Shown: piece by piece, positions 1 through 64,000 of the stretch
How positions within the stretch are numbered: the stretch's first letter is position 1
Layout: each line of letters starts with the position of its first letter
From: Bacteroidota bacterium
GTDB taxonomy: Bacteria; Bacteroidota; Ignavibacteria; Kapaibacteriales; DASPKH01
Direction: 5' to 3'
Assembly (NCBI GenBank): GCA_040386315.1
Contig: JAZKFS010000020.1
Coordinates: 4,620-68,619, forward strand
Length of the DNA stretch: 64,000 bases
The notes under the pieces: generated by a model
The model's input: only the letters and a program-made list of their open reading frames with translations
The model's database searches: none
Told to the model about the DNA's origin: nothing
Made by a program: the position numbers and the translations under genes

Positions 1-1660
1 TGCCTGTATTATTACGGAAGGTAAAATGAACAGTTTTTTTCTTTTCACTTGCTACTGATAGAACTTTATCCGACGATTTATCACGATAAGCAATTCCTGC
101 AATATCCGAAGGATAGGTAAGTGTTGCTGGCTGTGACATCATAATATAATATCCGTTTCCCGCTCTCATTGAATCAAGCGCTTTTATGCCGAGCGCAGGC
201 CAATATACTTTTCCGTCATTATCCCGCGCCGCTACCAATGCTGTAGAAATTCCGCCAAGCGCACTTGCAATATCAATATTCGACCTGCGCAAATACGAAA
301 CAAGATTCCAACCCTTTTCAAGTGAAAGTCCTGTTGCTTCAGGAATTGATTTTAAACCGCGAATAGGCAATGCACTTCCTGCCAACATATATGCCTGATA
401 ACCATGCTGAAAATTCCATCCTCCAATTTCATTAATTCCAAGCGACGGCCAGTAAATATCACCCGCTCCATTTTTCATAAGTAAAAGCGATGGTTGGATT
501 GTCGCCGTAATTACATCAAGATTTGTTGTTTCGGGCAGGACATAGCTTGAAAAAGTATTCCATCCGGCATTTAAAGAAAGCGTTTGTGTCATATTTACGC
601 GAACGCCAAGCGAGCTGAGAACATACACATTATTTTTTGAGTAAAGCGCTGAGCCGCTTTGATATGTAGCAAGTGCATTGTAGCTTGTTCCGGTTTCCCC
701 ATCCCAAACCTTGTAAAGTAAAGTATCTCCCGGCGCAAATCCGTCTTTAATTGTGGTCTGGTCATTATCGCCCCAAACGGTCAGTGTGAGATTTTCACCT
801 TGCCACATGCCATAGCCACCGGAAATTGTATCTGCTCCGCTTACAAAGAAAACCCCGACAGCATCGCCTTTTGTAAGTAATCGCGTCCCAGTACTTGGCT
901 TGATAGCTTTAGGAATTGCAATAGTTGCGCTATTTCCTGTATTTGATGTGAAATTCCAAGTATCTGGTGGTGCAGCTGAAACTAAGCCATTTAATGTGAT
1001 AATGATTGAATCTGACAAGCAATTTACATTATATGTTCGTAAAACTAAATTAGCAGTATAGCTACCTGGATTTTGTGCAGTGAATTGAATTTTAATACTA
1101 TCTTGAGGGGAGGTAGTAAGAGGAAATTTATCTTTATTGATAATTACAAATGGTGAAGCTGTTGAAACAGAGGTTATAGTAACTGGAATTCCAGACTGAG
1201 AAAGTTGTATTGTAGTATCAATAATTTGCGTAGAGGTTTTAGATAGATTTATCTGGTTAGGTAAAATCTGTCCATTCTCGGGTCTATACAAAACTACAGA
1301 CTCACATTTGACTACTAAAGCAAATGTGTCACCATTGCCAGTAGTTAATTTGAAAGTATGTAAAAATAAACCTGATGTTTGAGGAGTACACCCCACTGCT
1401 GATGAGATAGCTCCACCAGCGACCAAAACAGTATCGTCTAAACGTGCTTTATTCATTTGGAAGATGCCACTACTTTCAGGCGCGAAGTTTCTTATTGAAA
1501 GCGCACTTATCCCGAAGTTTTCAAAAGTAACAGCTAATACTTTTGAATTTCCTACACAAATTTTACCAAAATCTAATGTATCAGGATTAAAGCCTACCTG
1601 AGCCAAGGCAATATCAAATGAAAAAATGAGGAAAGCAAATAAGAATAAAATTCGCTTCAT
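1..1660 (-). CDS. secreted repetitive beta-rich protein, N-terminal ~553 aa; gene runs off the window start (C-terminus missing)
   Basis: Reverse-strand ATG at 1658-1660 gives MKRILFLFAFLIFSFDIALAQVGFNPDTLDFGKICVGNS, a clear signal peptide. I translated about 100 codons by hand with no stop. Absent from the ORF track because there is no stop codon inside the window. Confidence 0.6.
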   Translation of the reverse strand, partial: MKRILFLFAFLIFSFDIALAQVGFNPDTLDFGKICVGNSKVLAVTFENFGISALSIRNFAPESSGIFQMNKARLDDTVLVAGGAISSAVGCTPQTSGLFLHTFKLTTGNGDTFALVVKCESVVLYRPENGQILPNQINLSKTSTQIIDTTIQLSQSGIPVTITSVSTASPFVIINKDKFPLTTSPQDSIKIQFTAQNPGSYTANLVLRTYNVNCLSDSIIITLNGLVSAAPPDTWNFTSNTGNSATIAIPKAIKPSTGTRLLTKGDAVGVFFVSGADTISGGYGMWQGENLTLTVWGDNDQTTIKDGFAPGDTLLYKVWDGETGTSYNALATYQSGSALYSKNNVYVLSSLGVRVNMTQTLSLNAGWNTFSSYVLPETTNLDVITATIQPSLLLMKNGAGDIYWPSLGINEIGGWNFQHGYQAYMLAGSALPIRGLKSIPEATGLSLEKGWNLVSYLRRSNIDIASALGGISTALVAARDNDGKVYWPALGIKALDSMRAGNGYYIMMSQPATLTYPSDIAGIAYRDKSSDKVLSVASEKKKTVHFTFRNNTG

Positions 1661-1749
1661 TAGTAGCTCCGGGGTTGTTTTATTATCGTTTAGGTATTCC
1701 TGAAAATTAAGAAATAATTTTTCATTTAAATATCAATTCTTTTAAAAAC

Positions 1750-2565
1750 CTACTTCATCTTCAAAAGATACGTCGCCTCAAGCGCAAGGATTTCCTTCAC
1801 GCCGGGAATGCTTTTCAAAGGAGTGAGCGGAATGGCGGGCAGCCCGAACTTCATTTTAAAAACCGGGCGCAGCAGGTAATAATCTTCGCGCACAATATCG
1901 TAACCCGCCGAGCGCGCCGCTTTTAAAAACTTCCCCGCCGACAGGCGAATTCTTTTTAAACGATGCACTTCCTCCTTATCCACCTCATGCGCATCGCCCG
2001 AATCCACAATCGCGCTGAAAAACGGTTCCGGCAGCAGGTGCACATACGGCAGCTTGCCGAGCGCATTTTTTAAAATGTGCTGATGCCCGCCATAGGGCGA
2101 ATTATACGGCGGAAACGTCACGAGCAGGTGCCCGCCGGGTTTCAGCACCTTGCGGATATTGCGGATGGCCAGCTCCGCGTCGTCCAGGTGCTCTATCACA
2201 TCACGCAAAATCGCCAGGTCAAACGCATTCCGCCAGTGCCCCTTCGGCTCCGCACCTAAAATATCATGCTCGCTGAATTCAATGCCAAGCCCGAGCTTAT
2301 TGCTAATCTGCTGCCCGATGCCGATGCGGTACGTCGCAATATCCGTTCCCGCCGTCAGCCCCGCACCCGCCTCTTTAAAAGCCATCAGAACGCCGCCTTC
2401 CGCCGCGCCGATTTCCACCACCGCGTCCCCGCTTTTAAAGCCGCCATGCTGCCGCACATACGGCACCAGCACATCGCGCCCCAGCTGAAACTGATAGCCC
2501 CAGTAATATTTGTCATTTGACGTAATATCGGGCGCCGCGTTGATTGTTTGTAATATATCGGGCAT
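1750..2565 (-). CDS. class I SAM-dependent methyltransferase
   Basis: Motif I VVEIGAAEGGVLMAF, LKPGGHLLVTFPPY post-motif, 271 aa. Last gene of the glycosyltransferase operon. Confidence 0.8.
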   Translation of the reverse strand: MPDILQTINAAPDITSNDKYYWGYQFQLGRDVLVPYVRQHGGFKSGDAVVEIGAAEGGVLMAFKEAGAGLTAGTDIATYRIGIGQQISNKLGLGIEFSEHDILGAEPKGHWRNAFDLAILRDVIEHLDDAELAIRNIRKVLKPGGHLLVTFPPYNSPYGGHQHILKNALGKLPYVHLLPEPFFSAIVDSGDAHEVDKEEVHRLKRIRLSAGKFLKAARSAGYDIVREDYYLLRPVFKMKFGLPAIPLTPLKSIPGVKEILALEATYLLKMK

Positions 2566-2613
2566 TGTTGTTTTTAAAATTCTATTTTTTAAATGCTTTT
2601 AAAAAGTATTGTC

Positions 2614-2632
2614 ATTCCGGCTTGTCCGGAAT
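2614..2632. repeat. perfect hairpin ATTCCGG-cttgt-CCGGAAT belonging to the GTCATTCC...GGAATC palindromic family
   Basis: seen directly; shares its arms with the TIRs of the adjacent element. Confidence 0.6.
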
Positions 2633-2680
2633 CTTTCTTCAATCGTGAGCAATTCGCGTCAAATCAATTCTTTTTTACGT

Positions 2681-2825
2681 CTGTCATTCCCCTGAAAAGG
2701 GGAATCAACGACAGTTAGACGCGCCAAGTTATAATATTCGTTTTAAAACCGGCACTTTTAGAAGATGTATTGCACTATTTTCCAACTTCTTCTAGCGTTG
2801 ATTCCCCTTTTCAGGGGAATGACAG
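2681..2825. repeat. MITE-like palindromic element with perfect 30-bp terminal inverted repeats
   Basis: 2681-2710 CTGTCATTCCCCTGAAAAGGGGAATCAACG is the exact reverse complement of 2796-2825. Each TIR contains an internal hairpin (ATTCCCC/GGGGAAT). The ~85-bp core is non-coding. Confidence 0.7.
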
Positions 2826-2852
2826 TTTTATTATGAAGAAGTTTTAAAAGCC

Positions 2853-4052
2853 CTAACTCTTCGCTAAAATCTCTTTAAAAATTCCACCGATCTTTGAAAA
2901 ATCATTCGACTCCTTCGCCTCGCGCGCACCTTTTTTAAAAGCTTCAATATTGGAATTTTTAAAAAAGTCAATCAGCGCCTGCGCGAATTTTTCAACATCA
3001 TGCGGCGGAACAACAATCCCCGCACCCGTTTTTAAAACCTCTTCCGCCAGTCCACCAACATCTGTTGCCACAACCGGTTTTTCAAAACCGAAAGCGATTT
3101 TCACAATGCCGGACTGCGTTGCGGAAATATACGGCAGCGCAACGACGTCCGCCGCCGTGTAGTAGAGCGGAATATCCTCATTCGGCACGTACTCGTTTAT
3201 CATCGTGATGGAAGCTTCAGTGCCGCTCTGTTTAATGAGCGCGTGATATTCTTCCACATTTTCGTACGACTCACCAACGATGAGCAGATGTGCGTCTGGC
3301 ACCTTTTTTAAAACCGCCGGAAACGCCGCAATCAGGTCGCGCAAACCTTTGTACTTGCGAATATAACCGAAAAAAAGAATTACATTTTTGTTTTTTAAAA
3401 CGAGCTTTTCTTTCGCGCTTTCAGGCGTCCACGTTTGCGCGGCGTTTTCGCTTGTGTGAAAAAGCGGGAGCGTGGATTGCCAGATGGGTTTTCCGCCAAA
3501 CATACTTTTTAAAAAGTCGCGAACAGAATCGGACAGCGTGAGGAAAGCGTCGGCGTGGCGCAGCGCGATTTTCGTGAGGAAAGTATCAATGAAACGCGCT
3601 TCGTGGGAAATCACATTTTCCGTGATGAAAAGCACTTTTATTCCGGCCTTTTTTAAAATTCCCGCAATAATATTATACGCCATTCCGAAAAATGGCTGAT
3701 ACCAGTCAAAAGCAACAAGGTCAGGTTTTAAAAGCAGGATTTCGCGCGCAGTTTTGTACCACGTGAGGGGATTTATCGAGTCAATCGTGCGATGAACAGG
3801 ATGCGGTTTTGCCGGGACCTTGCTCACGTCTTCCTGCCGAACACCGGGGAAAAGCAATTGCGGATAAAGCCGCGTAAAGGAAAAAACCTCCACGTCGAAG
3901 TCTTTTACAAGCTGTTCGTAGAGGTTGCCGACGAAGAGTGCCGGGCCGCCGCGATACGGATACGCAGGGCCGACGATGACGATTTTCTTTTTAAAAGAAT
4001 CGTTTTTTAAAAGATCACTCATCGCTCTACAGAAGCTGATACCGAGCGGCAC
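2853..4052 (-). CDS. glycosyltransferase family 4 (GT-B, GT1/GT4-like)
   Basis: C-terminal ATDVGGLAEEV...GIVVPP motif typical of GT4; 399 aa; overlaps the next gene by 34 nt (operon). Confidence 0.8.
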   Translation of the reverse strand: MPLGISFCRAMSDLLKNDSFKKKIVIVGPAYPYRGGPALFVGNLYEQLVKDFDVEVFSFTRLYPQLLFPGVRQEDVSKVPAKPHPVHRTIDSINPLTWYKTAREILLLKPDLVAFDWYQPFFGMAYNIIAGILKKAGIKVLFITENVISHEARFIDTFLTKIALRHADAFLTLSDSVRDFLKSMFGGKPIWQSTLPLFHTSENAAQTWTPESAKEKLVLKNKNVILFFGYIRKYKGLRDLIAAFPAVLKKVPDAHLLIVGESYENVEEYHALIKQSGTEASITMINEYVPNEDIPLYYTAADVVALPYISATQSGIVKIAFGFEKPVVATDVGGLAEEVLKTGAGIVVPPHDVEKFAQALIDFFKNSNIEAFKKGAREAKESNDFSKIGGIFKEILAKS

Positions 4053-5116
4053 ACAGCGTCAAAAATCTGGTCTGTTCCGAGTGAATCCATGCACTGATAG
4101 CTTGGATTCGTACATTTCGGGCTGTAAAAGCAGTGACATGGGTTTTTCGGCTGGATGATCTCGCCGCGCCCGTACAATTCAAATTCGTAAGGATTAAAAA
4201 TATTATTGAATAGCACCAAGTGCTTTTTTAAAGCGATGGCGATGTGCATTGCCATTGTTACGCCCGAAACGATCACGTCGCACTCATTCATGAGTGAGAT
4301 GAATTGTGGCAGTGGGAATTGCCCTGCATAATAGGCGCCCGTTTCTTTTGAAAGATTTGTATTGAAATCGTGCTCATCCTTACCGCCGAGAAGTATTGGG
4401 CAAAAACCAGCCTTCTGGAGCTTTACGATAAGATCAGCCCAAGACTCGCGCGGCCAGAGACGGGAAATCCAGCGCTCACCGCAACCTGTATTTAAACCGA
4501 TAATTGGTCTTCCGCCGGAAGGAATGCGCCAGTCAATTTTTTCGACATCGCGAAGCAGATATTCTTCGCCTTTAAATTCCCAACCGCAAATCTCGAACGC
4601 TTCCTGAACGTATGATTTTTTATTATTCTGATTGATGTCATCGAAAATTCCAGTAACGAATTTATGTTCTGCACGCGCATCAACGGGCGATGGCTTTCCA
4701 TTTTTTAACGTAAAACCGATCTTTTCCGGCGCATCAAGCATTTTTAAAAGCGCGCATGCGGAAGCATCTTTATCAAGATTTATGATCGTATCAAATTCCG
4801 TTGCCCGCAGGACGAGAATTGACTCATCATTGAATTTTAAAGGACGGTGAACATTTTTTGGCAAAAACTCCGGCGTATGCGTTACCCACCAGATAGCGGC
4901 ATTCGGGTATTCCTGCTGGATTTTTAAAAGCAGCGGCGTTGTACGGATCACATCACCAATTGCCCCAAGTTTTATAATAAGAATAGATTTCTGCTGCGGC
5001 TTATAAAAACTACAACCGTCGCAATGCACACCATATTCCTTGTGCGGAGCGCATGGTATATCTCCGCGAAAATGCAGGCAGTTTTCATGAATCTTGATAT
5101 TATTTAATACCTGCAT
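4019..5116 (-). CDS. glycosyltransferase family 9 (heptosyltransferase-like) with N-terminal Cys-rich segment
   Basis: ILIIKLGAIGDVIRTTPLL motif characteristic of the GT9 (RfaF/WaaC) family; 365 aa. Confidence 0.75.
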   Translation of the reverse strand: MQVLNNIKIHENCLHFRGDIPCAPHKEYGVHCDGCSFYKPQQKSILIIKLGAIGDVIRTTPLLLKIQQEYPNAAIWWVTHTPEFLPKNVHRPLKFNDESILVLRATEFDTIINLDKDASACALLKMLDAPEKIGFTLKNGKPSPVDARAEHKFVTGIFDDINQNNKKSYVQEAFEICGWEFKGEEYLLRDVEKIDWRIPSGGRPIIGLNTGCGERWISRLWPRESWADLIVKLQKAGFCPILLGGKDEHDFNTNLSKETGAYYAGQFPLPQFISLMNECDVIVSGVTMAMHIAIALKKHLVLFNNIFNPYEFELYGRGEIIQPKNPCHCFYSPKCTNPSYQCMDSLGTDQIFDAVCRSVSASVER

Positions 5117-5119
5117 ATT

Positions 5120-5911
5120 TTAAAACCTGTATTGTAGTAAAAAGGAAACAAGCATATTGTGGATATACCCTTCGTGATCATCTGGATATGGTAGTGGAGC
5201 TTCGCTATTGTCAGGAGTAAAGAGTTCACCTCGCGCGTGATCGCGGCCGATTAGATTGACTATGCCATATCCGGCACTAAAATTAACATAAATCGGGTCG
5301 GAAATTTCACCATCTATACCAAGGCGTACAGCGCCGCCAAGACGGAAGGCGTCCGGTTTTTTCTCTCCATGTCCTATATCTAAAACTATATTATCGCCCA
5401 ATCGAACCCAGCGAAAATCAAACTGCTTGGCAATAATAAAGGCTCCTCTGGCTTCTATACCTGCATATATCCGCGCATCTCCGGGTGGATACTCTAAGAA
5501 CGCATATTCTGTACCAAGTACAAGTGTCGGCATATCTACAGGATATTTAATAAAGTATGTGGACGCGGCGAGTTGGATACGCTGTACACCACGCAGGAAA
5601 TAATAATCCAGGCCGGTGGTTATTCTCAGCTTTCTCTTAGTATCTATGCCGTACAGCATCCTTAACGATAACCCTACCTGCTGGCCGTCAAATCCCGCCC
5701 CGGGCACTTCGCCTTCCTGATGCGGCACGATATTTTCAAGTGCGGCATTCTCGTTCACGATCCACATAGTCGTCAGACCGCCGGTAAGCTGGAAATTCCG
5801 GTTGGTCTGCGCTTTTAAAGGTATAGACAAAAGCGCTATAAAAATAACGGCAAATGCGGTTTTATACAATCGTAATGCGATATGATCCATTATATTACTT
5901 TTTAAAAGCAC
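5120..5911 (-). CDS. outer-membrane beta-barrel protein (unknown function) embedded in the glycosyltransferase operon
   Basis: signal peptide, alternating amphipathic pattern, C-terminal ...LLQYRF aromatic terminus; 263 aa. Confidence 0.6.
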   Translation of the reverse strand: MLLKSNIMDHIALRLYKTAFAVIFIALLSIPLKAQTNRNFQLTGGLTTMWIVNENAALENIVPHQEGEVPGAGFDGQQVGLSLRMLYGIDTKRKLRITTGLDYYFLRGVQRIQLAASTYFIKYPVDMPTLVLGTEYAFLEYPPGDARIYAGIEARGAFIIAKQFDFRWVRLGDNIVLDIGHGEKKPDAFRLGGAVRLGIDGEISDPIYVNFSAGYGIVNLIGRDHARGELFTPDNSEAPLPYPDDHEGYIHNMLVSFLLQYRF

Positions 5912-5913
5912 AA

Positions 5914-7020
5914 TTAATACAGGCGTTCCTGGATGTTATATTTAAAATTCTGCATGGAATTTTTTACGATCAATTCCGCGATCAGGCCGATGGAAATAAG
6001 TTGTACTCCTACAATTATCAGGCCAATCCCAAAGATAGCTAACGGGCGATTGCTCAGATTCGTTTTTCCGAGCACCCACTCAATCGTCAGGTAAAGGTCA
6101 ATTAAAAACCCAATAAGCGCCAAAAGCGCTCCAACCGTCCCAAAAAGGTGAAGCGGACGCTTAGTGTATCGTGTGGTAAAAAGTACCGTCAGGAGGTCTA
6201 AAAATCCTTTTAAAAACCTGCTCGCGCCAAATTTAGAATGGCCGTGAATACGCGGATGATGCTGTACAGGGATTTCCGTTACTTTAAAACCATCCCAATG
6301 AGCAAGTGCGGGAAGGTAACGGTGCATCTCGCCATAAACCTGAAGTGATTTTACCACTTCACGGCGATAGCCTTTTAAACCACAGTTAAAATCATGCAGT
6401 TTTATACCGCTGGCTTTGGATGTTACCCAATTAAAAAATTTTGATGGGAGAGTTTTACTGATCGGATCATATCGTTTTTTCTTCCAACCCGATACCAGGT
6501 CATAACCGCTTTTTAAAGTTTCAAGCAGCGCAGGAATTTCAGCGGGATCATCCTGCAGGTCGGCATCCATTGTAATTACATATTTTCCGCGCGCATCTGC
6601 AAATCCAACCGCAAGCGCTGCGGATTTACCATAATTACGGCGAAACCTGATGGCTTTAAAACGTGGATTACGGCGGTTTAGATCACGAATTACCTGAAAT
6701 GAAGTATCGGTCGAACCATCATCAATGAATAACACTTCCCACGCATTTTGCGCAACTACCTGAAGCTGCGTTTCAAGGCGCGCGGCAAGCTCCGGCAGTG
6801 AGCCCTCTTCGTTTAAAAGTGGAATTACTACTGAAATATAGATTGGCTCCGGCCTGTCATTGCGTTGTTGCTGCTCGCGAGGCTTTTTAAAAGGCTTATC
6901 GGGGTAGCGGCGCTCACGCGGTGCTCCGCCTGTCTGGTTTTCCTTAGCGGCAGGAGGTGTAAACGCCTGTGCTTTTCTTTTTTCCTGTGATCTATGTGGC
7001 TCTGTTTGATCGTGTGGCAA
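5914..7020 (-). CDS. GT2 polyprenyl-phosphate glycosyltransferase (DPM1/ArnC/GtrB-like) with ~65-aa basic disordered N-terminal extension
   Basis: SVVIPLLNEEGS...FIDDGSTDT...ITMDADLQDDP GT2 motifs plus C-terminal TM helices. The true start may lie downstream of the annotated Met. Confidence 0.8.
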   Translation of the reverse strand: MPHDQTEPHRSQEKRKAQAFTPPAAKENQTGGAPRERRYPDKPFKKPREQQQRNDRPEPIYISVVIPLLNEEGSLPELAARLETQLQVVAQNAWEVLFIDDGSTDTSFQVIRDLNRRNPRFKAIRFRRNYGKSAALAVGFADARGKYVITMDADLQDDPAEIPALLETLKSGYDLVSGWKKKRYDPISKTLPSKFFNWVTSKASGIKLHDFNCGLKGYRREVVKSLQVYGEMHRYLPALAHWDGFKVTEIPVQHHPRIHGHSKFGASRFLKGFLDLLTVLFTTRYTKRPLHLFGTVGALLALIGFLIDLYLTIEWVLGKTNLSNRPLAIFGIGLIIVGVQLISIGLIAELIVKNSMQNFKYNIQERLY

Positions 7021-7157
7021 ACTAAGCTTCTCCTTTTTAAAAACAATTTTTGTGCTTCGTAGCGCTGGCAGAAATTACTATTTAACGAAACTTTTCAAGC
7101 AATAATACTACAAATGTAATTTCAATTTACTACAAAATACAGATTTTATAGGTTTAA

Positions 7158-7195
7158 ACAAAAAAAGGTGGCCATTTCGACTACCTTTTTAAAAG
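7158..7195 (-). terminator. Rho-independent terminator of the 7203-9614 gene
   Basis: AAAAAGGT-ggccatttcgact-ACCTTTTT: an 8-bp stem flanked by A/T runs, 8 nt after the stop. Confidence 0.6.
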
Positions 7196-7202
7196 ATTTT
7201 CT

Positions 7203-9614
7203 TTATCCCAGCGCAGCTATTTCACTCAATTCATTGTGTGCAACTTCATGTGCAGTATAGAATTGCTGGCGGCTATCCAGTTCAAACGTTCCTGCATATT
7301 CATGTTCGTACGTAATATTCGGCGCCGTACCCGCTGCTACGAAAACCGCTCTCGCCTGAAGCTCAACTTTTTCGCCTGTATCTACGTAGCGCGCATCTTC
7401 CCGTTTTTGATGCCTTTCAAAAACCACGCTTTCTACTGCACCATACTGATCTAATTTTGCCTCGTACGGAGAGAGATTTTCCGCAATGTAAATTCCTTCG
7501 CGAAGCGCTTCAATTACTTCTTCATGATTTAAACGATAGGCCGGAGAGTCCTGTAGCATTTTTCGATACACTAGTGTAACGCCGCCCCATTGATTTAAAA
7601 GCGGGAGAAAATTCGGTTTTTCACCTGCGGCTACTGCGCGTTCACGTTCCTGCTGGATCAGCTTTCCATGTTCGTAAAACCGCTTTCCGATAACTAATTC
7701 TTCTTCATCATACATTTTCCAGAACTCATCTTCGCCCATCTGCTCTTTTAAAAGATCAGCGCGTTCTGCAAATTTTTCCACCTGGACCGGGTAATATGCG
7801 AGCGTTTCCGTTGCAGTATCGGTACCGGTCAGTCCGCCACCGATCACGATTGCCGGGAGTTGAACCTGGAGATTTGCCAAAGAATCTTTCTTTGCAGCGC
7901 CGGTTAATTGCAGCGCCATCAGAAAATCCGACGCTTTGCGAATTCCGCGGCTGATATTATTTTTCATGGAAATGATCGTCGGGCGTCCTGCTCCTGCTGC
8001 CAGGGCTATATGGTCAAATCCCATTTCCCACGCATCTTCTATCAGCATCGTTCCGCCAAAACGGACTCCATCGAGGATTTTAAAAGAATTACGGCGCTCT
8101 AAAATTAAATGTAAGACTGTAAGAAAATTCTTATCCCACCTCACTGTAATTCCATATTCACTTACACCACCAAAACCTTCCAAAACACGCTCGTCCAATG
8201 GACGCTCGATCTCTTTTGAAAAATCGTACACCGGCTCTGAAATATCCCGTTCCAGAATATCTTTTAAAGCTTCTACTTTTAAACCTTCCACGCCAACAAC
8301 GGCGAAACCTTCATTTAAAAGATGATTACATAACGTATATCCGGCAGGGCCTAACCCAACAACGAGAACCTTCTTTCCATTATACGGAATCGGCGCCGGA
8401 CGTTCGATCTTTAAAGGATTCCACCGAGTCAGCAGTGCGTAAATTTCAAAACCCCACGGCAGGCGAAGCACATCGGTCAGGATAGAGGTTTCCACCTTTG
8501 GAATATTCACCGGCTCCTGCTTTTGAAAAATGCACGCTTTCATACAATCATTGCAAATACGGTGTCCCGTTCCCGCGCACATCGGATTGTCAATTGCGAT
8601 CATCGCAAGCGCGCCGATGGAGAAGCCTGTGCCTTTCAGCTTGTGCATTTCACTGATGCGCTCTTCCAGCGGACATCCCGTCAACTTAATGCCAAGCGGA
8701 TTCAGCTTCAATTCCCCTGTTTTTTCTTTTAAACCATGCGAGCACGAATCTTTCTCCCGCTCGTGGCAGATCAGGCAGTATTCAATTTCCTTCATGGATT
8801 CGCGCAGCGTACCGCGATTGTCCGTCAGTTTAAAACCGTCACGCCTGTGAAGTTTATGCTCCGGCCCGATCATGATTTCAGGAATTTTCGCATTCGCCCT
8901 TTCTACTTCCACAAGGTTTTCAAAATTCAGTTTTTCCGGCGCCCACGAACTCAACCAATTTTTAAAACTTTCCGGGTAAAGGAATCTTCGTAAGAAATAG
9001 TATTCCTCAAGCTGCGCTAATGCTTCTTTTGCTTTTTCGGTTACGGTATCTTTTTCCTGCGCGTCAGATTCAAAAGTTTTTAAAACATTCTCACGAAATC
9101 TGCCATTTACAGCATCCTGCATTTCCTCTACAACGGCAGCGAAGGCAAGCTCTTCATCATTATTCCACGGCAGGTTTTTAAAAGCTCCGGTTTGAAAATT
9201 CTGATAGAATTGCTCTAATTCTTTTAAACGTTCTTCTGTCTGAATTTGGGGAACATCCTTTTTACGGATCATTCCTTTTTTAACAAAATTCATTTTAAAA
9301 CGCATCACAAGCTGCTCATTGCTGAGCCGGCCATGCAGAATTTCCACTTCACCTTCGATTTTAAAAAGCTTTATGAGGAACATTTCCAAAGCTTTTCCGG
9401 CATTGATCAGGATTTCCGAGATCTGTGGTTGAGTCTTGCCCGCACCGGAATTCCCCCGATATTCATCAAAGTTTTTAAAACCATCGGGATCGATAGTATC
9501 ATAGAAAAGATTGAATTCTTTTAAAAGATCATGCAGGCGATAGGGATCATACAGATCCGAATATGTAAATCCTTCGATCCCCAGATTCTCTAATATTTGT
9601 TGTTCCTGATTCAT
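7203..9614 (-). CDS. large FAD/NAD(P)-binding oxidoreductase with Cys-rich Fe-S segment (GltD / PreT / YgfK-like)
   Basis: Cys cluster CLICHEREKDSCSHG...C..C..C. Two dinucleotide folds: VLVVGLGPAGYTLC and IVIGGGLTGTDTATE. 803 aa. Confidence 0.55.
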   Translation of the reverse strand: MNQEQQILENLGIEGFTYSDLYDPYRLHDLLKEFNLFYDTIDPDGFKNFDEYRGNSGAGKTQPQISEILINAGKALEMFLIKLFKIEGEVEILHGRLSNEQLVMRFKMNFVKKGMIRKKDVPQIQTEERLKELEQFYQNFQTGAFKNLPWNNDEELAFAAVVEEMQDAVNGRFRENVLKTFESDAQEKDTVTEKAKEALAQLEEYYFLRRFLYPESFKNWLSSWAPEKLNFENLVEVERANAKIPEIMIGPEHKLHRRDGFKLTDNRGTLRESMKEIEYCLICHEREKDSCSHGLKEKTGELKLNPLGIKLTGCPLEERISEMHKLKGTGFSIGALAMIAIDNPMCAGTGHRICNDCMKACIFQKQEPVNIPKVETSILTDVLRLPWGFEIYALLTRWNPLKIERPAPIPYNGKKVLVVGLGPAGYTLCNHLLNEGFAVVGVEGLKVEALKDILERDISEPVYDFSKEIERPLDERVLEGFGGVSEYGITVRWDKNFLTVLHLILERRNSFKILDGVRFGGTMLIEDAWEMGFDHIALAAGAGRPTIISMKNNISRGIRKASDFLMALQLTGAAKKDSLANLQVQLPAIVIGGGLTGTDTATETLAYYPVQVEKFAERADLLKEQMGEDEFWKMYDEEELVIGKRFYEHGKLIQQERERAVAAGEKPNFLPLLNQWGGVTLVYRKMLQDSPAYRLNHEEVIEALREGIYIAENLSPYEAKLDQYGAVESVVFERHQKREDARYVDTGEKVELQARAVFVAAGTAPNITYEHEYAGTFELDSRQQFYTAHEVAHNELSEIAALG

Positions 9615-9657
9615 CGTAACTATTTCTTTTAAAAACTTTTCCTTTTAAAAACTTCAA

Positions 9658-10476
9658 TTATTGCTTTATAAATCGTTGAATTTTTTTGTCGGTATCTGTT
9701 GTAATAACGATCGCATAAACTCCAGCTGGCAGATTATTCAGGTCAATTGGTTTTAAAGGGAGTGCTTCTCCTGATAAAACAGTTTGCCCTGTTACTGATA
9801 TGATCGAATATTTCGTAATATTATCCGAATGAATGAACAGCTTGTCTTGCGCAGGATTTGGATAAATACTTAGTACAGCATCTTGATTATTCGTTTTAAA
9901 ATCCTCGACTGATTCAGGTTCTGGCGACATATTAAAATGAACCGTGATACGGAGATTTTCTATATTTTCATTCGTATAGAGCGCTTCGGTTGAATCTTTT
10001 AAACTGATATTGATAATATTTCCTGTCACTAAATCCTGAATTCTTGCTGAATCTATATATTGTGAAAGTGGTTGCCATCTGATATAAAAATCTTTATAAC
10101 TGTCATCTTTATCACCCTGACGAACCGGCCCGGGCGCGATTCCCAAATCGTATGTCTTTGTAAACTGAGTTGTACTTTCAAATCCGCGGAAATCTCTATA
10201 GCTATAAATATTCAAATCCATTATTGTATCATAGAATGCAAAACGCCCACCCAACCCACTTGGCGGATAGCCAGGGTAAATGTCCTTTTCACCTAAAGCT
10301 TTATCGTAGCCATCAGTAGCTCCTTTTTTTATGCCAAATTCCAATGGAACGACAATGGTTTGTCCCGGTTTGCCGGATAGCATCATTTTAATAGTAATGC
10401 TATCAGGTTGGGCAAATGCAGAACTATAGCTAATTACCAGTGCTATAAATATTTTTAAAAGATTCTTTCCAGTCAT
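9658..10476 (-). CDS. T9SS C-terminal-sorting-domain secreted protein
   Basis: Signal peptide MTGKNLLKIFIALVISYSSAFAQ (start chosen at the internal Met; the ORF track extends to 10521). C-terminal ...KYSIISVTGQTVLSGEALPLKPIDLNNLPAGVYAIVITTDTDKKIQRFIKQ is a typical T9SS CTD. Confidence 0.7.
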   Translation of the reverse strand: MTGKNLLKIFIALVISYSSAFAQPDSITIKMMLSGKPGQTIVVPLEFGIKKGATDGYDKALGEKDIYPGYPPSGLGGRFAFYDTIMDLNIYSYRDFRGFESTTQFTKTYDLGIAPGPVRQGDKDDSYKDFYIRWQPLSQYIDSARIQDLVTGNIINISLKDSTEALYTNENIENLRITVHFNMSPEPESVEDFKTNNQDAVLSIYPNPAQDKLFIHSDNITKYSIISVTGQTVLSGEALPLKPIDLNNLPAGVYAIVITTDTDKKIQRFIKQ

Positions 10477-10579
10477 ATCTACACCTCTTACGTAGAAGAT
10501 ATGTATAAAAATGGGCAACAACGGATTGCGCCATTGTTGCCCATTGTAGAATTAATTTTCCTTTTTAAAGGAATATTTC

Positions 10580-13500
10580 TTAGTGCGTTACAGTAATTGT
10601 GCGAACGATTACTGTTTCACCAGCAACGAATTTTACAAGATACTGTCCGCTTGGAAGTGTGCTTGCATTGAATGTCAATTCCTGAGTTGCTCCAGCTACT
10701 GCTCCACTAACAAGAGTTTGTACTTCCTGTCCAAGAGCATTAAATACTTTTACAGTAGCTACACCAGCATTAGGCATAGAATATGTAATTGTAGCAACAT
10801 TTGAAACCGGGTTTGGAGATACTTTTACATCAAAGTTAGCTGCACCATTGCTTGCCTGAAGCAATTTAATAGTACCTACTTTCTTATCTGCAATTTGAAC
10901 GCTCTCTCCTTTTCCAATATTACCAATGATTTCGCCTGTAGCTGCATTTACCACTGTATATTGAGCATTTGTGTTTTCAACTGCTACGTTTACAGGATAT
11001 TCTGCACCCTGGATTCTGATCGCTGCATTACCAGTAGCAACACTGCTGTTATTAGTAAAGCGTACATCGAATAGATCAGCCGGAGGTAGTGGCGGTAATT
11101 CAAATGATTCAGTATTTACTGTTGGATTTGCTATGTATAATGAACCATTATGTGTAGCATCAGTAATACTGATCTTTGCACTATTTGCATATACTTCCTG
11201 ATTGCTGACAGTATTAGCACTATTTCCACGGGTTTCAGCAATTAGCTTAAGGAATGCTGAACCTTCAGTTACTTTTAACCAGTAGCCAAGCCCTGGAACG
11301 AGTTCAGAAACTTCAACATACCCACGATCTGTCACATATCCGTACACTCCACCAGTTCTGCGTGGCGTCGGCTGTCCAGCAATTGGATCAAACTGAATTC
11401 TGTCAATATTTACCGGTACTGATAAACTACCGATAGTATTCCATCCGGTTGAGATATTTACTTCATCGCGGAAATCAATTCTCTGAAGGCGCGTACCAGC
11501 AACTTTATTGTCAACTACCGGGCCAAATCGAACAAAGTATCCAATTCCAACTTTAGGAACTGCTGCATCCTGATAAATTCCTTTTGAGTAAATAATCGGT
11601 TGCTCAGTTAAGCGATTAGGATAGATATCATCCCAGCTCGTGCTTGACGGACGTACCGGAAGAGAAAGTAAATTCCAACCTCTTCTTGTTACCGGATATT
11701 CAATTACTTTTGGTAATGTATATTCAATAATAAAGGAGCTAATAGCAGCATCGTTAATTGTAATTGAGCGACGTGTACCACCTAATCCCGTTCCTGCTGT
11801 ACGCAGGTCAAAGCTAAAGCGTGTTCCATTTAATGTATCACGAATAAATAGTTGTCCTTCGCTTGGGAAATCTTCGGTATCATACGTGACCGTTACCTGT
11901 GATGTCGTAAAGCCAGCACCACGCTCAAAACGTACTTTATAGATTAGCGTAGTATCTGCATTAACGTTCCGTATATCACGAGATTCATACATTCCTGTTA
12001 AATCTCCCAGGCCATTTACGTGATCTGTAACTTCAGGATTTGTGCTGTATAAACGTGCGCTGAAAACTCCTGTGCCCTGAGGATCAGGATATGGAAATTC
12101 TCCAAACAATGTATCTACACCATCTGTTGCACGTAATCCGGTTCCGATCATTAATTTTGAAGTAACCGATCCGGCACCAACACGTGTAATATCAAAACGG
12201 ATACCTGTTCCACCACCATTTGTATTATTTGGCTCGTTCGGACGGCGAACATTGATATATGTTACTTTCAAACGAACCGGTGTAAATTCTGCAGATGCTG
12301 AACGAAATGTGATATAGCCCACATAGATACCTGTAGCATCCAAATCGTCCTTAATCTGAGGATCAAGTTCATTTGGATCTACTACGATACGGAAATTCAA
12401 TAATGGATCTTTCTGTGTTGTTACAGTTTGATCGGCATTTTGAAATCCAGGACCTCCAGGTCCAAGAATACCATTATCAATGTAATCTATCTCACCAAAT
12501 CTTCTAGCAGAAGGAATTGGGTTTTTTGCGCCAAAGGTTAAAAACTTTAACCATTTTGAGCTTGACTCAACACTAATATCTGTGAGGCGTGTAAAAGATA
12601 TTGACGGATCCGCGATAACATTGATCGCCTGTGTACCCCGGCTGTTTGCTAAATTTGGATTGATTGTTGCGCCATCTTCTACTACTATTGGAGTAGTTAA
12701 CTCCCATAAAGTATTGGAAAGTTGACGCACTTTAGCATCTAAACCAACATTCGGTAAGAAAGAAAAGCGCGGAACATCTGTAACTACTGCATAAATCACA
12801 CCCGGCTTAATCGGTTCTGCCGGATTTGAAAGACGATCTAATCCAGCAAGTCCAAAATTGAGGTCACCTACTGCCGGAGTAGGATACTCAGGAGTTCCTG
12901 GGAATGGGGACTGCTGAGCTATATTTAAGTCATTATACCGTAATGTATCGTTAGTAATAATGATAGGAGTATTTGTTGTACCAACTCCTGAGCTTGTTCC
13001 TACTACACGAAAACGGATATATAATAATTCCTGAAACTCACGTGCATTACAATCAACAGATTTATCATATGGATCTGTTTGTCCTGCTGCGGTAGTCGGA
13101 GCTAAGGGCTTTGTAGAAGCTCCTGCAATACGGATTCTTCTACCGAAGAAGCGGTTAGGAGTTACTACACCAAGACTTGTCTGATATGTATCATCCTCTG
13201 TATCATCAAAGCTAAGATCAAATTCTCTTGCAAGTGAATTAGTATCACTGGAAAGCGGGCCAAAACGCTCAAGGCCTACTGCTCTAAAAATACGCTCATC
13301 GTATTGTACTTTAAACTGAAAGCTATAAATCGGCGTAGCATTGAACCTAGGGTCAATACCATTTAAAAAGCAATTTTTTATAAATACAGGCACAAGGATT
13401 TCCCGAGGCTCACTATTTAAATTTATTGCTTTCGGTACATATATCCGGTCATCCGGATAATTTGTCCCATTCCCAGTTGAGTTGGGATTTGGACGGGATA

Positions 13501-13669
13501 TCAAGCTCAATTGTGGAACTTGCGGTCTAAGTAGCTGTGCCTGAGCAAATGAGCTGCCACAGATGACCATGCCCATAATCAAAGCGAAAGCTTTCAGGAG
13601 ACTATTTCTCCCTTGTAACGGATACCAGTTTTGCATAATGCTTTCTCCTAATTTTGTAAATAGGACCAT
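10580..13669 (-). CDS. large T9SS cargo protein (1029 aa) with ELPPLPPADLFDVRF motif
   Basis: signal peptide; C-terminal T9SS CTD (...TVKVFNALGQEVQTLVSGAV...GQYLVKFVAGETVIVRTITVTH); no TTTTAAAA octamers in 3.1 kb. Confidence 0.75.
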   Translation of the reverse strand: MVLFTKLGESIMQNWYPLQGRNSLLKAFALIMGMVICGSSFAQAQLLRPQVPQLSLISRPNPNSTGNGTNYPDDRIYVPKAINLNSEPREILVPVFIKNCFLNGIDPRFNATPIYSFQFKVQYDERIFRAVGLERFGPLSSDTNSLAREFDLSFDDTEDDTYQTSLGVVTPNRFFGRRIRIAGASTKPLAPTTAAGQTDPYDKSVDCNAREFQELLYIRFRVVGTSSGVGTTNTPIIITNDTLRYNDLNIAQQSPFPGTPEYPTPAVGDLNFGLAGLDRLSNPAEPIKPGVIYAVVTDVPRFSFLPNVGLDAKVRQLSNTLWELTTPIVVEDGATINPNLANSRGTQAINVIADPSISFTRLTDISVESSSKWLKFLTFGAKNPIPSARRFGEIDYIDNGILGPGGPGFQNADQTVTTQKDPLLNFRIVVDPNELDPQIKDDLDATGIYVGYITFRSASAEFTPVRLKVTYINVRRPNEPNNTNGGGTGIRFDITRVGAGSVTSKLMIGTGLRATDGVDTLFGEFPYPDPQGTGVFSARLYSTNPEVTDHVNGLGDLTGMYESRDIRNVNADTTLIYKVRFERGAGFTTSQVTVTYDTEDFPSEGQLFIRDTLNGTRFSFDLRTAGTGLGGTRRSITINDAAISSFIIEYTLPKVIEYPVTRRGWNLLSLPVRPSSTSWDDIYPNRLTEQPIIYSKGIYQDAAVPKVGIGYFVRFGPVVDNKVAGTRLQRIDFRDEVNISTGWNTIGSLSVPVNIDRIQFDPIAGQPTPRRTGGVYGYVTDRGYVEVSELVPGLGYWLKVTEGSAFLKLIAETRGNSANTVSNQEVYANSAKISITDATHNGSLYIANPTVNTESFELPPLPPADLFDVRFTNNSSVATGNAAIRIQGAEYPVNVAVENTNAQYTVVNAATGEIIGNIGKGESVQIADKKVGTIKLLQASNGAANFDVKVSPNPVSNVATITYSMPNAGVATVKVFNALGQEVQTLVSGAVAGATQELTFNASTLPSGQYLVKFVAGETVIVRTITVTH

Positions 13670-13681
13670 TGAATAAAAACT

Positions 13682-14878
13682 TTATTTATTAAGTGTTATA
13701 ATTTCCCTTGTATTAGTAAATACATTCCTTATAACTGCGATGTATTTACCTGCCTCTAATGAATTTTTATCTATAATTATGGAATTTCCTGTACTTCTGT
13801 ATTTTCCTCTTAATTGGCCCAGGATTGAATATACCATAATTTCATATCTGTCATCTATCTCTATTTTCCAGCTATCTTTTAAATCCTCTACTTTCCATTC
13901 TTTTATATTATTTATTCTATCTATTGTATTAATGATCTTTTTTTGGTTTGTAACTGAGATTGACACACTATCTTTTAAAAAAGAAACACACGAGCAATCA
14001 TTTATATCTTTTAAAACCACATTTATGCTACTTACTTCATTTGTATCTCTTTCTCTTTTAAAAACTGCTTTAATCTTGCGATCTACTGCTGAATTTGTAT
14101 CCAGATTTTTAAAAGAAATTTCAACTCCCGTTATTGTTGAGTCCACTTTTACAATTTCAATATCTTGCGTCTCTGCTGCTATTTGTGATATTTTAAAACT
14201 GGATGTATTATAATCCACTTTTAAAATCCCCTCCCTTAGCTTTGTTCCAGTCGAGGCATTTATAGAAAATATTACCTGCTGAGTAAGAATGCTATCATTA
14301 AAATTTAAACTATCTTGTGATGCTTTTACAGAAGCAAATCTTTTTAAAGACTTTCCTTCCTGCACCAGTACTTTTGCATTTACCGTATCGGTAATCGGCC
14401 TTTTAAATTCTATATCAAAATATGATATTTCTACATTAACTGTATCTGCACATGTGCTTAGCACAGTACCCAGGAAGGCTATCAGTGGTTCACTCCCTGT
14501 TACAGGAATATCTTGGATATTTCCACCTGTCGCTCTTACCACTCCTTTACCGGCAAAGTAACCCTGGGTTGGAAATCCTGTAAATTTTTCACTAAGAGTT
14601 CCACTTGTCAACACCTGATCAAACTTTATTTTATTTTGATCAAATTTTAATTCTATGTCAAAGTACAGTAAACTATCACTTTTTAAAACTTGTCCTATTT
14701 GTCCTACTTGTCCTAATGATACAGCTACCACTACCCGCTTACTTCCCGAGCAAACATCTACTGTATCAACTGCATATGCAGATATTGTTGCTACTTGCGC
14801 CATCAGGGGCTGCGCACTGATAATTAATATCAGTGGCAGCACCCATGTAAGCACTTTTTTTAAAAGCAATTGCTGCAT
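13682..14878 (-). CDS. T9SS C-terminal-sorting-domain secreted protein (AT-rich)
   Basis: signal peptide LMAQ; C-terminal ...YEIMVYSILGQLRGKYRSTGNSIIIDKNSLEAGKYIAVIRNV CTD. Confidence 0.7.
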   Translation of the reverse strand: MQQLLLKKVLTWVLPLILIISAQPLMAQVATISAYAVDTVDVCSGSKRVVVAVSLGQVGQIGQVLKSDSLLYFDIELKFDQNKIKFDQVLTSGTLSEKFTGFPTQGYFAGKGVVRATGGNIQDIPVTGSEPLIAFLGTVLSTCADTVNVEISYFDIEFKRPITDTVNAKVLVQEGKSLKRFASVKASQDSLNFNDSILTQQVIFSINASTGTKLREGILKVDYNTSSFKISQIAAETQDIEIVKVDSTITGVEISFKNLDTNSAVDRKIKAVFKRERDTNEVSSINVVLKDINDCSCVSFLKDSVSISVTNQKKIINTIDRINNIKEWKVEDLKDSWKIEIDDRYEIMVYSILGQLRGKYRSTGNSIIIDKNSLEAGKYIAVIRNVFTNTREIITLNK

Positions 14879-14879
14879 C

Positions 14880-16823
14880 TTAACGAATTACAACAAGTGT
14901 TTTATTCATTGTCATACCTTCTCCTTGTAGGCGATAGGTATATGTACCGGCTCCTACTGAATTACCGCTGTCGTCTGTTCCATTCCATTCAGTTACATTC
15001 ATTCCCTTATCCATCAGACCTGCTTTTAAAGTTTTCACTTTATTACCAAGCATATCAAATATAGCAAGTTCGTAATTTCCATTTTGTGGAATTGCAACTG
15101 TAATAGAAGTTGTATTAACTACAGGATTTGGATAGTTAGATAATGCTTGTGTATTTGCATTTTCATCCTTATTTACCAATATCGACTGTCCTGACTTTTG
15201 ATTATCATTAAATCGAACTTCATTTATTGTTAAGCTTGCATCTGAAGTTTTTACAGTAATATAGGCAATTGGCTCGTTTGCATTAAATTCGCCAGTTGCA
15301 CTGATTACTACAGTACTTCCATTCCCTTCAATAAGCACCTTGTTTTCACCAAGTTCTACGCCACTAACTTCAAGAATCTCTCCGTTCACGTTGAATTTGG
15401 TTGCAATAGCGCCTTTAGCAAAACCATTTAATTGTACAGGGATACGATATGTATTTCCATCTACATTAACTGGTGTTCCGATTGCTACATCATTTGCAGA
15501 CTTTTCATTAACACCAGCACGTCCGTAAGGGATAATGGTGTCAAGCAACCAAGGAAGTGTTGGTACACGTCCTGACATGTATAGCATAATTAAAGCAGCA
15601 TCATATTCCGTTGCTTCGAAGAAGAATGATGGATTTCCTGCAAGAAATGGCAAAGAATTATCTGGTGCCACATTTGTTAAATCATAATCAGACAGATTAC
15701 GATTTATCACCGAGCGACGGTAACGTGGTACATCAGTTGAGTTATCAGCACTTCTTGTAGAAAAATAATACCGACCGTTATGATTTACATCTCCATGAAA
15801 AGCATTGCGCTCGCGAAGACTATCTAATGGACGATTCATTGCTTGTGCACGTAGGATAACGCGAGCATCATTCACTGTTACAAAACGATTCTGTGGTAAT
15901 CCACGGTGCTTACCAACCTGTGAAAGATCAGCATCGCCATCACCCCAACCACTTACAAGAAGACGTACATTTACACTTAGACGGACAACAGTGTCACTAC
16001 CACCTGAAGGCTGCCATAAATTTGAAAGGCGTGTACTTGTACGAGCTGTATTAATGTTACCATTAAACTCAAGTGCATTAATATAATCTCCATTTTCCCC
16101 TTTAATTCCAACTGACGCGCCTTGAGTTACTACAGTTGAACCGTTTCCACCAATTTGTCCGTATGCAAATTCAATATCACCTTGAAAATTGTTTGTATTT
16201 CCTAATCTTAGGCTATCTGACTCATATAGATAAAGTTGAAAATTAGCAACACTTGATGGAATAAGCTCATTATTAATATTCAAATTTTGCCATTGCACTA
16301 TAAATGCATTTCTGAATGTCCCGCTTCCATCATTTACAGAACGTGTTCCATAAGAAATCTCTGATGGCAAATACTGTGATTCACCAAGTGTTCCCGGACC
16401 TTTACGATAATAGTGATCTCCAAAAAATGGAGCAACAATATTTACCGGTTGTGTATTTGTAAACAGTGACTGAGGATTATCTGCCGGAATATTAGGTGGC
16501 TGTGTTTTCGTAAACAACACAAATCCATTAATATTTATCCAGACATCACTATAAAGCGTACCATTATAAGAAAATTGGAATGGTAGATTAACTCGAACAT
16601 ACCCATCATCTCTATCAGCAGGATCACTTGATCCAATCTGTGGGGGAAGTCTAAAGTCGTCAGCAGGCAGGACTGTCTTGCTAACCAGTGGAGTATAAGG
16701 ACGATTGCCTACTTTGGTAGCAGCCCTAAAATCCGCCGTAACATCTGCCTGTGCCTGTTGTGTAGTTGCGCCAAAGTATAAACCTAGAGCTGCACCTACT
16801 GCCAGAAGGACACGGTATTTCAT
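14880..16823 (-). CDS. T9SS cargo protein (647 aa), possible dockerin/EF-hand-like GDVNHNG segment
   Basis: signal peptide; C-terminal ...YELAIFDMLGNKVKTLKAG...GAGTYTYRLQGEGMTMNKTLVVIR CTD. Confidence 0.75.
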   Translation of the reverse strand: MKYRVLLAVGAALGLYFGATTQQAQADVTADFRAATKVGNRPYTPLVSKTVLPADDFRLPPQIGSSDPADRDDGYVRVNLPFQFSYNGTLYSDVWININGFVLFTKTQPPNIPADNPQSLFTNTQPVNIVAPFFGDHYYRKGPGTLGESQYLPSEISYGTRSVNDGSGTFRNAFIVQWQNLNINNELIPSSVANFQLYLYESDSLRLGNTNNFQGDIEFAYGQIGGNGSTVVTQGASVGIKGENGDYINALEFNGNINTARTSTRLSNLWQPSGGSDTVVRLSVNVRLLVSGWGDGDADLSQVGKHRGLPQNRFVTVNDARVILRAQAMNRPLDSLRERNAFHGDVNHNGRYYFSTRSADNSTDVPRYRRSVINRNLSDYDLTNVAPDNSLPFLAGNPSFFFEATEYDAALIMLYMSGRVPTLPWLLDTIIPYGRAGVNEKSANDVAIGTPVNVDGNTYRIPVQLNGFAKGAIATKFNVNGEILEVSGVELGENKVLIEGNGSTVVISATGEFNANEPIAYITVKTSDASLTINEVRFNDNQKSGQSILVNKDENANTQALSNYPNPVVNTTSITVAIPQNGNYELAIFDMLGNKVKTLKAGLMDKGMNVTEWNGTDDSGNSVGAGTYTYRLQGEGMTMNKTLVVIR

Positions 16824-16914
16824 AATTACTCCTTTATTTTTTTTAAATTATTATCGTATTAGTAATCTTGCTGAGGGTTCTTTATATAAAGAACCCTCCT
16901 GCAAAACATTATTC

Positions 16915-19900
16915 TTAGCGAATAATCATCATCTGACGTGTCATATTCACTGAACCACTTGATAGACGCGCTACATACATACCTGACGGTAATGCTATGC
17001 CATTTCCATCTTTTGCATTCCATTCTATTACGTTTGCAGTCCCTGCAGGATAGAATCCGCTAAAGTCAGCTACTTTGCTTCCTAAAGCATCAAATATCTC
17101 AAACGTTACCTTTCCTTCTACAGGAAGAGTAAATTGCATTTTCGTGCTGCCTGAGAATGGATTAGGTATGTTTTGGAAAGATTCGCTATTGAATCCTGCT
17201 ACCGGCTGCTCGTCTTCTACGCCACTTGCAAAGTCATATCTAATAACGAAGTTGCTTATCGCGTCACGGAAGATAGTAACAGTAATTGTACCATCAGCAG
17301 CGCTTGTATCAACATTGATATCTTGAGCACTACGAGATGCACCTGTTCTCATATTGATCGCAAAGATATTACCCTGCGAGCTACCATCTAATAACCACCA
17401 TGAACTTCCTGCCGGGTTGCGTACTGCATCAGTTTTTGCTGGAACATTATTTTTATTCCATTTGATGGTTACAGGATAATTAGGCGAGGTATTTCCAACT
17501 ACATCACCCGCCTGGAAGCGGCCTTTGTAATATGCTTCGCCGATCACCCCAGCTACTGCTCTTGGGAAAATATCCCTTAGGGCACCATTTGACGAAGGTA
17601 TTGTCCAACGAGTGTCATACACATCAATTGGTGGAATTGGAGGTAATTCATATTCACAATAGTTAGAATCGAGTTTACCTACTGCATTTGCAGATTCACC
17701 AGTTGTAGCATTGACTGCTGTACCCCATTCAATAACCTGGAATGCGCCTTTGCTATTTGAAATAGTCATTGGTACAATAAAGTCTGTTGGTTGAGATACA
17801 TTAATTTTATAGCTGATTGTCCTTCTTGCTCCAGCTTTATCTGTTGCTGTAATGTAAAGAGTTGCTTTACCTTGAGCATCAAGAGTATCCTGGAAGTTCG
17901 TAGCTGTAATCGTCAGGGTTACTGAATCCGTTGTCTGAGGTCCCGAAATCACACTTGGGGTAACTGTAAAGCCACTTTCAGTTGTAATTGTAACGGTCTC
18001 ATTTCCATTAGTTCCCTTACGTGTAAGATCAATATCTCTAAGCACGATTGTGCCAGTATATGATTTACCAATCTCAATACATTGGACAGTCGGAATTGCA
18101 GTTAGGATCGGAGGATGATTTACAGCTATTACGCGAATTGTGAATGTGCGTACATCTGTTAACCCGCCTTCATCTTTTACAACTACCGTAAATGTTACGG
18201 TTGTATCGTTAAATGGCAAGTCTGTTACACGTGGTGTTCCAAAAAGAATTCCACTTACAGGATCAATCTTTAACCAGTTTGGCGCTGTTTTTGAATTGCG
18301 CACATCGAATGAACCTGCTTCATCTGCGAAACACTCATCACGAGGGATAAATGTGCTTGTATCGTTAGCATAAAGCAATTTGAATCTCTGATCCTGGCCG
18401 AAGTTTGGATCTGTTACACGGACTCGACGTAGTGAATCAAGAAGTGCTATATTATAATCCTGATCTTCGATTGCATCAGGGAAAGTAGCATTCTCAATAC
18501 GTGGAGCAACGTTTACCATTACACGGCGTGTAAGTGTATTAATTCTTCCATGCCCATCATTAACCACAAATGTTACAGTAGTATCGGTATTTAGAGCACC
18601 TTCAAACTGACGTACCGGGGTTAATAAATTATATGCCTGAGCTGAATCAATTCTAATACTTAGCTGCCCTGCTGATGTAAAGTCTGCACCAAATGGATCC
18701 AGAGCATTAAAATCACCATATTGTCTAAAGTACTGATTAGACATCCAGGTAGGACGTACTAGAGTCACTTCATCTGTTACTGAATCAGTTGGATTACGGC
18801 GAAGTGCAATTGATTGGAATCCATAAGCTGTTTTACCATAACGGAAGTCCCAACCGCGTGCTGCTGCTGCCGCATCTTCAGCTTCATCATCAGTCTGAAG
18901 GTCAATCTGGAAACGTAGTTTATCTGTTAAATTTGCAACAAGCATCTCATCTGTTCCACACTTATAAACATTCTGTGTGAAGATAGGATTAGTATCTGTT
19001 ACAAATACTCTAAACTGATATGTAGCTATTGAATTAGCACCTACATTAATTGTATCTTGTTGTAAGTAGCGTGCATTCGTTACATCATAAGCTTCCGCAT
19101 GGAAATATGGCGGGAAGATATTAATATATCGTGCAATAACACTATCAGCTAATCCTGCGGCACGTAATGAATCCAATGTGTTGATATTTGGCGGGAAATT
19201 ACGAATTCCTACCGTTACCATTTCACCACCCGGAACCACAAATGGATTCGTTGGACGGCCACCAAGAACACGATAGCCACGTGCACCGAATGCTGTTCCC
19301 TGTGAAGCATTGATTGTTGTATCAGTTAGCCAATATGAAAGTCCAGATCCCGGCTCTACACTATATGTATAGGTTAGTTGCGTGAAATCATTTGGAGTCA
19401 ATACTGAACGCGGATCGTAGAAGATATTTGAATCTACTCCGCTGATTGTAAAGATTGAATCACGTCCCGGAGCACGTTCTAGATCATTTACATCACGAGG
19501 ATATGTTCTATCTTCGCTTACAAAGATCATATTACGCAACTCTACCGGCAGAAGATTACGCAGGTTGTTGATGTTACCTGTAAATACTGGAGGAGGTGTT
19601 GAAACTCCTACGTTAAATACTAACGCATCATCATAAGCTGCATTTACACCTTCATTCCAAAGTACCGTACGAGAAACTACCCGAACTAAATCTCCATTTG
19701 CAACCGGTAACGCTCTATAGCGCTCACCAGCCCAGAAATTAATACGATTCACCCTGTTTTGATCAATCTGACTATTGTCATCGTTTGATATTGGAAGGCG
19801 AGGACGATTGCTAAACTGAACTCCAAACTCGTTTGGAGCGCCTAAGACATTCGAACCAGCCTCATACCGGCGTCCGACTAGTGCTGCCGCATCTTCATTT

Positions 19901-22900
19901 GCTCCATTCTGAGCTAATTGAGCTAACAACTCACGTCCACTACCTAAGTTTGCTAATCCTTCAGCCGAACGGCGGAATGTCGTATTACCAGTTCTATTTG
20001 CTGAATCTGGTAGCATTTCAATCCGTCCTCTGAATATCTCGCTAGACGTTGTGACTTGGCGAAGATTCGCACGTACAAAGTCACCCGTTGTTTCGTTGAT
20101 TACGAAGAATACAGTTTCATTAACTGTAGGAGCATTTGGATGATCCTGGTTACTCAACTCTGCTGTTCCGCTATAATTAGCGCGTGTTTCAAGGAATAAA
20201 GGATAACCAATTGGCTGGTCGCCCTTGAATTCACTTTGCAGAGCATTGATATTAGCATCAACTTCAGCTACAAATGGATCACGTCCTAAACGGCGTACAT
20301 AGCGATTAAATGAAGGCGAACCCGCAGTATTTGTAAAACGACGAATTGATTTTGGAATACCTACAGCAAAGTCCTCAATCGGTGACATGCGACGACGTGA
20401 ATAATCAGCTGTCTTAATGTCCGTACCTTTATCAAAAAGATCATATATACGGCCCTGCATTAATAGTTTCTCTGGAATACTATTTGCAGCCGGTGTATTT
20501 TGATTATCAAATGCTATGTTGCCAACAGGAATTGGCGTATAGTTAAAACGTTGAGAGGATTCAAACGGCCCTTGCTCTTTAGGATTTGAACTATTGCGGA
20601 TATAACGCAAATGCGTAGTACCGTCACCAGCTACAAAGAAAGTCTCCTGAAGAGTTCCTGATTCCGGTAGTATTGTCGTTACCGGTGCTTCAGTCTGGCC
20701 CCAGTAATTACCGCGAAGAGTATCAACACCACCACTTCCAATAAGGCCGGTTGACGAAGTTCCTTTTGTATTAGGAGCATCAGGAAGGCGAATCAGAAAG
20801 CGTGCTGTATTATCATACATTGAATTCGCAGCAATGCTTGAAGAAGCATACGGAAGAGGCCCGATAATTTCTCCATAGAGAATTGCTCCCGCAAGATCAC
20901 TTGATGCAGGGTTTTCTCTGAAAGCCGAAGTTGTCCGGATATATGGCCCTGTAATTGCATTCTGCTCACGGCCTGTATCAGATAATGCAGTATTATTAGT
21001 AATAAGTGAGCGCTGGAATACTAATTTTAGATCGTAGTTATCTGAATATACCGCTGCTCCTGTGAATGCAGTATTATTTTGAATACGCACGCGATTAAAG
21101 ATAATAGAATCAGTACGACCGATATTATTTGTTGAAGCTTCATCAAGAATGTAAATAGCACCACCTAAGCCGGTACCGTTTTCAGGTAATCCTACGCCAG
21201 GGTGTGTACGTACTACATCACCTAATTGAGTTGTTCCTGTACCAAGCTGTGCAAGATTTACAACAGCTTCATTATCAATGAATCGTGTAAGCATCCGTGC
21301 ATCAGGCGGCGTAATTGCTGAAGCAGCATTTGTAAATACTTCATTTGACGAAGTAAATGTCGTTGCTTCACCTGATGGCAAGGTTGTTAACTGATCTAAG
21401 TCTGTTAACATATATCGTCTGGAATCATCACCAGGGCTAACCATTGCTACTGCTCCACCATTACTAAAGTTTGCGGTATTCATTACGAATTCCACTCCTT
21501 TTAGAACATTAAGAGTAGCGTTTAGCGTATAGATGGCACCACCACCACGAACCAACGCACGGGATGAAGCTTGAAGAGTTGCATCTGAAGTATCAACAAA
21601 TCTTCCTAGACCTACCACATTGCTGTCCAAGATAGCACGAACTATTTGTACATAGCGGCGCGCTAATGGCAAAGCCGGATCAATATTTAATGTAATAGCA
21701 CCACCGGAATACCCTGCTGTATTACGTGTAAATTCTACACGGAATGGGCGTGAATAACCAATAACCAGGTTACCTGATACACCACCAGCTCCATATACGG
21801 TCATGTTTTTCTGAGCATAGATAGCACCACCATGAAAGGTAGCTACGTTACGATCAAATACAACATTATACCCATAGTTGCGAGTTAAGATAAGTGCATC
21901 AGATCCACCAATGATTGGTGATGGGCGTACTTCGCTCAATGTCGCTGAATTACCAACGAAGATAGCACCGCCTCTTGAAGCTCTGTTGCTTAAGTAGTGT
22001 GATGGATATCTTGAATCAAGCGTCTGACCGCCACGAACCTGTAAACGTCCTGCAGTAGCATCTACATAAATAGCTCCACCCATTGAATAGCTCAATGAAT
22101 TTGTACCTGCAGTAGGATTATCACTGATAAATGGAACAATCGCTTGATTAGCATTGAATCTACCGGCAATTGTTACAGATGTCTGCTCACCTACATATAG
22201 TGCACCACCACGCGCTCCCAATGTACCTGCATTATTCTGAAGATTGTTAGCAATGTTACCGCTAAAGTTAATATAATCATTAGAACCGGTAGAAATACCA
22301 TTAACATCATTATTAACACCTAATGCCACTTCAATAGCACTTCCACCATTAGCAGCACTTGCACCGGCAATAACCATTGCCCCACCAAATGCCTGATTTC
22401 TGGCAGCTGTTCCATTAAAGGTTGCAGCATTATTTACATCGTCAGTTAAGATCGTACCTACACCCGGTACAAATATCTGGCGAACATTTGCATTAATTAC
22501 TCTATTTGCATCAAAGTTTAACTGACGAACACGTCCTAATAACACCGCTAAACGTGCATCATCCACACCTTGACGCTGTACATCTGTAAATGGCTCAGCT
22601 GTTGCCGTAGCAAGATTATCAATTGCAGGAATAGCCTGAACTACGGCTGCACCGGTTGAATTTTCAGTTACAGCACCGTTTGCAGTACCAGGATAATTCG
22701 GAAGCGCTGCTGTTGATACAGTTGGAAATAGTCCAGTTCCAACCGGAGCTTCCAGAAGTTGAAGAGCACCACCGCGATTACGGGCAAAGTTGTTTGTGAA
22801 ATTACAGTTTACAAGCCACGTACGTGACGAGAAACTTGTAAGAGCACCACCACCACCATTAGAACGTGAACGTAAATCATCATTTACTGCTGCACGTGCT

Positions 22901-23775
22901 GCTGTTGTTCCACCAGCTTGGTAATAATCTCTTCTATCTACTGTAGTATCTTTGCGGAAATCTTGAAAATTTACGTCACGGAAAAATGCAGCCCGTGCAC
23001 CCGGAAGAACAACGATATGTCCATACTCACGCGAGAAAGCGTTTACACGGCGACCTTTAAAGGTAATCGTTGATGGAGTAATATTTACACTACTACCATT
23101 TGCACGGAGGAATGATTGAATATTAATGTTTGGGTCAGTATTTGCAAACCGTAAGCGAGCTGCTGTATAAAGCAACGCTGCTTCAGGAGTTGCAAGAAAC
23201 TGCGGAGAATTCGTTGTTGCAGTCGGGTCACTTAAGTTTATTAAGTTACGATTACGCGAATTCGCTGTACCACCGGTTTGACCAGGAGCAAGCGTAGTAT
23301 CCAGGACAACGTTATAAACAAAATTATTTTTGCCTGAATTTGCAGTATTACGATTTCCTGCTACAGTTACCTCATTCGGTGTTGAAATTGTAAACACACC
23401 CGGAGATAAAAAGAAACCAGGATCAGCAAAACCATAAGGGCGCTGGATGCCCGGAGTTACCGGGTCTAGATCAACGTTAATAAAATTAACATTGTTGTAT
23501 GTTACCGACATACGCCCGTCAGCGATAATACGCCCGCCGGTCGAGTCAATCATACGGCCGTTATCGGTAAACTCTACAGTTGTACCCGGCTCAATAATTA
23601 AAGTACCGCCAATAGTATATGTACCATTGACGCGATAGAGAGTATCTCTCAAAAATACTCGGACTTCGCCGGGACTGACACGCCCATTGACTTCCGCAAT
23701 TGGCGGCGCAGCAAACACTTCAGAAGCTGAAAGTGCAAGCACCATCCATAAAGCTAAACGAAACAAACGTTGCAT
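16915..23775 (-). CDS. giant T9SS cargo protein (~2290 aa): Pmp-like GGAI beta-helix repeats + cadherin/Ig-like region + ELPPIPPIDVYDTRW motif + T9SS CTD
   Basis: About 11 GGA[IL][YFT] repeats (GGAIYVDATA, HGGAIYAQKN, SGGAITLNID, LGGAIYILDE...). Start set at the Met preceded by GGAGG (MQRLFRLALWMVLALSASEVFA); the ORF track extends to 23847. C-terminal ...KVTFEIFDALGSKV...GMYVARLSSG CTD. Confidence 0.8.
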   Translation of the reverse strand: MQRLFRLALWMVLALSASEVFAAPPIAEVNGRVSPGEVRVFLRDTLYRVNGTYTIGGTLIIEPGTTVEFTDNGRMIDSTGGRIIADGRMSVTYNNVNFINVDLDPVTPGIQRPYGFADPGFFLSPGVFTISTPNEVTVAGNRNTANSGKNNFVYNVVLDTTLAPGQTGGTANSRNRNLINLSDPTATTNSPQFLATPEAALLYTAARLRFANTDPNINIQSFLRANGSSVNITPSTITFKGRRVNAFSREYGHIVVLPGARAAFFRDVNFQDFRKDTTVDRRDYYQAGGTTAARAAVNDDLRSRSNGGGGALTSFSSRTWLVNCNFTNNFARNRGGALQLLEAPVGTGLFPTVSTAALPNYPGTANGAVTENSTGAAVVQAIPAIDNLATATAEPFTDVQRQGVDDARLAVLLGRVRQLNFDANRVINANVRQIFVPGVGTILTDDVNNAATFNGTAARNQAFGGAMVIAGASAANGGSAIEVALGVNNDVNGISTGSNDYINFSGNIANNLQNNAGTLGARGGALYVGEQTSVTIAGRFNANQAIVPFISDNPTAGTNSLSYSMGGAIYVDATAGRLQVRGGQTLDSRYPSHYLSNRASRGGAIFVGNSATLSEVRPSPIIGGSDALILTRNYGYNVVFDRNVATFHGGAIYAQKNMTVYGAGGVSGNLVIGYSRPFRVEFTRNTAGYSGGAITLNIDPALPLARRYVQIVRAILDSNVVGLGRFVDTSDATLQASSRALVRGGGAIYTLNATLNVLKGVEFVMNTANFSNGGAVAMVSPGDDSRRYMLTDLDQLTTLPSGEATTFTSSNEVFTNAASAITPPDARMLTRFIDNEAVVNLAQLGTGTTQLGDVVRTHPGVGLPENGTGLGGAIYILDEASTNNIGRTDSIIFNRVRIQNNTAFTGAAVYSDNYDLKLVFQRSLITNNTALSDTGREQNAITGPYIRTTSAFRENPASSDLAGAILYGEIIGPLPYASSSIAANSMYDNTARFLIRLPDAPNTKGTSSTGLIGSGGVDTLRGNYWGQTEAPVTTILPESGTLQETFFVAGDGTTHLRYIRNSSNPKEQGPFESSQRFNYTPIPVGNIAFDNQNTPAANSIPEKLLMQGRIYDLFDKGTDIKTADYSRRRMSPIEDFAVGIPKSIRRFTNTAGSPSFNRYVRRLGRDPFVAEVDANINALQSEFKGDQPIGYPLFLETRANYSGTAELSNQDHPNAPTVNETVFFVINETTGDFVRANLRQVTTSSEIFRGRIEMLPDSANRTGNTTFRRSAEGLANLGSGRELLAQLAQNGANEDAAALVGRRYEAGSNVLGAPNEFGVQFSNRPRLPISNDDNSQIDQNRVNRINFWAGERYRALPVANGDLVRVVSRTVLWNEGVNAAYDDALVFNVGVSTPPPVFTGNINNLRNLLPVELRNMIFVSEDRTYPRDVNDLERAPGRDSIFTISGVDSNIFYDPRSVLTPNDFTQLTYTYSVEPGSGLSYWLTDTTINASQGTAFGARGYRVLGGRPTNPFVVPGGEMVTVGIRNFPPNINTLDSLRAAGLADSVIARYINIFPPYFHAEAYDVTNARYLQQDTINVGANSIATYQFRVFVTDTNPIFTQNVYKCGTDEMLVANLTDKLRFQIDLQTDDEAEDAAAAARGWDFRYGKTAYGFQSIALRRNPTDSVTDEVTLVRPTWMSNQYFRQYGDFNALDPFGADFTSAGQLSIRIDSAQAYNLLTPVRQFEGALNTDTTVTFVVNDGHGRINTLTRRVMVNVAPRIENATFPDAIEDQDYNIALLDSLRRVRVTDPNFGQDQRFKLLYANDTSTFIPRDECFADEAGSFDVRNSKTAPNWLKIDPVSGILFGTPRVTDLPFNDTTVTFTVVVKDEGGLTDVRTFTIRVIAVNHPPILTAIPTVQCIEIGKSYTGTIVLRDIDLTRKGTNGNETVTITTESGFTVTPSVISGPQTTDSVTLTITATNFQDTLDAQGKATLYITATDKAGARRTISYKINVSQPTDFIVPMTISNSKGAFQVIEWGTAVNATTGESANAVGKLDSNYCEYELPPIPPIDVYDTRWTIPSSNGALRDIFPRAVAGVIGEAYYKGRFQAGDVVGNTSPNYPVTIKWNKNNVPAKTDAVRNPAGSSWWLLDGSSQGNIFAINMRTGASRSAQDINVDTSAADGTITVTIFRDAISNFVIRYDFASGVEDEQPVAGFNSESFQNIPNPFSGSTKMQFTLPVEGKVTFEIFDALGSKVADFSGFYPAGTANVIEWNAKDGNGIALPSGMYVARLSSGSVNMTRQMMIIR

Positions 23776-23885
23776 AGAACCTCCGTTTGGTAAAAAAGAA
23801 TTAACCACATTATTACTATTATTTATAATTTTTAAATCTGTTTTCATTATTTTCTTAACTGATGTACAGGTATGTATTGGATAGT

Positions 23886-24674
23886 TTATTCAATTACCGT
23901 GCCAAGTCTTCCGAGAGCGCTTTTTGCTAAGCCGGAAAACTCAGTATATTCATTCTGACCGACAACTTCACGATACAGTTTTTCTGCTTTCTGCTTATCA
24001 TTTGCTTTTTCATAAGCCAGAGCAGCAAAGTATTTATATCGTTCTTCAAGTCCTATTTCTGCTCCGGCAGATGCTGCTTTTTCATATAGTTCCGCAGCAT
24101 TTTTAAAATCTCCCTTCTCTTCCTTAGCAGCGGCAAGGCCGGCCTGTGCACCCGCCTGTACTAATGGAGAATCCGAATCATCAGCATCTTCAAAATATTT
24201 CACTGCCTGATCGGCTTTGCGTTGCGCCAGCATTGCATTGCCTGCATAAAGGGCCGCTACATTTCCGGTTTCCGTCCCATCATAATCACGAACAATCCTC
24301 TCCAAACCATATACGCTTTGACCACGAACTTTGCGTGAAGGATCGCCTTTTAAAGCTTTTTCATAATCTCCTGCATCATAATATTCACGAATGCGAGAGA
24401 GCGCCAAGGCTCCTTCATTCGTTTTTGCTTCGTTCTGTGAACGGAAAAACAGCCAGGCAGCAGCGGCTATCAGTACAACTGCCGTAATGCCTCCAATCAG
24501 TTTGAGGTTTTCCTGAAGTTTCGTCCGTACATTTTGAAGCTGTGTATCTTCAGCTGTAGTCTCTTCAGCATCGTATACCGCTACATTTCCTTTTGGATTT
24601 GTATCCATTATCCTTCTCGCTTTCTGGTGATTTTGGAATATTAAAAGATTTTTTAAACACTCTTGGGATAACAA
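23886..24674 (-). CDS. TPR-repeat membrane-anchored protein (YfgM/YbgF-like)
   Basis: single TM helix (LIGGITAVVLIAAAAWLFF) followed by TPR-like helices; start uncertain (alternative Met at MDTNPKG). Confidence 0.6.
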   Translation of the reverse strand: MLSQECLKNLLIFQNHQKARRIMDTNPKGNVAVYDAEETTAEDTQLQNVRTKLQENLKLIGGITAVVLIAAAAWLFFRSQNEAKTNEGALALSRIREYYDAGDYEKALKGDPSRKVRGQSVYGLERIVRDYDGTETGNVAALYAGNAMLAQRKADQAVKYFEDADDSDSPLVQAGAQAGLAAAKEEKGDFKNAAELYEKAASAGAEIGLEERYKYFAALAYEKANDKQKAEKLYREVVGQNEYTEFSGLAKSALGRLGTVIE

Positions 24675-24677
24675 TAG

Positions 24678-24751
24678 TGCGCCCGAAGGGGATCGAACCC
24701 CCAGCCTTTGGAATCGGAATCCAACGCTCTATCCAATTGAGCTACGGGCGC
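24678..24751 (-). tRNA. tRNA-Arg (anticodon CCG)
   Basis: The reverse complement folds as a cloverleaf. Acceptor GCGCCCG/CGGGCGC, D-arm GCTC-AATTGGATA-GAGC, anticodon arm TTGGA-TTCCGAT-TCCAA (U33, CCG, A37), T-arm GGGGG-TTCGATC-CCCTT. CCA is not encoded. Confidence 0.85.
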
Positions 24752-24903
24752 CTCTACATTATTATTTTTAAAAGACTGCTGCTAATCTTTTAAAAGCAAG
24801 TTGCAAATATAGCAGTCCCAAGCTCAAAAACAAATGAATTTTTTTTTAAAGTTTTTTTAAAAAGCAAATTTTGTGGAAAACTTTTCTACTTTCCCTTTTA
24901 AAA

Positions 24904-24960
24904 AGTGTCAGGTTTTTTTCATAGTGTCAGGTTTATTACACACTTTTTATTCTGACACTT
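24904..24960. promoter_or_regulatory. three copies of AGTGTCAG(GTTT): two direct, 19 bp apart, plus one inverted, in the tRNA-Arg upstream region
   Basis: AGTGTCAGGTTT at 24904 and 24923; inverted CTGACACTT at 24952. Likely transcription-factor operator or promoter element. Confidence 0.4.
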
Positions 24961-24993
24961 TACACTTTTTAAAAAATCTTTTAAAAACTTGTT

Positions 24994-27198
24994 TTAAAAC
25001 TTCACGGTTTTTAAAACAGCAGCTTTAATATCTTCAGAATTTAAAAGAGTGGCAGTTTCCAAAACTTTTGAAAAACCAACCGGAGTAAATTTAGAACCAA
25101 CACGAGCAACAGGAGCATCCAGATAGCGGAAAAGCTCTTCGCCAATAGCAGCCGCAACCTCACCACCAAATCCACCCATCACTTTATCTTCATGCGCGAC
25201 AATTGCACGGCCTGTTTTCTTCACGGATTCAAAAACTCTTTCCTTGTCCCATGGAGAAAGCGAACGTAAGTCAATGACCTCTAACGAAATACCGTCCTTT
25301 TCGAGTTCCCCCGCAGCTTTTAAAGCGATATGAACGGCGTTTCCGTAGGAAATGACCGTTGCAGCTGTTCCTTCACGGCGAACTTTTGCTTTTCCAAATG
25401 GAATTATAAAATCTTCGCCCGGAATGGAAGCGGACGTTCCGCGGAAATTATACAAGAATTTCGGCTCTAAAAACATCGTCGTTCCGCGTGAACGAATCGA
25501 ATTGCGCATAAGCCCGATAGCGTCATCCGCAAACGCCGGACACACCACGCGAATTCCCGGCAGCGTCGTAAATGTTCCTTCCAAATTCTGGGAGTGGTAC
25601 AAACCGCCTTGGATATAACCACCGCTCGCCAGGCGAATAACGATATTCGGCGAAAACTGCCCTTTCGTGCGCCAGTAATCATGCGAGCACTCAATCAACT
25701 GCTCCATTGCCGGCCAGAAATAATCCGCGAATTCCGCGCCTTCTACCACAACGCGAATATCGTCTCTATACCGCGAGAAACCATTTGCTGTTCCAACGAT
25801 ATAATCTTCAGCTATCGGCGCGTTGAAAACACGCTCATTGCCGAATTCATCGAGCAAACCTTTGCAAACGTTAAAAATACCCTGCTTTTTCTTCGACGCT
25901 ACGTCCTGTCCCCAAAGGAAAGTATTTTCATTGCGGCGGAATTCCTCGATGAGCGTCTGATTAATTGCTTCGCGAAGCATCAGTTGCGGCTCTTCCGGCT
26001 TGCTGGTATATTTTGCTTCGGAATTATCGTCGTAATTCACGATCGGGTCAGGAAGCAAAAACTGCGAATACGATTCCGGGGCAGGGTCAGCCGCAGCTTC
26101 ACCACGGTCAGCCGCAGCGTAAATCGCTTTCACGTTTTCGTCTTCCAGCTCTTTAATTTGCTCGTCTGTTAGGATTCCTTTTTCAATCAGCAGCGCGCGC
26201 ATACGAGTAAGCGGGTCACGGGCGCGAACTTCCTCAATTTCTTCTTTCGTGCGATAAAGCTCCTGATTGTCAGAATTCGAATGCGAGCCGATACGGTCGC
26301 AATCTGCGTGGACCATCGCCGGGCCTTCGCCGGAAAGCACATAATTACGAGCTTCCTGCATCGCGCGGAATGAATCGAACGGGTCACGTCCGTCACAGTT
26401 GATAATTTTTAAATATTTAAAACCAACGAAATTGTCTGAAATATTCGTATTCGCCGACTGCTCGTGAACCGGAACGGAAATCCCAAATTTATTATTCTGA
26501 ATCACGAAAATCACCGGAAGGCGTTCGCGCGAAGCTCCATTCACGGCTTCATAGAAATATCCTTCAGAGCAAGCCGACTCACCGCCGGAATAAATTGAAA
26601 TCTCGTCGCCTTTATATTTTTTAATCGCGCGCGCTACACCGGCTGCGTGCTGCGAGTGATTTCCCGTGCAGCTCGAACCGTTCTGAATACGGATAGACGG
26701 TTTTGCAAAGTGATTGCTCATGTGACGTCCGCCGCCGGCAACATCTCCGTCCTTGCTCAAACCGTTTAAAATTAGTTCATCAACCGTGATTCCCGCCGCC
26801 AAACACGTCATCATGTCGCGGTAATACGGGAAAAGAAAATCTTTTCCCTGGCGGAAAGTCAAACCGGTTGCCAACTGAATCCCGTCATGTCCCGCGAACG
26901 GCGCATGATACGACCAGCCCTTCGCCACTTTTAAATACATCGCAGCTTTTTCATCCAGGCGACGTCCAAGATGCATCATTTTGTACCACTCGATTATCGT
27001 CGCGTTATCAAAACCCGTCGTATCGAATGTGCTGAAATGATTCACCGGCTGCTTTGCTTCAGCAGGTTTTGCAGTTGATTTCCCGTTTTTAGCGGGCGCA
27101 GTTTTATTATTAGAGCCATTCACAGCGGGCTTTTGAGTACCATTTGCTTTTGGCTTTGTTTCTTTAATTGGAGCTTTTGCTTGAGATTTCGTTGCCAT
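24994..27198 (-). CDS. 2-oxoacid (branched-chain / 2-oxoisovalerate-type) dehydrogenase E1 component, fused alpha+beta subunits, with Lys/Ala-rich N-terminal tail
   Basis: TPP-binding E1-alpha region (YRDMMTCLAAG..., GGRHMSNHF) followed by a transketolase-like E1-beta region (VFNAPIAEDYIVGTANG...); 734 aa. Confidence 0.8.
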   Translation of the reverse strand: MATKSQAKAPIKETKPKANGTQKPAVNGSNNKTAPAKNGKSTAKPAEAKQPVNHFSTFDTTGFDNATIIEWYKMMHLGRRLDEKAAMYLKVAKGWSYHAPFAGHDGIQLATGLTFRQGKDFLFPYYRDMMTCLAAGITVDELILNGLSKDGDVAGGGRHMSNHFAKPSIRIQNGSSCTGNHSQHAAGVARAIKKYKGDEISIYSGGESACSEGYFYEAVNGASRERLPVIFVIQNNKFGISVPVHEQSANTNISDNFVGFKYLKIINCDGRDPFDSFRAMQEARNYVLSGEGPAMVHADCDRIGSHSNSDNQELYRTKEEIEEVRARDPLTRMRALLIEKGILTDEQIKELEDENVKAIYAAADRGEAAADPAPESYSQFLLPDPIVNYDDNSEAKYTSKPEEPQLMLREAINQTLIEEFRRNENTFLWGQDVASKKKQGIFNVCKGLLDEFGNERVFNAPIAEDYIVGTANGFSRYRDDIRVVVEGAEFADYFWPAMEQLIECSHDYWRTKGQFSPNIVIRLASGGYIQGGLYHSQNLEGTFTTLPGIRVVCPAFADDAIGLMRNSIRSRGTTMFLEPKFLYNFRGTSASIPGEDFIIPFGKAKVRREGTAATVISYGNAVHIALKAAGELEKDGISLEVIDLRSLSPWDKERVFESVKKTGRAIVAHEDKVMGGFGGEVAAAIGEELFRYLDAPVARVGSKFTPVGFSKVLETATLLNSEDIKAAVLKTVKF

Positions 27199-27296
27199 AG
27201 TTTCCTCTGGAAGGAAATTCCTATATTTTTTAAAACCTTGTTTTTAAAAACTTTTTACTATTTGAGATACCGACTTTTTAAAAGATTCTTTTAAAA

Positions 27297-28262
27297 TCAA
27301 TTATGCTCTACCGCAGCTTTTTTATCCGAACTGAATTTTTCAAAATCCACATACGTCAGCCAGCCGTGGTCATCTTTTCCGTCACATACGATTGAGAAGA
27401 ATTTGTCCTGAATTTTATGCGTAATTTCACCCACTGTTCCATCACCGATTTTAATTCCATCTACCGAACGAACCGGAGTAATTTCAGCCGCTGTTCCCGT
27501 AAAGAAAATCTCGTCTGCTGTATACAGCGATGCACGTGGAACAGAACCTTCAATCACTTCGTAGCCCATTTCTTTCGCCAGCGTAATAATGGAAGCACGT
27601 GTAACGCCCGGCAAAATTGAAGCTCCAAGTGACGGGGTAATGATTTTTCCATCAGCAACAAAAAAGATATTCTGACCGCTGCCTTCGCTTACGCAACCAT
27701 TTCCGTCAAGCGTGATTCCTTCTGAATATCCGTGACGATGCGCCTCGATTTTTACAAGCTGCGAATTCAGGTAATTTCCGCCCGCTTTTGAAATTGTCGG
27801 CATCGTGTTTGGTGAAATCCTATTCCAGCTCGAAACGCCAACATCTACGCCTTCGCGAATTGCATCTTTGCCGAGATATTTGCCCCAATTCCACGTTGCG
27901 ATAATCAGCTCAACCGGGCAATTTAAAGGAAAAACACCAAGTTCTTCATAGCCGCGATATGCAAGCGGGCGAATGTAGCATTCCTCAATATGATTTTTCC
28001 CGACAATATCAAGCGTCGCCTGGCAAATCTCATCAACAGAATATGGAAGGTCAGCGTAGTAAATCCGCGCCGAATGATACAGCCGCTCGATATGCTCGCG
28101 CAGGCGGAAAATCGCCGTTCCCTTCGGAGTTTTGTACGCGCGGATGCCTTCAAACCAGCTCGAACCGTAGTGCATTACGTGCGAAAGTACATGTATTTTC
28201 GCATCGTCCCAGCGCACAAATTCGCCGTTCATCCATATATAATCTGTCTTTGGCAGAGGCAT
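27297..28262 (-). CDS. ilvE: branched-chain amino acid aminotransferase
   Basis: class IV aminotransferase fold, MNGEFVRWDDAKIHVLSHVMHYGSSWFEGIRAY... Confidence 0.85.
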   Translation of the reverse strand: MPLPKTDYIWMNGEFVRWDDAKIHVLSHVMHYGSSWFEGIRAYKTPKGTAIFRLREHIERLYHSARIYYADLPYSVDEICQATLDIVGKNHIEECYIRPLAYRGYEELGVFPLNCPVELIIATWNWGKYLGKDAIREGVDVGVSSWNRISPNTMPTISKAGGNYLNSQLVKIEAHRHGYSEGITLDGNGCVSEGSGQNIFFVADGKIITPSLGASILPGVTRASIITLAKEMGYEVIEGSVPRASLYTADEIFFTGTAAEITPVRSVDGIKIGDGTVGEITHKIQDKFFSIVCDGKDDHGWLTYVDFEKFSSDKKAAVEHN

Positions 28263-28419
28263 AGTGTTCCTCGTTTTTTAAAAAGAATACGGTGAAAAAT
28301 CGCAGCTCTTTTTAAAAGCTTTCATAAAATTTTTACTTTTAAAAACTTTACAAAAGCTTTTGAAAACTGCTTTCCTGTTTTTTAAAACCCCCTTTCAACC
28401 CAACTGCTATGCGCTCTTT

Positions 28420-29868
28420 TTATGCTTGCTCTAAATGCTTTTTCAATGTTTCTGTCACAAGGCGCGGATTGCCCTTGCCCTGCGTGGCTTTTAAAACTGT
28501 TCCGACCATAAACCCGAAAAGATTCGTGCGACCGGCTTTATATTCTGCCACTTTATCCTGATTTTCTTTTAAAAAGTTGATGACCAGCTCATCAATCATT
28601 CCCGTATCGGAAACCTGCGCCAATCCGCGCTTTTCAACGATTTCCTTCGGCGATTCACCTTTTAAAACATCAGGGAAAATTTCCTTCGCGATTTTACTGC
28701 TAATCACATCCGCCGCGAAAAGGTCAACCAATTCCGCCAGCAATCTCGGCTGAACTCCGGTTTCCTGCGCTTCGATTTTTTTATCGCTCATAATGCGCAT
28801 CACGTCCGTCATCACCCAGTTGCTTACGAGTTTAAAACGGTCTTTCGATTTTTCAGCAAGGAATTCGCAGCACTCTTCAAAATACGCCGCGAGAGATTTT
28901 TCCTCAACCAAAACCGCCGCATCATACTCCGGCAAACCATACTGGTTTTTAAAACGGTCACGTTTTGCGCCCGGCAGCTCCGGCAGCTCATGCTTCACGC
29001 GATGAATCCACGCCTCGCTCACATTCACCGGCACTAAATCCGGCTCCGGGAAATATCTGTAATCGTGCGCTTTTTCCTTCGTACGCATTTCACGGGTTTG
29101 CTGCTTGCCCGCGTCCCACTGAAGCGTAATCTGGCGAACTTCACCACCCGATTTCGTCAGCTCGATTTGCCGCTGAATTTCATATTCCAGCGCTTTTTCC
29201 ACGTTGCGAAAACTATTCAAATTCTTCACTTCGGTGCGAGTGTACAGCTTATTATCGCCCTTCGGACGAACCGACACGTTCGCATCACAGCGCAGCGAAC
29301 CTTCTTCCATATTCCCGTCGCAAATCCCAAGATACATCACGGTCTGGCGGATATGCGCGAGATATTTATACGCTTCCTGTGGCGTGCGGATATCCGGCTC
29401 GGACACAATCTCAATCAGCGGCACACCCGAACGGTTCAAGTCCACAAGCGTGTCAATATCAAGGTCGTGAATGGATTTACCCGCGTCTTCCTCCATGTGA
29501 ATCCGCGTAATCCCAATTTTCTTTTTTGCGCCATCGTGCTCGATTTCCACATGACCATCATAGCAAATCGGGTCTTCATACTGCGAAATCTGGTAGCCCT
29601 TCGGCAAATCCGGATAGAAATAATTTTTGCGCGAAAAAGTCGAAACCGGGCGAATATTGCAATTCGTCGCCAAGCCCATTCTTAATGTGTACTCGACAAC
29701 ATTATTATTCAAAACCGGCAAACATCCCGGATGCCCGAGGCACACCGGACACGTATTCGTATTCGGCGAAGCGCCATACACCGTCGAGCAACGGCAAAAC
29801 GCCTTCGTCGCTGTCAGCAACTGAACGTGAACCTCAAGGCCTATGACCGCTTCAAAATCTGCGTGCAT
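28420..29868 (-). CDS. gatB: Asp-tRNA(Asn)/Glu-tRNA(Gln) amidotransferase subunit B
   Basis: N-terminal FEAVIGLEVHVQL...CRCS...CPVCLGHPG hallmark of GatB; 482 aa. Confidence 0.9.
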   Translation of the reverse strand: MHADFEAVIGLEVHVQLLTATKAFCRCSTVYGASPNTNTCPVCLGHPGCLPVLNNNVVEYTLRMGLATNCNIRPVSTFSRKNYFYPDLPKGYQISQYEDPICYDGHVEIEHDGAKKKIGITRIHMEEDAGKSIHDLDIDTLVDLNRSGVPLIEIVSEPDIRTPQEAYKYLAHIRQTVMYLGICDGNMEEGSLRCDANVSVRPKGDNKLYTRTEVKNLNSFRNVEKALEYEIQRQIELTKSGGEVRQITLQWDAGKQQTREMRTKEKAHDYRYFPEPDLVPVNVSEAWIHRVKHELPELPGAKRDRFKNQYGLPEYDAAVLVEEKSLAAYFEECCEFLAEKSKDRFKLVSNWVMTDVMRIMSDKKIEAQETGVQPRLLAELVDLFAADVISSKIAKEIFPDVLKGESPKEIVEKRGLAQVSDTGMIDELVINFLKENQDKVAEYKAGRTNLFGFMVGTVLKATQGKGNPRLVTETLKKHLEQA

Positions 29869-30167
29869 CTATTGAAAATCTTTAAAATTTTATCGTAAAT
29901 CTTTGTCAATTCTCTTTTTAAAAACTCCGCATAATCTTTTAAAGACCGCGCCTTCACAAGACTTAGTAGCTTTTACAGGCATTACGCGAAAGTCTGCAAA
30001 GATACGAAAAACATTCTAAACTTTATGTTTCACGCCGCGAGGATTTTTAAAAAGTGTAGTTTTAAAAACCTTTTAAAAAGAAATTCATAACAATTTGGTA
30101 ACATTGCCGCAGAATCATTGTTTTAAAAGCAAATCATCGCACTTTTTAAAAGAGTTTTTAAAAGAAC
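29869..30167. promoter_or_regulatory. divergent promoter region carrying 7 TTTTAAAA octamers in ~300 bp
   Basis: Octamers near 29916, 30042, 30058, 30069, 30118, 30142, 30154. Separates divergent gatB (-) and phosphoesterase (+). Confidence 0.5.
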
Positions 30168-30839
30168 ATGCCCGAACCACGGCGCTTCGTCATCTCCGAC
30201 ATTCACGGCTGCGCAAAAACATTCCGTGCGCTTTTACAAAAGATTCATCTGCATAAAACCGACACGCTCTACCTGCTCGGCGACTACGTCAATCGCGGCC
30301 CCGACAGCAAAGGCGTTTTAGACTACGTTTTTAAACTTTTAAAAGCCGGCTACGATGTGCGCGCCTCGATTGGAAATCACGATGAATTGTTAATCCGCGC
30401 GTATGAATTTCCTGAAGTAATTGATTTTTTTAAAAAGGGAAAAGCAGGAAAGCGAACGCTGAAGAGTTTTGATGTGAAAAGCGCAGACCAGATTCCGGCG
30501 AAATATTACGAATTTTTGAAAACCCTGCCGCTGTATTTTCTCCTCGATGACTTCGTGCTCGTCCACGCCGGCCTGAACTTTTCAAAAGACGACCCATTCG
30601 AAGACATCGGCGCAATGATGTGGACGAAAAACCACCGCGTTGTCCGCAAGCGGATAGGCGGCCGGCGCATCATCTCCGGACACTCCCCCAAGAAAAAAGA
30701 CGCCATCGCCAAAAGTCTTTTAAAAGACAAAATCTTCATTGACAACGGCTGCGTAAAAACAAAAGTCGGCGGGATGGGGAGTCTGTGTGCGCTGGAGCTG
30801 AATGCGATGAAATTGTATTTTCAGGATAATGAGGAGTAG
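30168..30839 (+). CDS. PPP-family metallophosphoesterase (ApaH/PrpE-like Ser/Thr phosphatase)
   Basis: ISDIHGC...LLGDYVNRGPDS...GNHDE motifs. Confidence 0.8.
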   Translation: MPEPRRFVISDIHGCAKTFRALLQKIHLHKTDTLYLLGDYVNRGPDSKGVLDYVFKLLKAGYDVRASIGNHDELLIRAYEFPEVIDFFKKGKAGKRTLKSFDVKSADQIPAKYYEFLKTLPLYFLLDDFVLVHAGLNFSKDDPFEDIGAMMWTKNHRVVRKRIGGRRIISGHSPKKKDAIAKSLLKDKIFIDNGCVKTKVGGMGSLCALELNAMKLYFQDNEE

Positions 30840-30843
30840 ATTT

Positions 30844-33800
30844 TTAAAAAGATTGTACAGAAATAGAGGTCGTTTCCTGTGATTTATTCCGATGCTTCAC
30901 AGCATTTTCGCCATCGCCAATCGCTTCATACGCTTCGGCGAGTGTAATGTGAATTTTCCGCTCATCGCTTTTCGCATTACTTTCTGTCACGATTTCCAGG
31001 CTTTCTTTTAAAAGCCCGATCGCTTCGTTAACTTTCCCGGTTTTTAAAAGGATGTTTGCGGTTTCCGTCAGGCACGACGCTTCGCCCATTGTATTTCCGA
31101 TCGCGCGGAAAATGGCGAGCGCTTCGGCCAAGTATTCCAGCGCTTTTTCATTGTCTTCCTGCCGCACGAATGCACCGCCGAGTTTTAAAAGCGTGAGCGC
31201 TTCACCTTTTTTATCGCCGATCTTCCTGCGCAGGTCTAAACTTTTAAAATGATAATCGAGCGCGGTGGCATTATCGCCGAGATGCGCGTAATACGAACCA
31301 ATATTATTCAGCGAACTCGCCTCGCCGAATTTATCGCCAAGCTCACGTTTTATCTCCAGGCTTTGAAACTGATAATTCAGCGCGCGTTCGTGTTCGCCCA
31401 TCGCGCTGTAGAGATTGCCGATATTATTCAGCGCGAAGGACTGCGACTGACGATTGCCATTTTCCTCGTGCATTTTCAGGCTTTGCAGGTAATGTTTTAA
31501 AGCGCGCTGGTGCTCGCCCATGTTTTTAAAAGCATTGCCGATATTATTATGCGAAGCGGCAACGCCAAATTCATCACCGGAGGCCTCAAACATTGCCTGG
31601 CTTTGCTGCGCATATTGGAGCGATTTCGGGTAATTTCCCAGATCATAATACACGGTTGAAAGACGGTTAAAACTGGATGCTTCGCCTTTTACATCGCCGA
31701 TCTTTTTAAAAATCGCGGCAGATTCTTCAAATTTTGCAATTGCCGCCGGTTGCAATCCAACTCGCCAGTAACACGTCGCCGCATGCTGAATACTTGTGGC
31801 AAGCCCGATCGTATAGCCCATTTTCTCGGAAAGGCGATATGTCTCATCGCAGATTTTTAAAGCTTCCTGCGGGTCAATTTTCGACTTGTACATCGCCAGC
31901 GAATTCAGCGCGTCAATGCGTTCGGTTTCCAGCGAAAGCGTTTTGATCTTTTCTTCTAAAGCGCGAATTGTGTCAGGAATGGAATGCGTGATTTCCGCTT
32001 CATTTGCAAGCGGGATCTCAAACAAAAATGCTGCGCCGTGGCCGGGTTCGCTTTCGCACCAGATCTTCGCGTTCATCGCTTCGCTGAGTTTTTTTACGAT
32101 CGAAAGTCCAAGCCCGGTGGATGATTCGCCACCCGTTGGCAAAGCCGAAAGCCGGGCGAATTTTCCGAATAATTTTTGCTTGTCGTCATCATTCAACCCC
32201 GGCCCTTCGTCCTGCACTTTTAAAACCGCCGTTTTTAAAACGCTTTTTTCGATGCTGATAGTGACGGATTTTCCATGCGGCGAATATTTTATGGCGTTGG
32301 AAATAAGATTGTCGAGAACTTCCTGGAGTGCGTGTTTATCAGCTTTTACCGTAAGCGAATGAAGCTGCGTTTTAAAAACAATCGAAATATTTTTAGCATT
32401 TGCGCGCTCGCGATATTCTTCACTGAGCTGCCGCGCGATGGAAACAATATCCAGCACTTCCAGCGAAATATTGATCTTACCCGACTCAATTGCATTCACG
32501 TCCAGCAGGTTTGAAACGATGTCGCGCATCCGCGTTGCCGTTGTTTCGATGGACTTAATTTTATCGAGAATTTTCTCTTTTGAAAACCTGTCGTAGTAGC
32601 GCGAAAGGATTTCCGACGAAAGAATAATCGCAGCAAGCGGATTTTTTAAATCATGCGCCGCGATGCCGAGAAATTCATTTTTTTCGTTATTTAATTCCGT
32701 CAGATATTGATTCGCTTCCAGCAGATTTTTATTTAAAGCTTCGGTTTCTTCCTGCGAATCCACAAGCCGCTCGTTCAGCATTTGCACTTTTTCGAGTGCC
32801 TGCGCAATTTCCACATTTTTTAAACGGTAGATTTCCGCATTTAAAGCTTCTCGTTCAGCTTTTTCCTTATCGCGTTTTAAAATTGAAATCCTGTCTGCCA
32901 GCGCAACGGAAAGCAAGACAACTTCAAGCGCCGAGCCAACCTGAACGCCATATTGCGTGATAAGATTATTCGGCAAAACGCCAACCGTTTTTAAAACAAA
33001 AATGAAAAGCCCGGCGACAAACACAGCCCACGCGCTCACATAAAACCGCGCCGGACGATAGCCGTTTTTCAAACTCAAAATCGCCGCCGCGATCACCATT
33101 CCAACAAACGGAAATGCCATCGCAATTGCAATACGGATGAGAACGGAATATTCTATAAAAAGCGAAAGCGCGATCAGCAGCAGACTTGAGTACATCTGCC
33201 ACGTGATGAATTTATTAAGCTTCGGAGTGTTGACTTTAGTGTTTAAAAATTCCTTCGTAAAAATGAGCGCAAAACACTGAAACGCAAACGCGGAAAACAT
33301 CAGCGCTTTATTCGCCCACCACGGCGACTGCGGCCATAGATATTCAAACGACAGCCCGTTGATCGTCATTTGAAAAAGCGTGAAAAACACGAGGTAGCCG
33401 GTGTAGGAAACGTAGGTGCGGTCGCGCAGGAAGATAAAAACGGAGAGATTGTACAGCACCATGATAAGCATAATGCCGTAATACAGCCCAAGCACGATCT
33501 GCTCTTCGTGGTCTTTCGCGATGAATGCCTGCATGCTCCAGAGCGTGAGCGGGATCTGCACCGAACCGCTTGTTTGCAGGCGCATGTAGTAGGTGTTCGA
33601 CGTGTTTTTTTCGAGAGGAAGGCGGAAAATAATATTGCGGTGCTTCAGCTCGCGCATTGAAAACGGGAATTTATCGCCCGAGGCAACTTTTTTAAAACTT
33701 CCGTCCAGCTGCGCTGTATAAAGCTGTGCTTCATCAAGAACGGGATAGCTCAGTTCCAGCAGCCATTCAGCCGATTCTTCCAGCGAATTAACCACCGTAA

Positions 33801-34071
33801 AGCGCACCCAAAAAGCAGATTTCGTCAGGCCGTAGCCCGGCACATCTTCCTTGCTTTTTAAAAACTTTCCTGAATTTTCGGGCGACGAAACATTTGCAAT
33901 GGTGAGCTTCCCGGCTTTATCCTCCAGAATTTCAAGATGTTTACCAAGCACAACTTTGCCGGCTTTGTCGCTGAGCACAGCCGTTTCCTGCGCCGCGCCT
34001 TTAAAAGGCAGACAGCACAGGAGGAAAACGAATATTTTTAAAAACTGCGGAAGGCGCGGCTGTGCTGTCAT
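30844..34071 (-). CDS. 7TMR-DISM sensor histidine kinase with a C-terminal TPR array
   Basis: Periplasmic domain plus 7TM block (FLRDRTYVSYTGY...), coiled coil, HisKA (FLGIAAHDLKNPLAAI), HATPase (GLGLSIVKKL), then ~8 TPR-like repeats (NNIGNAFKNMGEHQRALKHY...). 1075 aa. Confidence 0.8.
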   Translation of the reverse strand: MTAQPRLPQFLKIFVFLLCCLPFKGAAQETAVLSDKAGKVVLGKHLEILEDKAGKLTIANVSSPENSGKFLKSKEDVPGYGLTKSAFWVRFTVVNSLEESAEWLLELSYPVLDEAQLYTAQLDGSFKKVASGDKFPFSMRELKHRNIIFRLPLEKNTSNTYYMRLQTSGSVQIPLTLWSMQAFIAKDHEEQIVLGLYYGIMLIMVLYNLSVFIFLRDRTYVSYTGYLVFFTLFQMTINGLSFEYLWPQSPWWANKALMFSAFAFQCFALIFTKEFLNTKVNTPKLNKFITWQMYSSLLLIALSLFIEYSVLIRIAIAMAFPFVGMVIAAAILSLKNGYRPARFYVSAWAVFVAGLFIFVLKTVGVLPNNLITQYGVQVGSALEVVLLSVALADRISILKRDKEKAEREALNAEIYRLKNVEIAQALEKVQMLNERLVDSQEETEALNKNLLEANQYLTELNNEKNEFLGIAAHDLKNPLAAIILSSEILSRYYDRFSKEKILDKIKSIETTATRMRDIVSNLLDVNAIESGKINISLEVLDIVSIARQLSEEYRERANAKNISIVFKTQLHSLTVKADKHALQEVLDNLISNAIKYSPHGKSVTISIEKSVLKTAVLKVQDEGPGLNDDDKQKLFGKFARLSALPTGGESSTGLGLSIVKKLSEAMNAKIWCESEPGHGAAFLFEIPLANEAEITHSIPDTIRALEEKIKTLSLETERIDALNSLAMYKSKIDPQEALKICDETYRLSEKMGYTIGLATSIQHAATCYWRVGLQPAAIAKFEESAAIFKKIGDVKGEASSFNRLSTVYYDLGNYPKSLQYAQQSQAMFEASGDEFGVAASHNNIGNAFKNMGEHQRALKHYLQSLKMHEENGNRQSQSFALNNIGNLYSAMGEHERALNYQFQSLEIKRELGDKFGEASSLNNIGSYYAHLGDNATALDYHFKSLDLRRKIGDKKGEALTLLKLGGAFVRQEDNEKALEYLAEALAIFRAIGNTMGEASCLTETANILLKTGKVNEAIGLLKESLEIVTESNAKSDERKIHITLAEAYEAIGDGENAVKHRNKSQETTSISVQSF

Positions 34072-34158
34072 AAAAAATGGGGTGGTGAAACCTTTTTAAA
34101 ACTTCTTTTAAAAGGAAATTTGGGAATTCTTTTAAAAACCTAAGCTCAAATATACCAA

Positions 34159-35580
34159 TTATTTGCCTTTTAAAACATCAATCGTCCCACGAATCTGAAA
34201 CAGCTTCCGTGCGATATCCGATTGCTCTTCAGTATGTTTGTCGTAGCGCTTGCTATCTTCCGCGATTTCTGCCAAATATCTCGTTCTCTCCGGCGGAATA
34301 ATATGGATTTTCTCACTCATTTCAGCGGTAATTTCATATTTTGAAGCCCAGTCGAGCTTCATTTTCTCAGTGATCTTATTGATAATTGCGCGGTACAAAG
34401 AATTCGTGCCGGGGTCATTAAACTGCGCAGCAATTGATCCATACACCGGCATTTCCTCAAGCGGCTTGCCGAAAAGCTGGCGGCTGCGCTGATACTGCTT
34501 GCGCACGTCGCGGATCGCATCGAGTGCACCACGTTTGTCAAATTTATTTAAAGCAATAATATCGGCATAATCAATCATGTCAATTTTTTCAAGCTGCGTC
34601 GCGGCACCATATTCCGGCGTCATCACGTAAAGCGACACGTCGGCGATTTCCGTGATTTCCGAATCGCTCTGGCCAATTCCCGCCGTTTCTACAATTATCA
34701 GGTCAAAGCCCGCAGCTTTTAAAACTTCCAGCGATGTCTGCACATTTTTGTTTAGCGCCACGTTTGCTTCGCGCGTAGCGAATGAGCGCATGTATACGCG
34801 ATCGTTGCTCACGGAATTCATGCGAATCCTGTCGCCCAAAAGCGCACCACCCGTTTTGCGTTTCGACGGGTCAACTGACACAACAGCAATTGTTTTATCT
34901 TTAAAATCCACGAGGAATCGGCGAACAAGCTCATCCGTCAACGAGGATTTCCCCGCACCGCCCGTTCCGGTAATTCCCAGAACGGGAATTACTTTTTCTT
35001 CAGCCGCACCCTGTAGCCCTTTTAAAAACTTCGCGCTTTCTTCCGGATTATTTTCAATGAGCGTAATCGCCTGCGCGATCGCCAGCGGATTCTTTTTAAA
35101 AACTTCGCTCTGCAGATTGTTTTTAAAAGTCACCGGCGTTTCATAGTCCGACTGCTGGATTACGTCGTTGATCATTCCCTGCAAGCCTAGCGAACGTCCG
35201 TCATCCGGCGAATAAATTCGCGTGATTCCGTACTTGTGCAATTCATCAATTTCTGTGGGCAGGATCGTTCCACCGCCGCCGCCGAAAATCTTGATGTGCC
35301 CTGCACCACGTTCTTTTAAAAGGTCGAACATATATTTAAAATACTCAACGTGACCGCCCTGGTAGCTCGTGATCGCGACAGATTGTGCGTCTTCCTGTAT
35401 CGCGCAGTCCACGATCTCCTGCACTGAGCGGTTATGCCCGAGGTGGATCACTTCCGCGCCCGTGCCTTGCAAAATTCGGCGCATGATATTAATTGCCGCG
35501 TCGTGCCCGTCGAAAAGCGATGCGGCTGTGACGATGCGGACTTTATTTTTTGGTTTGTATGCTTCGGCAGGGGTGGTCAT
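34159..35580 (-). CDS. B12-binding domain fused to MeaB/ArgK-type G-protein chaperone (N-terminal two-thirds of an IcmF-like fused acyl-CoA mutase)
   Basis: Cobalamin-binding domain ([14 protein letters not shown]...SYQGGH) followed by P-loop GTPase ([13 protein letters not shown]...NKFD); 473 aa. Confidence 0.8.
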
Positions 35581-35614
35581 ATATTTTTTTAAAAGTAAAG
35601 TTTTTAAAAGTGCT

Positions 35615-37111
35615 TTAAAAATGAAACTGACCGCTTATATAAAGAACGGTTGCAGTAAGATTATGCGATAAAGCGGGAATTGAATTACTATATTTACGCC
35701 CAAAATTTTCAACTGATGCATCATATTTCGGCGTTACAAAATCCGGCACCACATGTTGGCGTACCGATACATGATATGATACACTCGGAGTTACATAATA
35801 TCCAACTGAACCACCTATCATCCACCCGATTAAAGATTCAGCCTTTTCAAATATCAGCGGCGGCTGGGGTTGAATTCCTTCATCCGCAGGAGCAGGGTAC
35901 GTAAGCCTGCCATTTACACTAGCATTTGTAACTGTAGCTCCAAGTGCAATGGAGGTTTCAAATCCTGCCGGGCTTAAAACCAATGGCGAATTAATGATGA
36001 ACACTCCATATACTGTACCTGATAGGGTGCGTACTGCATAGAAATCCTGATCTTCAGGAAACGGCTCATTGAGTAATTTACCCGGTAAGAACTCAGCCCC
36101 GATACGTAAGCGACGTGTTATAGAATATTCAGCATTAATGGTGTAGCCAAAATAGCGTGTTAAATTAATCTCCGTTGGAGACTTGATATCAGGAAGTGCG
36201 GCGGCTAATCCCAGGGACAGATGAAATCTTTTCATATATGTCTTGGTTTCTTCATCAGTGATTGGAAGCTTGCTCTCTTTTAATGCCTCTGCTGTTTCGA
36301 TTGATCGTTTCACTTCCGGTGGAATTCGTATAGTATTATTAATGATAGATTCACTCTCCAGTATACTTTGCCATTGATTAAAGATCTCCTTTCTCCTTCC
36401 GATTATTATATCGGAGTATTGGGTGTATCCATATAGCGCGCCATAACCTGCGCCTAGAAGCATACTTGGAACTATATCTATACTATTATACTGCCTGCTA
36501 ATCCTCTCCATAATATACCACCCTAAGGCTCCCGCTGTAGCTACGGTTCCGGCTTTTACTGAAGTATTCAGCAGTGGCCGGTCTTTAAAATGGATTTTAT
36601 CAATATCCTGAAATGAAATAACCTGAATATTCTTCTCTGCTTCACGCCAGCTATATTTCTCGGAATTCTTCCAGATTCCGAGCAAGGAATCATTGACGAA
36701 TAATAAGCGACCGCTAATATCTCTACCTTCGCTTGTCACCCGCACTACTTTTCCATCCGCCGGTTCTATTTCAGATATTCTGACATATTTCCGTACTACA
36801 GGATTTGCTTTAAATCTTTCCGGCTCTTCAGCATTCTCGATGTATGACTTTATTTCTTCTGCATCTTTAAAGCTGATCGTAAAGTTTGTATCATTACGCT
36901 CTTTTCTGGTAATGATTATTGTAATAGAATCAGCGTTTTTCTCAGCTCTTGCCGATACAAATCGTCCAATATCATAAAACAGTCCGAAATATACACGTTC
37001 ATCCGCATCTATTCCATCACCTACACGTTCACTTATCCTATACTTTTCGCTCTGACCAAAACTTACTACAAATCCGATAAAAAATATAACTACAATCCTT
37101 ACCAATAGCAT
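35615..37111 (-). CDS. outer-membrane beta-barrel protein, unknown function
   Basis: signal/[22 protein letters not shown] (start at internal Met; ORF track extends to 37144); C-terminal ...LYISGQFHF. Confidence 0.55.
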
Positions 37112-37336
37112 TTTCAAATCTCTGTAATGAATTCTAAAGCACAAAATTACGAAGTTTTTAAAAGATTATTCTGTTTGTCATCTGTTTTTTAAAAGAAAGC
37201 CAATATACTCTTTTAAAAGCTTGTTGTAAAAATGTTTTTAAAAGGATTTTACCAGCGAACAAAGCGTTAATTTTGTAATCTTTTATAAATTTATAAATCC
37301 TTGTAAAACTTTGTCAATCTTTTAAAAATAGAAATT

Positions 37337-38614
37337 ATGTTCAGACCAGTTTCCCCAGCCGAAGCCGTTTCCGTGATAAAATCGGGCGACCGCGTGTATG
37401 TGCACAGCGTTGCCGCCGCGCCGCAAGTTCTTATTAATGCTATGACCGAACGTGCGAATGAACTTAAAAACGTAGAAGTTGTGCATCTTCATACCGAGGG
37501 CAATGCGCCGTATGCTGCGCCCGGGATGGAAGAGAGTTTTTCGGTGAATGTGCTTTTTACGGGTGCAAATGTGCGTGAGGCGGTGCAGAGTGGCCGCGCG
37601 AATTACGTTCCGGTATTTTTGAGCGAGGTTCCGGCGCTTTTCCGCTTGAAAATTCTACCGCTCGACGTAGCGCTGGTGCAGGTTTCTGTGCCGGATAAGC
37701 ATGGATATTGTTCGCTTGGAATTTCCGTTGATGCCACGCTTGCGGCGGTGCAGTCGGCGAAAGTGACGATTGCGCAGATGAACCCGCAGATGCCGCGCAC
37801 GCATGGTGACAGTATGATCCATATCAGCAAATTCCACGCGTTTATTGAGGCGGACGAGCCGCTGTGCATTCATGAAGAGCATCCGCCGTCGGAGGACGAA
37901 CTCGCGATTGGGCGTCATGTAGCGGAATTGATTGAAAACGGCGCGACGCTGCAAATGGGTATTGGCGCGATTCCGAACGCGGTTCTGGCGTCGCTCACGA
38001 ATCATAAAGGGCTGGGAATCCACACGGAAATGTTCTCTGACGGCGTGATTCCGCTGGTGGAGCGTGGCATTATCACGGGCGAGCACAAGAAAATTTATAA
38101 AAATAAAATCGTGTCGGGTTTTGTGATGGGCACGCGAAAATTGTACGATTTTATTGACGACAATCCGAAGGTCGCCATGCTCGACATCGCGTATGTGAAC
38201 GACACGGCGAATATCCGCAAAAACCCGAAAGTAACGGCGATAAATAGCGCAATCGAGGTGGACCTGAGCGGGCAGGTGTGCGCGGACACTATCGGCACGC
38301 GGCAGTTTTCCGGTGTGGGTGGGCAGATGGACTTTATCCGCGGGGCATCGCTCTCGGAAGGCGGCAAGCCGATAATCGCGCTGCCATCAGCTACAAAGCG
38401 CGGCGAATCACGCATCACGACGTTTTTAAAACAGGGCGCAGGCGTTACAACCACGCGCGCGCACGTGCACTACATCGTAACGGAATACGGAGTGGCCTAT
38501 CTCTACGGGCGCAACATGGCGCAGCGTGCCAAAGCGCTCATCGCCATCGCACATCCCGACCACCGCGAACGCCTTGAACGCGAGGCGCATGAGGCGCGGT
38601 TGTTGAGGTTTTAA
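37337..38614 (+). CDS. acetyl-CoA hydrolase/transferase family protein (4-hydroxybutyrate/butyryl-CoA:acetate CoA-transferase-like)
   Basis: MFRPVSPAEAVSVIKSGDRVYVHSVAAAPQ...; family signature GVGGQMDF. Confidence 0.8.
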   Translation: MFRPVSPAEAVSVIKSGDRVYVHSVAAAPQVLINAMTERANELKNVEVVHLHTEGNAPYAAPGMEESFSVNVLFTGANVREAVQSGRANYVPVFLSEVPALFRLKILPLDVALVQVSVPDKHGYCSLGISVDATLAAVQSAKVTIAQMNPQMPRTHGDSMIHISKFHAFIEADEPLCIHEEHPPSEDELAIGRHVAELIENGATLQMGIGAIPNAVLASLTNHKGLGIHTEMFSDGVIPLVERGIITGEHKKIYKNKIVSGFVMGTRKLYDFIDDNPKVAMLDIAYVNDTANIRKNPKVTAINSAIEVDLSGQVCADTIGTRQFSGVGGQMDFIRGASLSEGGKPIIALPSATKRGESRITTFLKQGAGVTTTRAHVHYIVTEYGVAYLYGRNMAQRAKALIAIAHPDHRERLEREAHEARLLRF

Positions 38615-38646
38615 AAAAGTGTTTTTAAAGGAATATTTTTAAAATG

Positions 38647-38672
38647 AAATCCTGCTTTCGGGCGGGATTTTT
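38647..38672 (+). terminator. Rho-independent terminator
   Basis: AAATCCTGC-tttcg-GGCGGGATTTTT hairpin + T-run after the CoA-transferase stop. Confidence 0.55.
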
Positions 38673-38689
38673 AAGAGAGTGTTTATACG

Positions 38690-39277
38690 ATGTCAGTAAG
38701 CCAGCTTCTTCAGGTAATGAAATATATGTCTCCCGGCATCCCGGATGAGGAATTGGATAACTTACTGCTAATGCTGAGCGAAGGACAGGTTTCCCGTGGT
38801 GAGCATCTTGTGACTGCAGGCCAGAATTTCAGGTTTATAAACTTTATTACGAAGGGTGCTGCCAGGATGTATCACCTTCATAAAAACGGGAACGAAACGA
38901 ATATAATTCTTGGTGTGGAAAATGACTTCGTCCAGGATTATGAAAGCCTGATAAAAGGGAAGACCTCTGATTTTTATGTTCAGGCGACCGAAGATTCATC
39001 CTTTATTCATATTGATTATAATAAATTTGAAGAATTGTTGGGCTCTACCAAACACTGGGAACACTGCGGACGGATGATAAATCAGTTCGTACTGCTCGGT
39101 GTTTTCGCTAGCGCGCAATCCTTTATGTTTTTGACGCCGCAGGAACGCTATCTGAAACTACTCCGTGAGCAGCCCCGCCTTATACAGCGGTTTTCGCAGG
39201 AACACATTGCGTCGTATCTTGGCATAAAACGTGAATCTCTGAGCCGGATAAAAAATCGCGTAGCACGACGATTTTAA
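38690..39277 (+). CDS. Crp/Fnr-family transcriptional regulator
   Basis: cNMP-binding-like beta-roll followed by C-terminal HTH (EHIASYLGIKRESLSRIKNRV). Confidence 0.75.
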   Translation: MSVSQLLQVMKYMSPGIPDEELDNLLLMLSEGQVSRGEHLVTAGQNFRFINFITKGAARMYHLHKNGNETNIILGVENDFVQDYESLIKGKTSDFYVQATEDSSFIHIDYNKFEELLGSTKHWEHCGRMINQFVLLGVFASAQSFMFLTPQERYLKLLREQPRLIQRFSQEHIASYLGIKRESLSRIKNRVARRF

Positions 39278-39366
39278 CCAAAGTCACATATTTTTATACC
39301 GTCGGCTCTGCATTTTTGTTTTTATAAATAACCACATTTTTAAAAACATCAATCGGAGAATTCCTA

Positions 39367-39846
39367 ATGAAAATTACCATCAGGGAAGCCGCACTGTGGC
39401 TTGGCATGTTTTTCTTTTCCATTCTCATCGGGGCGACAATATACCAGATGCTCGTCATCGTACCCGAGTTCACGCGCGACATACCTCATTCAATGATAAA
39501 CTTCGCCCGGGGCAATATCCACACCTTTGCTTTTTGGGCATCGCCTATCCTGCCGGTGGGGTTCTTTCTTGTAGTAATTGCCCTTGTTCTCAACTGGAAG
39601 ACGCCGCGAAAAAAATGGCTGATTTTTTCAATTTCACTGGCTGTCGTGGGAGAAATAATAACTATTCTCCTTGTTTATCCGCAGCTGAAGCTAATGGGCC
39701 TTCTGGACGGAATGCCAACTACCGATGTTTCTCTTCTGGCCGCAACTATAAAAAACTTCGTTGTAGCCGACCAACTCAGATTTTTCCTGCTGGCAATTCC
39801 TTCATTTTTCTTTTATCTCAAGGCACTGACTATAAGAGTTGAGTAG
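39367..39846 (+). CDS. small integral membrane protein (4 TM), unknown function
   Basis: hydrophobic helices; 159 aa. Confidence 0.55.
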   Translation: MKITIREAALWLGMFFFSILIGATIYQMLVIVPEFTRDIPHSMINFARGNIHTFAFWASPILPVGFFLVVIALVLNWKTPRKKWLIFSISLAVVGEIITILLVYPQLKLMGLLDGMPTTDVSLLAATIKNFVVADQLRFFLLAIPSFFFYLKALTIRVE

Positions 39847-39920
39847 TTGTTTAAAAAAAAGAAAAAGGAATCCAGCGGATTCCCATGTTTATAGAAAATA
39901 TGTCCGAATAATGTTTGTGC

Positions 39921-39995
39921 GACCCCAGCCGGGGTCGAACCTTTTTAAAAATGCTTTGGAGCTATAAATCTGTAATCCCTCTGGGATTATTTTTA
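39921..39995 (+). terminator. two tandem Rho-independent terminators
   Basis: GACCCC-agcc-GGGGTC followed by TTTTT (39921-39946) and TAATCCC-tct-GGGATTA followed by TTTTT (39973-39994). Confidence 0.65.
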
Positions 39996-40051
39996 AAAGA
40001 AGTTTTTCTGTAATTTTAAAAAGTGCTTTTTAAAAATTATCACTGAGCTTT

Positions 40052-41035
40052 ATGTCTGAAGAAAAGCTGACACCGACGCGTTTAGTTTTTATACCGTTTT
40101 TGATTATTTCTATTCTATTTCCAGTAATTTATAGCCTCCTACATTGGCTGCTTCTTACGAATTACGAAATTTTTGAATTTGACATTTTGGTTGATTATTT
40201 TCTACCAATATTGCTTGCTTTGGGACTTTACGTAGTATTTATAAATTCACGGATTGACTTATTAGACCATACAATAACAGATAATGTGCATTATGATGGA
40301 GGGAAATTTCTTTTTATAATTGCGGCGATAGGGATTACAGTACCAACGATAATTCTTCAGAAGACCGTTCATGAAATAGCAGGAAAGATAACTGAGCTAG
40401 GAGCAATCAGCGAAATCAAGCAGCACCGACCGACAAAATATTATAATTTGAAAAGTTATTTCATAGAAAAGAATTATCCTGGAATTTATACAAATGAATG
40501 GAATTATAAACTTAACACCAATTTTGATGTATATATAGTCGCTCCTATACTGAATTCTGCTCAGGATACTAATTTGCCAAAGTATGATGCTTGGATAGGA
40601 AAAATTTATCGCTTTGATATTGATAAAAATGAAAACAGCAAGGTGAAGGAACAAGCATTTGAGAGTTTCACTAATAAAAGCATCGAAAGTTTTAAAAATA
40701 GTACGTTTACCGGCTTTAATCATTTGGAGCGAATGCGACAAGACGTTTCGGCTTATCAGCTAGCGGCATATCAAACTGATAAGGCAGATACGGAGCCGAT
40801 AATTTTTGAGGCAAAGTTTGAACCTTTTGAAGCAAGAGCAGAGGGTGACTTAGAGCTTTGTATTTTTATTTACTGTATTTCAACGGCAGCATTCTTTTTC
40901 TTAACCTATAATAAACCATTTAATAAATACAGGTTAAGCCGCTTTTTAAAAATTCCTTACGAAGATCAACGCCAACCTGTAAGAGACCCGAATTACAAAT
41001 CAAAAAAACGTCGCAATCGCTCGCAGAATCTTTAA
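40052..41035 (+). CDS. hypothetical membrane protein, AT-rich codon usage unlike neighbours
   Basis: 3-4 N-terminal TM helices, soluble middle, C-terminal TM + basic tail ([12 protein letters not shown]); no recognisable family. Confidence 0.5.
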
Positions 41036-41078
41036 AATCCAAACAAACCTCTCCATATTTCGTCCTTGTGTCGTAAAT

Positions 41079-43139
41079 TTGCAGGAGTTTTTAAAAACAA
41101 CGGACAGCACTATGCAAACCCAATCTACGACCGGACATACAGATAATATTACGAATGGAAAAAACGGCCACGCAAATGGCCACGGGAGCGAACTTGTCGC
41201 CGAGCTGGAGCGTCGCTATGCGGAGCTGGAGGCACGGCTTTCGCCCGATGTGCGCGAGCTGCTTAAAGGGTGGGAAGCCAAAAAGCAAAATTACCTTGAT
41301 GAGAATTTCACCTACACCGTTCGTGGGAAGGATATTAAGGTGAAAAATTCTACGAAGTCGCTCAGCCAGCTCGATATTCCGAAGGTGTCCGTGCCGAAGT
41401 ACAAGGATTGGGGCGAAATCGTGAGCTGGTCGCTGCAGGAGAATTTCCCCGGCGAATTTCCGTACACGGCGGGCGTGTATCCTTTTAAAAGGCAGGGCGA
41501 AGACCCGACGCGGATGTTTGCCGGAGAAGGCGGGCCGGAGCGCACGAACCGCCGTTTTCACTATCTGAGCTTAGGAATGCCGGCCGCGCGCCTTTCGACG
41601 GCGTTTGACTCGGTGACGCTGTATGGCGAAGACCCCGATGAGCGCCCGGATATTTACGGCAAAATCGGCAATTCCGGCGTTTCTATCGCGACGCTTGATG
41701 ATGCGAAAAAGCTGTATTCGGGTTTTGACCTGTGCGCGCCAACAACGTCTGTTTCCATGACGATTAACGGCCCGGCGCCAATGCTGCTCGCGTTTTTTAT
41801 GAATGCGGCGATTGACCAGCAGTGCGAAAAATATATTGTTGAAAATGGTCTTGAAACTGAAATTGAACAAAAATTAGAAGATATTTTTAAAAAGAAAGGA
41901 ATCGAGCGTCCGCGCTACAGCGGCGACCTGCCGGAAGGAAATAACGGCCTCGGGCTGAGGCTTCTTGGCGTGACGGGCGACGAAGTTCTGCCAGCTGACG
42001 TGTACGCAAAATGCAAGCAAACCGCGCTGCAATCGGTTCGCGGAACGGTGCAGGCGGACATTTTAAAAGAAGACCAGGCGCAGAATACGTGTATTTTTTC
42101 GACGGAATTTGCGCTGCGCATGATGGGCGATATTCAGCAGTATTTTATTGAGAAAAAAGTCCGCAATTTCTACTCGGTTTCCATTTCGGGTTATCACATT
42201 GCCGAGGCCGGTGCAAATCCTGTTACGCAGCTTGCGCTCACGCTTTCCAATGGTTTTACCTTTGTGGAATATTACCTTTCGCGCGGTATGCACATTGACG
42301 ATTTCGCGCCGAATCTTTCCTTTTTCTTTTCAAACGGCATTGACCCGGAATATTCCGTGATTGGCCGCGTGGCGCGCCGCATCTGGGCAAAAGCCATGAA
42401 GAACAAGTACGGCGGCAACGAGCGCTCGCAGATGCTGAAATATCACATCCAGACCTCGGGACGTTCGCTGCACGCGCAGGAAATTGATTTTAACGACATC
42501 CGCACGACGCTACAGGCGCTCTATGCGATTTACGACAATTGCAATTCGCTCCACACGAACGCGTACGACGAAGCAATCACAACGCCAACGGAAGAGTCCG
42601 TTCGCCGCGCCGTAGCTATCCAGCTTATCATCAACCGCGAGTTGGGTTTAGCCAAAAATGAAAATCCGCTCCAGGGCAGCTTTATTATTGAAGAATTGAC
42701 CGACCTTGTAGAAGAAGCTGTTTTAAACGAATTTAATAAGATTGCTGAACGTGGTGGCGTTCTTGGCGCGATGGAAATGATGTACCAGCGGAATAAAATC
42801 CAGGAAGAATCGCTCTACTACGAAATGCAAAAGCACACGGGCGAATATCCAATCATCGGCGTGAATACATTCCTCAGCAGCAAGGGTTCGCCGACGGTTA
42901 TCCCGCAGGAAGTAATCCGCTCGACTGACGAAGAAAAGCAATTCCAAATCAACACCGTTCGCACTTTTCAAAAGCGCAATGAAGCACATTCAGAAACAGT
43001 TTTAAAAGATTTGCAAAGCGTCGCGGTGCGCAATCAGAATATTTTTGAAGGTCTGATGGAAGCGGCGAAGGCGTGCTCGCTTGGGCAGCTTTCTCATGCG
43101 CTGTATCAGGTTGGCGGGCAGTATCGGCGGAATATGTAG
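41079..43139 (+). CDS. methylmalonyl-CoA mutase-family catalytic (substrate-binding TIM barrel) subunit, IcmF C-terminal-domain-like
   Basis: [29 protein letters not shown]...RFHYLS signature of acyl-CoA mutase large subunits; ~60-aa disordered N-terminal extension. Confidence 0.8.
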
Positions 43140-43346
43140 GAATTTTAAAAAGCTTTTTTTTAAAGCTCTTTTGCTTCATTGCAGAAGGGCTTTTTGCTTT
43201 TTAAATCACTTCTTTTAAAAAGGTATAATTAAAAAACAATATGAAATAATACAGTATTTCGGTATTTTGCTGAATATTACAAAAAAACAGTTTATAGAAA
43301 AGAAACTTTCTGCCTATATTCTTTTAAAGATCATTATGAGTTTTTT

Positions 43347-44936
43347 ATGAACTCGCCACCTATAACTGATAAAAATACTCCTCCCGAAGATGAATGGCCG
43401 GATAACTTTGGCTATCAGTTGCTGTTTGAAAAGCACCCGAATCCGATGCTTATTTTTTCTCTCGCTGATTTTACAATTCTCAATATCAATCCGGCCGCAA
43501 TAGAAAAATACGGTTACTCACGCGAGGAGTTTTTAAAACTCACCATGCTGGACATTCGCCCCGCAGAGGACAAAGAGTTTTTCCTGAATTTCATGGCTTC
43601 GGCAGAAAAGAATTTTCGTATAAATGGCCACTGGCGCCATCAGAAAAAAAACGGAGAAATAATTTTTGTGCAGGTTTCTTCCCAGCCGATTACGTGGCAG
43701 GGGAAGGAAGCACGGATTTTTTCCATCAACGATATTACCGAGCTTAAAAACACCGAATACCGGCTGCGTGAATCAGAGAAATTATATAAACATGTTATTG
43801 AAAACGCTGGCGATTATATTTATACCACTGACGCCAACGGATATTTTCTTGACGCAAACGAAGCAGCTTTAAAAGTATCCGGCTATACACTGGAAGAGCT
43901 GCACGGATATAGATATATTGACCTCATCGCACCCGACTTTCGCAAAAAAATCGCCTATCGCTATATGCGGCAGTTTTTAAACCAGGAAAAATCCCTTCAT
44001 GTGGAATTTCCTTTTGTTACCAAATCCGGCGCTATCAGGTGGTTCGGACAGTATTCTACCTTGATTTGTAAAGAGAGCGAACCGGTTGGATTTCACGTCA
44101 TCGGTTACGATATTACCAGCCGGAAAATCGCAGAAGTGGAACTCAATAAAGCCAATATCGCACTTGAGCGCCGCGTAGAAGAGCGCACAGGAGAGCTTGG
44201 CAAAACGCTGGAGCGCCTGCAGGGAGCGCTTGAAAGGGAAAAGGAATTGAGCGAATTAAAATCGCGGTTCGTTACGATGATCTCGCATGAATTTCGCACA
44301 CCGCTGACGAGCATTCTTTCTAATACTGAGATCCTGCAACGCTATGGAGAACATATTGAAAAGCCCAAACGTGAGAAAATGTACACCGTCATAGTAGAAT
44401 CCATCCGCCACATGACGCATCTTCTGGAAGATGTGCTGGAATTCAGCCGGGCAAATCATACAAAACTTTCATTTCATCCCGACTCTCACAATCCGCTCAC
44501 AGTATTTGAGGATATCGTCGAGCAGGCACGCACCATCCATAGCGAACGGGAGATTTTACTTCAATTTTCCGGGAAACGCGAGAATGTTTGTTTTGAGCGG
44601 AAATTGTTGCGTGTAATTGTTACAAATCTTCTCTCCAACGCTTTAAAATACTCACCGAAAACTTCCCCAGTCGAGATCACTCTCCACGTCGAAGAGCGCA
44701 CCATGCACTTTACAGTTTCCGACTACGGAATAGGAATGAATGAGGAAGAATTACAAAATCTCTTCGAGCCATTCTATCGCGGAAAATCTGTCGAAACGAT
44801 TCATGGCACAGGACTCGGGCTTTCCATCGTACAGCAAAGTGTAGAGCGGCATGATGGCAAAATTTCCGTGCAAAGTGAAGCAGGGAAGGGAACACGCTTT
44901 TCCGTAGAACTTCCCATATCAGAAGTGCACGCCTGA
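43347..44936 (+). CDS. PAS-PAS sensor histidine kinase
   Basis: two PAS domains, HisKA (MISHEFRTPLTSI), HATPase (GTGLGLSIVQQ). Confidence 0.85.
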   Translation: MNSPPITDKNTPPEDEWPDNFGYQLLFEKHPNPMLIFSLADFTILNINPAAIEKYGYSREEFLKLTMLDIRPAEDKEFFLNFMASAEKNFRINGHWRHQKKNGEIIFVQVSSQPITWQGKEARIFSINDITELKNTEYRLRESEKLYKHVIENAGDYIYTTDANGYFLDANEAALKVSGYTLEELHGYRYIDLIAPDFRKKIAYRYMRQFLNQEKSLHVEFPFVTKSGAIRWFGQYSTLICKESEPVGFHVIGYDITSRKIAEVELNKANIALERRVEERTGELGKTLERLQGALEREKELSELKSRFVTMISHEFRTPLTSILSNTEILQRYGEHIEKPKREKMYTVIVESIRHMTHLLEDVLEFSRANHTKLSFHPDSHNPLTVFEDIVEQARTIHSEREILLQFSGKRENVCFERKLLRVIVTNLLSNALKYSPKTSPVEITLHVEERTMHFTVSDYGIGMNEEELQNLFEPFYRGKSVETIHGTGLGLSIVQQSVERHDGKISVQSEAGKGTRFSVELPISEVHA

Positions 44937-44951
44937 GTTCTTTTAAAAACG

Positions 44952-44986
44952 AAAAACGCCGCCTTTTTTAAAAGCAGCGTTTTTAA
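44952..44986. terminator. bidirectional terminator between convergent genes
   Basis: AAAAACGC...GCGTTTTT stem with flanking A/T runs. Confidence 0.5.
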
Positions 44987-45007
44987 AGATATTTTCTTTT
45001 AAAAATC

Positions 45008-45382
45008 TTAATTCTGCGAATGCAGCGCCATTTTATTCCCTTCGCTGTCAATGAATACCGCGCAATGTCCATACTCCGGCGTGATCTCCGTTTTTGGCAT
45101 GATCACTTTTCCACCCGCCGGCTCGATACGATTTAAAACATCTGTCAGGTCATTGCCGCAATTCAAATATACCATTGTACCGTCAGCGCTTGGTTTGTAA
45201 CCTTCGCCTGCTACCACTGCACCGCTCACTCCGCCGCCTGCGAAAAAGCCCATGTCAAGATTGCCCATTTTATTGACGGATAAATCCGCTTGCAGGATCT
45301 CGCTATAGAATTTCACAGCGCGGTTGAAATCCGCTGCGGGGATTTCAAACCAGTTTATCGCATTTGGTTTTTGCTCTTCCAT
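45008..45382 (-). CDS. VOC-family (glyoxalase/bleomycin-resistance-like) protein
   Basis: 124 aa; NWFEIPAADFNRAVKFYSEIL...MVYLNC...HCAVFIDSEGN. Confidence 0.75.
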   Translation of the reverse strand: MEEQKPNAINWFEIPAADFNRAVKFYSEILQADLSVNKMGNLDMGFFAGGGVSGAVVAGEGYKPSADGTMVYLNCGNDLTDVLNRIEPAGGKVIMPKTEITPEYGHCAVFIDSEGNKMALHSQN

Positions 45383-45506
45383 CGTCTTTCCTCTTTTAAA
45401 AAAATGTTTGGTGAAATATGCTGGTGAGCGAAACTTACTAAAGATTTTGGTACTGAAACTGTTAAGATTTAGATAAATATTAAAAGTCTTTTAAAAGCAT
45501 TTTGTA

Positions 45507-45585
45507 ATTCTGAGTAGAGCGAAGAATCAACGCTAGAAGTTCGCGTTAGGATATTCCGCCGTAGATTCTTCGCTCTGCTCAGAAT
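45507..45585. repeat. 79-bp palindromic element (22-bp TIRs, 1 mismatch) related to the 2681-2825 element
   Basis: ATTCTGAGTAGAGCGAAGAATC ... GATTCTTCGCTCTGCTCAGAAT. The internal 16-mer GAATCAACGCTAGAAG (45524-45539) is identical to the reverse complement of 2789-2804. Confidence 0.65.
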
Positions 45586-45605
45586 GAAATTTTCCGTTTT
45601 AAAAA

Positions 45606-46199
45606 CTACTTATAAAAATACTTCGGCGCCCACTCACCCGCGCCGTTTTCCAGCAAGTCGAATAAATACCACACGCTGCAATAATTATCGCCGGGGCCGA
45701 ATTCATCTTTGGCGACACGCGTGATATTGCCCATGAAATCCTTTTTAAAAGTGGAAACGCCGGGACCCACATAGCTCATGCCGTCCTGCACATACGCAAA
45801 ACCCATGTCGGTCGTAAATTCCTGCGTGGCGTCGCTCATCATCACGAATTCCCAGCCGCGGCTCCCGGCAAATTCGCGCTGCACGTCGGGTTCGTCCGGC
45901 GAGACAACGACGAAGGCGGCACGGTCGTTCAGGTGCTGCCACACGCCGTTGAAACCGTCGGCCCAGAGCGTGCAGTAGGAGCAGCGCTTGCCCATGTTGT
46001 GAATGAGGATCAGCTCATCGCGCTCGCCGAAAAGCTCCGCCAGCGACACGTCCGCGCCGTCCCAGTCTTTAAAAGAATATTCCTTTGTCATCGGCTCGGG
46101 CTGTGATTTTTTCAGCTCCAGCAGGCGACGCTGCCGTTCGGCGATCTCGTCGGTAAGCTGCTTGATTTCTTCTTCGCGGGTGAGTTCTGCGGTTTCCAT
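45606..46199 (-). CDS. DUF899-family thioredoxin-like protein
   Basis: CSYC redox motif, N-terminal coiled coil, 197 aa. Confidence 0.65.
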   Translation of the reverse strand: METAELTREEEIKQLTDEIAERQRRLLELKKSQPEPMTKEYSFKDWDGADVSLAELFGERDELILIHNMGKRCSYCTLWADGFNGVWQHLNDRAAFVVVSPDEPDVQREFAGSRGWEFVMMSDATQEFTTDMGFAYVQDGMSYVGPGVSTFKKDFMGNITRVAKDEFGPGDNYCSVWYLFDLLENGAGEWAPKYFYK

Positions 46200-46333
46200 C
46201 GGTGTAATTCCAATGTTTTTAAAAACGTCTGGTGAATTTTGTGCTGTGGCAAATTAGGAAAGTTTTGTGAGGTTTTAAAAGAATTTTTTTCGTAGTTTTT
46301 GGGAAATGTTAAATGCGAACTTTTTAAAAAGAA

Positions 46334-46840
46334 ATGAAAAAGAAACTGTTCTATATTTCGCTTGTAATTTTAATCCTGTTTTTCCAGCCTGCATTTCAAA
46401 GACCACCAATTGAAATTCAGATTCCAATTTTAAAATTTATTATTCAATTCTCATTTTATCTCGCTTTAGCCACTTTATCAGTTATTACTGTTTTAATAAT
46501 TCCGGAAAAAATTTCGGAAAAATCTTTCCAGATATTTGCTGTTATTCCAGTTATTCCATTTTTCTTTTTTGCGCTTTTCGGCTTGATCTTTTCCACATTT
46601 AGTTCAAATTCATTTTATAAAGACCAATATTCTTATATAAACGCCGTAACAAATGAAAAATATATTGATCAATATAATGACCAAGGTGCATTGGGCGGTA
46701 CTTCACGTTTGATTCATGCACAGGAAATTCTTGGCGATAAGATTCGCTGGTTTAATAATGTTAATTCTCAAAATTTACCAAAAGGGAAATGGTATGTTTT
46801 TGAAAATGATAGTTTAAAAGATTCAATTCTTGTCCATTAA
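46334..46840 (+). CDS. hypothetical membrane protein (AT-rich)
   Basis: 3 hydrophobic helices; no family recognised. Confidence 0.45.
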   Translation: MKKKLFYISLVILILFFQPAFQRPPIEIQIPILKFIIQFSFYLALATLSVITVLIIPEKISEKSFQIFAVIPVIPFFFFALFGLIFSTFSSNSFYKDQYSYINAVTNEKYIDQYNDQGALGGTSRLIHAQEILGDKIRWFNNVNSQNLPKGKWYVFENDSLKDSILVH

Positions 46841-46971
46841 CTTTCCCTTTTTAAAAACTCCCTTCTCCGTATCTTTGCGGATTAAACTTTTTCACCGAAA
46901 GTAACTATCTTCACACCAGATGTTTTATTGAATGGAAGTTGCTTTTAAAAACTATTCGGGCTTTATAAAAA

Positions 46972-49689
46972 ATGAAAAAAGTGCTTATTATTCTGGGCGG
47001 GCTGCTCGTTGTTTTTGTTGGCGCGCTCGTGGCGGTTCCTCTCTTTTTTAAAGATGAGATCACGGCGCTCGCCAAGCAGACTATCAACAAAAATCTGAAG
47101 GCGGACGCGGATTTTAAAAGCGTGGATGTGTCGCTGCTGAAGGATTTTCCGCGGCTGCATTTTGCGATGGAAAATTTTTCCGTGGTGAACCGTGCGCCTT
47201 TTAAAGACACGCTGGCGTACATTCCGTCGCTGGGCGTTTCGCTCGATGCGTGGGATTATATCACGTCGCAGAAGGTTTCGATTCTCGCGGTGAATGTCGA
47301 AAAGCCGCGCATCAACGCGCATATTTTAAAAGATTCCACCAAAAACTGGGATATTTTTATTGCCAGCGACAAGCCGGGTTTTGCTTCTACGCAAGTTGAT
47401 AAAATTTTAAAAGATATTTCCGGTGAACTCCAGGAGTTTTCGGTGAATGATGCGACTATTATTTTTACCGATGATGCGGGTAATAAATCTGCGCTTTTAA
47501 AAAACTTTTCAGCCAGCGGAAACGGCGATTTTTCAAAGCAGGTTTTCGTCCTCGAAACAGAAGCGAACGGGCTGACAAGCTTTACTTATGGCGGCATTCC
47601 ATTCCTGCGTGAAGCTGTTACAAAACTCAACGCCGACCTGCAATTTGACATGACGAAAAAGCAAATTCTTTTAAAAGAAAACAACCTGCTTTTAAACGAT
47701 TTGCCTGTTGGATTTTCCGGCACGGTTGACCTTTTGGAAAATGATGCGTACGGCGTGAACATAGATTTTAAAGCAAAGGAAAGTTCTTTTAAAAACTTTT
47801 TGTCGCTCATTCCGGCGTTTTACACGAATAAAGTGAAGGATTTTAAAAGCTTAAAAACTGCCGGAACGATGGCGCTTCAGGGAGCGGTGAAGGGAACATA
47901 TTCCGACAAAACTTTGCCTGGATTTAACGCTACACTTCAGCTCAATAACGGCATGTTTCAATATCCTGATTTGCCGTCGGCAGTGCGAAATGTTGCGGCG
48001 GACGTGCGTATAACCAATCCTGACGGCGTGCCGAATAACGCGGTTGTGGACGTTCGCCGCGGCCATGCGGAAATGGACGGTGACCCGTTTGATGCGAAAC
48101 TGCTTTTAAAAACGCCGATTTCTGACCCGTATATTGACGGTGCTTTTAAAGGAAAAATCAACCTTACGAACGTAAAAAAATTCTTCCCGCTTGAGCCGGG
48201 AACAGACGTGGGCGGAATTGTTGGTGGTGAGATAGTTTTAAAAGGAAACCTTTCGATGCTGGAAAATAAGCAGTACGAACGCTTCACCGCACAAGGCGCG
48301 GGCTATGCGCAAAACCTCGTTGTGAAAAGTCCGCAACTTGCCGAAACGGTGACAATTCAAAACGCAAATCTCGCTTTTTCGCCACAATCTGCGCAACTGA
48401 CAAACCTCGCGATGAAAATTGGCGGAAGTGATTTAAGTGGTTCGGGACGGTTGGATAATTTGCTGGCATATGTGCTTAAAGATGAAGAATTACGTGGCGA
48501 AATGAGCGTAAATTCCAACGTGATGAACCTCAATCCGTGGATGCCGAAGGAAACGAAAGCATCGCAGCAATCGGCGTCAACGCAAAAGCAATTTGACAAA
48601 ACGCTTGTGACGGATTTGCCCGAAAATCTGAATTTTAAAATCAACGCCGTGATGAACCGCGTTCTGTATGATAACCTGATTTTATCGAACGTGAAGGGAA
48701 TTCTGACGCTGGCGAATAAAATTCTGCGCATCGAGCAGAGCCAGATGGATTTGCTTGGCGGGAATATGGCGATGAGCGGCACGTACAATACGCAAACGCC
48801 GGGCAAACCGCAGTCGGCGCTGGATATGACGGTCACGAATTTCAGCTTTGCGGAAACCTACAAAGCATTTGCTACGGCGAAAGCGTTCGTGCCGTTCATG
48901 GAGCTGCTTAAAGGAAGCTTTAATGCGAAAATGCAGTTTGCCACTGACCTTGACGGAACGCTGATGCCGATTTTTCCGTCGGTGACGAGCGTTGGCGGGC
49001 TGGCGATTGACCAGGTGCGCGTGGAAGGTTTTAAGCCGTTTGCAAAGGTTGCCGAGCTTTTAAAAATGCCGGAGCTGGCGAATCCACAGCTTACGAATAT
49101 CAAGCCGAGTTATAGAATTGAAAAAGGGCGGCTGTTCCTTCCGGCGTTCGCTTTTAAAGTTGGCGATAAAGACGTGACGATGAGCGGTTCGAGCGGGCTG
49201 GACAAAACGATTGACTACGTAATGAATATGAAAGTGCCGACGGGAACGCTGGCGTCGCAAGCAAATCAGGCGCTTTCGGGGCTTTTAAAAACAAATATCA
49301 GTGCAATAAAAAGTTCGACGGTGGACGTTGCGATAAAAATCACGGGAACATTCGACAACCCTAAAATATCAACAACGCTCGGCAACGTCGTTCAAGACCA
49401 GATTGATAACACAAAACAAGCGCTCGAAGACGAAGCAAAGCGCCGCCTCGACGAAGAAAAAGCCAAAATTGACCAGCGTTTAAAAGATGAAGAAGCGAAA
49501 CTGCGCGACAAAGTAAACACAGAAGCGGAAAAAGCAAAGCAGCAAATCGAAGCAGAAAAAGAGAGATTGCGCCAAGCCGCTGAAGCCGAGAAAGAACGCC
49601 TCCGCAAAGAAGCTGAAGCGGAAAAAGAGCGTTTGAAAAAGAAAGCGGAAGAGGAATTGAAGAAGAGATTTCCGTTTAAAAAGCCGTAG
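46972..49689 (+). CDS. AsmA-family protein with C-terminal Lys/Glu-rich coiled-coil repeats
   Basis: N-terminal anchor MKKVLIILGGLLVVFVGALVAVPLFFKDEI typical of AsmA; C-terminal (EAEKERLRKEA)n. Confidence 0.75.
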   Translation: MKKVLIILGGLLVVFVGALVAVPLFFKDEITALAKQTINKNLKADADFKSVDVSLLKDFPRLHFAMENFSVVNRAPFKDTLAYIPSLGVSLDAWDYITSQKVSILAVNVEKPRINAHILKDSTKNWDIFIASDKPGFASTQVDKILKDISGELQEFSVNDATIIFTDDAGNKSALLKNFSASGNGDFSKQVFVLETEANGLTSFTYGGIPFLREAVTKLNADLQFDMTKKQILLKENNLLLNDLPVGFSGTVDLLENDAYGVNIDFKAKESSFKNFLSLIPAFYTNKVKDFKSLKTAGTMALQGAVKGTYSDKTLPGFNATLQLNNGMFQYPDLPSAVRNVAADVRITNPDGVPNNAVVDVRRGHAEMDGDPFDAKLLLKTPISDPYIDGAFKGKINLTNVKKFFPLEPGTDVGGIVGGEIVLKGNLSMLENKQYERFTAQGAGYAQNLVVKSPQLAETVTIQNANLAFSPQSAQLTNLAMKIGGSDLSGSGRLDNLLAYVLKDEELRGEMSVNSNVMNLNPWMPKETKASQQSASTQKQFDKTLVTDLPENLNFKINAVMNRVLYDNLILSNVKGILTLANKILRIEQSQMDLLGGNMAMSGTYNTQTPGKPQSALDMTVTNFSFAETYKAFATAKAFVPFMELLKGSFNAKMQFATDLDGTLMPIFPSVTSVGGLAIDQVRVEGFKPFAKVAELLKMPELANPQLTNIKPSYRIEKGRLFLPAFAFKVGDKDVTMSGSSGLDKTIDYVMNMKVPTGTLASQANQALSGLLKTNISAIKSSTVDVAIKITGTFDNPKISTTLGNVVQDQIDNTKQALEDEAKRRLDEEKAKIDQRLKDEEAKLRDKVNTEAEKAKQQIEAEKERLRQAAEAEKERLRKEAEAEKERLKKKAEEELKKRFPFKKP

Positions 49690-49720
49690 TTGTTGACTTA
49701 AGTTTTAAAAAGTTTTTAAA

Positions 49721-49757
49721 GGGCAGATTTTTAAAAGAATCTGTCCTTTTTTATTTT
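49721..49757 (+). terminator. Rho-independent terminator
   Basis: GGGCAGAT-ttttaaaaga-ATCTGTCC followed by TTTTTTATTTTT. Confidence 0.6.
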
Positions 49758-49853
49758 TAAAATGAAATAAGATTTTAAAGGTTTTATGGTTAAAAGAAAA
49801 GCATAAAAGCATATTTTTGTACGCTATCATTTTTATCTTTTAAAAACTCTCTT

Positions 49854-51950
49854 ATGAAAATACGCTTTCTTTTTCTATTCCTACTATGTTCAGTATTGAC
49901 GCCGGCTTATTCGCAGAATAAAATCTACTGGCAGGAAAATTTTGATAAAAATGAGCGGGGATGGCTGACCGGAGACCGCGGTATTTTCTCTGGAAAGATA
50001 GAAAACGGAAAGTATATTTTCACTCAAAAGAGGGAAGGTTCGTTTGGGTTTCAATTTAAAAGTGTTCCTCTTGATCCTGACAAGGATTTCACCATTGAGT
50101 CGGTGATCACGCAAATTGAAGGTACAGATAATAATGGATTTGGAATTGTCTGGGGCGCTCTTGATATAAACAACTTTAATATTTGCCTCGCCAAGAGTAA
50201 CAGCATGTACGCTGTATTTATAGTGCGGGATGGCAGATTGCAGGTTATTAAAGACTGGACAAAAGCTGATTTTGTAAAGCCGACGGGAGAAAAGAATACT
50301 TTTAAAATTATCCAAAAAGGGAAGAATCTGCAATTCCTTTTAAATGATAGCGAGGCATTTTCGGGACAGGCGCCCAAGTTTGCAGGCACGAATCTGGGGA
50401 TAATTACCCTGACTGCGATGACAATAGCATGTGAAGGGATCACGGTAAAACAGGATAATCCTATTAATGTTGTTCCTAAAATAAAAAAGGGAGTTTTAAA
50501 AGAAAATCTGGGTGAAAATATTAACAATCAGTATGAGCAGGTTGTGCCGGTCATAGCGCCGGATGGAAACACGCTTTATTGGTCAACGAGCTTTTCCCCT
50601 GAAAATACCGGCGGGGCATTAGATGGAGAGGAAATATGGTATTCAACCTTACAGAACGGAAAGTGGAGTAAATATAAGAATATTGGCAGGCCTTTGAATA
50701 ACAGGGAGCCGAATTGGGTGATCTCCGTAACACCCGATAATAACACCATGCTGATAGCCAATCAATATCGAGCAAACGGTGAGTCCAATGGTGGCGGCCT
50801 TTCTCAGACGCATCGAACAAAAGACGGCTGGAGTCTTCCTGAAAATGTCAATATTAAAAATCTGGACAATCGCGGTACTTCCTATAATTTCTGCCTTTCT
50901 AATGACCGAAAAATTCTTCTCATGACAATAAAGCGCGGCGATACGTACGGCGGTAATGATGTGTATGTATGTTTTTTGCAGGCGGACGGATCGTGGTCTG
51001 AACCAAAAAATTTAGGAAAGACGATCAATACATTTGCTGATGAACTCACGCCATTCCTGGCAGCGGATGGTATTACGCTTTACTACAGTTCGATGGCAAA
51101 ACCCGGCTATGGCGATGCAGATATTTTTATGTCCAAACGGCTTGATGATTCCTGGACAAACTGGAGCGAACCTAAGAATTTAGGCCCTGAGATCAATTCA
51201 CCAATGAGAGATGCCGGTTTTACTCTGACTGCTTCCGGTGAATATGGCTACCTGACATCTTCCAGCAATTCGCTTGGCGGTAGTGATATTTTTAGAATGA
51301 AAATACCCGATGCGATTAAACCAGAGCCTGTTGTGCTGGTATATGGGAAGGTTTTAAATAGTAAAACGAAAGAACCGCTTGAGACAAATATCATCTATCG
51401 CGAACTTTCTACGGATAAGGAAGTCGGCCTTGCACGCTCTAATCCAAGCGACGGAAGCTACAAAATCATCCTCCCGGCAGGACGCGCGTATAGCTTTCTC
51501 GGAGCAAAAGAGAATTTCTATTCCATCAGTGAAAATTTTGACGTAAAAAAACTTTTAAAGTACAAGGAAATTGAAAAAAATCTATTTTTAACTCCCGTGG
51601 AAGTCGGCGCAACAATCCTTTTAAACAATATTTTCTTTGATTTTGGAAAAGCTGTTCTGCGCTCTGAATCATTTCCTGAACTCGCCCGCGCGGTAGATTT
51701 TTTAAAACTCAACCCACAGATCAGCGTGGAAGTGAACGGCCATACGGACAATGTTGGCAATGACGCTAACAATCAAAAGCTCTCGGAAGACCGCGCAAAA
51801 GCTGTCGCAGATTATCTCGTTTCTAAAAATATCCCACGCGAACGGATTTCTTCAAAAGGGTACGGAAAAACCAAGCCAATTAAAACCAATGATACAGAAG
51901 AAAATCGCCAGTTTAACCGCCGTGTGGAGTTTACGATTTTAAAGAAATAG
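49854..51950 (+). CDS. OmpA-family protein with TolB-like beta-propeller repeats and carboxypeptidase-regulatory-like domain
   Basis: PDGNTLYWS / DGITLYYSS repeats; C-terminal OmpA domain VEVNGHTDNVGNDANNQKLSEDRAKAVADYL. Confidence 0.8.
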   Translation: MKIRFLFLFLLCSVLTPAYSQNKIYWQENFDKNERGWLTGDRGIFSGKIENGKYIFTQKREGSFGFQFKSVPLDPDKDFTIESVITQIEGTDNNGFGIVWGALDINNFNICLAKSNSMYAVFIVRDGRLQVIKDWTKADFVKPTGEKNTFKIIQKGKNLQFLLNDSEAFSGQAPKFAGTNLGIITLTAMTIACEGITVKQDNPINVVPKIKKGVLKENLGENINNQYEQVVPVIAPDGNTLYWSTSFSPENTGGALDGEEIWYSTLQNGKWSKYKNIGRPLNNREPNWVISVTPDNNTMLIANQYRANGESNGGGLSQTHRTKDGWSLPENVNIKNLDNRGTSYNFCLSNDRKILLMTIKRGDTYGGNDVYVCFLQADGSWSEPKNLGKTINTFADELTPFLAADGITLYYSSMAKPGYGDADIFMSKRLDDSWTNWSEPKNLGPEINSPMRDAGFTLTASGEYGYLTSSSNSLGGSDIFRMKIPDAIKPEPVVLVYGKVLNSKTKEPLETNIIYRELSTDKEVGLARSNPSDGSYKIILPAGRAYSFLGAKENFYSISENFDVKKLLKYKEIEKNLFLTPVEVGATILLNNIFFDFGKAVLRSESFPELARAVDFLKLNPQISVEVNGHTDNVGNDANNQKLSEDRAKAVADYLVSKNIPRERISSKGYGKTKPIKTNDTEENRQFNRRVEFTILKK

Positions 51951-51961
51951 CATTAAAATAA

Positions 51962-51993
51962 AAAAGGCAGGTTTTTACAAGATCTGCCTTTTC
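51962..51993. terminator. bidirectional terminator
   Basis: AAGGCAG-gtttttacaagat-CTGCCTT with flanking A/T runs between convergent genes. Confidence 0.6.
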
Positions 51994-52005
51994 TTGTTTT
52001 AAAAC

Positions 52006-52545
52006 CTAATCATGCTTCGTATAAATCAGTTTCGTCGTGTCAAATCCGCTTGATTGTGCAATTCCCACAAGCTGATTTTTCACAACATCATTCATCTGCG
52101 GCGTGCGTGAGAGCAGCCATAAATACTCACGGCTCGGCGTTCCTACAAGCGCGTGCTGGTAATTCTCGTCCACATATAAAATCCAGTAATCTCCGCTGAA
52201 TGGCCAGAAAAATGTGACTTTTAATTTCGAATTCGTTGTTTTGTCCACGACTTCAGCTTTTCCTTCCACATCTTCCATTTCACCATCGCTTTTTAAACAT
52301 TTATTATACACTTTTATCGTGCCGTCGTCATTGAGCGAATATTCGGCGAATGTATTGCGGCAGCCGGATTCCTCGCGGAAAGGCAGGCGCGCGACTTCAT
52401 ACCATTTCCCGGTATATTTCTTTAAATCTACATTTTTTGCGGTTTCAAGCGGCGGATACTTGTCGTCCTTTTTTAAAAGAAAATACGAGCCGGCGAAAAT
52501 TGCCGCAGCCGCCGAACCCATGATAATTTTATTCCGTGTTTTCAT
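52006..52545 (-). CDS. bacterial lipocalin (Blc-like)
   Basis: KYTGKWYEVARLP...SREYLWLLSR motifs of Blc. Confidence 0.8.
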   Translation of the reverse strand: MKTRNKIIMGSAAAAIFAGSYFLLKKDDKYPPLETAKNVDLKKYTGKWYEVARLPFREESGCRNTFAEYSLNDDGTIKVYNKCLKSDGEMEDVEGKAEVVDKTTNSKLKVTFFWPFSGDYWILYVDENYQHALVGTPSREYLWLLSRTPQMNDVVKNQLVGIAQSSGFDTTKLIYTKHD

Positions 52546-52633
52546 TGTTTTTTAAAAGTCGTTTTTAAAAGTTTGTACGGAAACGTTATTTTGGCATAAA
52601 GTATTCCGCACTTTTCAGAAATCTTTTAAAAAC

Positions 52634-53020
52634 ATGAGCAGAAAAAACATCTCCAGCGGCGCTCCGTGGGAAGCAACTGTCGGGTATTCACGCGCTGTAA
52701 AAGTCGGAAATTTAATTTTTGTGGCGGGAACGACTGCAACAAATTTTGACGGGGAAATTGTTGGAATTGGTAATGCGTATGAGCAAGCTGTTTTCGTTTT
52801 AAAAAAGATTGAAACAGCTTTAAAAGAAGCTGATGCGTCTTTTAAAAACGTCGTTCGCACGCGGATTTTTGTGAAAAATATGGACGACTGGGAAAGTATC
52901 GGACGCGCTCACGGCGAGGTTGAAGTCCGTGCGCGTGTCAGCGTCGTCGTCGTTGAGGTGAGCCGGTTTATACACAATGATATTTTGGTGGAAATTGAAG
53001 TTGATGCGGTGATTGATTAA
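52634..53020 (+). CDS. RidA/YjgF-family protein
   Basis: YSRAVKVGNLIFVAGT...RTRIFV...; 128 aa. Confidence 0.8.
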   Translation: MSRKNISSGAPWEATVGYSRAVKVGNLIFVAGTTATNFDGEIVGIGNAYEQAVFVLKKIETALKEADASFKNVVRTRIFVKNMDDWESIGRAHGEVEVRARVSVVVVEVSRFIHNDILVEIEVDAVID

Positions 53021-53039
53021 GTCGTTTTTTTAAAACGAA

Positions 53040-53076
53040 AAAAGGTTTTAAAAGAATTGCTCTTTTAAAACCTTTT
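53040..53076. terminator. bidirectional terminator: perfect 15-bp inverted repeat built around TTTTAAAA
   Basis: AAAAGGTTTTAAAAG-aattgct-CTTTTAAAACCTTTT. Confidence 0.65.
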
Positions 53077-53102
53077 GCTTTTTAGAATCTATTTTTAAAA
53101 AC

Positions 53103-53477
53103 TTAGTCCAGCATCAGTTCCGGCATTGCAAAATGCTTTTCGGTTGCGCGGTGGAGAGCTGTTTCTGTGATGTACGAGTGAGAGTCATTCCACACTGCCG
53201 CGCCATCTTTAAGCAAAATGACCTGCGGGCTTTCGTGGCGGACGTTTAAATGTTCTGCGGCTTTATTTGAAGCGGGGCGCGCTGCCTGAACGGTAATCAC
53301 GTAGTGCTCTACGTCATCGTGCGCGTTTTGGAAATACGAATGAAATTCGTCAAAAGCATTGGCGCTGACAGGACATGTCACGCTGTGTTTAAAAAGCACA
53401 ATCGGCTTTTGGTGTGATTTTTCCATCACGTTGTTGAATTCTTCGATTGTACGAATCTGAGTAATGCTTTTGTTCAT
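53103..53477 (-). CDS. YtxJ-like thioredoxin-fold protein (bacillithiol-system associated)
   Basis: FKHSVTCPVS motif and size match the YtxJ family. Confidence 0.65.
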   Translation of the reverse strand: MNKSITQIRTIEEFNNVMEKSHQKPIVLFKHSVTCPVSANAFDEFHSYFQNAHDDVEHYVITVQAARPASNKAAEHLNVRHESPQVILLKDGAAVWNDSHSYITETALHRATEKHFAMPELMLD

Positions 53478-53572
53478 AAGCCCCTGGGAGGAAAAAGGTT
53501 TATAAAAATTTTCACATAAAAAAAGCAGAACAACTGCTTAAATTGTTCTGCTCTAACGATTTCCGATTTTCT

Positions 53573-56248
53573 TTATTGTTTTTCGCTTCCGAACATCATC
53601 ATTGGAGCCTGCTGCTGATTTTGCTTTCCTTCCAAAGCCAGCTTAATATCCTGCAAAATATGCTCGCGGTGCGCCGCAGTTTCTACGTCGCCGCCTTTTG
53701 CCGATGCCAGCATTTTCTGGATATTCTTAAGCGAATAGAGAGCCATGCTTTGCGAAGGATTGTCATATTGCCCCCACATAGCCCTTCCTTTTACCATGTC
53801 AATCAGGTCGCCAACGTATTCGAGCTGCAGATTCTGGCGGAATGTATTGACCGCGCTCTTCGCATCATCTTTAAAAATTGCATTCGTGAGATCAGTCATG
53901 TACTCGCCGAGAGTATATTGATTGCCATAATTTTTTGTGTCATTAATTCTTTTTAAAACAACAGGACTGGTCAGGTGCATGAGAACACCGCGCTGCATAT
54001 TCAAAGCCCGGTCATAAATTTTCGGGTCGCTGCCAACGTTGAATCCACGGCGCTGCGGCTGTAGATATGCGTATAGTCCATCCCAGCTTTTAAAAGCATC
54101 CGGCGCAAAAAGATGTTTTGAAATTGCTGTCATCGCGCGCTTCTGGTCTGCATATGGAACAGGCGTATATGGCTGGGTTGCGCCCGGCTGGCCGATCATC
54201 GAACGGTCGATATACACGCCGCCGATGTAGCGGGAAATAATTCCCGCCGCTTCAGCTTTTTGTGATGACATCCAGAAGAATGCATCACGCATGTCATGAT
54301 ATGATTTGCCGGGTTCGGAATAGCGCGTTTTTACTGTTTTTAAAAGCGTGTCAACGAACTGCATTCTTTCGACCGAATAGCTGATGGCATCGCCGGACAT
54401 ATCACCGATCATGACGCGCGGGTCTATTCCGCTGTAACCCGGAACGCGCATGTCGTCGGCATCATTTCCAAAGGTCAGCTGTGGGTCGGATGAACGTGCG
54501 AGGATTCCGGCCAGGCGAATTTTTTCCGCTTCTTCGCTTTCGCTTGCAGGCGAGTAGCCGAATTCAATTGCCCAATTGTCGTACGGCCCGGGCGTCGTTG
54601 TGAAATACTGTCCCTGGTTAGATTTGTCAAGTGCAAGGTTCACGGCAGGATAGTCCATCACCGAACCCGTTAGACCAACTTCCGCTGTGCGTGCAGCATT
54701 GTGAATATCAGCAGGCATCCAGATCTGGCTTGATTTCATGTTGTGGTTCAAGCCCATTGTGTGGCCCATTTCATGCAGTACAAGGTAGTAGAGAGATTGT
54801 TTTAAAAACTCGCTTTGCTCCACTTCAGAAAGGCTTCGCGCTTTTAAAGCCGCTTTGCCGAAAAGTGACTGCATGCGCACATAATCTCCTGCGGCGCATC
54901 CTTTGCTGTGGTTGTGGAATTTCTCGAATTCTTCATAGCTTTTAAAAGTGCCGCTTTTCATTGCATCGTAGGCATCCATGTGGGAAAGCCCCGCACGGTC
55001 AAACAGCTTTTCCGAAGCTGTGCGGTTCACCATATAGACATATTCGAGCATGATGTCAGCACCAAGGATTTGTCCCGTGCGCGGGTTTGCAAAGCTCGGG
55101 CCGTAGCCGCCAAACGGAGGATTCGGCGAAGACGTCCAGCGGAGCACATTGTAGCGAATATCGCCCGCATCCCAGTCCGCATCGTCCGGCTGCACTTTCA
55201 TCACCACCGCGTTTTTAAAACCTGCTTTTTCAAACGCTTTATTCCAAGCGTTCCCGGCGTCGATAATCGTCTGACGGAATTCCACTGGCGTTGTATTTTC
55301 CACCCACCACGTAATTGGCTCAACAGGTTCGGAAAGAGCTGCGGTCGGGTCTTTTTTCACAAGATTCCAGCGGTTGATTACATCGCGATACGGCGTAACA
55401 CTTGCTGATGTCATGTCATCAACCTGCTGTCCAAAGTATCCAACTCGCGGGTCGTCGTAGCGCGGTTTAAAATCATTTTTCGGCGCTTCAAGCAGCGTGT
55501 GCTGGACCTTTACACTCACGTAGCGGTCGTCCGTTACCTCAGAGCCGCCGCTTACCATCGGATACGGATTTTCGTACACATACTCGGAAACGACATTCGT
55601 ATTTTCAGGATAGTTTTTTAAAGAAACATATTTCGTTTTTTCGCGGCTGAGATGCCCGAGATTAAAGAACATCTGTCCCATCATTCCCGGCCACGGCGAA
55701 GGTTTGATCTGCGAGATATTTTCTGTTAAAAAGAGATCGTCCGCTTTTATCAGGAACTCAGCCTTATTAGAATCCTGCGCTGCAATTCGCTGCGACATGA
55801 ACGGCGATTTGCTGATATTCGCTCCCGCCGCTTTTGAAATCGCGTTATTCGGGTCAAAGTAGAAATTCGGATTTTCGGTTGTAAATTCAATCCGGTCATA
55901 ATATTTATTCACCGAAAAAATCTTGCTGTCGCGGTACACGCCACGGTTCAGCCACAGCGACGCAGGACCGTCAACGGTTTGGCTGAAATAAATAAACTCC
56001 TTCCCGATCTGGTCTTTTTTCACGAGCAGGTACGCCGAACCCGATACGGTGTCCTGATAAATCGTGAAAAGCCCGTCAATTTTGCGGCAGGATTTCACCG
56101 TTTCCCCGATGCTTTTCGGCTTGTCGCCCTTGCCGCCGCCCATCATGGACATATCGCCCCCGCCACCTTCGAACATAAACGGCGGCTGAGCCTGAGTAGC
56201 ACACGCGCCAAGCGACAGCGCTGCAACTATGGAAAGAAGTTTTTTCAT
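53573..56248 (-). CDS. secreted Zn-dependent metalloprotease (DUF5117/DUF4953 family)
   Basis: lipoprotein-type signal (LSLGACATQ), HEMGHTMGLNHN zinc motif, 891 aa. Confidence 0.8.
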   Translation of the reverse strand: MKKLLSIVAALSLGACATQAQPPFMFEGGGGDMSMMGGGKGDKPKSIGETVKSCRKIDGLFTIYQDTVSGSAYLLVKKDQIGKEFIYFSQTVDGPASLWLNRGVYRDSKIFSVNKYYDRIEFTTENPNFYFDPNNAISKAAGANISKSPFMSQRIAAQDSNKAEFLIKADDLFLTENISQIKPSPWPGMMGQMFFNLGHLSREKTKYVSLKNYPENTNVVSEYVYENPYPMVSGGSEVTDDRYVSVKVQHTLLEAPKNDFKPRYDDPRVGYFGQQVDDMTSASVTPYRDVINRWNLVKKDPTAALSEPVEPITWWVENTTPVEFRQTIIDAGNAWNKAFEKAGFKNAVVMKVQPDDADWDAGDIRYNVLRWTSSPNPPFGGYGPSFANPRTGQILGADIMLEYVYMVNRTASEKLFDRAGLSHMDAYDAMKSGTFKSYEEFEKFHNHSKGCAAGDYVRMQSLFGKAALKARSLSEVEQSEFLKQSLYYLVLHEMGHTMGLNHNMKSSQIWMPADIHNAARTAEVGLTGSVMDYPAVNLALDKSNQGQYFTTTPGPYDNWAIEFGYSPASESEEAEKIRLAGILARSSDPQLTFGNDADDMRVPGYSGIDPRVMIGDMSGDAISYSVERMQFVDTLLKTVKTRYSEPGKSYHDMRDAFFWMSSQKAEAAGIISRYIGGVYIDRSMIGQPGATQPYTPVPYADQKRAMTAISKHLFAPDAFKSWDGLYAYLQPQRRGFNVGSDPKIYDRALNMQRGVLMHLTSPVVLKRINDTKNYGNQYTLGEYMTDLTNAIFKDDAKSAVNTFRQNLQLEYVGDLIDMVKGRAMWGQYDNPSQSMALYSLKNIQKMLASAKGGDVETAAHREHILQDIKLALEGKQNQQQAPMMMFGSEKQ

Positions 56249-56405
56249 AGCGAAAACCTTTTTAAAAGAAATATGAAGAAGCGAAGTGTGTGGCTTTTTA
56301 AAAAACGAGCAGACGTAAAATATGAAAGAAGAGTTTTTAAAACAAATTTATTTTGTTAAATAATTGTGAATATTTTAAAAACTCTTCCCAATATCCGTAA
56401 ATATA

Positions 56406-59120
56406 TCAATCTACTAAAATTACGGAATATGTTATAGCGCTACCTGTATGCTGATTTAAAAGAGTATAGAAATATGCTCCAACCGGAAGACTGCTCATGG
56501 GAATTGCCAGCTTGCCAGAATATGCCTCCGCTGTCGTTTTAAAAACTACCTTTCCCAGAATATCAGAACAGGATATGCTGTACAAGCATTTATCTGTCGT
56601 ACTGCACTCATCCTGGAGCATAAATGTAACATTTTTGTCCGCACTTTTTGAGAATGGATTTGGATAAATGAAGCCCGCACGGAGCGTATCCTGTGGAATT
56701 TCAACATCGGTCTTTTTAAAAGTTGTTATTGGTTTTAAAATGATATTATCTGCCAATAAACTGTATTCAAAACCTTTTGGATTTTTACCGACACTTTTAA
56801 AAGTAATTGTGTGGTTACCTTTTTTAAGGAAAATACTACTGTCAATAAGAATTTCCGGTGAACGGATCGGGTGTCCGAAATCCAAATCAACATACCCGTC
56901 AAAATACGCCAATGGAATACTGTCTATTTGGATTTCATACTGTCCATAGCGTGAACCCATTGTTAAAAAGGTTGATAGTCGAAATGTATCTGTATCGGGA
57001 AGGGAAAATATAAAGGTGACATGTCCTCCACTATCCGGATAAAAAAAGAAAGCATTTTGTTGACTCCACTTTTCGTAACTCCAGTAGCCCAAACTAGTAC
57101 TCGGCTCTCCAACTCCCGATACCATTTCCTTTACGGTCATGTCTTCTATTTCATAATTAAGGGTTCTCGTTTTAAAAAATGTATTAAGGGAAAGTACTGT
57201 AAGGCCATTGGAAGTCACACCTTCAACATGGTAATATCCTGTGTCAATTTGTGGGATCGTAACATATGTTTGAAAAGAATACGAGGAATCAGCCTTTGCA
57301 GAGCCACAATGAATTCCATTTACATACAGCTTAATATTTTCATTAAGTGCAAATCCTTTCCCGATTATAGCTAAGGTATCACCGTGATATAACCCATGAG
57401 GCAATGAATCCTTACGGCAATACATAAGAGGGCTATTTAATATCGCAATCTTATGTGTGTATTTTTCATTATTAATTTCAAGATCATATAATCCGGCTTT
57501 AAAAATATCTGAGACTGTTGTAGTAATTTTAAAAGCTCCTTTGTCATCACACTGAGCTGAAAATATTTCTACTCCATTAAGTTTTCCTATTACCTGCTCC
57601 TGAAAATCATATCCACTCCCGGCAATTTGCCATGTCTGGTCAGATACAATTGTATCGGTGTTAGTCCAGTAGCGCGTCCATTGTTTATAAAATAATCCAA
57701 CAGTTCTATAAGGCGCCGGAAAATCGTTACTTACTCCATGTTCCCAATCTATATCCAAGGACTTTTTAAAATCAATAGCATCCAGGCAATGAAACCTGTA
57801 CATAAATTTTAAATGTGTCGGGCAGCCGGCAAATGGTAGTGCAAATGCCCCATCAAAAAAATACCATCCACCATTGAAATAATCTTCTGTGCCCGGATAT
57901 TCCATATAATTTTTAGGCATTGAATCTATGGTGATGTGTGGATTGCCTTCGAGATACGTTGGAAGGTTTTTGCCTTTTTGACGGACATCCATGATAGTTC
58001 CTATGTACCGTCCTTGTCCTCTTGTCTTGGCAACCTGATGATAAACTTTATATTTTGCCTTATCTATGGAATTAAATTGAGCAAAGAAATATCCGTGCTT
58101 TTGTATATCAATTTTTTTATCAAAGTATTCAACCTTACTTTCAATTTTAACATTTTTCCTACCTCTGTTAATAAGACGGAGATGAGCATTAACAGCAAAT
58201 GGCATGGGAAAATAAGCAGTAAGGCCTGAATCTATAGAAGCATGGATATAGTATGATGTAATATTGCGCAGACTATCCGATACCAAAAAGAAATCACTGA
58301 CCGGAACATCTACGGCAGGATACGGCGAATTATCCCAGAAGATCTGCAAAATCAGGCTATCTGCTATTAAATCTTTGTAACTATCTAATTTCAGATGTAT
58401 AGCGCTAATGATTCCACTTTTATTAATATCTGCTAATAGTAGCGTATCTGAGTATTTCATAGATTTTGATTGGATAGCGGAAGCCATCTCTACACTATAC
58501 TCAGGTTGTCTCCTTTCCCATGCATCTTCGGCTATTTTCTGCTGTAGCGCTAGTTCCGTTGTAGTATCCATGGTAAAGCGAGGGGGCGTTATCTCAAGTG
58601 GTAAAGGGCGCCATGAAACAGCCCAGAACAAACACCAGGGCGGTGAGTTTGATGTAATATAAATACGGAACTTACTTTGGTATGCCATCTGCACATTACA
58701 TATTATTCCTCCCGACATCATTGTATCTAAAGGTGCTCGGAGTAACCCGTGATTATTTTTTGAAAACAAATCTAATGTTTCTGAAATAACAAGTTTATCA
58801 TCAATCCAGATATTTATAGTGTCATCTAATATCACACCGGGATTTGTCCAATCGAAAGTAAGCCATATATGAGTTATTATCCCCGAGCCCGAATCCTGTA
58901 TATTACGCGCACTCGGGCTTATTCCGCTTGAAAATTTCTGCGGATACAGCGAATCAATATAGGTAATGGCCAATGGGTCGGTAAGGCGCTGATACGGATT
59001 GATTTGTCCATAAAGAGCACAAGAAGTGAAATACAGGAATGCAGTAAGGCATATTTGCCGGATACATTTATTTTTCATTGAGATTAGCGTGCTTTTAAAA
59101 GAAGTAGAGATAAGCTGCAA
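56406..59120 (-). CDS. large T9SS cargo protein, unknown function (AT-rich)
   Basis: Signal peptide (probable real start MKNKCIRQICLTAFLYFTSCALYGQ at 59078). C-terminal ...ILGKVVFKTTAEAYSGKLAIPMSSLPVGAYFYTLLNQ... CTD. Confidence 0.7.
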   Translation of the reverse strand: MQLISTSFKSTLISMKNKCIRQICLTAFLYFTSCALYGQINPYQRLTDPLAITYIDSLYPQKFSSGISPSARNIQDSGSGIITHIWLTFDWTNPGVILDDTINIWIDDKLVISETLDLFSKNNHGLLRAPLDTMMSGGIICNVQMAYQSKFRIYITSNSPPWCLFWAVSWRPLPLEITPPRFTMDTTTELALQQKIAEDAWERRQPEYSVEMASAIQSKSMKYSDTLLLADINKSGIISAIHLKLDSYKDLIADSLILQIFWDNSPYPAVDVPVSDFFLVSDSLRNITSYYIHASIDSGLTAYFPMPFAVNAHLRLINRGRKNVKIESKVEYFDKKIDIQKHGYFFAQFNSIDKAKYKVYHQVAKTRGQGRYIGTIMDVRQKGKNLPTYLEGNPHITIDSMPKNYMEYPGTEDYFNGGWYFFDGAFALPFAGCPTHLKFMYRFHCLDAIDFKKSLDIDWEHGVSNDFPAPYRTVGLFYKQWTRYWTNTDTIVSDQTWQIAGSGYDFQEQVIGKLNGVEIFSAQCDDKGAFKITTTVSDIFKAGLYDLEINNEKYTHKIAILNSPLMYCRKDSLPHGLYHGDTLAIIGKGFALNENIKLYVNGIHCGSAKADSSYSFQTYVTIPQIDTGYYHVEGVTSNGLTVLSLNTFFKTRTLNYEIEDMTVKEMVSGVGEPSTSLGYWSYEKWSQQNAFFFYPDSGGHVTFIFSLPDTDTFRLSTFLTMGSRYGQYEIQIDSIPLAYFDGYVDLDFGHPIRSPEILIDSSIFLKKGNHTITFKSVGKNPKGFEYSLLADNIILKPITTFKKTDVEIPQDTLRAGFIYPNPFSKSADKNVTFMLQDECSTTDKCLYSISCSDILGKVVFKTTAEAYSGKLAIPMSSLPVGAYFYTLLNQHTGSAITYSVILVD

Positions 59121-59247
59121 GATATGAAATAGTTTTTAAAAACCAATATTCCAGAACTCTTTTTAAAAGCCGATTCAGCTATTTCTCATAATTTTGCTTT
59201 TAAAACGTCACTGCATTCTTTTAAAAACCACCTGACTCTAAACCCAA

Positions 59248-60825
59248 ATGTCACAACTCGATAAAGAAATTTCACGCCGCCGGACTGTTGCTATCATCTC
59301 ACACCCGGATGCGGGGAAAACCACGCTCACGGAAAAGCTGCTTTTATATTCCGGCGCAATCCATACAGCCGGAAACGTAACAGGCGGAAAGCGCACCACA
59401 ACGACGTCTGACTGGATGGCTATTGAGCAGCAGCGCGGGATTTCGGTATCGTCGAGTGCAATGCGTGTGGAGTATGGCGATGTACTTTTAAATATCCTCG
59501 ATACGCCGGGTCACCAGGATTTTTCCGAGGATACATACCGAACACTGATGGCAGTGGACTGCGCGATAATGCTTCTGGACGCGGGGCGTGGTGTGCAGGA
59601 GCAGACCATTAAGCTTTTTAAAGTGTGCCGCGACCGTGGGATTCCGATTATCACGTTCATCAATAAAATGGACAGGCCGGCGCTTGACCCGTTCGAGCTG
59701 CTGGATAATGTTGAAAAAGTGCTGGGCATTACGGCTGTTCCGCTGACGTGGCCGGTGGGCGACGGGCCGCAGTTCCGCGGTGTGTACGAGCGTAGCGACA
59801 AACGTTTTCACCTGTTTGAAAAAACGACGGGCGGTATGTATAAAGCGCCAGTTTCGATCTCGGACATTAATGATGAATATATCAAAAATCTGCTTGGCGG
59901 AACGGCTCACGCAAAGCTACTTGAAGATTTGGAAATGATCGAGCACGTGCTCCCGCCATTTGATATGGAAGCGTTTTTAAAAGCGGAAATCACGCCGGTT
60001 TTCTGGGGAAGCGCGATTACGAATTTCGGCGTTGAAAGCTTTTTGCAGCATTTAATTGACCTTGCGCCACCGCCGCAGCCTTTAAATTCTTCCGCCGGAA
60101 AAATTGAACCGGAAAAGGATTTCTTTTCAGCATTTGTCTATAAAGTGCAGGCAAATATGAATAAATCGCACCGCGACAGGATTTCCTTTGTGCGAGTAAT
60201 CTCTGGCAGATTCGAGCGCGGCATGACGGTGAAGCACCCGCGTTCCGGCAAGGAAGTGAAATTGAATTACCCGTTCCAGCTATTCGGACAAGACCGTGAA
60301 ATCCTTGATGAAGCATTTCCCGGCGACGTAATGGGTTTGACGAATCCGGGATTATTCTCTGTTGGCGATGTAGTCACGAGCGGACAGGAATTTTCCATTC
60401 CGCATTTTCCGCGTTTCGCACCGGAGATTTTCGCGCGTGTATATCCGGCGAGCCATTCCTACAGCAAGTCTTTCCGTAAAGGGATTGAGCAGCTCGGCGA
60501 GGAAGGCGTTATCCAGATTTTTACCGATGCAGAAGGCAGCCCATCGCCGCTTGTCGCCGCCGTTGGTGAACTCCAGTTACAGGTTTTCACGTGGCGAATG
60601 GAAGCTGAATATAATGAGAAAGTGACGTTGGAAAGATTGCCATTTACGCGCACGCGCTGGCTGGGTTCTGATGTTCGCCCGGCCACGGCTACGACAATCG
60701 CTTATGACGAAAAAGGCCGCGCGGTTGCACTTTTTAAAAGCGACTGGGAAATGGCGTATGCAGTGGAACGCACTCCGGGATTGGTTTTACTTGAAACGCC
60801 GCAGCAGGAAGAAGTTGTAAAGTAG
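59248..60825 (+). CDS. prfC: peptide chain release factor 3
   Basis: RRTVAIISHPDAGKTTLTEKLL...DTPGHQDFSEDTYR... collinear with RF3. Confidence 0.9.
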   Translation: MSQLDKEISRRRTVAIISHPDAGKTTLTEKLLLYSGAIHTAGNVTGGKRTTTTSDWMAIEQQRGISVSSSAMRVEYGDVLLNILDTPGHQDFSEDTYRTLMAVDCAIMLLDAGRGVQEQTIKLFKVCRDRGIPIITFINKMDRPALDPFELLDNVEKVLGITAVPLTWPVGDGPQFRGVYERSDKRFHLFEKTTGGMYKAPVSISDINDEYIKNLLGGTAHAKLLEDLEMIEHVLPPFDMEAFLKAEITPVFWGSAITNFGVESFLQHLIDLAPPPQPLNSSAGKIEPEKDFFSAFVYKVQANMNKSHRDRISFVRVISGRFERGMTVKHPRSGKEVKLNYPFQLFGQDREILDEAFPGDVMGLTNPGLFSVGDVVTSGQEFSIPHFPRFAPEIFARVYPASHSYSKSFRKGIEQLGEEGVIQIFTDAEGSPSPLVAAVGELQLQVFTWRMEAEYNEKVTLERLPFTRTRWLGSDVRPATATTIAYDEKGRAVALFKSDWEMAYAVERTPGLVLLETPQQEEVVK

Positions 60826-60877
60826 TTTTGAGTGGTAAGTGTTTAGTTTTAAATTTTGTTTAAATATGTTTTTAAAA

Positions 60878-61762
60878 CTATTCTTTCTCAAAAAAGTAAT
60901 CGGTTTTGCTCGGTAATTGGCGGCTTTTAAAACCAAATTTTTTCATGTACTCCAGGATTTGCGGCTTCTCTGTCTGATCATGAAGTATTTCACATACGAT
61001 CCGCATTCGCTTATTCTCTGCCAGCAGGTTTTTCATTCCTTTTAAAACTTCAAGTTCGTGGCCTTCCACATCAATTTTTATCAGGTCAATTTCACCCGTC
61101 GCGACATTATTTTCTTTTAAAAATTCATCAATTGAGATCGTTGGAATGGTAAGTGTCTGAGCGCTCTTCGTACTATCGGAAACAATTTTTGACATGCTCG
61201 AATTTGTCGCCGATATTTCAAATGTCATCTCTCCTTTGGCCGATGAAACTCCTTTATTGACCGCAACAACTTTATCGGACATCGCATTCAGCGCAATATT
61301 CTGTGTCAGATATGTATACGGTTCGGGCGTTGGCTCAAAAGCATACGCCTTTTGTGCGGTTTTTCCGGCAACAATGCTCCACTTACCGATATGCGCGCCA
61401 ATATCCAGGAAAACTCCCCGGCAGCTTTTAAAAATCTCCGCCAAACCCTCTTCGTGCATCGGATTTATGCTGTAATCATAATCTGAATGCGACTTTATTT
61501 TCCATTTTCCCAGGTTATTTTGGAGGATGTAATCTTCTTTAAAAAGATACGGAAGTGGAAGTTTGGTTTTAAAAGTTTTATTGATGAGCAGGACAGGGAT
61601 TTTTACAAACTTCTCCAGCGCATATTTAATTTTAAAAGGCAGCGGAGCGTTGATCTCTTTAAAAATATAGGTAAGATAATCCGGCAGGTTCATAGACGAA
61701 GTTTTTTTTAAGCACAAAGAATTAATTCGGAGCAAAGTTAACCATAAAAATTCAACACTCAA
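60878..61762 (-). CDS. FkbM-family methyltransferase
   Basis: FLDIGAHIGKWS...IDLIKIDVEGHELEVLKG. Confidence 0.75.
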   Translation of the reverse strand: MSVEFLWLTLLRINSLCLKKTSSMNLPDYLTYIFKEINAPLPFKIKYALEKFVKIPVLLINKTFKTKLPLPYLFKEDYILQNNLGKWKIKSHSDYDYSINPMHEEGLAEIFKSCRGVFLDIGAHIGKWSIVAGKTAQKAYAFEPTPEPYTYLTQNIALNAMSDKVVAVNKGVSSAKGEMTFEISATNSSMSKIVSDSTKSAQTLTIPTISIDEFLKENNVATGEIDLIKIDVEGHELEVLKGMKNLLAENKRMRIVCEILHDQTEKPQILEYMKKFGFKSRQLPSKTDYFFEKE

Positions 61763-61778
61763 AACTCACCATTCAAAA

Positions 61779-62735
61779 CTACTCCCACGTATAGCCGATC
61801 ATCAGCCGGAGTCCTGCGAAATACTGCCGCCAGTTTGCATCTTTTAAAATTGATGTCTGCGGGAGAATTGCACACACCTCAGCGCTTGCAGTAACAGGCC
61901 CAAGTGTACCGCCCCAGCCGATGGCAACATCATAGGCATACCGAAAGCTATTGAGTTCGCTTAGGCGAACATCATTCATGAGTTGCACGGTATCTCTATC
62001 ATTGGCATAGCGCAGTTCGTCTTTTGCGTTAGCGATCTGTACATATTGTGTTGTGCTGCTGTACAGAGCGTAGTATCCCGTCACTCCGCCATAAAGATAA
62101 TAATATGAGGCCAGCCCGCCAAACTCTGTCGCGCTCAGGAATGCTCCATAAATGGGAAGCGTAAATCCGGCTGAACCTTTTAAAAGATATTCATTCATGG
62201 CAATAACGCTAACTTCCTTCAAAGGCTGCCGGTGGCCTGCAAGGTCAAGATATTCGCGCGATTCGTCATTTGAAAACAGCATGGAATTGTTATGATCAAA
62301 TCCTGCGCCCAAACGGATAATACCCGGAAATGGGAGGTAACGCTGATATGCCAAACCGTAGTGTATTGTTTCGTGTTCAGGAAATTCATCATTCCGTTCT
62401 TTGCTGCCGGGTTCTATAAATTCCCGCTGCTCATCGCTTGTAAATGCATCAAAATTTGTGAACGGATATTTTGTATTTTTAAAGCTTTTCGAGCGGATAT
62501 CATGCGCCCGCTCTATGTAAAAATTAGGCCAGGCCGAACTGCCTCCTGCATAGAATATCGTCTGCCCCGGGCTTGGCGTTGGGAACCAACCTTTTGAATA
62601 ATGCCCGATCAGGTCGCTTTCAAATTCAAAATTTTCAGGATACAAGCCCTCTTCGTCTGTTGTGTCCTGCGCTTTTAAAAACGTCGTAGCGGCAAATATC
62701 AGCAGAATTATTTTTAAAACGCTTTTAAAAATCAT
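61779..62735 (-). CDS. secreted/outer-membrane hypothetical protein
   Basis: signal peptide MIFKSVLKIILLIFAATTFLKAQ (start at internal Met; ORF track extends to 62798); ends ...MIGYTWE. Confidence 0.5.
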   Translation of the reverse strand: MIFKSVLKIILLIFAATTFLKAQDTTDEEGLYPENFEFESDLIGHYSKGWFPTPSPGQTIFYAGGSSAWPNFYIERAHDIRSKSFKNTKYPFTNFDAFTSDEQREFIEPGSKERNDEFPEHETIHYGLAYQRYLPFPGIIRLGAGFDHNNSMLFSNDESREYLDLAGHRQPLKEVSVIAMNEYLLKGSAGFTLPIYGAFLSATEFGGLASYYYLYGGVTGYYALYSSTTQYVQIANAKDELRYANDRDTVQLMNDVRLSELNSFRYAYDVAIGWGGTLGPVTASAEVCAILPQTSILKDANWRQYFAGLRLMIGYTWE

Positions 62736-62737
62736 CT

Positions 62738-63421
62738 TCACGGGATCACCATCATCTGTTGAAGCGCTTCGCCGGAATTCGTGAAGAGCCGCACCCAATA
62801 CACACCCGCCGCAAAATTCACATCCGGAATAATTGAAAATGTATGAATCGTTGCTGTCTGCTCGCCAAGGTCTTTTAAAAGAATTTCTTTTCCCAAAAGC
62901 GTATAAAAACCAAACGTAACATTTGACGTTTTATCAAGCCGGTACGCCCACGTAATTTCCTGCCCGCGCGATGCCGGATTTGGAAAACCCTCTATCAATG
63001 TTGCGGGGCGAATGTATGGTAGTGGCGCACCAATTGATTCCGTGATAATTATTCCTTTAAAATCGCTCACCGCAATTCCGTCGATCGTCACATTTTTAAA
63101 AGAAATCTCACACACGGAATCCGAACCCGCAAGCGCTTCCCCTTTTAAAAATATCGTGTCGCGTGCCGAAAAACTGAACGAATAGACAGAATCATTTTCC
63201 CTTTTTAAAACAACAGAATCTGCTTTTAAAAACTCTTCGGGATAAAAAACCGTTGGATTGCTGAGCAAAAACTGTCCGGAAATTTTCACAATTTCCTCGT
63301 CAGGTTTATCAACGATCAGGCGCAATTCCACCTTCTCGCCAACGATCCCGTGCGCCGTATCAGACTGCGCGAATGCAAAAGTTTTTAAAAGGAAAAAACT
63401 AAAAAGTATTATTTTTTTCAT
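62738..63421 (-). CDS. T9SS C-terminal-sorting-domain secreted protein
   Basis: signal peptide MKKIILFSFFLLKTFAFAQ; C-terminal ...FGFYTLLGKEILLKDLGEQ...GVYWVRLFTNSG. Confidence 0.7.
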   Translation of the reverse strand: MKKIILFSFFLLKTFAFAQSDTAHGIVGEKVELRLIVDKPDEEIVKISGQFLLSNPTVFYPEEFLKADSVVLKRENDSVYSFSFSARDTIFLKGEALAGSDSVCEISFKNVTIDGIAVSDFKGIIITESIGAPLPYIRPATLIEGFPNPASRGQEITWAYRLDKTSNVTFGFYTLLGKEILLKDLGEQTATIHTFSIIPDVNFAAGVYWVRLFTNSGEALQQMMVIP

Positions 63422-63423
63422 GC

Positions 63424-64000
63424 TTATTTATCTGTAATAATAAATTCCGTGCGCCTGTTTTTCCGGCGATTTTCTTCCGTATCATTTTTTGCAACAGGGC
63501 TGTTTTCACCAAAACCTTTTGACTTCAGTCGCGACTTGGCAATTCCCATTTTTAAAAGCGCGTTCATCACCGATTCGGCGCGATCTTCGGAAAGTTTCAT
63601 ATTTGATTCTGCACTTCCCTCATTATCCGTATGTCCGCGAACTTCAATTTTCAACGAAGAATAATTTTTTAAGACATCTGCAATTTCCTGAATTCGTGGT
63701 TGCGATTGAGCTTTAATTTCCGCGCTTCCCGATTCAAATTCAATATTCACCAGCGCAATGCTTCCCGTTTCGTCAAACTTTGAAAAAACCGAGCGGTCGT
63801 ACTCGCCCGATGCTTTTAAAACGTCGCCCAGCTCGGGGATTTTTAAAATCACATTTGCCGTATGGAGCGCCTCGCATTGCGGCGGCGTATAGGTTATTTT
63901 ATAATAATTATTCAGCGAACGGTAAATATCAGCGAAAACGTACGGAAATTCCTTGTTGGAATAGATCCTGTAAAACCGCCCGCCGGAATATTGCGAAAGG
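63424..64000 (-). CDS. OmpA-family protein, C-terminal part (gene continues past the window end)
   Basis: OmpA-like domain IEVRGHTDNEGSAESNMKLSEDRAESV...; the reading frame stays open from 63852 to 64000 by hand translation, so the 142-aa ORF in the track is a truncation. Confidence 0.7.
   Translation of the reverse strand, partial: LSQYSGGRFYRIYSNKEFPYVFADIYRSLNNYYKITYTPPQCEALHTANVILKIPELGDVLKASGEYDRSVFSKFDETGSIALVNIEFESGSAEIKAQSQPRIQEIADVLKNYSSLKIEVRGHTDNEGSAESNMKLSEDRAESVMNALLKMGIAKSRLKSKGFGENSPVAKNDTEENRRKNRRTEFIITDK

Follow-up and report, generated by a model that had tools for sequence, protein, structure and literature searches.

The window analysed here, by which we mean the whole stretch of 64,000 bases (G+C of 43.2%), holds genes for GatB, an E1 dehydrogenase, a histidine kinase, an acetyl-CoA hydrolase, RidA, an AsmA-family protein and four secreted proteins, among others, and throughout it (1..64000) are dispersed 215 single copies of the 8-base palindrome TTTTAAAA, a density of 3.36/kb or about 3,360 per Mb. 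A mononucleotide model predicts 2.7 copies, giving an 80-fold excess, order-1 and order-3 Markov models predict 9.6 and 25, and dinucleotide-preserving shuffles (n = 100) gave 9.3 ± 2.8 with a maximum of 18. An earlier note on this DNA had claimed a strongly over-represented palindromic octamer, and the excess over every composition null confirms it; the maximal-order Markov comparison that it proposed is uninformative for the window (209 copies expected against 215), because the 7-mers themselves consist almost wholly of motif. Its hand counts were accurate for positions 1-3000 (10), 29869-30167 (7) and 37145-37336 (5), and nearly exact for the gene at 7203-9614 (9, given as about 10) and the AsmA gene (12, given as about 13). 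The isomer AAAATTTT is, as the note held, far scarcer than TTTTAAAA, and it is not enriched, but its count in the window is 10 and not about 2. The hexamer TTTAAA occurs 338 times in the window versus 57 for AAATTT.

The copies are independent 8-bp sites and not parts of transposable or REP-type repeats. Only the 8-mer and, weakly, the ±1 positions carry information (relative entropy outside the 8-mer of at most 0.26 bit, with a weak preference for Y at -1 and R at +1), no 14-mer was found in more than three copies in the flank analysis, and every 20-mer of the 64-kb window is unique. Among T3A3 runs, extension to at least T4A4 is strongly favoured (215 versus 21 bare T3A3), and one-mismatch neighbours, compared with an A4T4 control, are about 2-fold depleted at inner positions and 3-5-fold enriched at outer positions. 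A dispersed mobile repeat of the MITE, REP or BIME type, or the footprint of a transposon targeting or leaving TTTTAAAA, would fit an insertion in one spacer of the sister strain L081 (below) and the GC-rich hairpin repeats of some spacers, but we consider it scarcely credible: conservation ends at ±1-2 nt, about 60% of the copies lie in frame within ORFs without indels relative to homologues, and the flank analysis refutes this origin for the bulk of the copies. REP/BIME, Correia and other extragenic palindromic repeats likewise lie after stops and between convergent genes and can form hairpins or terminators, but they are 20-150 bp long with an extended consensus and strictly extragenic, whereas only 8 bp are conserved in TTTTAAAA.

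Within genes we counted 129 copies, against 15.3 ± 3.5 when synonymous codons were shuffled with the proteins kept and 4.8 ± 2.1 when codon order was shuffled; the excess thus remains after control for Lys, Phe and Leu usage. Two reading frames are occupied, as had been claimed, xxT-TTT-AAA-Axx (n = 51) and xTT-TTA-AAA (n = 78), and the TTT-TAA frame is not used inside genes (n = 0). The permissive codon contexts are filled in 129 of 147 cases (88%; 51/54 and 78/93), with FK dipeptides encoded as TTTAAA in 88 of 91 cases and LK as TTAAAA in 120 of 167. LK and FK are found at 1.68 and 1.53 times expectation while KF and KL are depleted, and together with amino-acid replacements in GatB this supports the suggestion that the motif causes the FK/LK richness of the proteins. 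The gatB gene carries four coding copies on the minus strand (at 28489, 28567, 28660 and 28947, within 28489..28954), all conserved in L081, and three of the four needed replacements (K307, K403, F432/K434) at columns that are poorly conserved among 119 homologues. The AsmA-family gene (46972..49689, plus strand) has 12 coding copies and uses 12 of its 16 permissive contexts. Copies in genes arise via point substitution, synonymous where possible, and otherwise by Phe-Lys or Leu-Lys replacement at weakly conserved positions.

A word of no function, produced by neutral context-dependent mutation bias or as a compositional or codon-usage artefact of an A/T-rich, Lys/Phe/Leu-rich genome, would agree with the general enrichment of A- and T-runs (TTTT and AAAA, 2.7x in the window), with the enriched outer one-mismatch variants and with the rapid turnover of spacer copies described below. 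We regard this as highly improbable, since the excess survives the dinucleotide, order-3 Markov, synonymous-codon and codon-order nulls while AAAATTTT is not enriched, and the artefact reading is already largely refuted.

The filling of permissive contexts and the mildly costly replacements are best explained by a near-deterministic force acting per site. Such a force could come from a methyltransferase-linked repair ratchet, an adaptation of Elhai's HIP model, in which an orphan N6-adenine methyltransferase would recognise the inner TTTAAA (DraI-type) or the full octamer and mismatch correction, either methyl-directed or site-directed, would convert near-cognate sites toward the motif as a strong bias at each site. 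The extension of T3A3 and the depletion of inner one-mismatch neighbours are consistent with it, and the nesting of a 6-bp core inside a contiguous palindromic octamer recalls CGATCG within GCGATCGC, the cyanobacterial HIP1 (PMC4390886). The prototype of a ratchet is very-short-patch repair at CCWGG in E. coli (Dcm/Vsr), which converts near-cognate sites to the methylase site and so raises their genomic count. The CCWGG excess is modest, and this sole well-documented case needs deamination of 5-methylcytosine; because TTTTAAAA has no cytosine, Vsr-type models are excluded and the Vsr-like endonuclease put forward in the earlier note does not fit. We know of no repair ratchet based on adenine methylation. 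The 64-kb window plus 44 kb of related loci (~108 kb from the species group) contain no recogniser protein, DNA methyltransferase or competence gene that we could find, and the two methyltransferase-fold genes of the window (1750-2565 and 60878-61762) are found in glycosyltransferase surroundings and are members of small-molecule/FkbM families. We rate the ratchet as unlikely.

Spacers contain 80 copies in 4 kb (~20/kb), about 9-fold denser than genes, and the motif makes up ~16% of spacer DNA. The density is alike in divergent (25/kb), convergent (28/kb) and tandem spacers, and copies also occupy the centres of divergent promoter-region spacers, which argues for a role at the level of DNA and not of the transcript. 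Seven copies (29916..30163) lie in the 299 bp that separate gatB from a divergently oriented metallophosphoesterase gene, where those 89-115 nt from the nearest start codon are probably outside any transcript, and five (37156..37327) in a 192-bp divergent spacer, the central ones 66-118 nt from either start codon. Behind the RidA gene are four copies (53028..53100), two of which form the arms of a 16-bp stem followed by a U tract (53045-53076; -21 kcal/mol, z = -4.95), so that the terminator stem pointed out earlier is real. A 71-bp convergent spacer has three (44941..45004), one 3-4 nt past each stop and one in the loop of a central hairpin, and a 98-bp spacer has four (27228..27296), one directly adjoining the TGA stop of an aminotransferase gene; in L081 the latter spacer has an insertion of ~85 bp with three further copies. 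Separate GC-rich hairpin repeats are present in some spacers. Spacer copies arise by substitution and small indels and are poorly conserved in position (15/26), with 10 of 20 ancestral sites lost on one branch.

Copies are also placed at gene ends. At 16 of 32 gene ends in the window TTTTAAAA lies 0-8 nt after the stop codon, where 6.9 are expected under random placement, and in a second genome at 10 of 15 (3.5 expected). The true TAA stop falls inside the motif in four genes: the copy at 5118..5125 contains the stop of gene 5120-5911 and precedes the ATG of the following gene by 1 nt, that at 24992..24999 the stop of the E1 dehydrogenase gene (L081 has TAG and no copy), that at 30842..30849 the stop of the histidine-kinase gene 30844-34071, 2 nt past the TAG of a convergent gene, and that at 38609..38616 the stop of the acetyl-CoA hydrolase gene 37337-38614. 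This placement, significant in both genomes, could reflect an architectural or punctuation element, in which an abundant nucleoid-associated or boundary protein on the flexible T4A4 step, or the DNA or RNA structure itself, would mark gene ends, insulate transcription units and aid termination, with coding copies selected for site density. The high density in all spacer types, the copies in terminator stems and loops and a weaker placement within 22 nt before starts are in its favour, and neighbouring centres in the window are always at least 11 bp apart, which suggests that the footprint spans roughly one turn of the helix. A role in nucleoid structure has also been proposed for HIP1 (PMC5861425). 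The spacings in the window show no helical phasing, however, copies 9 bp apart occur in L081, the internal TAA favours none of the three frames of the upstream ORF and spacer positions are poorly conserved. A boundary role also leaves the filled codon contexts and the altered proteins unexplained, and we find this explanation doubtful.

Upstream of genes, a copy lies within 30 nt of the start codon in 23 of 40 genes, and 21 of 34 gene 5' ends in the window have one within 22 nt (14.3 expected, P = 0.004). An RNA-level signal could account for this, since the word is palindromic and UUUUAAAA would appear in every transcript whatever the gene orientation, as an A/U-rich ribosome (S1) landing site for the Shine-Dalgarno-poor mRNAs of Bacteroidota, or as an RNase cleavage or processing site. 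Bacteroidota rely on A/U-rich, unstructured leaders, which counts for such a signal. It is nevertheless very unlikely: in the second genome the bias at 5' ends does not reach significance (8/15 versus 7.2), copies lie in the centres of divergent spacers and past convergent gene ends, a signal for cleavage or initiation would do harm within ORFs, which are saturated with the word, and an exact 8-bp palindrome is characteristic of sites recognised in duplex DNA.

Comparison with relatives showed that the trait is restricted to one narrow clade and is missing from the nearest syntenic relatives. The abundance of TTTTAAAA extends to two further genomes of the species group, at 85-91% nucleotide identity, whereas five syntenic relatives (GatB 68-69% identical) at a comparable G+C carry 0-1 copies over 10-21 kb, which counts further against a word of no function; the loci with the trait are the window, L081, L249/L252, L250/L253 and L248/L251, and those without it are L082, L084, L254, L255 and L256. 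The enrichment is not local to the window, as related genomes have the same density in syntenic DNA and ~8 kb past the right end of the window. Its sudden, lineage-specific appearance would fit the gain of a single enzyme system, as in the repair ratchet. Conservation of motif positions, a test proposed in the earlier note, was clear between strains, with 28 of 34 coding copies kept (82%) against 4551 of 13250 other 8-mers (34%) in the same alignments, which again speaks against an absence of function. A strain-specific SLFN_AlbA_2 gene of the JGI genome has one copy in 1.8 kb; few copies are expected in newly arrived DNA, as is known for uptake sequences (PMC2817400; PMC3497702).

Four Lys-poor secreted-protein genes, all on the minus strand and together 13.6 kb, have no copy of TTTTAAAA. 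One encodes a protein with a signal peptide and is truncated by the left edge of the window (3..1690, GC3 0.28), and three encode T9SS (type IX secretion) cargo: 10580..13669 (1029 aa, Lys 3.0%, permissive sites used 0/2), 14880..16823 (647 aa, Lys 2.9%, with 0 copies also in the JGI orthologue) and 16915..23847 (2310 aa, Lys 1.6%). The last is vertically inherited and fast-evolving, and the motif is likewise absent (0 copies) from the L081 and L252 orthologues. Avoidance of Lys explains the absence only partly; permissive sites in the T9SS genes were converted in 0 of 3 cases and FK/LK hexamers in 6 of 16, versus ~84% elsewhere. A uniform repair bias should have loaded these fast-evolving genes, and neutral mutation also sits poorly with resident genes that never acquired the word. 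The earlier note had overlooked this absence, as well as the higher density in spacers, the placement directly past stops and the confinement to a narrow clade.

Among known systems, the description of a HIP1-like element outside cyanobacteria holds: TTTTAAAA is a dispersed, hyper-abundant palindromic octamer that recurs independently thousands of times, within genes as well as between them, as do HIP1 and the HIP variants, with enriched one-mismatch variants, a 6-bp restriction-type core and replacement or absence in close relatives. At 80-fold and 3,360 per Mb it is within or above the range of HIP1 (300-2,700 per Mb, observed/expected 55-228; PMC4390886), whose coding copies are also conserved beyond background, taken as an argument for selection (PMC5861425). 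It differs in its phylum, occurring in a Bacteroidota/Ignavibacteria-Kapabacteria-like MAG, in its A/T-only composition, to which m5C/m4C methylation and deamination-repair models are inapplicable, and in its concentration in spacers, its position directly after stops and its near-saturation of permissive codon contexts. No earlier report of a HIP1-like element with an A/T-only word, or in the phylum Bacteroidota, was found in the literature. The USS of Pasteurellaceae and DUS of Neisseriaceae are likewise short words specific to a species group, at about one or more per kb, confined to tolerated reading frames, scarce in strain-specific genes and paired in inverted orientation as terminator stems. 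They enrich the encoded peptides ~2-fold at poorly conserved residues (PMC2817400), close to the 1.53-1.68x for FK/LK, and share the graded enrichment of near-matches (PMC1939737). They differ in being non-palindromic words of 9-12 nt that are 3-4x sparser and come nowhere near filling their permissive sites, and their role is backed by a measured bias in uptake and by known competence machinery. Chi and KOPS or architecture-imparting octamers, read by RecBCD/AddAB and FtsK as marks of 'self' or chromosome orientation, are over-represented 8-mers as well, but a palindrome cannot carry orientation information. Chi and KOPS are strand-asymmetric and only few-fold enriched.

Taken together, we tentatively favour, with a probability of roughly 0.4, that TTTTAAAA is a lineage-specific genomic word similar to HIP and uptake sequences, maintained by drive or selection at the DNA level via a putative sequence-specific protein. 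This protein would bind DNA as a dimer, since contiguous 8-bp palindromes typify restriction/methylase-type or similar recognition, and the word may accumulate through biased fixation on the DNA itself, by molecular drive or weak selection. Uptake and recombination would favour DNA bearing it, or such DNA would gain in some other way from being read as 'self', and the accumulation would not stem from roles in individual genes; the placement next to stops and in terminator hairpins would be secondary, tolerated or co-opted as in DUS pairs. HIP1 is reported to enhance natural transformation and is a proposed uptake sequence (bioRxiv 10.1101/2024.09.10.611283; 10.64898/2026.06.24.733823). Against this genomic-word reading, the density above that of USS/DUS and the 88% filling of permissive sites suggest that a per-site force fits better, because an advantage in uptake gained per fragment would be expected to wane well short of such saturation. 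The position 0-8 nt after stops hints at a local function that it does not predict, and the vertically inherited secreted-protein genes, motif-free in three genomes, the rapid turnover of spacer copies and the failure to find a recogniser, methyltransferase or competence gene in the ~108 kb also count against it. So does the fact that, to our knowledge, the known uptake sequences are not palindromic, and we know of no report of uptake specificity in Bacteroidota, nor did a literature search find one. For the organism itself, the density of TTTTAAAA is high enough to dictate codon choice and some of the amino acids of its proteins.

The palindromic octamer TTTTAAAA occurs 215 times in the 64 kb of the window (3,360 per Mb) at a G+C content of 43.2%, and it is by far the commonest 8-mer there, the runners-up being its own one-base shifts. 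The local hand counts from which the earlier note had proposed a HIP1-like element were right to within one or two copies. Base composition predicts 2.7 copies and Markov models predict 9.6 (order 1) and 25 (order 3), and dinucleotide-preserving shuffles (n = 100) gave 9.3 ± 2.8 copies with a maximum of 18. A maximal-order Markov expectation, which that note had suggested as the yardstick, comes to 209 against 215 observed, and is not valid as a refutation of the enrichment because the 7-mers TTTTAAA (277) and TTTAAAA (255) are almost wholly motif-derived; lower-order Markov, dinucleotide-shuffle and codon-aware nulls were used in its place. Synonymous-codon shuffling within each gene, by which proteins and codon usage are kept, gave 15.3 ± 3.5 copies (maximum 27) and codon-order shuffling 4.8 ± 2.1, against 129 observed in coding DNA, and the enrichment thus survives control for amino-acid and codon usage. 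The excess amounts to 80-fold over the mononucleotide expectation, 23-fold over dinucleotide shuffles, 8.5-fold over the order-3 Markov model and 8.4-fold over synonymous-codon shuffles. The isomer AAAATTTT is present in 10 copies in the window, and TTTAAA occurs 338 times versus 57 for AAATTT. A pure compositional artefact or neutral bias is poorly supported.

TTTTAAAA is its own reverse complement, a perfect palindromic octamer, and the information is confined to these eight bases; the flanks carry at most 0.26 bit, with T or C favoured at −1 and A or G at +1, and a weak asymmetric preference appears as T5A4G/CT4A5 in 77 of the 215 copies. A fully palindromic 10-mer was rejected, since complementary flank pairs fall below expectation. 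Maximal runs of the type T≥4A≥4 number 215, bare T3A3 21 and T3A≥4 or T≥4A3 about 100, and because these counts reverse those predicted for selection on TTTAAA only, the unit selected is the full octamer (at least 8 bp) and not the DraI-type hexamer. Measured against the corresponding variants of the control word A4T4, single-mismatch forms are 3-5-fold commoner if the change is at an outer position and about 2-fold rarer if it is at inner position 2, 3 or 7. Any given motif-containing 14-mer is present at most three times, and the whole window has no repeated 20-mer of any kind, which together with the flank information rules out a MITE, REP or other mobile repeat; dispersal of the word within a longer mobile unit is a poorly supported account. 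The copies are independent sites that arose by substitution, plus small indels in spacers. The smallest distance between two copies in the window is 11 bp, and neither helical phasing among close copies nor short-range periodicity was found there. The window also holds a perfect 30-nt inverted repeat (2681-2710 / 2796-2825), each arm of which is a GC-rich hairpin (GTCATTCCCCTGAAAAGGGGAATCAACG), a similar hairpin nearby (2610-2632) and, in another spacer, a 44-nt imperfect inverted repeat (45489-45603); these repeats resemble small elements of the REP/MITE kind, separate from the octamer.

Based on 41 gene models, spacers contain 80 copies in 3,970 bp (20/kb, 16% of spacer bases) and coding DNA 129-131 copies in about 60 kb (2.2/kb), and four copies span stop codons. 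Within genes, 51 copies lie in the frame xxT-TTT-AAA-Axx (Phe-Lys) and 78 in xTT-TTA-AAA (Leu-Lys), and the frame TTT-TAA is absent; a genuine TAA stop codon falls within the motif in four genes (at 5118, 24992, 30842 and 38609). Phe-Lys is encoded by TTTAAA in 88 of 91 cases and Leu-Lys by TTAAAA in 120 of 167, and the octamer is carried by 51/54 of the Phe-Lys and 78/93 of the Leu-Lys contexts in which the protein permits it. The richness in FK and LK remarked upon in the earlier note is borne out by dipeptide observed/expected ratios of 1.68 for LK and 1.53 for FK, among the most over-represented, with the reversed dipeptides depleted (KF 0.72, KL 0.77).

The imprint extends to a housekeeping enzyme, as judged on an alignment of GatB with 119 homologues, where three of the four motif copies needed amino-acid replacements, all in variable columns. 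At K307 the other homologues have I, M, V, Q, C or A and none has K; K is found in 11/119 homologues at K403; and for F432 and K434, F occurs once in its column and K lies outside the six commonest residues. A word-level nucleotide force overrides synonymous-codon neutrality and part of the protein constraint, and the coding copies persist. The canonical pattern of −1 slippery heptamers is X_XXY_YYZ, which is matched by the U_UUA_AAA read in the 78 Leu-Lys-frame copies (for example 28567-28574 in gatB); judging by sequence, a genome full of such heptamers may bear a frameshifting cost or be adapted to it.

Gene ends are a preferred site. A copy starts 0-8 nt past the stop codon at 16 of the 32 testable 3' ends in the window, where random placement of the same copy number in the same spacers gave 6.9 ± 2.0 ends and never as many as 16 in 2,000 trials; the corresponding count for the JGI genome, a motif-rich relative, is 10/15 against 3.5 ± 1.5 expected. 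These stop-proximal copies do not belong to the leader of the next gene, because they are also present at convergent gene ends, and a backup-stop role was rejected because the internal TAA shows no frame preference. At 5' ends, no more than 22 nt separate the end of a copy from the start codon in 21/34 cases versus 14.3 expected (P = 0.004), a bias that was not significant in the JGI genome. Stop-proximal placement is not described in the papers on HIP1 and uptake sequences that were consulted. Copies 14 and 36 nt upstream of a tRNA-Arg(CCG) gene (24677-24751, minus strand), which is flanked by the TPR and E1 dehydrogenase genes, were also observed. Motif copies form a terminator stem at 53045-53076 (16 bp, −21 kcal/mol, z = −4.95), and further copies lie in terminator loops. 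Density is alike across spacer types (divergent, 19 copies in 752 bp; convergent, 5 in 178 bp; tandem similar), and because copies occupy the centres of divergent spacers the force acts on DNA rather than on transcripts, as far as spacer geometry tells; a purely RNA-level signal, in which the word would work through transcripts, is poorly supported.

The host is placed near Kapabacteria/Ignavibacteria by its type IX secretion system (T9SS) cargo genes and GatB matches. In housekeeping DNA the window is 91% identical to a sister strain (L081) and 85-89% identical to the JGI genome (L249, L252; also L250/L253), and the loci of both share the trait, with 31 copies in 11.6 kb, 113 in 21.6 kb and 62 in 22.2 kb and 17-20 copies/kb in spacers. 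The excess is thus not confined to the window, in agreement with the genomic trait that had been proposed; the motif-rich related loci extend about 8 kb past its right end. Pairwise alignments with these relatives show 28 of 34 coding sites intact, against 34% for other 8-mers in the same alignments. In spacers the difference is weak (15/26 intact versus 38%) and turnover is rapid: a three-way alignment reveals an insertion of ~85 bp with three copies and one gain through three adjacent substitutions. The site 24945-24958 reads TTTTAAAA in L081, AATAAAAA in the window and ATGAAAAA in the JGI genome, so that three of four neighbouring bases changed along a branch of about 4-5% divergence, which suggests a strong drive or a templated event. 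At the E1 dehydrogenase stop (24992-24999), TAA lies inside the motif in the window and the JGI genome and is TAG in L081 (TTTTAGAA), so that gain or loss of the motif is tied to stop-codon identity.

The closest other relatives (L082, L084, L254, L255, L256) have GatB 68-69% identical and the same gatB-ilvE-E1-TPR-giant-T9SS gene order, with 0-1 copies of TTTTAAAA and 0-7 of TTTAAA in 10-21 kb each. None of 80 more distant genomes examined among the matches listed in the GatB contig scan (at most 61% identity) is enriched. Because these relatives and distant genomes lack the excess, the word appears to have spread genome-wide in one narrow clade. Avoidance of TTTAAA in the relatives was considered as a hint of DraI-type restriction-modification and is inseparable from general TpA/TTAA depletion. 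When viral and metagenome collections were scanned for clusters of three copies, no contig of the window lineage was found; the matches were either tandem arrays or contigs rich in A/T and poor in ORFs, whose arrays are helically phased at 11/21/32 bp (Ga0041059). Ten Ga0041059 contigs (L206, L138, L166, L192, L179, L157, L215, L223, L196, L245) have dense TTTTAAAA arrays at 26-40% G+C, with 61 copies in the 5.5 kb of L206; these are probably eukaryotic satellite or curved-DNA arrays, a different phenomenon unrelated to the window lineage. Three viral contigs, L088 (IMGVR_UViG_3300048828_000831), L127 and L121, are moderately enriched in TTTTAAAA/TTTAAA (12 copies in 7.4 kb at 39% G+C; TTTAAA 21-26 versus AAATTT 1), and most copies in L088 lie in two arrays with a spacing of 12-13 bp.

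Secreted or T9SS-cargo genes at 3-1690, 10580-13669, 14880-16823 and 16915-23847 (13.6 kb in total) are free of the word, and their L081 and L252 orthologues have 0 copies as well. Their proteins contain 1.6-3.0% Lys and their GC3 is 0.22-0.28, and since an AAA lysine codon is required in either permitted frame, lysine avoidance would explain most of the absence. Permissive contexts are used in 0/3 cases, and FK/LK are in motif-type codons in 6/16 versus about 84% elsewhere. Horizontal transfer of the 2310-aa gene was rejected, as its position is syntenic in all relatives and its divergence keeps pace with that of its neighbours (protein identity 81% to L081 and 46% to L082; 98% and 68% for GatB), and T9SS cargo status as the cause was rejected because other T9SS genes hold 7-8 copies. 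Genes have been exchanged between strains in a cassette-like manner at conserved flanks, window 49854-51950 and 56406-59120 corresponding to L249 1210-3501 and 8162-9994: a BNR/Sortilin T9SS gene takes the place of PD40/OmpA, and an SLFN_AlbA_2 gene that of the DUF2961 T9SS gene. The strain-specific SLFN_AlbA_2 gene of L249 has one motif in 1.8 kb at 39% G+C, and at least one motif-free gene of the window is vertically inherited. The ORF at 63424-63852 makes up the 3' portion of a VWA/OmpA gene that is longer and continues past the right end of the window; the protein is 344-494 aa in related contigs.

HIP1 of cyanobacteria is reported at observed/expected ratios of 15-300 and 300-2,700 copies per Mb (PMC4390886, PMC5861425). 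The window element, likewise a hyper-abundant and conserved palindromic octamer in independent copies dispersed over genes and spacers with no longer repeat, agrees with the view of a HIP1-like element outside cyanobacteria. However, TTTTAAAA is neither GCGATCGC nor a one- or two-step derivative of it; given the different word and a non-cyanobacterial host with T9SS cargo genes and Kapabacteria/Ignavibacteria-like GatB, the element is HIP-like and not HIP1. Uptake sequences and HIP1 are its nearest counterparts in behaviour. As in uptake sequences (USS/DUS), the word is over-represented, limited to two frames and accompanied by enrichment of the encoded peptides, with GatB copies at variable columns; uptake sequences show about 2-fold enrichment of encoded peptides and lie at weakly conserved residues (PMC2817400). 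Terminator pairs and graded enrichment of near matches are also shared with uptake sequences and HIP1 (PMC2817400, PMC1939737, PMC5861425). Uptake sequences are scarce in newly acquired genes, and the low count in the strain-specific SLFN_AlbA_2 gene may be a further likeness, but a vertically inherited gene is also motif-free. USS/DUS are asymmetric words of 9-12 nt in both orientations, whereas the core of TTTTAAAA is palindromic. REP/MITE-type repeats have a consensus of at least 20 bp and are extragenic, unlike TTTTAAAA on both counts, and Chi/KOPS-type octamers are strand-skewed, a polarity that no palindrome can have. Full-text literature searches brought up no description of TTTTAAAA as a genomic signature in bacteria.

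We propose that a dimeric sequence-specific protein would read the palindrome, and that copies would accumulate through biased fixation, drive or weak selection. Ranked first, with a probability of about 0.4, is a drive by self-recognition, through uptake and recombination of DNA. HIP1 has been reported to raise transformation and proposed as an uptake sequence (bioRxiv 10.1101/2024.09.10.611283; 10.64898/2026.06.24.733823); competence genes were absent from the sequenced regions, and near-saturation at 3.4 copies/kb points instead to a per-site force. That same near-saturation keeps alive two explanations that we consider unlikely. One is a methyltransferase-linked repair ratchet, although no DNA methyltransferase is present in the window or in L249/L252, and its Vsr-type form is excluded chemically, as the word has no cytosine; the other, of equally low standing, is an architectural or gene-boundary role. 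Beyond the uptake-recombination drive ranked first, a broader and rather doubtful proposal is HIP-type "genome barcoding" that arose independently and recently outside cyanobacteria, in which a dedicated protein would read a cytosine-free word site by site and the machinery would mark self DNA and punctuate gene ends. Since syntenic sister lineages are without the word, the responsible gene or genes should emerge from a presence/absence comparison, and if the barcoding reading is true, such a comparison would offer the first mechanistic access to the making of highly iterated palindromes.

What these palindromes do and how they arose has been debated for about 30 years without an answer, and to our knowledge they have been described essentially only in cyanobacteria. 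The present element is a second, independent case, from a different phylum and with a word of different chemistry, and the lack of cytosine removes 5-methylcytosine and deamination-repair explanations for this system. Its density equals or exceeds that of HIP1, and it is young enough for syntenic sister genomes without the word to exist, a natural comparison for finding the machinery. The DNA-level force strongly overrides protein coding, with permissive contexts nearly all used and Lys, Phe and Leu put into a housekeeping enzyme. In practical terms, the word offers a sharp signature for binning the lineage and for recognising foreign DNA within it. A phenomenon that has long lacked an explanation is thereby represented by an independent instance that contains no cytosine and is young in evolutionary terms.

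Follow-up and report, generated by a model that had tools for sequence, protein, structure and literature searches.

The locus described here raises the question of why three long genes are devoid of an octamer, TTTTAAAA, that is otherwise the commonest 8-mer of the surrounding DNA. The window (the whole 64-kb stretch of DNA that was analysed) holds 215 copies of it, against 12.2 expected from an order-2 Markov model and ~2.7 from base composition, while the next palindromic octamer reaches 12 copies and AAAATTTT 10. The flanks of the octamer prolong the palindrome (YTTTTAAAAR). As the top 8-mer, palindromic and well over tenfold in excess of expectation, it can be counted among the highly iterated palindromes. 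Coding copies in the background genes amount to 131 in ~45 kb, that is, 2.9 per kb. The features on which the analysis bears are the following:

7203-9614, minus strand: Pyr_redox_2 protein gene, far flank of the block; 9 octamers
9658-10521, minus strand: 287-aa T9SS cargo protein (Por_Secre_tail); normal Lys content (6.6%), 2 octamers
10580-13669, minus strand: 1029-aa T9SS cargo protein (Por_Secre_tail); Lys 3.0%, GC3 0.26, no octamer
13682-14878, minus strand: 398-aa fast-evolving protein with a weak T9SS tail; Lys 8.5%, 8 octamers
14880-16823, minus strand: 647-aa NIDO-like T9SS cargo protein (Pfam, NCBIfam); Lys 2.9%, GC3 0.22, no octamer
16824-16914, minus strand: spacer between the giant and NIDO-like genes, with a strong hairpin (fold z-scores -5.8, -5.4 and -4.0)
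16915-23847, minus strand: giant 2310-aa Pmp-like T9SS cargo protein (Por_Secre_tail, POMP_repeat and He_PIG matches); Lys 1.6%, Arg 6.8%, GC3 0.26, no octamer
23886-24674, minus strand: TPR protein gene (Pfam TPR families), first of the conserved block; 1 octamer, at 24101
24677-24751, minus strand: tRNA-Arg(CCG) (ARAGORN), its 3' end facing the block
24994-27198, minus strand: 2-oxoisovalerate dehydrogenase E1 alpha/beta fusion gene (Pfam; homologs found)
10454-13972: first octamer-free stretch, 3.5 kb
14859-24100: second octamer-free stretch, 9.2 kb, the largest gap of the window
4050-24676: deeply diverged allelic segment, ~20.6 kb, in the comparison with the L081/L088 strain

A preliminary description of this DNA had reported no octamer in the three largest genes of the block, and the recount gave zero in 10580-13669, in 14880-16823 and in 16915-23847. 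The shortage that it had stated is real, but its figures (3-5 copies per kb, hence ~40 expected) were too high, as the density of 2.9 per kb leads to about 33-35 copies expected from length across the ~12 kb of these genes. Under a length-only negative binomial model, the joint P(0,0,0) is 2e-6 to 8e-6. The two octamer-free stretches are the longest gaps of the window, the third longest being 2.2 kb. For 13682-14878, where ~8 copies had been announced, the exact count is 8. Since the source is a metagenome-assembled genome, an artefact could be considered, such as a chimeric contig joining the DNA of an octamer-free organism, or else plain chance. Both are scarcely credible: the joint probability given above speaks against chance, an octamer-rich gene lies in mid-block, and assemblies made independently from other samples show the same arrangement and octamer pattern (L081/L088, from Logan SRR24788683; L084, a 985-kb JGI contig; and L085).

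The proposed identity of these proteins as T9SS cargo was corroborated by profile scan, in which the sorting domain TIGR04183 scores above its curated cut-off in the products of 9658-10521, 10580-13669, 14880-16823 and 16915-23847, and below it in that of 13682-14878. Hydrophobic N-terminal stretches are visible by eye in the translations of the block proteins. The giant protein resembles the chlamydial Pmp proteins in its 10 GGA[ILV] and 20 FxxN motifs and in its POMP_repeat and Chlam_PMP matches, but it ends in a C-terminal Por_Secre_tail, from which T9SS export is predicted, instead of an autotransporter barrel. The AT-rich third positions and low Lys content noticed earlier hold for the three octamer-free genes, whose GC3 is 0.22-0.26 and whose proteins contain 1.6-3.0% Lys, versus mostly 5-12% in other genes. 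GC3 ranges from 0.22 to 0.30 over the whole block, and outside it is mostly 0.41-0.72, with a mode of 0.41-0.66 and four genes at 0.23-0.33.

One explanation put forward for these features was a recent genomic island that had entered at the 3' end of the tRNA-Arg gene, with genes acquired too late for octamers to have been generated in them. The block shares with integrase-mediated tRNA-associated islands (such as pathogenicity islands and ICEs) its position beside a tRNA 3' end, a GC3 well under that of its neighbours and a content of surface and secreted genes. In addition, the lack of the motif is used to recognise transferred genes in genomes rich in HIP1 or in uptake sequences (PMC3497702, PMC2817400). 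However, when the E1 fusion gene is taken as a housekeeping anchor for synteny and strain comparison, the order E1 dehydrogenase, tRNA-Arg, TPR, giant, 647-aa protein is the same in 38 octamer-free Kapaibacteria relatives, and synteny of the block extends to the sister lineages and to L086 and L087, the nearest outgroups. Contig L084 spans both proposed island borders with the order TPR-giant-648-393-1057-286-PyrRedox-GT. The tRNA-Arg(CCG) gene lies directly after E1 in L001, L002, L014, L034 and L062, and ~1.8 kb after it in L055.

The individual genes are equally widespread. TPR orthologs lie downstream of E1 in 39 loci; as they are 241 aa long, the true start of the TPR gene is probably ~60 nt inside the ORF. 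Orthologs of the giant protein over most or all of its length (41-47.5% identity) occur in the 34 relatives passing a 60% coverage filter, and syntenic orthologs of the NIDO-like protein in 30 loci. The 1029-aa protein has 87 other homologs (E<=1e-30), nearly all full-length, with 31-40% identity, in Kapaibacteria and Ignavibacteria.

Contrary to what is typical of tRNA-associated islands, the block is syntenic across the class and exhibits neither att repeats, nor an integrase, nor presence/absence polymorphism. A second copy of the tRNA 3' end, proposed as a direct repeat for the distal boundary, was sought in the window, where the 23-nt end matches only itself (<=3 mismatches), and a repeat search revealed no other flanking repeat. 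All genes of the block were scanned against Pfam and NCBIfam, and neither an integrase nor any mobility gene came up; the matches were limited to T9SS sorting domains, TPR, NIDO and Ig-like domains and Pmp repeats. No relative with an empty site appeared among the 38 octamer-free relatives, L086, L087 and the sister lineages. The low GC3, regarded earlier as a sign of transfer, is found in the giant gene relative to E1 in 37 of 38 relatives (the gap of the window, 0.20, being the largest seen) and would be a family-wide property of this gene.

In the three octamer-rich sister lineages, these three genes are likewise without octamers: the giant orthologs of L081 and L084, the NIDO-like orthologs of L088 and L084, and the 1029-aa orthologs of L084, L085 and L088 all lack it. 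The octamer has been present in these lineages since before their split, when the block was already in place, and copies have turned over around it: 14 are shared and 12 lineage-specific between the window and L084, and 19 and 15, respectively, between the window and L081. The octamer of the TPR gene, for instance, is also found in L081, while L084 has TTTTAAAG at that position. The generating process was thus active while the three genes stayed octamer-free. Recent horizontal acquisition was rejected on the basis of the conserved synteny, the lack of att repeat and integrase, and the desert common to the three lineages, and an island of this kind is considered very improbable.

A different answer is suggested by the way in which the octamer is accommodated in coding sequence. 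All 131 coding copies fall in just two reading frames, the third being barred because it contains TAA. The first (NTT-TTA-AAA) encodes [FLIV]-L-K and the second (NNT-TTT-AAA-A) encodes x-F-K-[IMTNKSR]. Background genes carry the octamer in 131 of 146 synonymous-capable contexts and retain merely 7 of its one-step synonymous neighbours, and 13682-14878 carries it in 8/8 such contexts. Twelve octamer sites, in gatB, E1, a MeaB-like gene and the TPR gene, were compared with octamer-free relatives; at 11 of them, the relatives mostly do not have FK or LK and the positions are variable, so that these alignments show most coding contexts as created via replacement of another residue by Lys at variable sites. 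The probability of Lys after [FLIV]L is 0.219, versus a Lys frequency of 0.07. The octamer also seems to be kept between genomes beyond the neutral expectation, in coding and non-coding DNA alike: 13 of the 15 intergenic copies of the window in the region compared with L081 are unchanged, where ~31% would be expected at 86% intergenic identity, and 8 of the 9 copies of the pyr-redox gene are common to L084 despite saturated synonymous divergence.

In a regression of octamer density, Lys percentage was the sole informative covariate (AIC 161 vs 169), and the coefficient of GC3 was near 0, so GC3 has no predictive value for the motif. This model, which extrapolates beneath the Lys range of the background genes, cuts the expectation for the three genes from 32.6 to 10.7, which accounts for about two thirds of the deficit. 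Background genes with 3.4-5.1% Lys average ~1.2 octamers per kb. The scarcity of Lys is old, as the giant protein contains far less Lys than E1 in 31/31 octamer-free relatives compared. Within the T9SS gene string itself, the gene of the Lys-rich protein, 13682-14878, serves as an internal control with 8 octamers, and that of the cargo protein with normal Lys content, 9658-10521, has 2; the T9SS cargo gene 56406-59120 (GC3 0.32, Lys 6.3%), elsewhere in the window, has 8. Orthologs of 13682-14878 hold 5 (L082), 10 (L083), 2 (L084) and 5 (L088). The Lys-poor composition foreseen as an alternative in the preliminary description hence explains a large part of the shortage, but per-Lys and Lys-percentage models still predict 9-11 octamers, with a joint P(0) of 3e-4 to 9e-4. 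Similarly, the rarity of FK and LK contexts, considered there as a possibility, was verified, with only 3 synonymous-capable contexts in the three genes, but none of the 3 is realised and the residual persists.

This residual is an argument for active counter-selection, according to which the octamer would be harmful in cis at this locus and would have been purged from genes and spacers beyond the Lys effect. The harm could come from a protein that binds the octamer and perturbs transcription, from cleavage of the mRNA, or from ribosomal slippage on U_UUA_AAA, in which case cargo without its C-terminal sorting domain would be made. A test restricted to lineage-specific Lys residues predicts ~4.6 octamers for the giant and NIDO-like genes together (P about 0.007), and such residues lie inside an octamer in 0/31 cases, vs 8/54 in the neighbours. 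Non-coding spacers of at least 30 bp adjoining the three genes carry the octamer in only 3 of 11 cases in three lineages, compared with 22 of 24 in the background, and this would not be predicted by a purely protein-level constraint. The hairpin of the spacer between the giant and NIDO-like genes keeps its structure, but not its sequence, in three lineages, with an octamer in none. The Lys content of the giant protein in the window and L084 (1.5-1.6%) lies at the bottom of the range of its relatives (1.7-4.8% in one comparison and 1.3-5.4% in another). Nevertheless, the observed zero is not below the 0.40 copies expected for the three genes under neutral codon reshuffling, so that avoidance, also raised in the preliminary description, is not demonstrable on this measure. 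Moreover, 13682-14878 in the same gene string is rich in the octamer, another T9SS cargo gene of the window (56406-59120; 904 aa, GC3 0.32, Lys 6.3%) has 8 copies, a 1075-aa gene has 14, and the TPR-giant spacer of L081 holds 2. Counter-selection is therefore retained as a tentative and rather doubtful explanation.

The comparison between close strains brings the tRNA gene back into consideration. Flanking proteins of the window and L081 are 97.5-99% identical, and the alignment goes from 100% identity across the tRNA to ~70% immediately 3' of it. From there to the GT9/GT1 junction, in the comparison of the segment 4050-24676 with the L081/L088 strain, 39-58% of the codons for conserved residues are identical, vs 77-80% in both flanks. 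The segment includes the T9SS operon, the pyr-redox gene, GT2 and GT9 glycosyltransferase genes and an unannotated gene at 5120-5911. The tRNA 3' end would thus be a true boundary, although not an integration site: judging from these alignments, a deeply diverged allelic segment stops exactly there. Hypervariable surface loci (O-antigen, capsule), which are flanked by conserved genes and maintained through exchange of alleles, are similar in combining, here over ~20.6 kb, adhesin-like secreted proteins and glycosyltransferases with sharp-edged divergence between near-identical strains. They differ in that the alleles here are equal in gene content, only the sequence differing, and in that one edge is a tRNA gene.

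Such a recombination-type mosaic at a surface-structure locus could mean that repeated homologous recombination with alleles of octamer-free relatives keeps the genes octamer-naive by in-place replacement. Indeed, a mid- to high-GC clade gives slightly higher scores with the giant protein than do the nearest relatives by E1. Against this, the pyr-redox gene of the segment has 9 octamers in the window and 8 in L081/L088, 5 of them at shared positions, 13682-14878 shares 3 positions with the allele of that strain, and GT2 and GT9 are octamer-rich as well; therefore, the donor of the segment was itself octamer-rich. The three giant alleles share 76-80% identity, but none exceeds 47.5% with an octamer-free relative; the identity stays even from one end of the gene to the other, without a mosaic pattern, and divergence between the window and L084 is equal in block and flank. 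Allelic replacement is quite unlikely as the origin of the desert.

Among known repeats, TTTTAAAA is most readily compared with the cyanobacterial HIP1 (GCGATCGC). Both are palindromic octamers, and TTTTAAAA is likewise the top 8-mer, in coding and non-coding DNA, with an observed/expected ratio between ~18 (order-2 Markov) and ~80 (base composition) and a density of ~3,360 per Mb, HIP1 reaching 300-2,700 per Mb (PMC4390886). HIP1 is also conserved between genomes beyond the neutral expectation (PMC5861425). In contrast to HIP1, TTTTAAAA is AT-only, without a GATC or CGATCG methylation core (the methyltransferases encoded in the window have generic SAM methyltransferase folds only), and is restricted to a narrow Kapaibacteria clade. 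TAA also limits TTTTAAAA to two frames, the motif always costs a Lys codon, and composition-dependent deserts such as the T9SS block therefore arise. The uptake sequences of Pasteurellaceae (USS) and Neisseria (DUS) resemble it in being short and hyper-abundant, in enriching the encoded peptides, in their enrichment between genes and in the poor conservation of the residues at coding copies. However, TTTTAAAA is palindromic and about three times denser, and the rule by which genes without uptake sequence are interpreted as recent arrivals (PMC2817400) is reversed, as the motif-free genes here are old and poorly conserved.

According to these data, the three genes are an ancient, conserved part of the chromosome in which the gap in TTTTAAAA probably results mostly from Lys avoidance. 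This reading is built on conserved synteny, frame restriction, context saturation, the X-to-Lys origin of contexts, an ancestral scarcity of Lys and the recurrence of the pattern in three lineages, all of them demonstrated by the comparisons. The block would be an ancestral Kapaibacteria operon of T9SS cargo genes, and the octamer a clade-specific, selectively maintained, hyper-abundant palindrome, both usable frames of which spell a hydrophobic residue followed by Lys. Nearly every fitting context in ordinary genes would have come to carry it, mostly by conversion of a variable residue to Lys. Throughout the relatives, the three secreted protein families would avoid Lys, with Arg in its place, and be rich in Ser, Thr, Asn and Gly; almost no room would therefore be left for writing the octamer, and the genes would have remained at a neutral, octamer-naive level throughout the history of the clade. 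We infer Lys intolerance as the cause; Lys content accounts for most, not all, of the absence, and about 9-11 missing octamers and the octamer-poor spacers stay outside the explanation.

A bolder proposal, which we regard as rather improbable, is that TTTTAAAA is a functional genome-wide signal, recent in one Kapaibacteria clade and at least as dense as HIP1, and that purifying selection against a local cis effect keeps genes and spacers of the T9SS operon octamer-free. If this proposal were true, the octamer desert would be a natural 'negative image' of the role of the octamer.

The palindromic octamer TTTTAAAA (UUUUAAAA as named for transcripts) is the commonest 8-mer of the window, occurring 215 times in 64 kb at a G+C content of 43%, against about 2.7 copies expected from base composition and 12.2 under an order-2 Markov model. 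The next palindromic octamer has 12 copies, and AAAATTTT, the reverse arrangement of TTTTAAAA, has 10. The flanks prolong the palindrome to YTTTTAAAAR. Intergenic DNA (5.8 kb of the window) is touched by 84 octamers, at 17-34 per kb by spacer type and with no obvious regular spacing of the clustered copies in the window, while 131 are intragenic, equal to 2.9 per kb.

A scan with the 2-oxoisovalerate dehydrogenase gene (E1), taking one genome per species, yielded 80 loci, the best with 74-76% identity. Their labels are, with few exceptions, those of Kapaibacteria, Ignavibacteria or Chlorobi-group MAGs; one locus (L073) is from the cultured Geothrix campi. No octamer excess was found in these 80 relatives or in the two nearest outgroups, L086 and L087 (82 loci). 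Outside the window, the excess is seen in five assemblies, three of which (L081, L083 and L084) also have TTTTAAAA as their commonest 8-mer. The octamer-rich assemblies are the following.

L081/L088, one close strain (Logan SRR24788683)
L084, a sister lineage (JGI sample 3300043546, 985 kb contig)
L085 (Logan SRR35182696)
L082 and L083 (short NCBI contigs)

With about 3,360 copies per Mb, TTTTAAAA has the character of a highly iterated palindrome, and it is restricted to a single narrow clade of Kapaibacteria. The source MAG (P0121, V4642_ tags) is itself labelled "Bacteroidota bacterium", a label that looks too coarse or misplaced given that the relatives of its housekeeping genes nearly all carry the labels Kapaibacteria, Ignavibacteria or Chlorobi group.

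The preliminary description reported that the three largest genes of a block of T9SS cargo genes (9658-24751), beside a tRNA gene, are devoid of the octamer. The features concerned are these.

7203-9614, pyr-redox gene
10580-13669, minus strand, gene for a 1029-aa protein
14880-16823, minus strand, NIDO-like gene, 647 aa
16915-23847, minus strand, giant gene, 2310 aa
23886-24674, TPR gene
24677-24751, minus strand, tRNA-Arg(CCG)
24994-27198, E1 gene

Counting gave zero octamers in each of the three genes, and the desert is real: the two longest octamer-free stretches of the window are 14859-24100 (9.2 kb) and 10454-13972 (3.5 kb). At the genic density the expectation by length is about 33 copies instead of the 40 first estimated, with a joint probability of three zeros of 2e-6 to 8e-6 under an overdispersed model. 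The T9SS sorting domains were confirmed, as were the AT-rich third positions and the scarcity of lysine in the three genes (GC3 0.22-0.26, Lys 1.6-3.0%), in which Arg accounts for 5.1-6.8% and S/T/N/G for 31-34%. The orthologs of all three in L081/L088 and L084 also hold zero octamers, as does the one covered in L085 (the 1029-aa gene), while the flanking genes in the sister lineages are octamer-rich. Should the rate of octamer gain be low, the three lineages (the window's, L081/L088 and L084) would not count as independent samples.

In motif-rich genomes, genes free of the motif have been taken as recent arrivals (PMC2817400; also PMC3497702), and the block had accordingly been read as a possible island acquired recently at the tRNA. 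This rule fails for the three genes. Their emptiness in the octamer-rich lineages means that they are not too young to have gained the motif, having been part of octamer-rich genomes all along, and gene order is conserved: E1, TPR, giant (about 2,300 aa) and, where the locus extends so far, NIDO-like follow one another as in the window in 38 of the 80 loci, and the order is retained in the nearest outgroups (E1 76-78%). In L084, the order TPR, giant, 648 aa, 393 aa, 1057 aa, 286 aa, Pyr_redox_2, GT2, unnamed gene, GT9 and GT1 matches the window gene for gene from 24674 down to 2853, spanning both supposed island borders. The tRNA-Arg(CCG) gene lies directly after E1 in L001, L002, L014, L034 and L062; in L055 it follows E1 at a distance of about 1.8 kb. 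Homologs of the 1029-aa protein number 87 besides itself (E<=1e-30), 84 of them at 31-40% identity; one of the 87 is a shortened 606-aa version of this very gene, and the rest are full-length. The 3' end of the tRNA (23 nt, up to 3 mismatches) has no second match within the window; no direct repeats flank the block (9000-25200), where only short octamer-containing matches and intragenic protein repeats were found; and no mobility domain occurs in the block genes. The low GC3 appears to be a family trait of the giant gene, which falls below E1 in 37 of 38 relatives (mean gap 0.09), the gap in the window (0.20) being the widest seen. A tRNA-integrated genomic island was rejected, since the block differs from one in every respect that could be tested (synteny, repeat, mobility domain).

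The tRNA does abut the block, but it marks the edge of a diverged allele rather than a site of island integration. Compared with the close strain L081/L088, gatB, the aminotransferase gene and E1 show 97.5-99% protein identity with 77-80% identical codons, and GT1 on the far side 95.6% and 77%. Between them, from the tRNA 3' end to the GT9/GT1 junction (about 4050-24676), only 39-58% of codons are identical. This segment of about 20.6 kb comprises the T9SS cargo operon, the pyr-redox gene, the GT2 and GT9 glycosyltransferase genes and one unannotated gene. Both its edges are sharp: identity drops from 100% across the tRNA to about 70% directly beyond, and at the other edge the step is near position 4050. 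The three giant alleles are equidistant (76-80% amino acid identity), identity is uniform along the gene with no mosaic of partial imports, and no closer octamer-free donor was found, all candidates being 41-47.5% identical. The segment is a case of deep allelic divergence at a surface-structure locus, and homologous recombination has exchanged it between members of the clade. It includes octamer-rich genes with octamers at common positions, so exchange does not explain the desert.

Between the window and L081, 19 octamers are common, with 3 confined to the window and 12 to L081; where the two differ, it is by single-base variants or indels. In the region compared, 13 of 15 intergenic octamers of the window are unchanged in L081, at 86% intergenic identity, against a neutral expectation of about 31%. 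Synonymous sites are near saturation throughout relative to L084 (42-63% identical codons at conserved residues), and 14 octamers are common, including 8 of the 9 in the pyr-redox gene, with 12 lineage-specific. The copies that the window has in common with L081 or L084 show that the expansion is older than these splits. Octamer copies are kept by selection, with gain and loss ongoing.

All 131 coding octamers lie in two reading frames, only two being usable because the third contains TAA. One (NTT-TTA-AAA) encodes [FLIV]-L-K and the other (NNT-TTT-AAA-A) encodes x-F-K-[IMTNKSR]. In background genes, the octamer is realised in 131 of 146 synonymous-capable peptide contexts (90%), and only 7 one-step synonymous neighbours remain. 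Eleven of 12 octamer sites in gatB, E1, a MeaB-like gene and the TPR gene are variable in octamer-free relatives, which carry FI, LQ, LG, VE, LD, LS and others in place of FK/LK, and Lys follows [FLIV]L at a frequency of 0.219 compared with 0.07 overall. These findings show that the octamer enters proteins mainly through replacement of other residues by Lys at tolerant positions, a reshaping of peptides similar to that described by Findlay and Redfield for uptake sequences (PMC2817400).

A coding octamer thus demands a Lys codon, and Lys-poor secreted proteins would leave few sites for it. The three proteins together hold 14 FK/LK dipeptides, about as many as composition predicts, and only 3 of these are synonymous-capable contexts, and none of the 3 is realised. 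The giant protein is far poorer in Lys than E1 in all 31 octamer-free relatives compared, which makes the avoidance of Lys ancestral and no by-product of the octamer. Neither position in the block, T9SS export nor low GC3 causes the desert, as the following internal controls carry octamers.

13682-14878, K 8.5%, GC3 0.24, 8 octamers in 8 contexts (about 8 had been reported)
9658-10521, T9SS, K 6.6%, 2 octamers
56406-59120, T9SS, 904 aa, GC3 0.32, K 6.3%, 8 octamers

Within the first of these, 6 of the 8 octamers lie in about 250 bp (13973-14219), and orthologs have 5 (L082), 10 (L083), 2 (L084) and 5 (L088) copies, which makes this Lys-rich segment a local hotspot where octamers turn over. The public record uses a different start call for the 398-aa product of this gene.

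In a negative-binomial regression on 38 background genes of the one window (ORF calls with approximate starts), Lys% was the only informative covariate (AIC 161 vs 169); GC3 (coefficient about 0), S/T/N/G and F+L content were rejected as predictors, giving no gain over it. By an extrapolation below the background Lys range, correction for Lys% lowers the expectation for the three genes from 32.6 to 10.7 octamers (8.8 with S/T/N/G added), leaving a joint probability of zero of 3e-4 to 9e-4; the estimate from a per-Lys rate is 10.5. Poverty in Lys explains between about two thirds and five sixths of the deficit. The compositional explanation is mostly right, but a residual deficit persists that is real and modest. 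Of 54 lineage-specific Lys residues in five comparison neighbours (four housekeeping genes and TPR), 8 lie inside octamers, as against 0 of 31 in the giant and NIDO-like proteins (about 4.6 expected, P about 0.007). Synonymous-codon reshuffling of the three genes predicts 0.40 octamers, too low to show avoidance below neutral, which places them at a neutral, octamer-naive level; other genes exceed their own reshuffle mean 5-10 times.

The octamer-poor spacers beside the three genes are a second point that Lys leaves unexplained. Over three lineages, 3 of 11 such spacers of at least 30 bp have an octamer (4 octamers in 833 bp, 4.8 per kb), compared with 22 of 24 background spacers of that size in the window; exclusion is not absolute, the L081 TPR-giant spacer having 2. 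A protein-class effect beyond Lys is hinted at by 1-1660 (minus strand), a partial gene running off the left end for a predicted secreted protein with a signal-peptide-like N-terminus (K 4.7%, S/T/N/G 34.5%, GC3 0.28), with zero octamers in 1.7 kb. The largest annotated gene outside the block with zero octamers is 35615-37144 (minus strand), a 509-aa ORF with no Pfam/NCBIfam match (GC3 0.33), which is empty despite a Lys content of 5.1%.

Other features of the locus concern expression and annotation. A strong hairpin just after the giant gene (16824-16914, minus strand) has fold z-scores of -5.8, -5.4 and -4.0 in three lineages, its structure being kept in L081 (13266-13362) and L084 (7948-8049) while the sequence differs; it is likely to terminate transcription or to stabilise the mRNA, and an AGGAG ribosome-binding site comes after it. 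The E1-tRNA spacer (24890-24965) holds repeated GTGTCAGG / CCTGACAC units, direct and inverted and interleaved with octamers, which may serve as a terminator or as an array for protein binding. The giant protein is of the Pmp-like type and contains 10 GGA[ILV] and 20 FxxN motifs along with 7 copies of GGTGGTGC; a Pmp-like giant is probably why GGTGGTGC and TGGTGGTG rank among the top 8-mers in many loci of L009-L063. The public record of 10580-13669 gives 606 aa (P0131) where the open frame gives 1029 aa and orthologs measure about 1003-1123 aa, so that the gene has probably been annotated too short.

The octamer resembles HIP1 in its abundance and conservation: HIP1 reaches 300-2,700 copies per Mb, its observed/expected ratios are 55-228 (PMC4390886), and its copies are conserved whether or not the DNA is coding (PMC5861425). 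The octamer differs from HIP1 in being AT-only, limited to two frames and without a known methylase link. No DNA methyltransferase or competence gene accounting for it was recognised within the window, and none of the literature matches listed describes TTTTAAAA as an over-represented bacterial motif.

As a candidate island, the block is an ordinary find of modest interest. It is a cautionary case, showing that a motif-free, low-GC3 block beside a tRNA can be ancient in a motif-saturated genome, its lack of the motif being largely explicable by the residue that the motif has to encode (Lys in this case), and oligomer-based transfer detectors would wrongly flag its three genes. More remarkable than the desert is the AT-only, highly iterated palindrome of a narrow uncultured clade, which is worth study in its own right, the Lys-poor genes and their spacers being places from which its cost and function might be learnt.

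Follow-up and report, generated by a model that had tools for sequence, protein, structure and literature searches.

Within the window, the whole 64-kb stretch of DNA that was analysed, positions 9658-23847 hold five genes on the minus strand, named here E, D, C, B and A. Gene E (16915-23847) encodes a giant T9SS cargo protein of 2310 aa, D (14880-16823) a T9SS cargo of 647 aa, C (13682-14878) a 398-aa protein with a divergent C-terminal sorting domain (CTD), B (10580-13669) a T9SS cargo of 1029 aa and A (9658-10521) a protein of 287 aa. The gaps between them measure 1 to 91 nt. True starts are probably internal methionines, namely M25 in E, M12 in B and M16 in A; M12 is invariant in the alignment of B orthologues, and A would be 272 aa long from M16. 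At 38 nt upstream of E sits gene F (23886-24674, minus strand), which encodes a 262-aa protein matching Pfam TPR_14 and TPR_21. A scan for promoters and terminators gave counts equal to those of shuffled sequence and was uninformative. The coordinates given below for parts of the five proteins are all on the minus strand.

The proposal of the earlier note that all five genes end in a T9SS CTD was borne out by HMM searches, with four proteins above the curated cut-off of TIGR04183 (23 bits) and the fifth recognised at the family level. The scores are 46.3 bits for A, 36.5 for B, 33.9 for D and 26.4 for E. Only C falls under the cut-off, with 16.6 bits. TIGR04183 is matched by 39 of 58 C orthologues, and the C family profile matches solved T9SS CTDs (8glk_D, E 1.1e-6; also RemZ, RemA and mirolase), while the type-C (ChiA-type) sorting model is matched by 10 of the 58. 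In the NCBIfam scans all five proteins are type A, and no type-B CTD model was listed for any of them. The CTDs occupy residues 2228-2310 of E (16918-17166), about 330-398 of C (13685-13891), 950-1029 of B (10583-10822) and 219-287 of A (9661-9867). In the case of D, the CTD is of the FlgD_ig type (residues 564-647, 14883-15134), and the D profile matches the CTD of PorU in the PDB.

As for the N-termini, inspection by eye finds in each of the five a basic and a hydrophobic stretch plus an AxA-like site, and in the model of B residues 20-38 form an N-terminal helix of low confidence. None of the T9SS machinery (SprA/Sov, PorV, PorU, GldK-N) was found among the annotated genes of the window. 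A sixth CTD protein is encoded at 56406-59120, which suggests that the T9SS is in use. T9SS cargo as a whole runs to hundreds of thousands of proteins (PMC11205867).

The giant E is laid out as a signal peptide (by eye), Pmp-type repeats, a long middle with no domain assigned, one or more Ig-like domains, a module described below and the CTD. The repeat region covers residues ~333-905 (21133-22851), with 10 GGA[ILVM] motifs and one GGGAL, all within residues 333-900, against a chance expectation of 0.37 GGA[ILVM] motifs and a maximum of 3 in 2000 shuffles. FxxN motifs stand before the GGA[ILVM] motifs. TIGR01376 (POMP_repeat) scores 24.2 bits on E against a cut-off of 15, and Pfam Chlam_PMP reaches 16.5 bits, under its cut-off of 20.6. 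The description of the giant as Pmp-like therefore holds for these 10 to 11 GGA/FxxN repeats, which are confined to residues ~330-900, about a quarter of the protein. Pfam and NCBIfam scans found no autotransporter beta-barrel in E, whose C-terminus is a T9SS CTD, and these features together with the limited extent of the repeats rule out a Pmp autotransporter. A cadherin/Ig-like stretch, also noticed earlier, corresponds to the putative Ig domain He_PIG (PF05345) at residues 1828-1906 (18130-18366; 28 bits, cut-off 24); its cadherin-related PDB match is weak (E 0.28).

Of the remaining proteins, B was modelled by AF2 with a pLDDT of 85 as some six beta-sandwich domains in a row, and has 87 full-length orthologues. 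D carries an NIDO-like N-terminal domain at residues 94-256 (16056-16544), followed by a middle part with no domain assigned, and its family (n=38) has Por_Secre_tail in 33 members, FlgD_ig in 34 and NIDO in 6. C has four invariant cysteines (C43, C143, C295 and C297). A is essentially a putative signal peptide, the module and a CTD. A cohesin-dockerin reading of the N-termini of B and C and the middle of D was unsupported: the sole match was to Cohesin (PF00963), covering 26 residues at the N-terminus of B with 13 bits (E 0.12), no dockerin was matched in D, and the N-termini of C and B showed no relationship to each other.

The ELPPxPP..FDxRF element marks out, as its hallmark loop, a compact beta-sandwich domain found widely in T9SS cargo. 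The earlier note had described a module shared by two proteins; the sharing is real, and we count four copies in three proteins, with one in E, two in B and one in A. Profile comparison found no match in C or D, and a six-frame HMM scan found no further copies in the window. The module is all-beta and spans about 115-190 aa. The AF2 model of the E copy is a beta-sandwich of 12 strands (pLDDT 89.5, pTM 0.85). The consensus of the family reads FG-x4-AT-x-G-x-D-x2-LGE-x-ELPPxPPxGxFDARF ... YPv-l-W ... l-D-x3-G ... dM.

In E, the module lies at residues ~2020-2212 (17212-17790) and contains the motif EYELPPIPPIDVYDTRWT at residues 2065-2082 (17602-17655). It aligns with the canonical family at an hhalign probability of 99.7% (E 4e-26) and with 125.6 bits in our local HMM. 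Copy 1 of B, at residues 486-657 (11699-12214), has a degenerate proline motif, ATDGVDTLFGEFPYPDPQGTGVFSARLY, and matches the E-type module at 99.2% (E 1.2e-19, 148 columns; local HMM 182.6 bits). Copy 2, at residues 830-942 (10844-11182), lies immediately ahead of the CTD and carries SFELPPLPPADLFDVRFT at residues 855-872 (11054-11107); it matches the canonical family at 98.4% (E 1e-14, 114 columns) and the E type at 94.5%. Finally, the copy in A covers residues ~42-204 (9910-10398), and the A family matches the module at 99.15% (E 3.9e-19, 155 columns).

The motifs of E and B copy 2 share 10 of 18 residues, with an ungapped BLOSUM62 score of 68, where 200 shuffles gave 37.9 +/- 3.1 and at most 51. 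The motif is present in every E orthologue with a recovered C-terminal part, in the form LDxNYCE[YF]ELPxxPxxD[VI]FDxRW, and that of B copy 2 in 87 of 87 orthologues. A chance or low-complexity origin, which the earlier note had raised against its own suggestion, is ruled out by the shuffle test and this conservation. The motif had been placed some 170 aa before the CTD at an equivalent position in both proteins; this stands for E (about 163 aa) and does not for B (about 95 aa), because copy 2 of B is compact.

We next looked at the family as a whole. An exhaustive search of representatives, which is the reliable census, gave 1162 clusters at 50% identity (E <= 1e-3); a word-indexed search with the canonical module alignment returned 13 matches only. 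Most proteins of the family are T9SS cargo in which the module is present once to five times, and Por_Secre_tail was matched in 41 of 49 diverse members. Of 129 CTD-bearing representatives, 107 have a full or compact copy abutting the CTD, a count raised by orthologues of B and E that rank among the best matches. The minimal architecture of A, with putative signal peptide, module and CTD, also occurs in P0237. The pre-CTD location holds for E, B and A, where the module is the final folded domain ahead of the CTD, and does not extend to relatives in which arrays of up to five copies stand in tandem at the N-terminus. These arrays lie far from the CTD, so that an anchor-proximal placement is not the only use of the module. 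In one MAG labelled Anaerolineae, the module stands directly ahead of a C-terminal hydrophobic stretch and a basic tail with no CTD; the stretch is read as a putative membrane anchor, and the gene adjoins others with Pmp-type repeats.

The usual partner domains are fn3, Ig-like, PKD and laminin G/ConA-like, occasionally enzymes and rarely glycoside hydrolases. The most conserved part of the module is its acidic, proline-rich loop, not the strands, with invariant Asp, Glu and Arg residues surrounding it. This peak of conservation hints at a binding or ion site. The earlier note did not recognise the module, and it is indeed absent from every domain library tested, with no Pfam, NCBIfam or PDB sequence match. 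Foldseek gave no fold match, and no relative of known function was found by fold or sequence. In the literature we found nothing on the motif or on surface structures of Kapabacteria.

The strongest feature of the locus, absent from the earlier reading, is the lineage-wide conservation of the whole five-gene cluster. The order E-D-C-B-A on one strand is seen in loci L001-L003. Of 83 related loci, nearly all of which come from Kapabacteria-type MAGs, about 70 keep the gene order. Among these 83, E orthologues (42-77% identity) are found at 71, D at 74, C at 70 and A at 56, with misses mostly on short contigs. In the GTDB species-representative genome collection, 325 stretches contain a relative of B, and almost all of them belong to MAGs that bear the name Kapabacteria, Kapaibacterium, Ignavibacteria or Chlorobiota. 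Even where B identity is only 33-43%, the order, sizes and architectures persist. In at least one genome the cluster is present twice (L025 and L075), which fits a paralogous adhesin set as well as a core structure.

Regarding the neighbouring genes, in each of the five related loci that extend far enough, the gene directly upstream of the giant is an F homologue, and F probably belongs to the same operon. The protein has TPR_21-type repeats and, by eye, a hydrophobic stretch at residues ~59-77 that we read as a putative membrane anchor; its similarity to PorW/SprE is weak and limited to the TPR. Downstream of A, a homologue of the GT2 glycosyltransferase gene I (5914-7020, minus strand, assigned by Pfam) is found in 50 of 83 loci, followed here by GT9, GT4 and methyltransferase genes. 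Gene I is linked to the cluster by position only.

Taken together, we favour, with a probability of roughly 60%, the reading that the five genes E, D, C, B and A make up one operon, conserved in Kapabacteria-type Bacteroidota, and that its T9SS-exported products build a joint surface assembly, with the module close to the anchor. Each protein would cross the inner membrane via Sec, after which its CTD would be recognised at the T9SS translocon and cleaved, and the new C-terminus joined to a surface glycolipid. In Porphyromonas gingivalis, it is established that PorU cleaves the CTD and that the cargo becomes attached to anionic LPS (PMC4804311), and in Prevotella intermedia mass spectrometry found a C-terminal glycan linkage of cargo (PMC11969387). 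Such an attachment would retain all five proteins on the cell surface. Conserved synteny on its own is not proof of a complex; still, the constancy of gene order, sizes and domain layouts across the lineage makes it most likely that the five act as one assembly. We infer a coat or an adhesion structure, in which the giant with its Pmp-type, putatively beta-helical repeats may form the long arm. As the last folded domain of E, B and A, the module would lie nearest the membrane anchor after cleavage, where it could act as a pedestal or contact point.

It is possible, at a lower likelihood, that the locus is an ordinary adhesin island of independent T9SS cargo lying side by side, with the module a generic spacer like fn3 or Ig domains and the motif holding the fold through proline-aromatic packing. 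The partners of the module are indeed typical spacers, it forms tandem arrays, the full-length model of B resembles generic chains of beta-sandwich domains, and the high confidence of the modelled proline loop suggests that it is ordered and packed. Adhesin islands, however, are usually patchy and variable, whereas this cluster keeps its order, sizes and architectures over about 70 loci and at low B identity, and the module is best conserved in its acidic, proline-rich loop and not in the strands.

More doubtful is the bolder view of a T9SS-built surface structure of Kapabacteria, an S-layer-like coat or an adhesion or motility apparatus, in which the module would be the anchor-proximal domain by which E, B and A dock next to one another on the outer membrane, and F a dedicated periplasmic chaperone. 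If true, the structure would count as a novel type of surface organelle made through the T9SS, and the module would represent a functional class new among cargo domains.

We consider it unlikely that the module is a CBM-type binding domain, tethering cargo either to the glycan layer of the cell itself or to a substrate via the acidic loop, possibly with calcium. The predicted beta-sandwich is of CBM-like size, with the invariant Asp, Glu and Arg near its loop, glycosyltransferase genes are the usual downstream neighbours, and laminin-G/ConA-like domains and occasionally enzymes co-occur with it. Yet neither sequence nor Foldseek searches matched any CBM or lectin, the rarity of accompanying glycoside hydrolases speaks against it, and the glycosyltransferase link is positional.

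Lastly, the suggestion of the earlier note of a common anchoring or processing domain, framed here as a T9SS-specific adaptor that PorV/PorU would need for processing or anchoring of cargo, accounts for its strong association with CTD-bearing proteins and its frequent place immediately ahead of the CTD, but is highly improbable, as C and D have CTDs without the module, many copies lie far from a CTD, the Anaerolineae-labelled MAG has CTD-less module proteins with an anchor-like C-terminal stretch, and known T9SS biology does not require such a part, because the CTD is itself the outer-membrane export signal and PorU removes it independently of sequence (PMC4804311).

Returning to the joint surface assembly, the operon is a stable signature of an uncultured Kapabacteria lineage and a good candidate for its main surface structure. 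It offers a concrete target for proteomics or cryo-tomography of Kapabacteria enrichments. To our knowledge, most non-catalytic domains of T9SS cargo are unannotated. One of them is now defined by its boundaries, a hallmark motif, a confident model and more than 1000 clusters at 50% identity, and its lack of Pfam, NCBIfam, PDB and Foldseek matches makes it ready for a curated family.

Four known systems can be compared with the cluster. Chlamydial Pmps are type V autotransporters. Their GGA(I,L,V) and FxxN repeats, which indicate beta-helix coils in the Pmps (PMC11166332), are shared by E, with POMP_repeat above its cut-off. In contrast to the Pmps, E has no autotransporter beta-barrel and would be exported via its T9SS CTD, and outside the repeats it consists of regions with no domain assigned, the Ig-like domain and the module.

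In Flavobacterium, the gliding adhesins SprB and RemA are T9SS cargo of giant size and repetitive build, and their operons also encode accessory proteins; both traits recur here. Unlike the SprB-type adhesins, the CTDs of the cluster are type A, with no type-B match and type-C matches only in 10 of 58 C orthologues, and no homology was detected beyond the CTD. The TfsA and TfsB proteins of Tannerella forsythia are likewise large T9SS-dependent surface proteins from neighbouring genes, and T9SS mutants lack the S-layer (PMC4175972). There, two genes are involved and not five, and the likeness drawn here is one of description. We know of no lattice observed for any Kapabacteria.

The fourth system is T9SS type-A cargo (TIGR04183/PF18962), such as the gingipain RgpB with its Ig-like domain ahead of the CTD. 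The ~75-aa CTD is the same, and so is a beta-sandwich domain directly ahead of the CTD with a short linker between; the signal peptide of such cargo has a putative counterpart here. In known cargo, cleavage takes place in this linker (PMC11969387, PMC4804311). What sets the present proteins apart is that their pre-CTD domain comes from an uncatalogued family that is unrelated and has a hallmark motif of its own, and that the five cargo genes form a lineage-conserved operon.

The five consecutive minus-strand genes A (9658-10521, 287-aa ORF), B (10580-13669, 1029 aa), C (13682-14878, 398 aa), D (14880-16823, 647 aa) and the giant E (16915-23847, 2310 aa) are separated by gaps of only 1-91 nt. 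Upstream of E, at a distance of 38 nt, is the TPR gene F (23886-24674). Translation of E, B and A probably begins a few codons downstream of the annotated starts, and all five N-termini read as Sec-signal-peptide-like. TIGR04183, the curated model for T9SS type-A sorting domains (cut-off 23 bits), is matched by A (46.3 bits), B (36.5), D (33.9) and E (26.4), with C alone under the cut-off at 16.6 bits. Despite this score, its orthologues identify the C-terminus of C as a sorting domain: 39 of 58 match TIGR04183, and their profile matches the C-terminal sorting domains (CTDs) of solved Flavobacterium cargo (8glk_D, E 1.1e-6) and likewise those of RemZ, RemA and mirolase. Alignment between the C and B families is confined to the CTD. 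By this sequence criterion A-E are T9SS type-A cargo, and the proposal of the earlier note that all five end in such domains holds, four by score and C through its orthologues and profile.

E and B share a motif, reading EYELPPIPPIDVYDTRWT in E (residues 2065-2082) and SFELPPLPPADLFDVRFT in B (residues 855-872). Its ungapped score is 68, against 37.9 +/- 3.1 for shuffles (maximum 51). It is kept as [FY]E[LM]PPxPPxxxFD[VI]RF in B orthologues (87 full-length, 30-71% identity) and as LDxNYCE[YF]ELPxxPxxD[VI]FDxRW in all E orthologues with the C-terminal part recovered. The shared motif is therefore real and conserved, not the unconserved chance match that the earlier note had named as its refutation.

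This motif forms the signature loop of a domain, here termed the module. The pre-CTD copy of E (residues ~2020-2212) was the reference for profile-profile comparisons. B has an internal copy with a decayed proline motif (residues 486-657; 99.2%, E 1.2e-19 against the E pre-CTD region) and a compact C-terminal copy (residues 830-942; 94.5% against the E type; 98.4%, E 1e-14 against the canonical family), while a further copy makes up nearly the whole mature protein of A (99.15%, E 3.9e-19). No copy was found in C, D or the remaining window ORFs. What had been noticed as a pre-CTD module in two proteins is thus a real domain, with a wider distribution that takes in A and the interior of B. In E, B and A it is the last folded unit ahead of the CTD. 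The AlphaFold model of the E copy is all-beta with 12 strands (pLDDT 89.5, pTM 0.85); its proline loop is well ordered, and it is uncertain only in the variable stretch preceding the loop.

When 1.84 billion representative proteins were searched with a profile of the module, 1162 clusters matched at E <= 1e-3, 484 of them at E <= 1e-10. Canonical members carry 1-5 copies with the consensus FG-x4-ATDG-x-D-x2-LGE-x-ELPPxPPxGxFDARF ... DIR ... YPv-l-W ... L-D-x3-G ... DM. Pfam Por_Secre_tail is present in 41 of 49 diverse members, where partner domains are fn3, Ig-like, PKD, laminin-G and propeller, and enzymes are rare. Of the 139 top-ranking representatives, 129 have a CTD, and in 107 of these it is immediately preceded by a full or compact copy; B and E orthologues inflate this figure. 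No Pfam-A or NCBIfam model covering the module was found, canonical tandem arrays included, nor any sequence match in the PDB or Foldseek fold match in the PDB and BFVD.

Several architectures recur. B residues 660-812 (window ~11234-11692) form a domain of ~150 aa that contains the KGWNLLSLPV motif and for which a Pfam match was likewise not found. The cassette of module, this domain, compact module and CTD occurs in many proteins with unrelated N-termini, where the module ends 365-402 aa ahead of the C-terminus. A 265-aa protein elsewhere has the layout of A, with signal peptide, module and CTD. In a MAG labelled Anaerolineae (GCA_023954475.1; locus L084, 6001-6582), the module of a 193-aa protein is followed directly by a C-terminal hydrophobic stretch and RRRR tail, read as a putative membrane anchor. 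Two large genes with weak Chlam_PMP matches (Pmp-type repeats) lie immediately upstream of this gene, so the module and such repeats would occur together beyond T9SS-type architectures, provided the label is right. A pair of additional conserved cysteines (AT-x-C-x-D ... C-x-G-x-G) marks one subfamily (e.g. P0129, P0157, P0158, P0164) and points to a disulfide; in the E type there is one invariant Cys instead, within NYCEYELPP.

The giant contains 10 GGA[ILVM] motifs, most of them preceded by FxxN, and one GGGAL, all within residues 333-900 (GGA[ILVM] chance expectation 0.37; shuffle maximum 3, n=2000). In chlamydial Pmps, motifs of the GGA/FxxN type mark coils of a beta-helix (PMC11166332). 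E is above the cut-off of the POMP_repeat model and below that of Pfam Chlam_PMP. The description as a Pmp-like giant fits these repeats, about a quarter of E only; the autotransporter barrel is absent, and E is therefore not a Pmp. The reported Ig-like stretch corresponds to a He_PIG domain (residues 1828-1906). In a distant relative (GCA_048267165.1; locus L003, 1-6858), the longer giant orthologue (2663 aa) has acquired BNR/Sortilin-type propeller repeats; the N-terminal part is thus variable and the C-terminal module and CTD fixed.

The broader result concerns the operon, on which the earlier note did not focus. Full-length B orthologues are spread across MAGs named Kapabacteria, Kapaibacterium, Ignavibacteria, Chlorobiota or Chlorobi NICIL-2, and 325 stretches of the GTDB species-representative genome collection encode B relatives. 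Among 83 fetched loci, gene order and strand are kept, with E in 71, D in 74, C in 70 and A in at least 56; loci without a cluster gene are chiefly contig ends. F is upstream in 5/5 loci extending that far, and a GT2 glycosyltransferase is downstream in 50/83, followed in the window by GT9, GT4 and methyltransferase genes. Lengths are steady (E ~2200-2660, D 620-690, C 385-400, B 1030-1100, A 240-290 aa). BPHJ01000001.1 (Candidatus Kapabacteria bacterium KatS3mg039) has two whole E-D-C-B-A clusters ~50 kb apart (L025, L075); the L075 giant is longer (2601 aa), with two module matches in a related representative.

An 803-aa Pyr_redox_2-like gene (7203-9614, minus) separates the cluster from the glycosyltransferases in the window and is found at that site in only 6/83 loci, and is therefore a lineage-specific insertion into otherwise conserved synteny. 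A sixth T9SS cargo gene (56406-59120, minus; 904 aa) has DUF2961 and a Por_Secre_tail CTD (29.6 bits), and the module was not found in it. Set among methylmalonyl-CoA mutase/MeaB genes are a 1075-aa 7TMR-DISM sensor histidine kinase with a C-terminal TPR array (30844-34071, minus) and ORFs of 509 aa (35615-37144, minus) and 327 aa (40052-41035, plus), both with no Pfam match at E <= 1e-5.

Type-A cargo is exported via Sec and T9SS; PorU removes the CTD, and the new C-terminus is joined to anionic LPS or a glycan (PMC4804311, PMC11969387). S-layers can be built from T9SS cargo (PMC4175972). We infer, with a probability of about 0.6, that A-E form one T9SS-exported surface assembly with the module anchor-proximal. 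They would be displayed jointly on the Kapabacteria surface, E as its long beta-helix/Ig arm and the module as a pedestal or contact domain near the anchor. Conserved order and size are not proof of physical association, and it is conceivable, if rather unlikely, that the module is an ordinary spacer and A-E unrelated neighbours; the lineage-wide constancy of both features counts against this, being unlike a variable adhesin island. The conserved acidic/proline loop of the module hints at a possible binding or ion site. A glycan-binding role for the module is improbable. A requirement for T9SS processing is very doubtful, since C and D lack the module in the same operon and it also occurs far from CTDs and in proteins without one.

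The initial observation is thus confirmed and extended, and its interpretation upheld in part. T9SS surface cargo is a known kind; an uncatalogued, widespread domain family and a lineage-conserved operon are added, a moderate novelty. The cluster is not a Pmp autotransporter, as E is missing the barrel, and does not belong to the cohesin-dockerin system. Nor is it SprB-type cargo, no type-B CTD model being matched. Lastly, with both the TfsA/TfsB S-layer pair and the SprB operon, the likeness is limited to T9SS dependence, large size and clustering.
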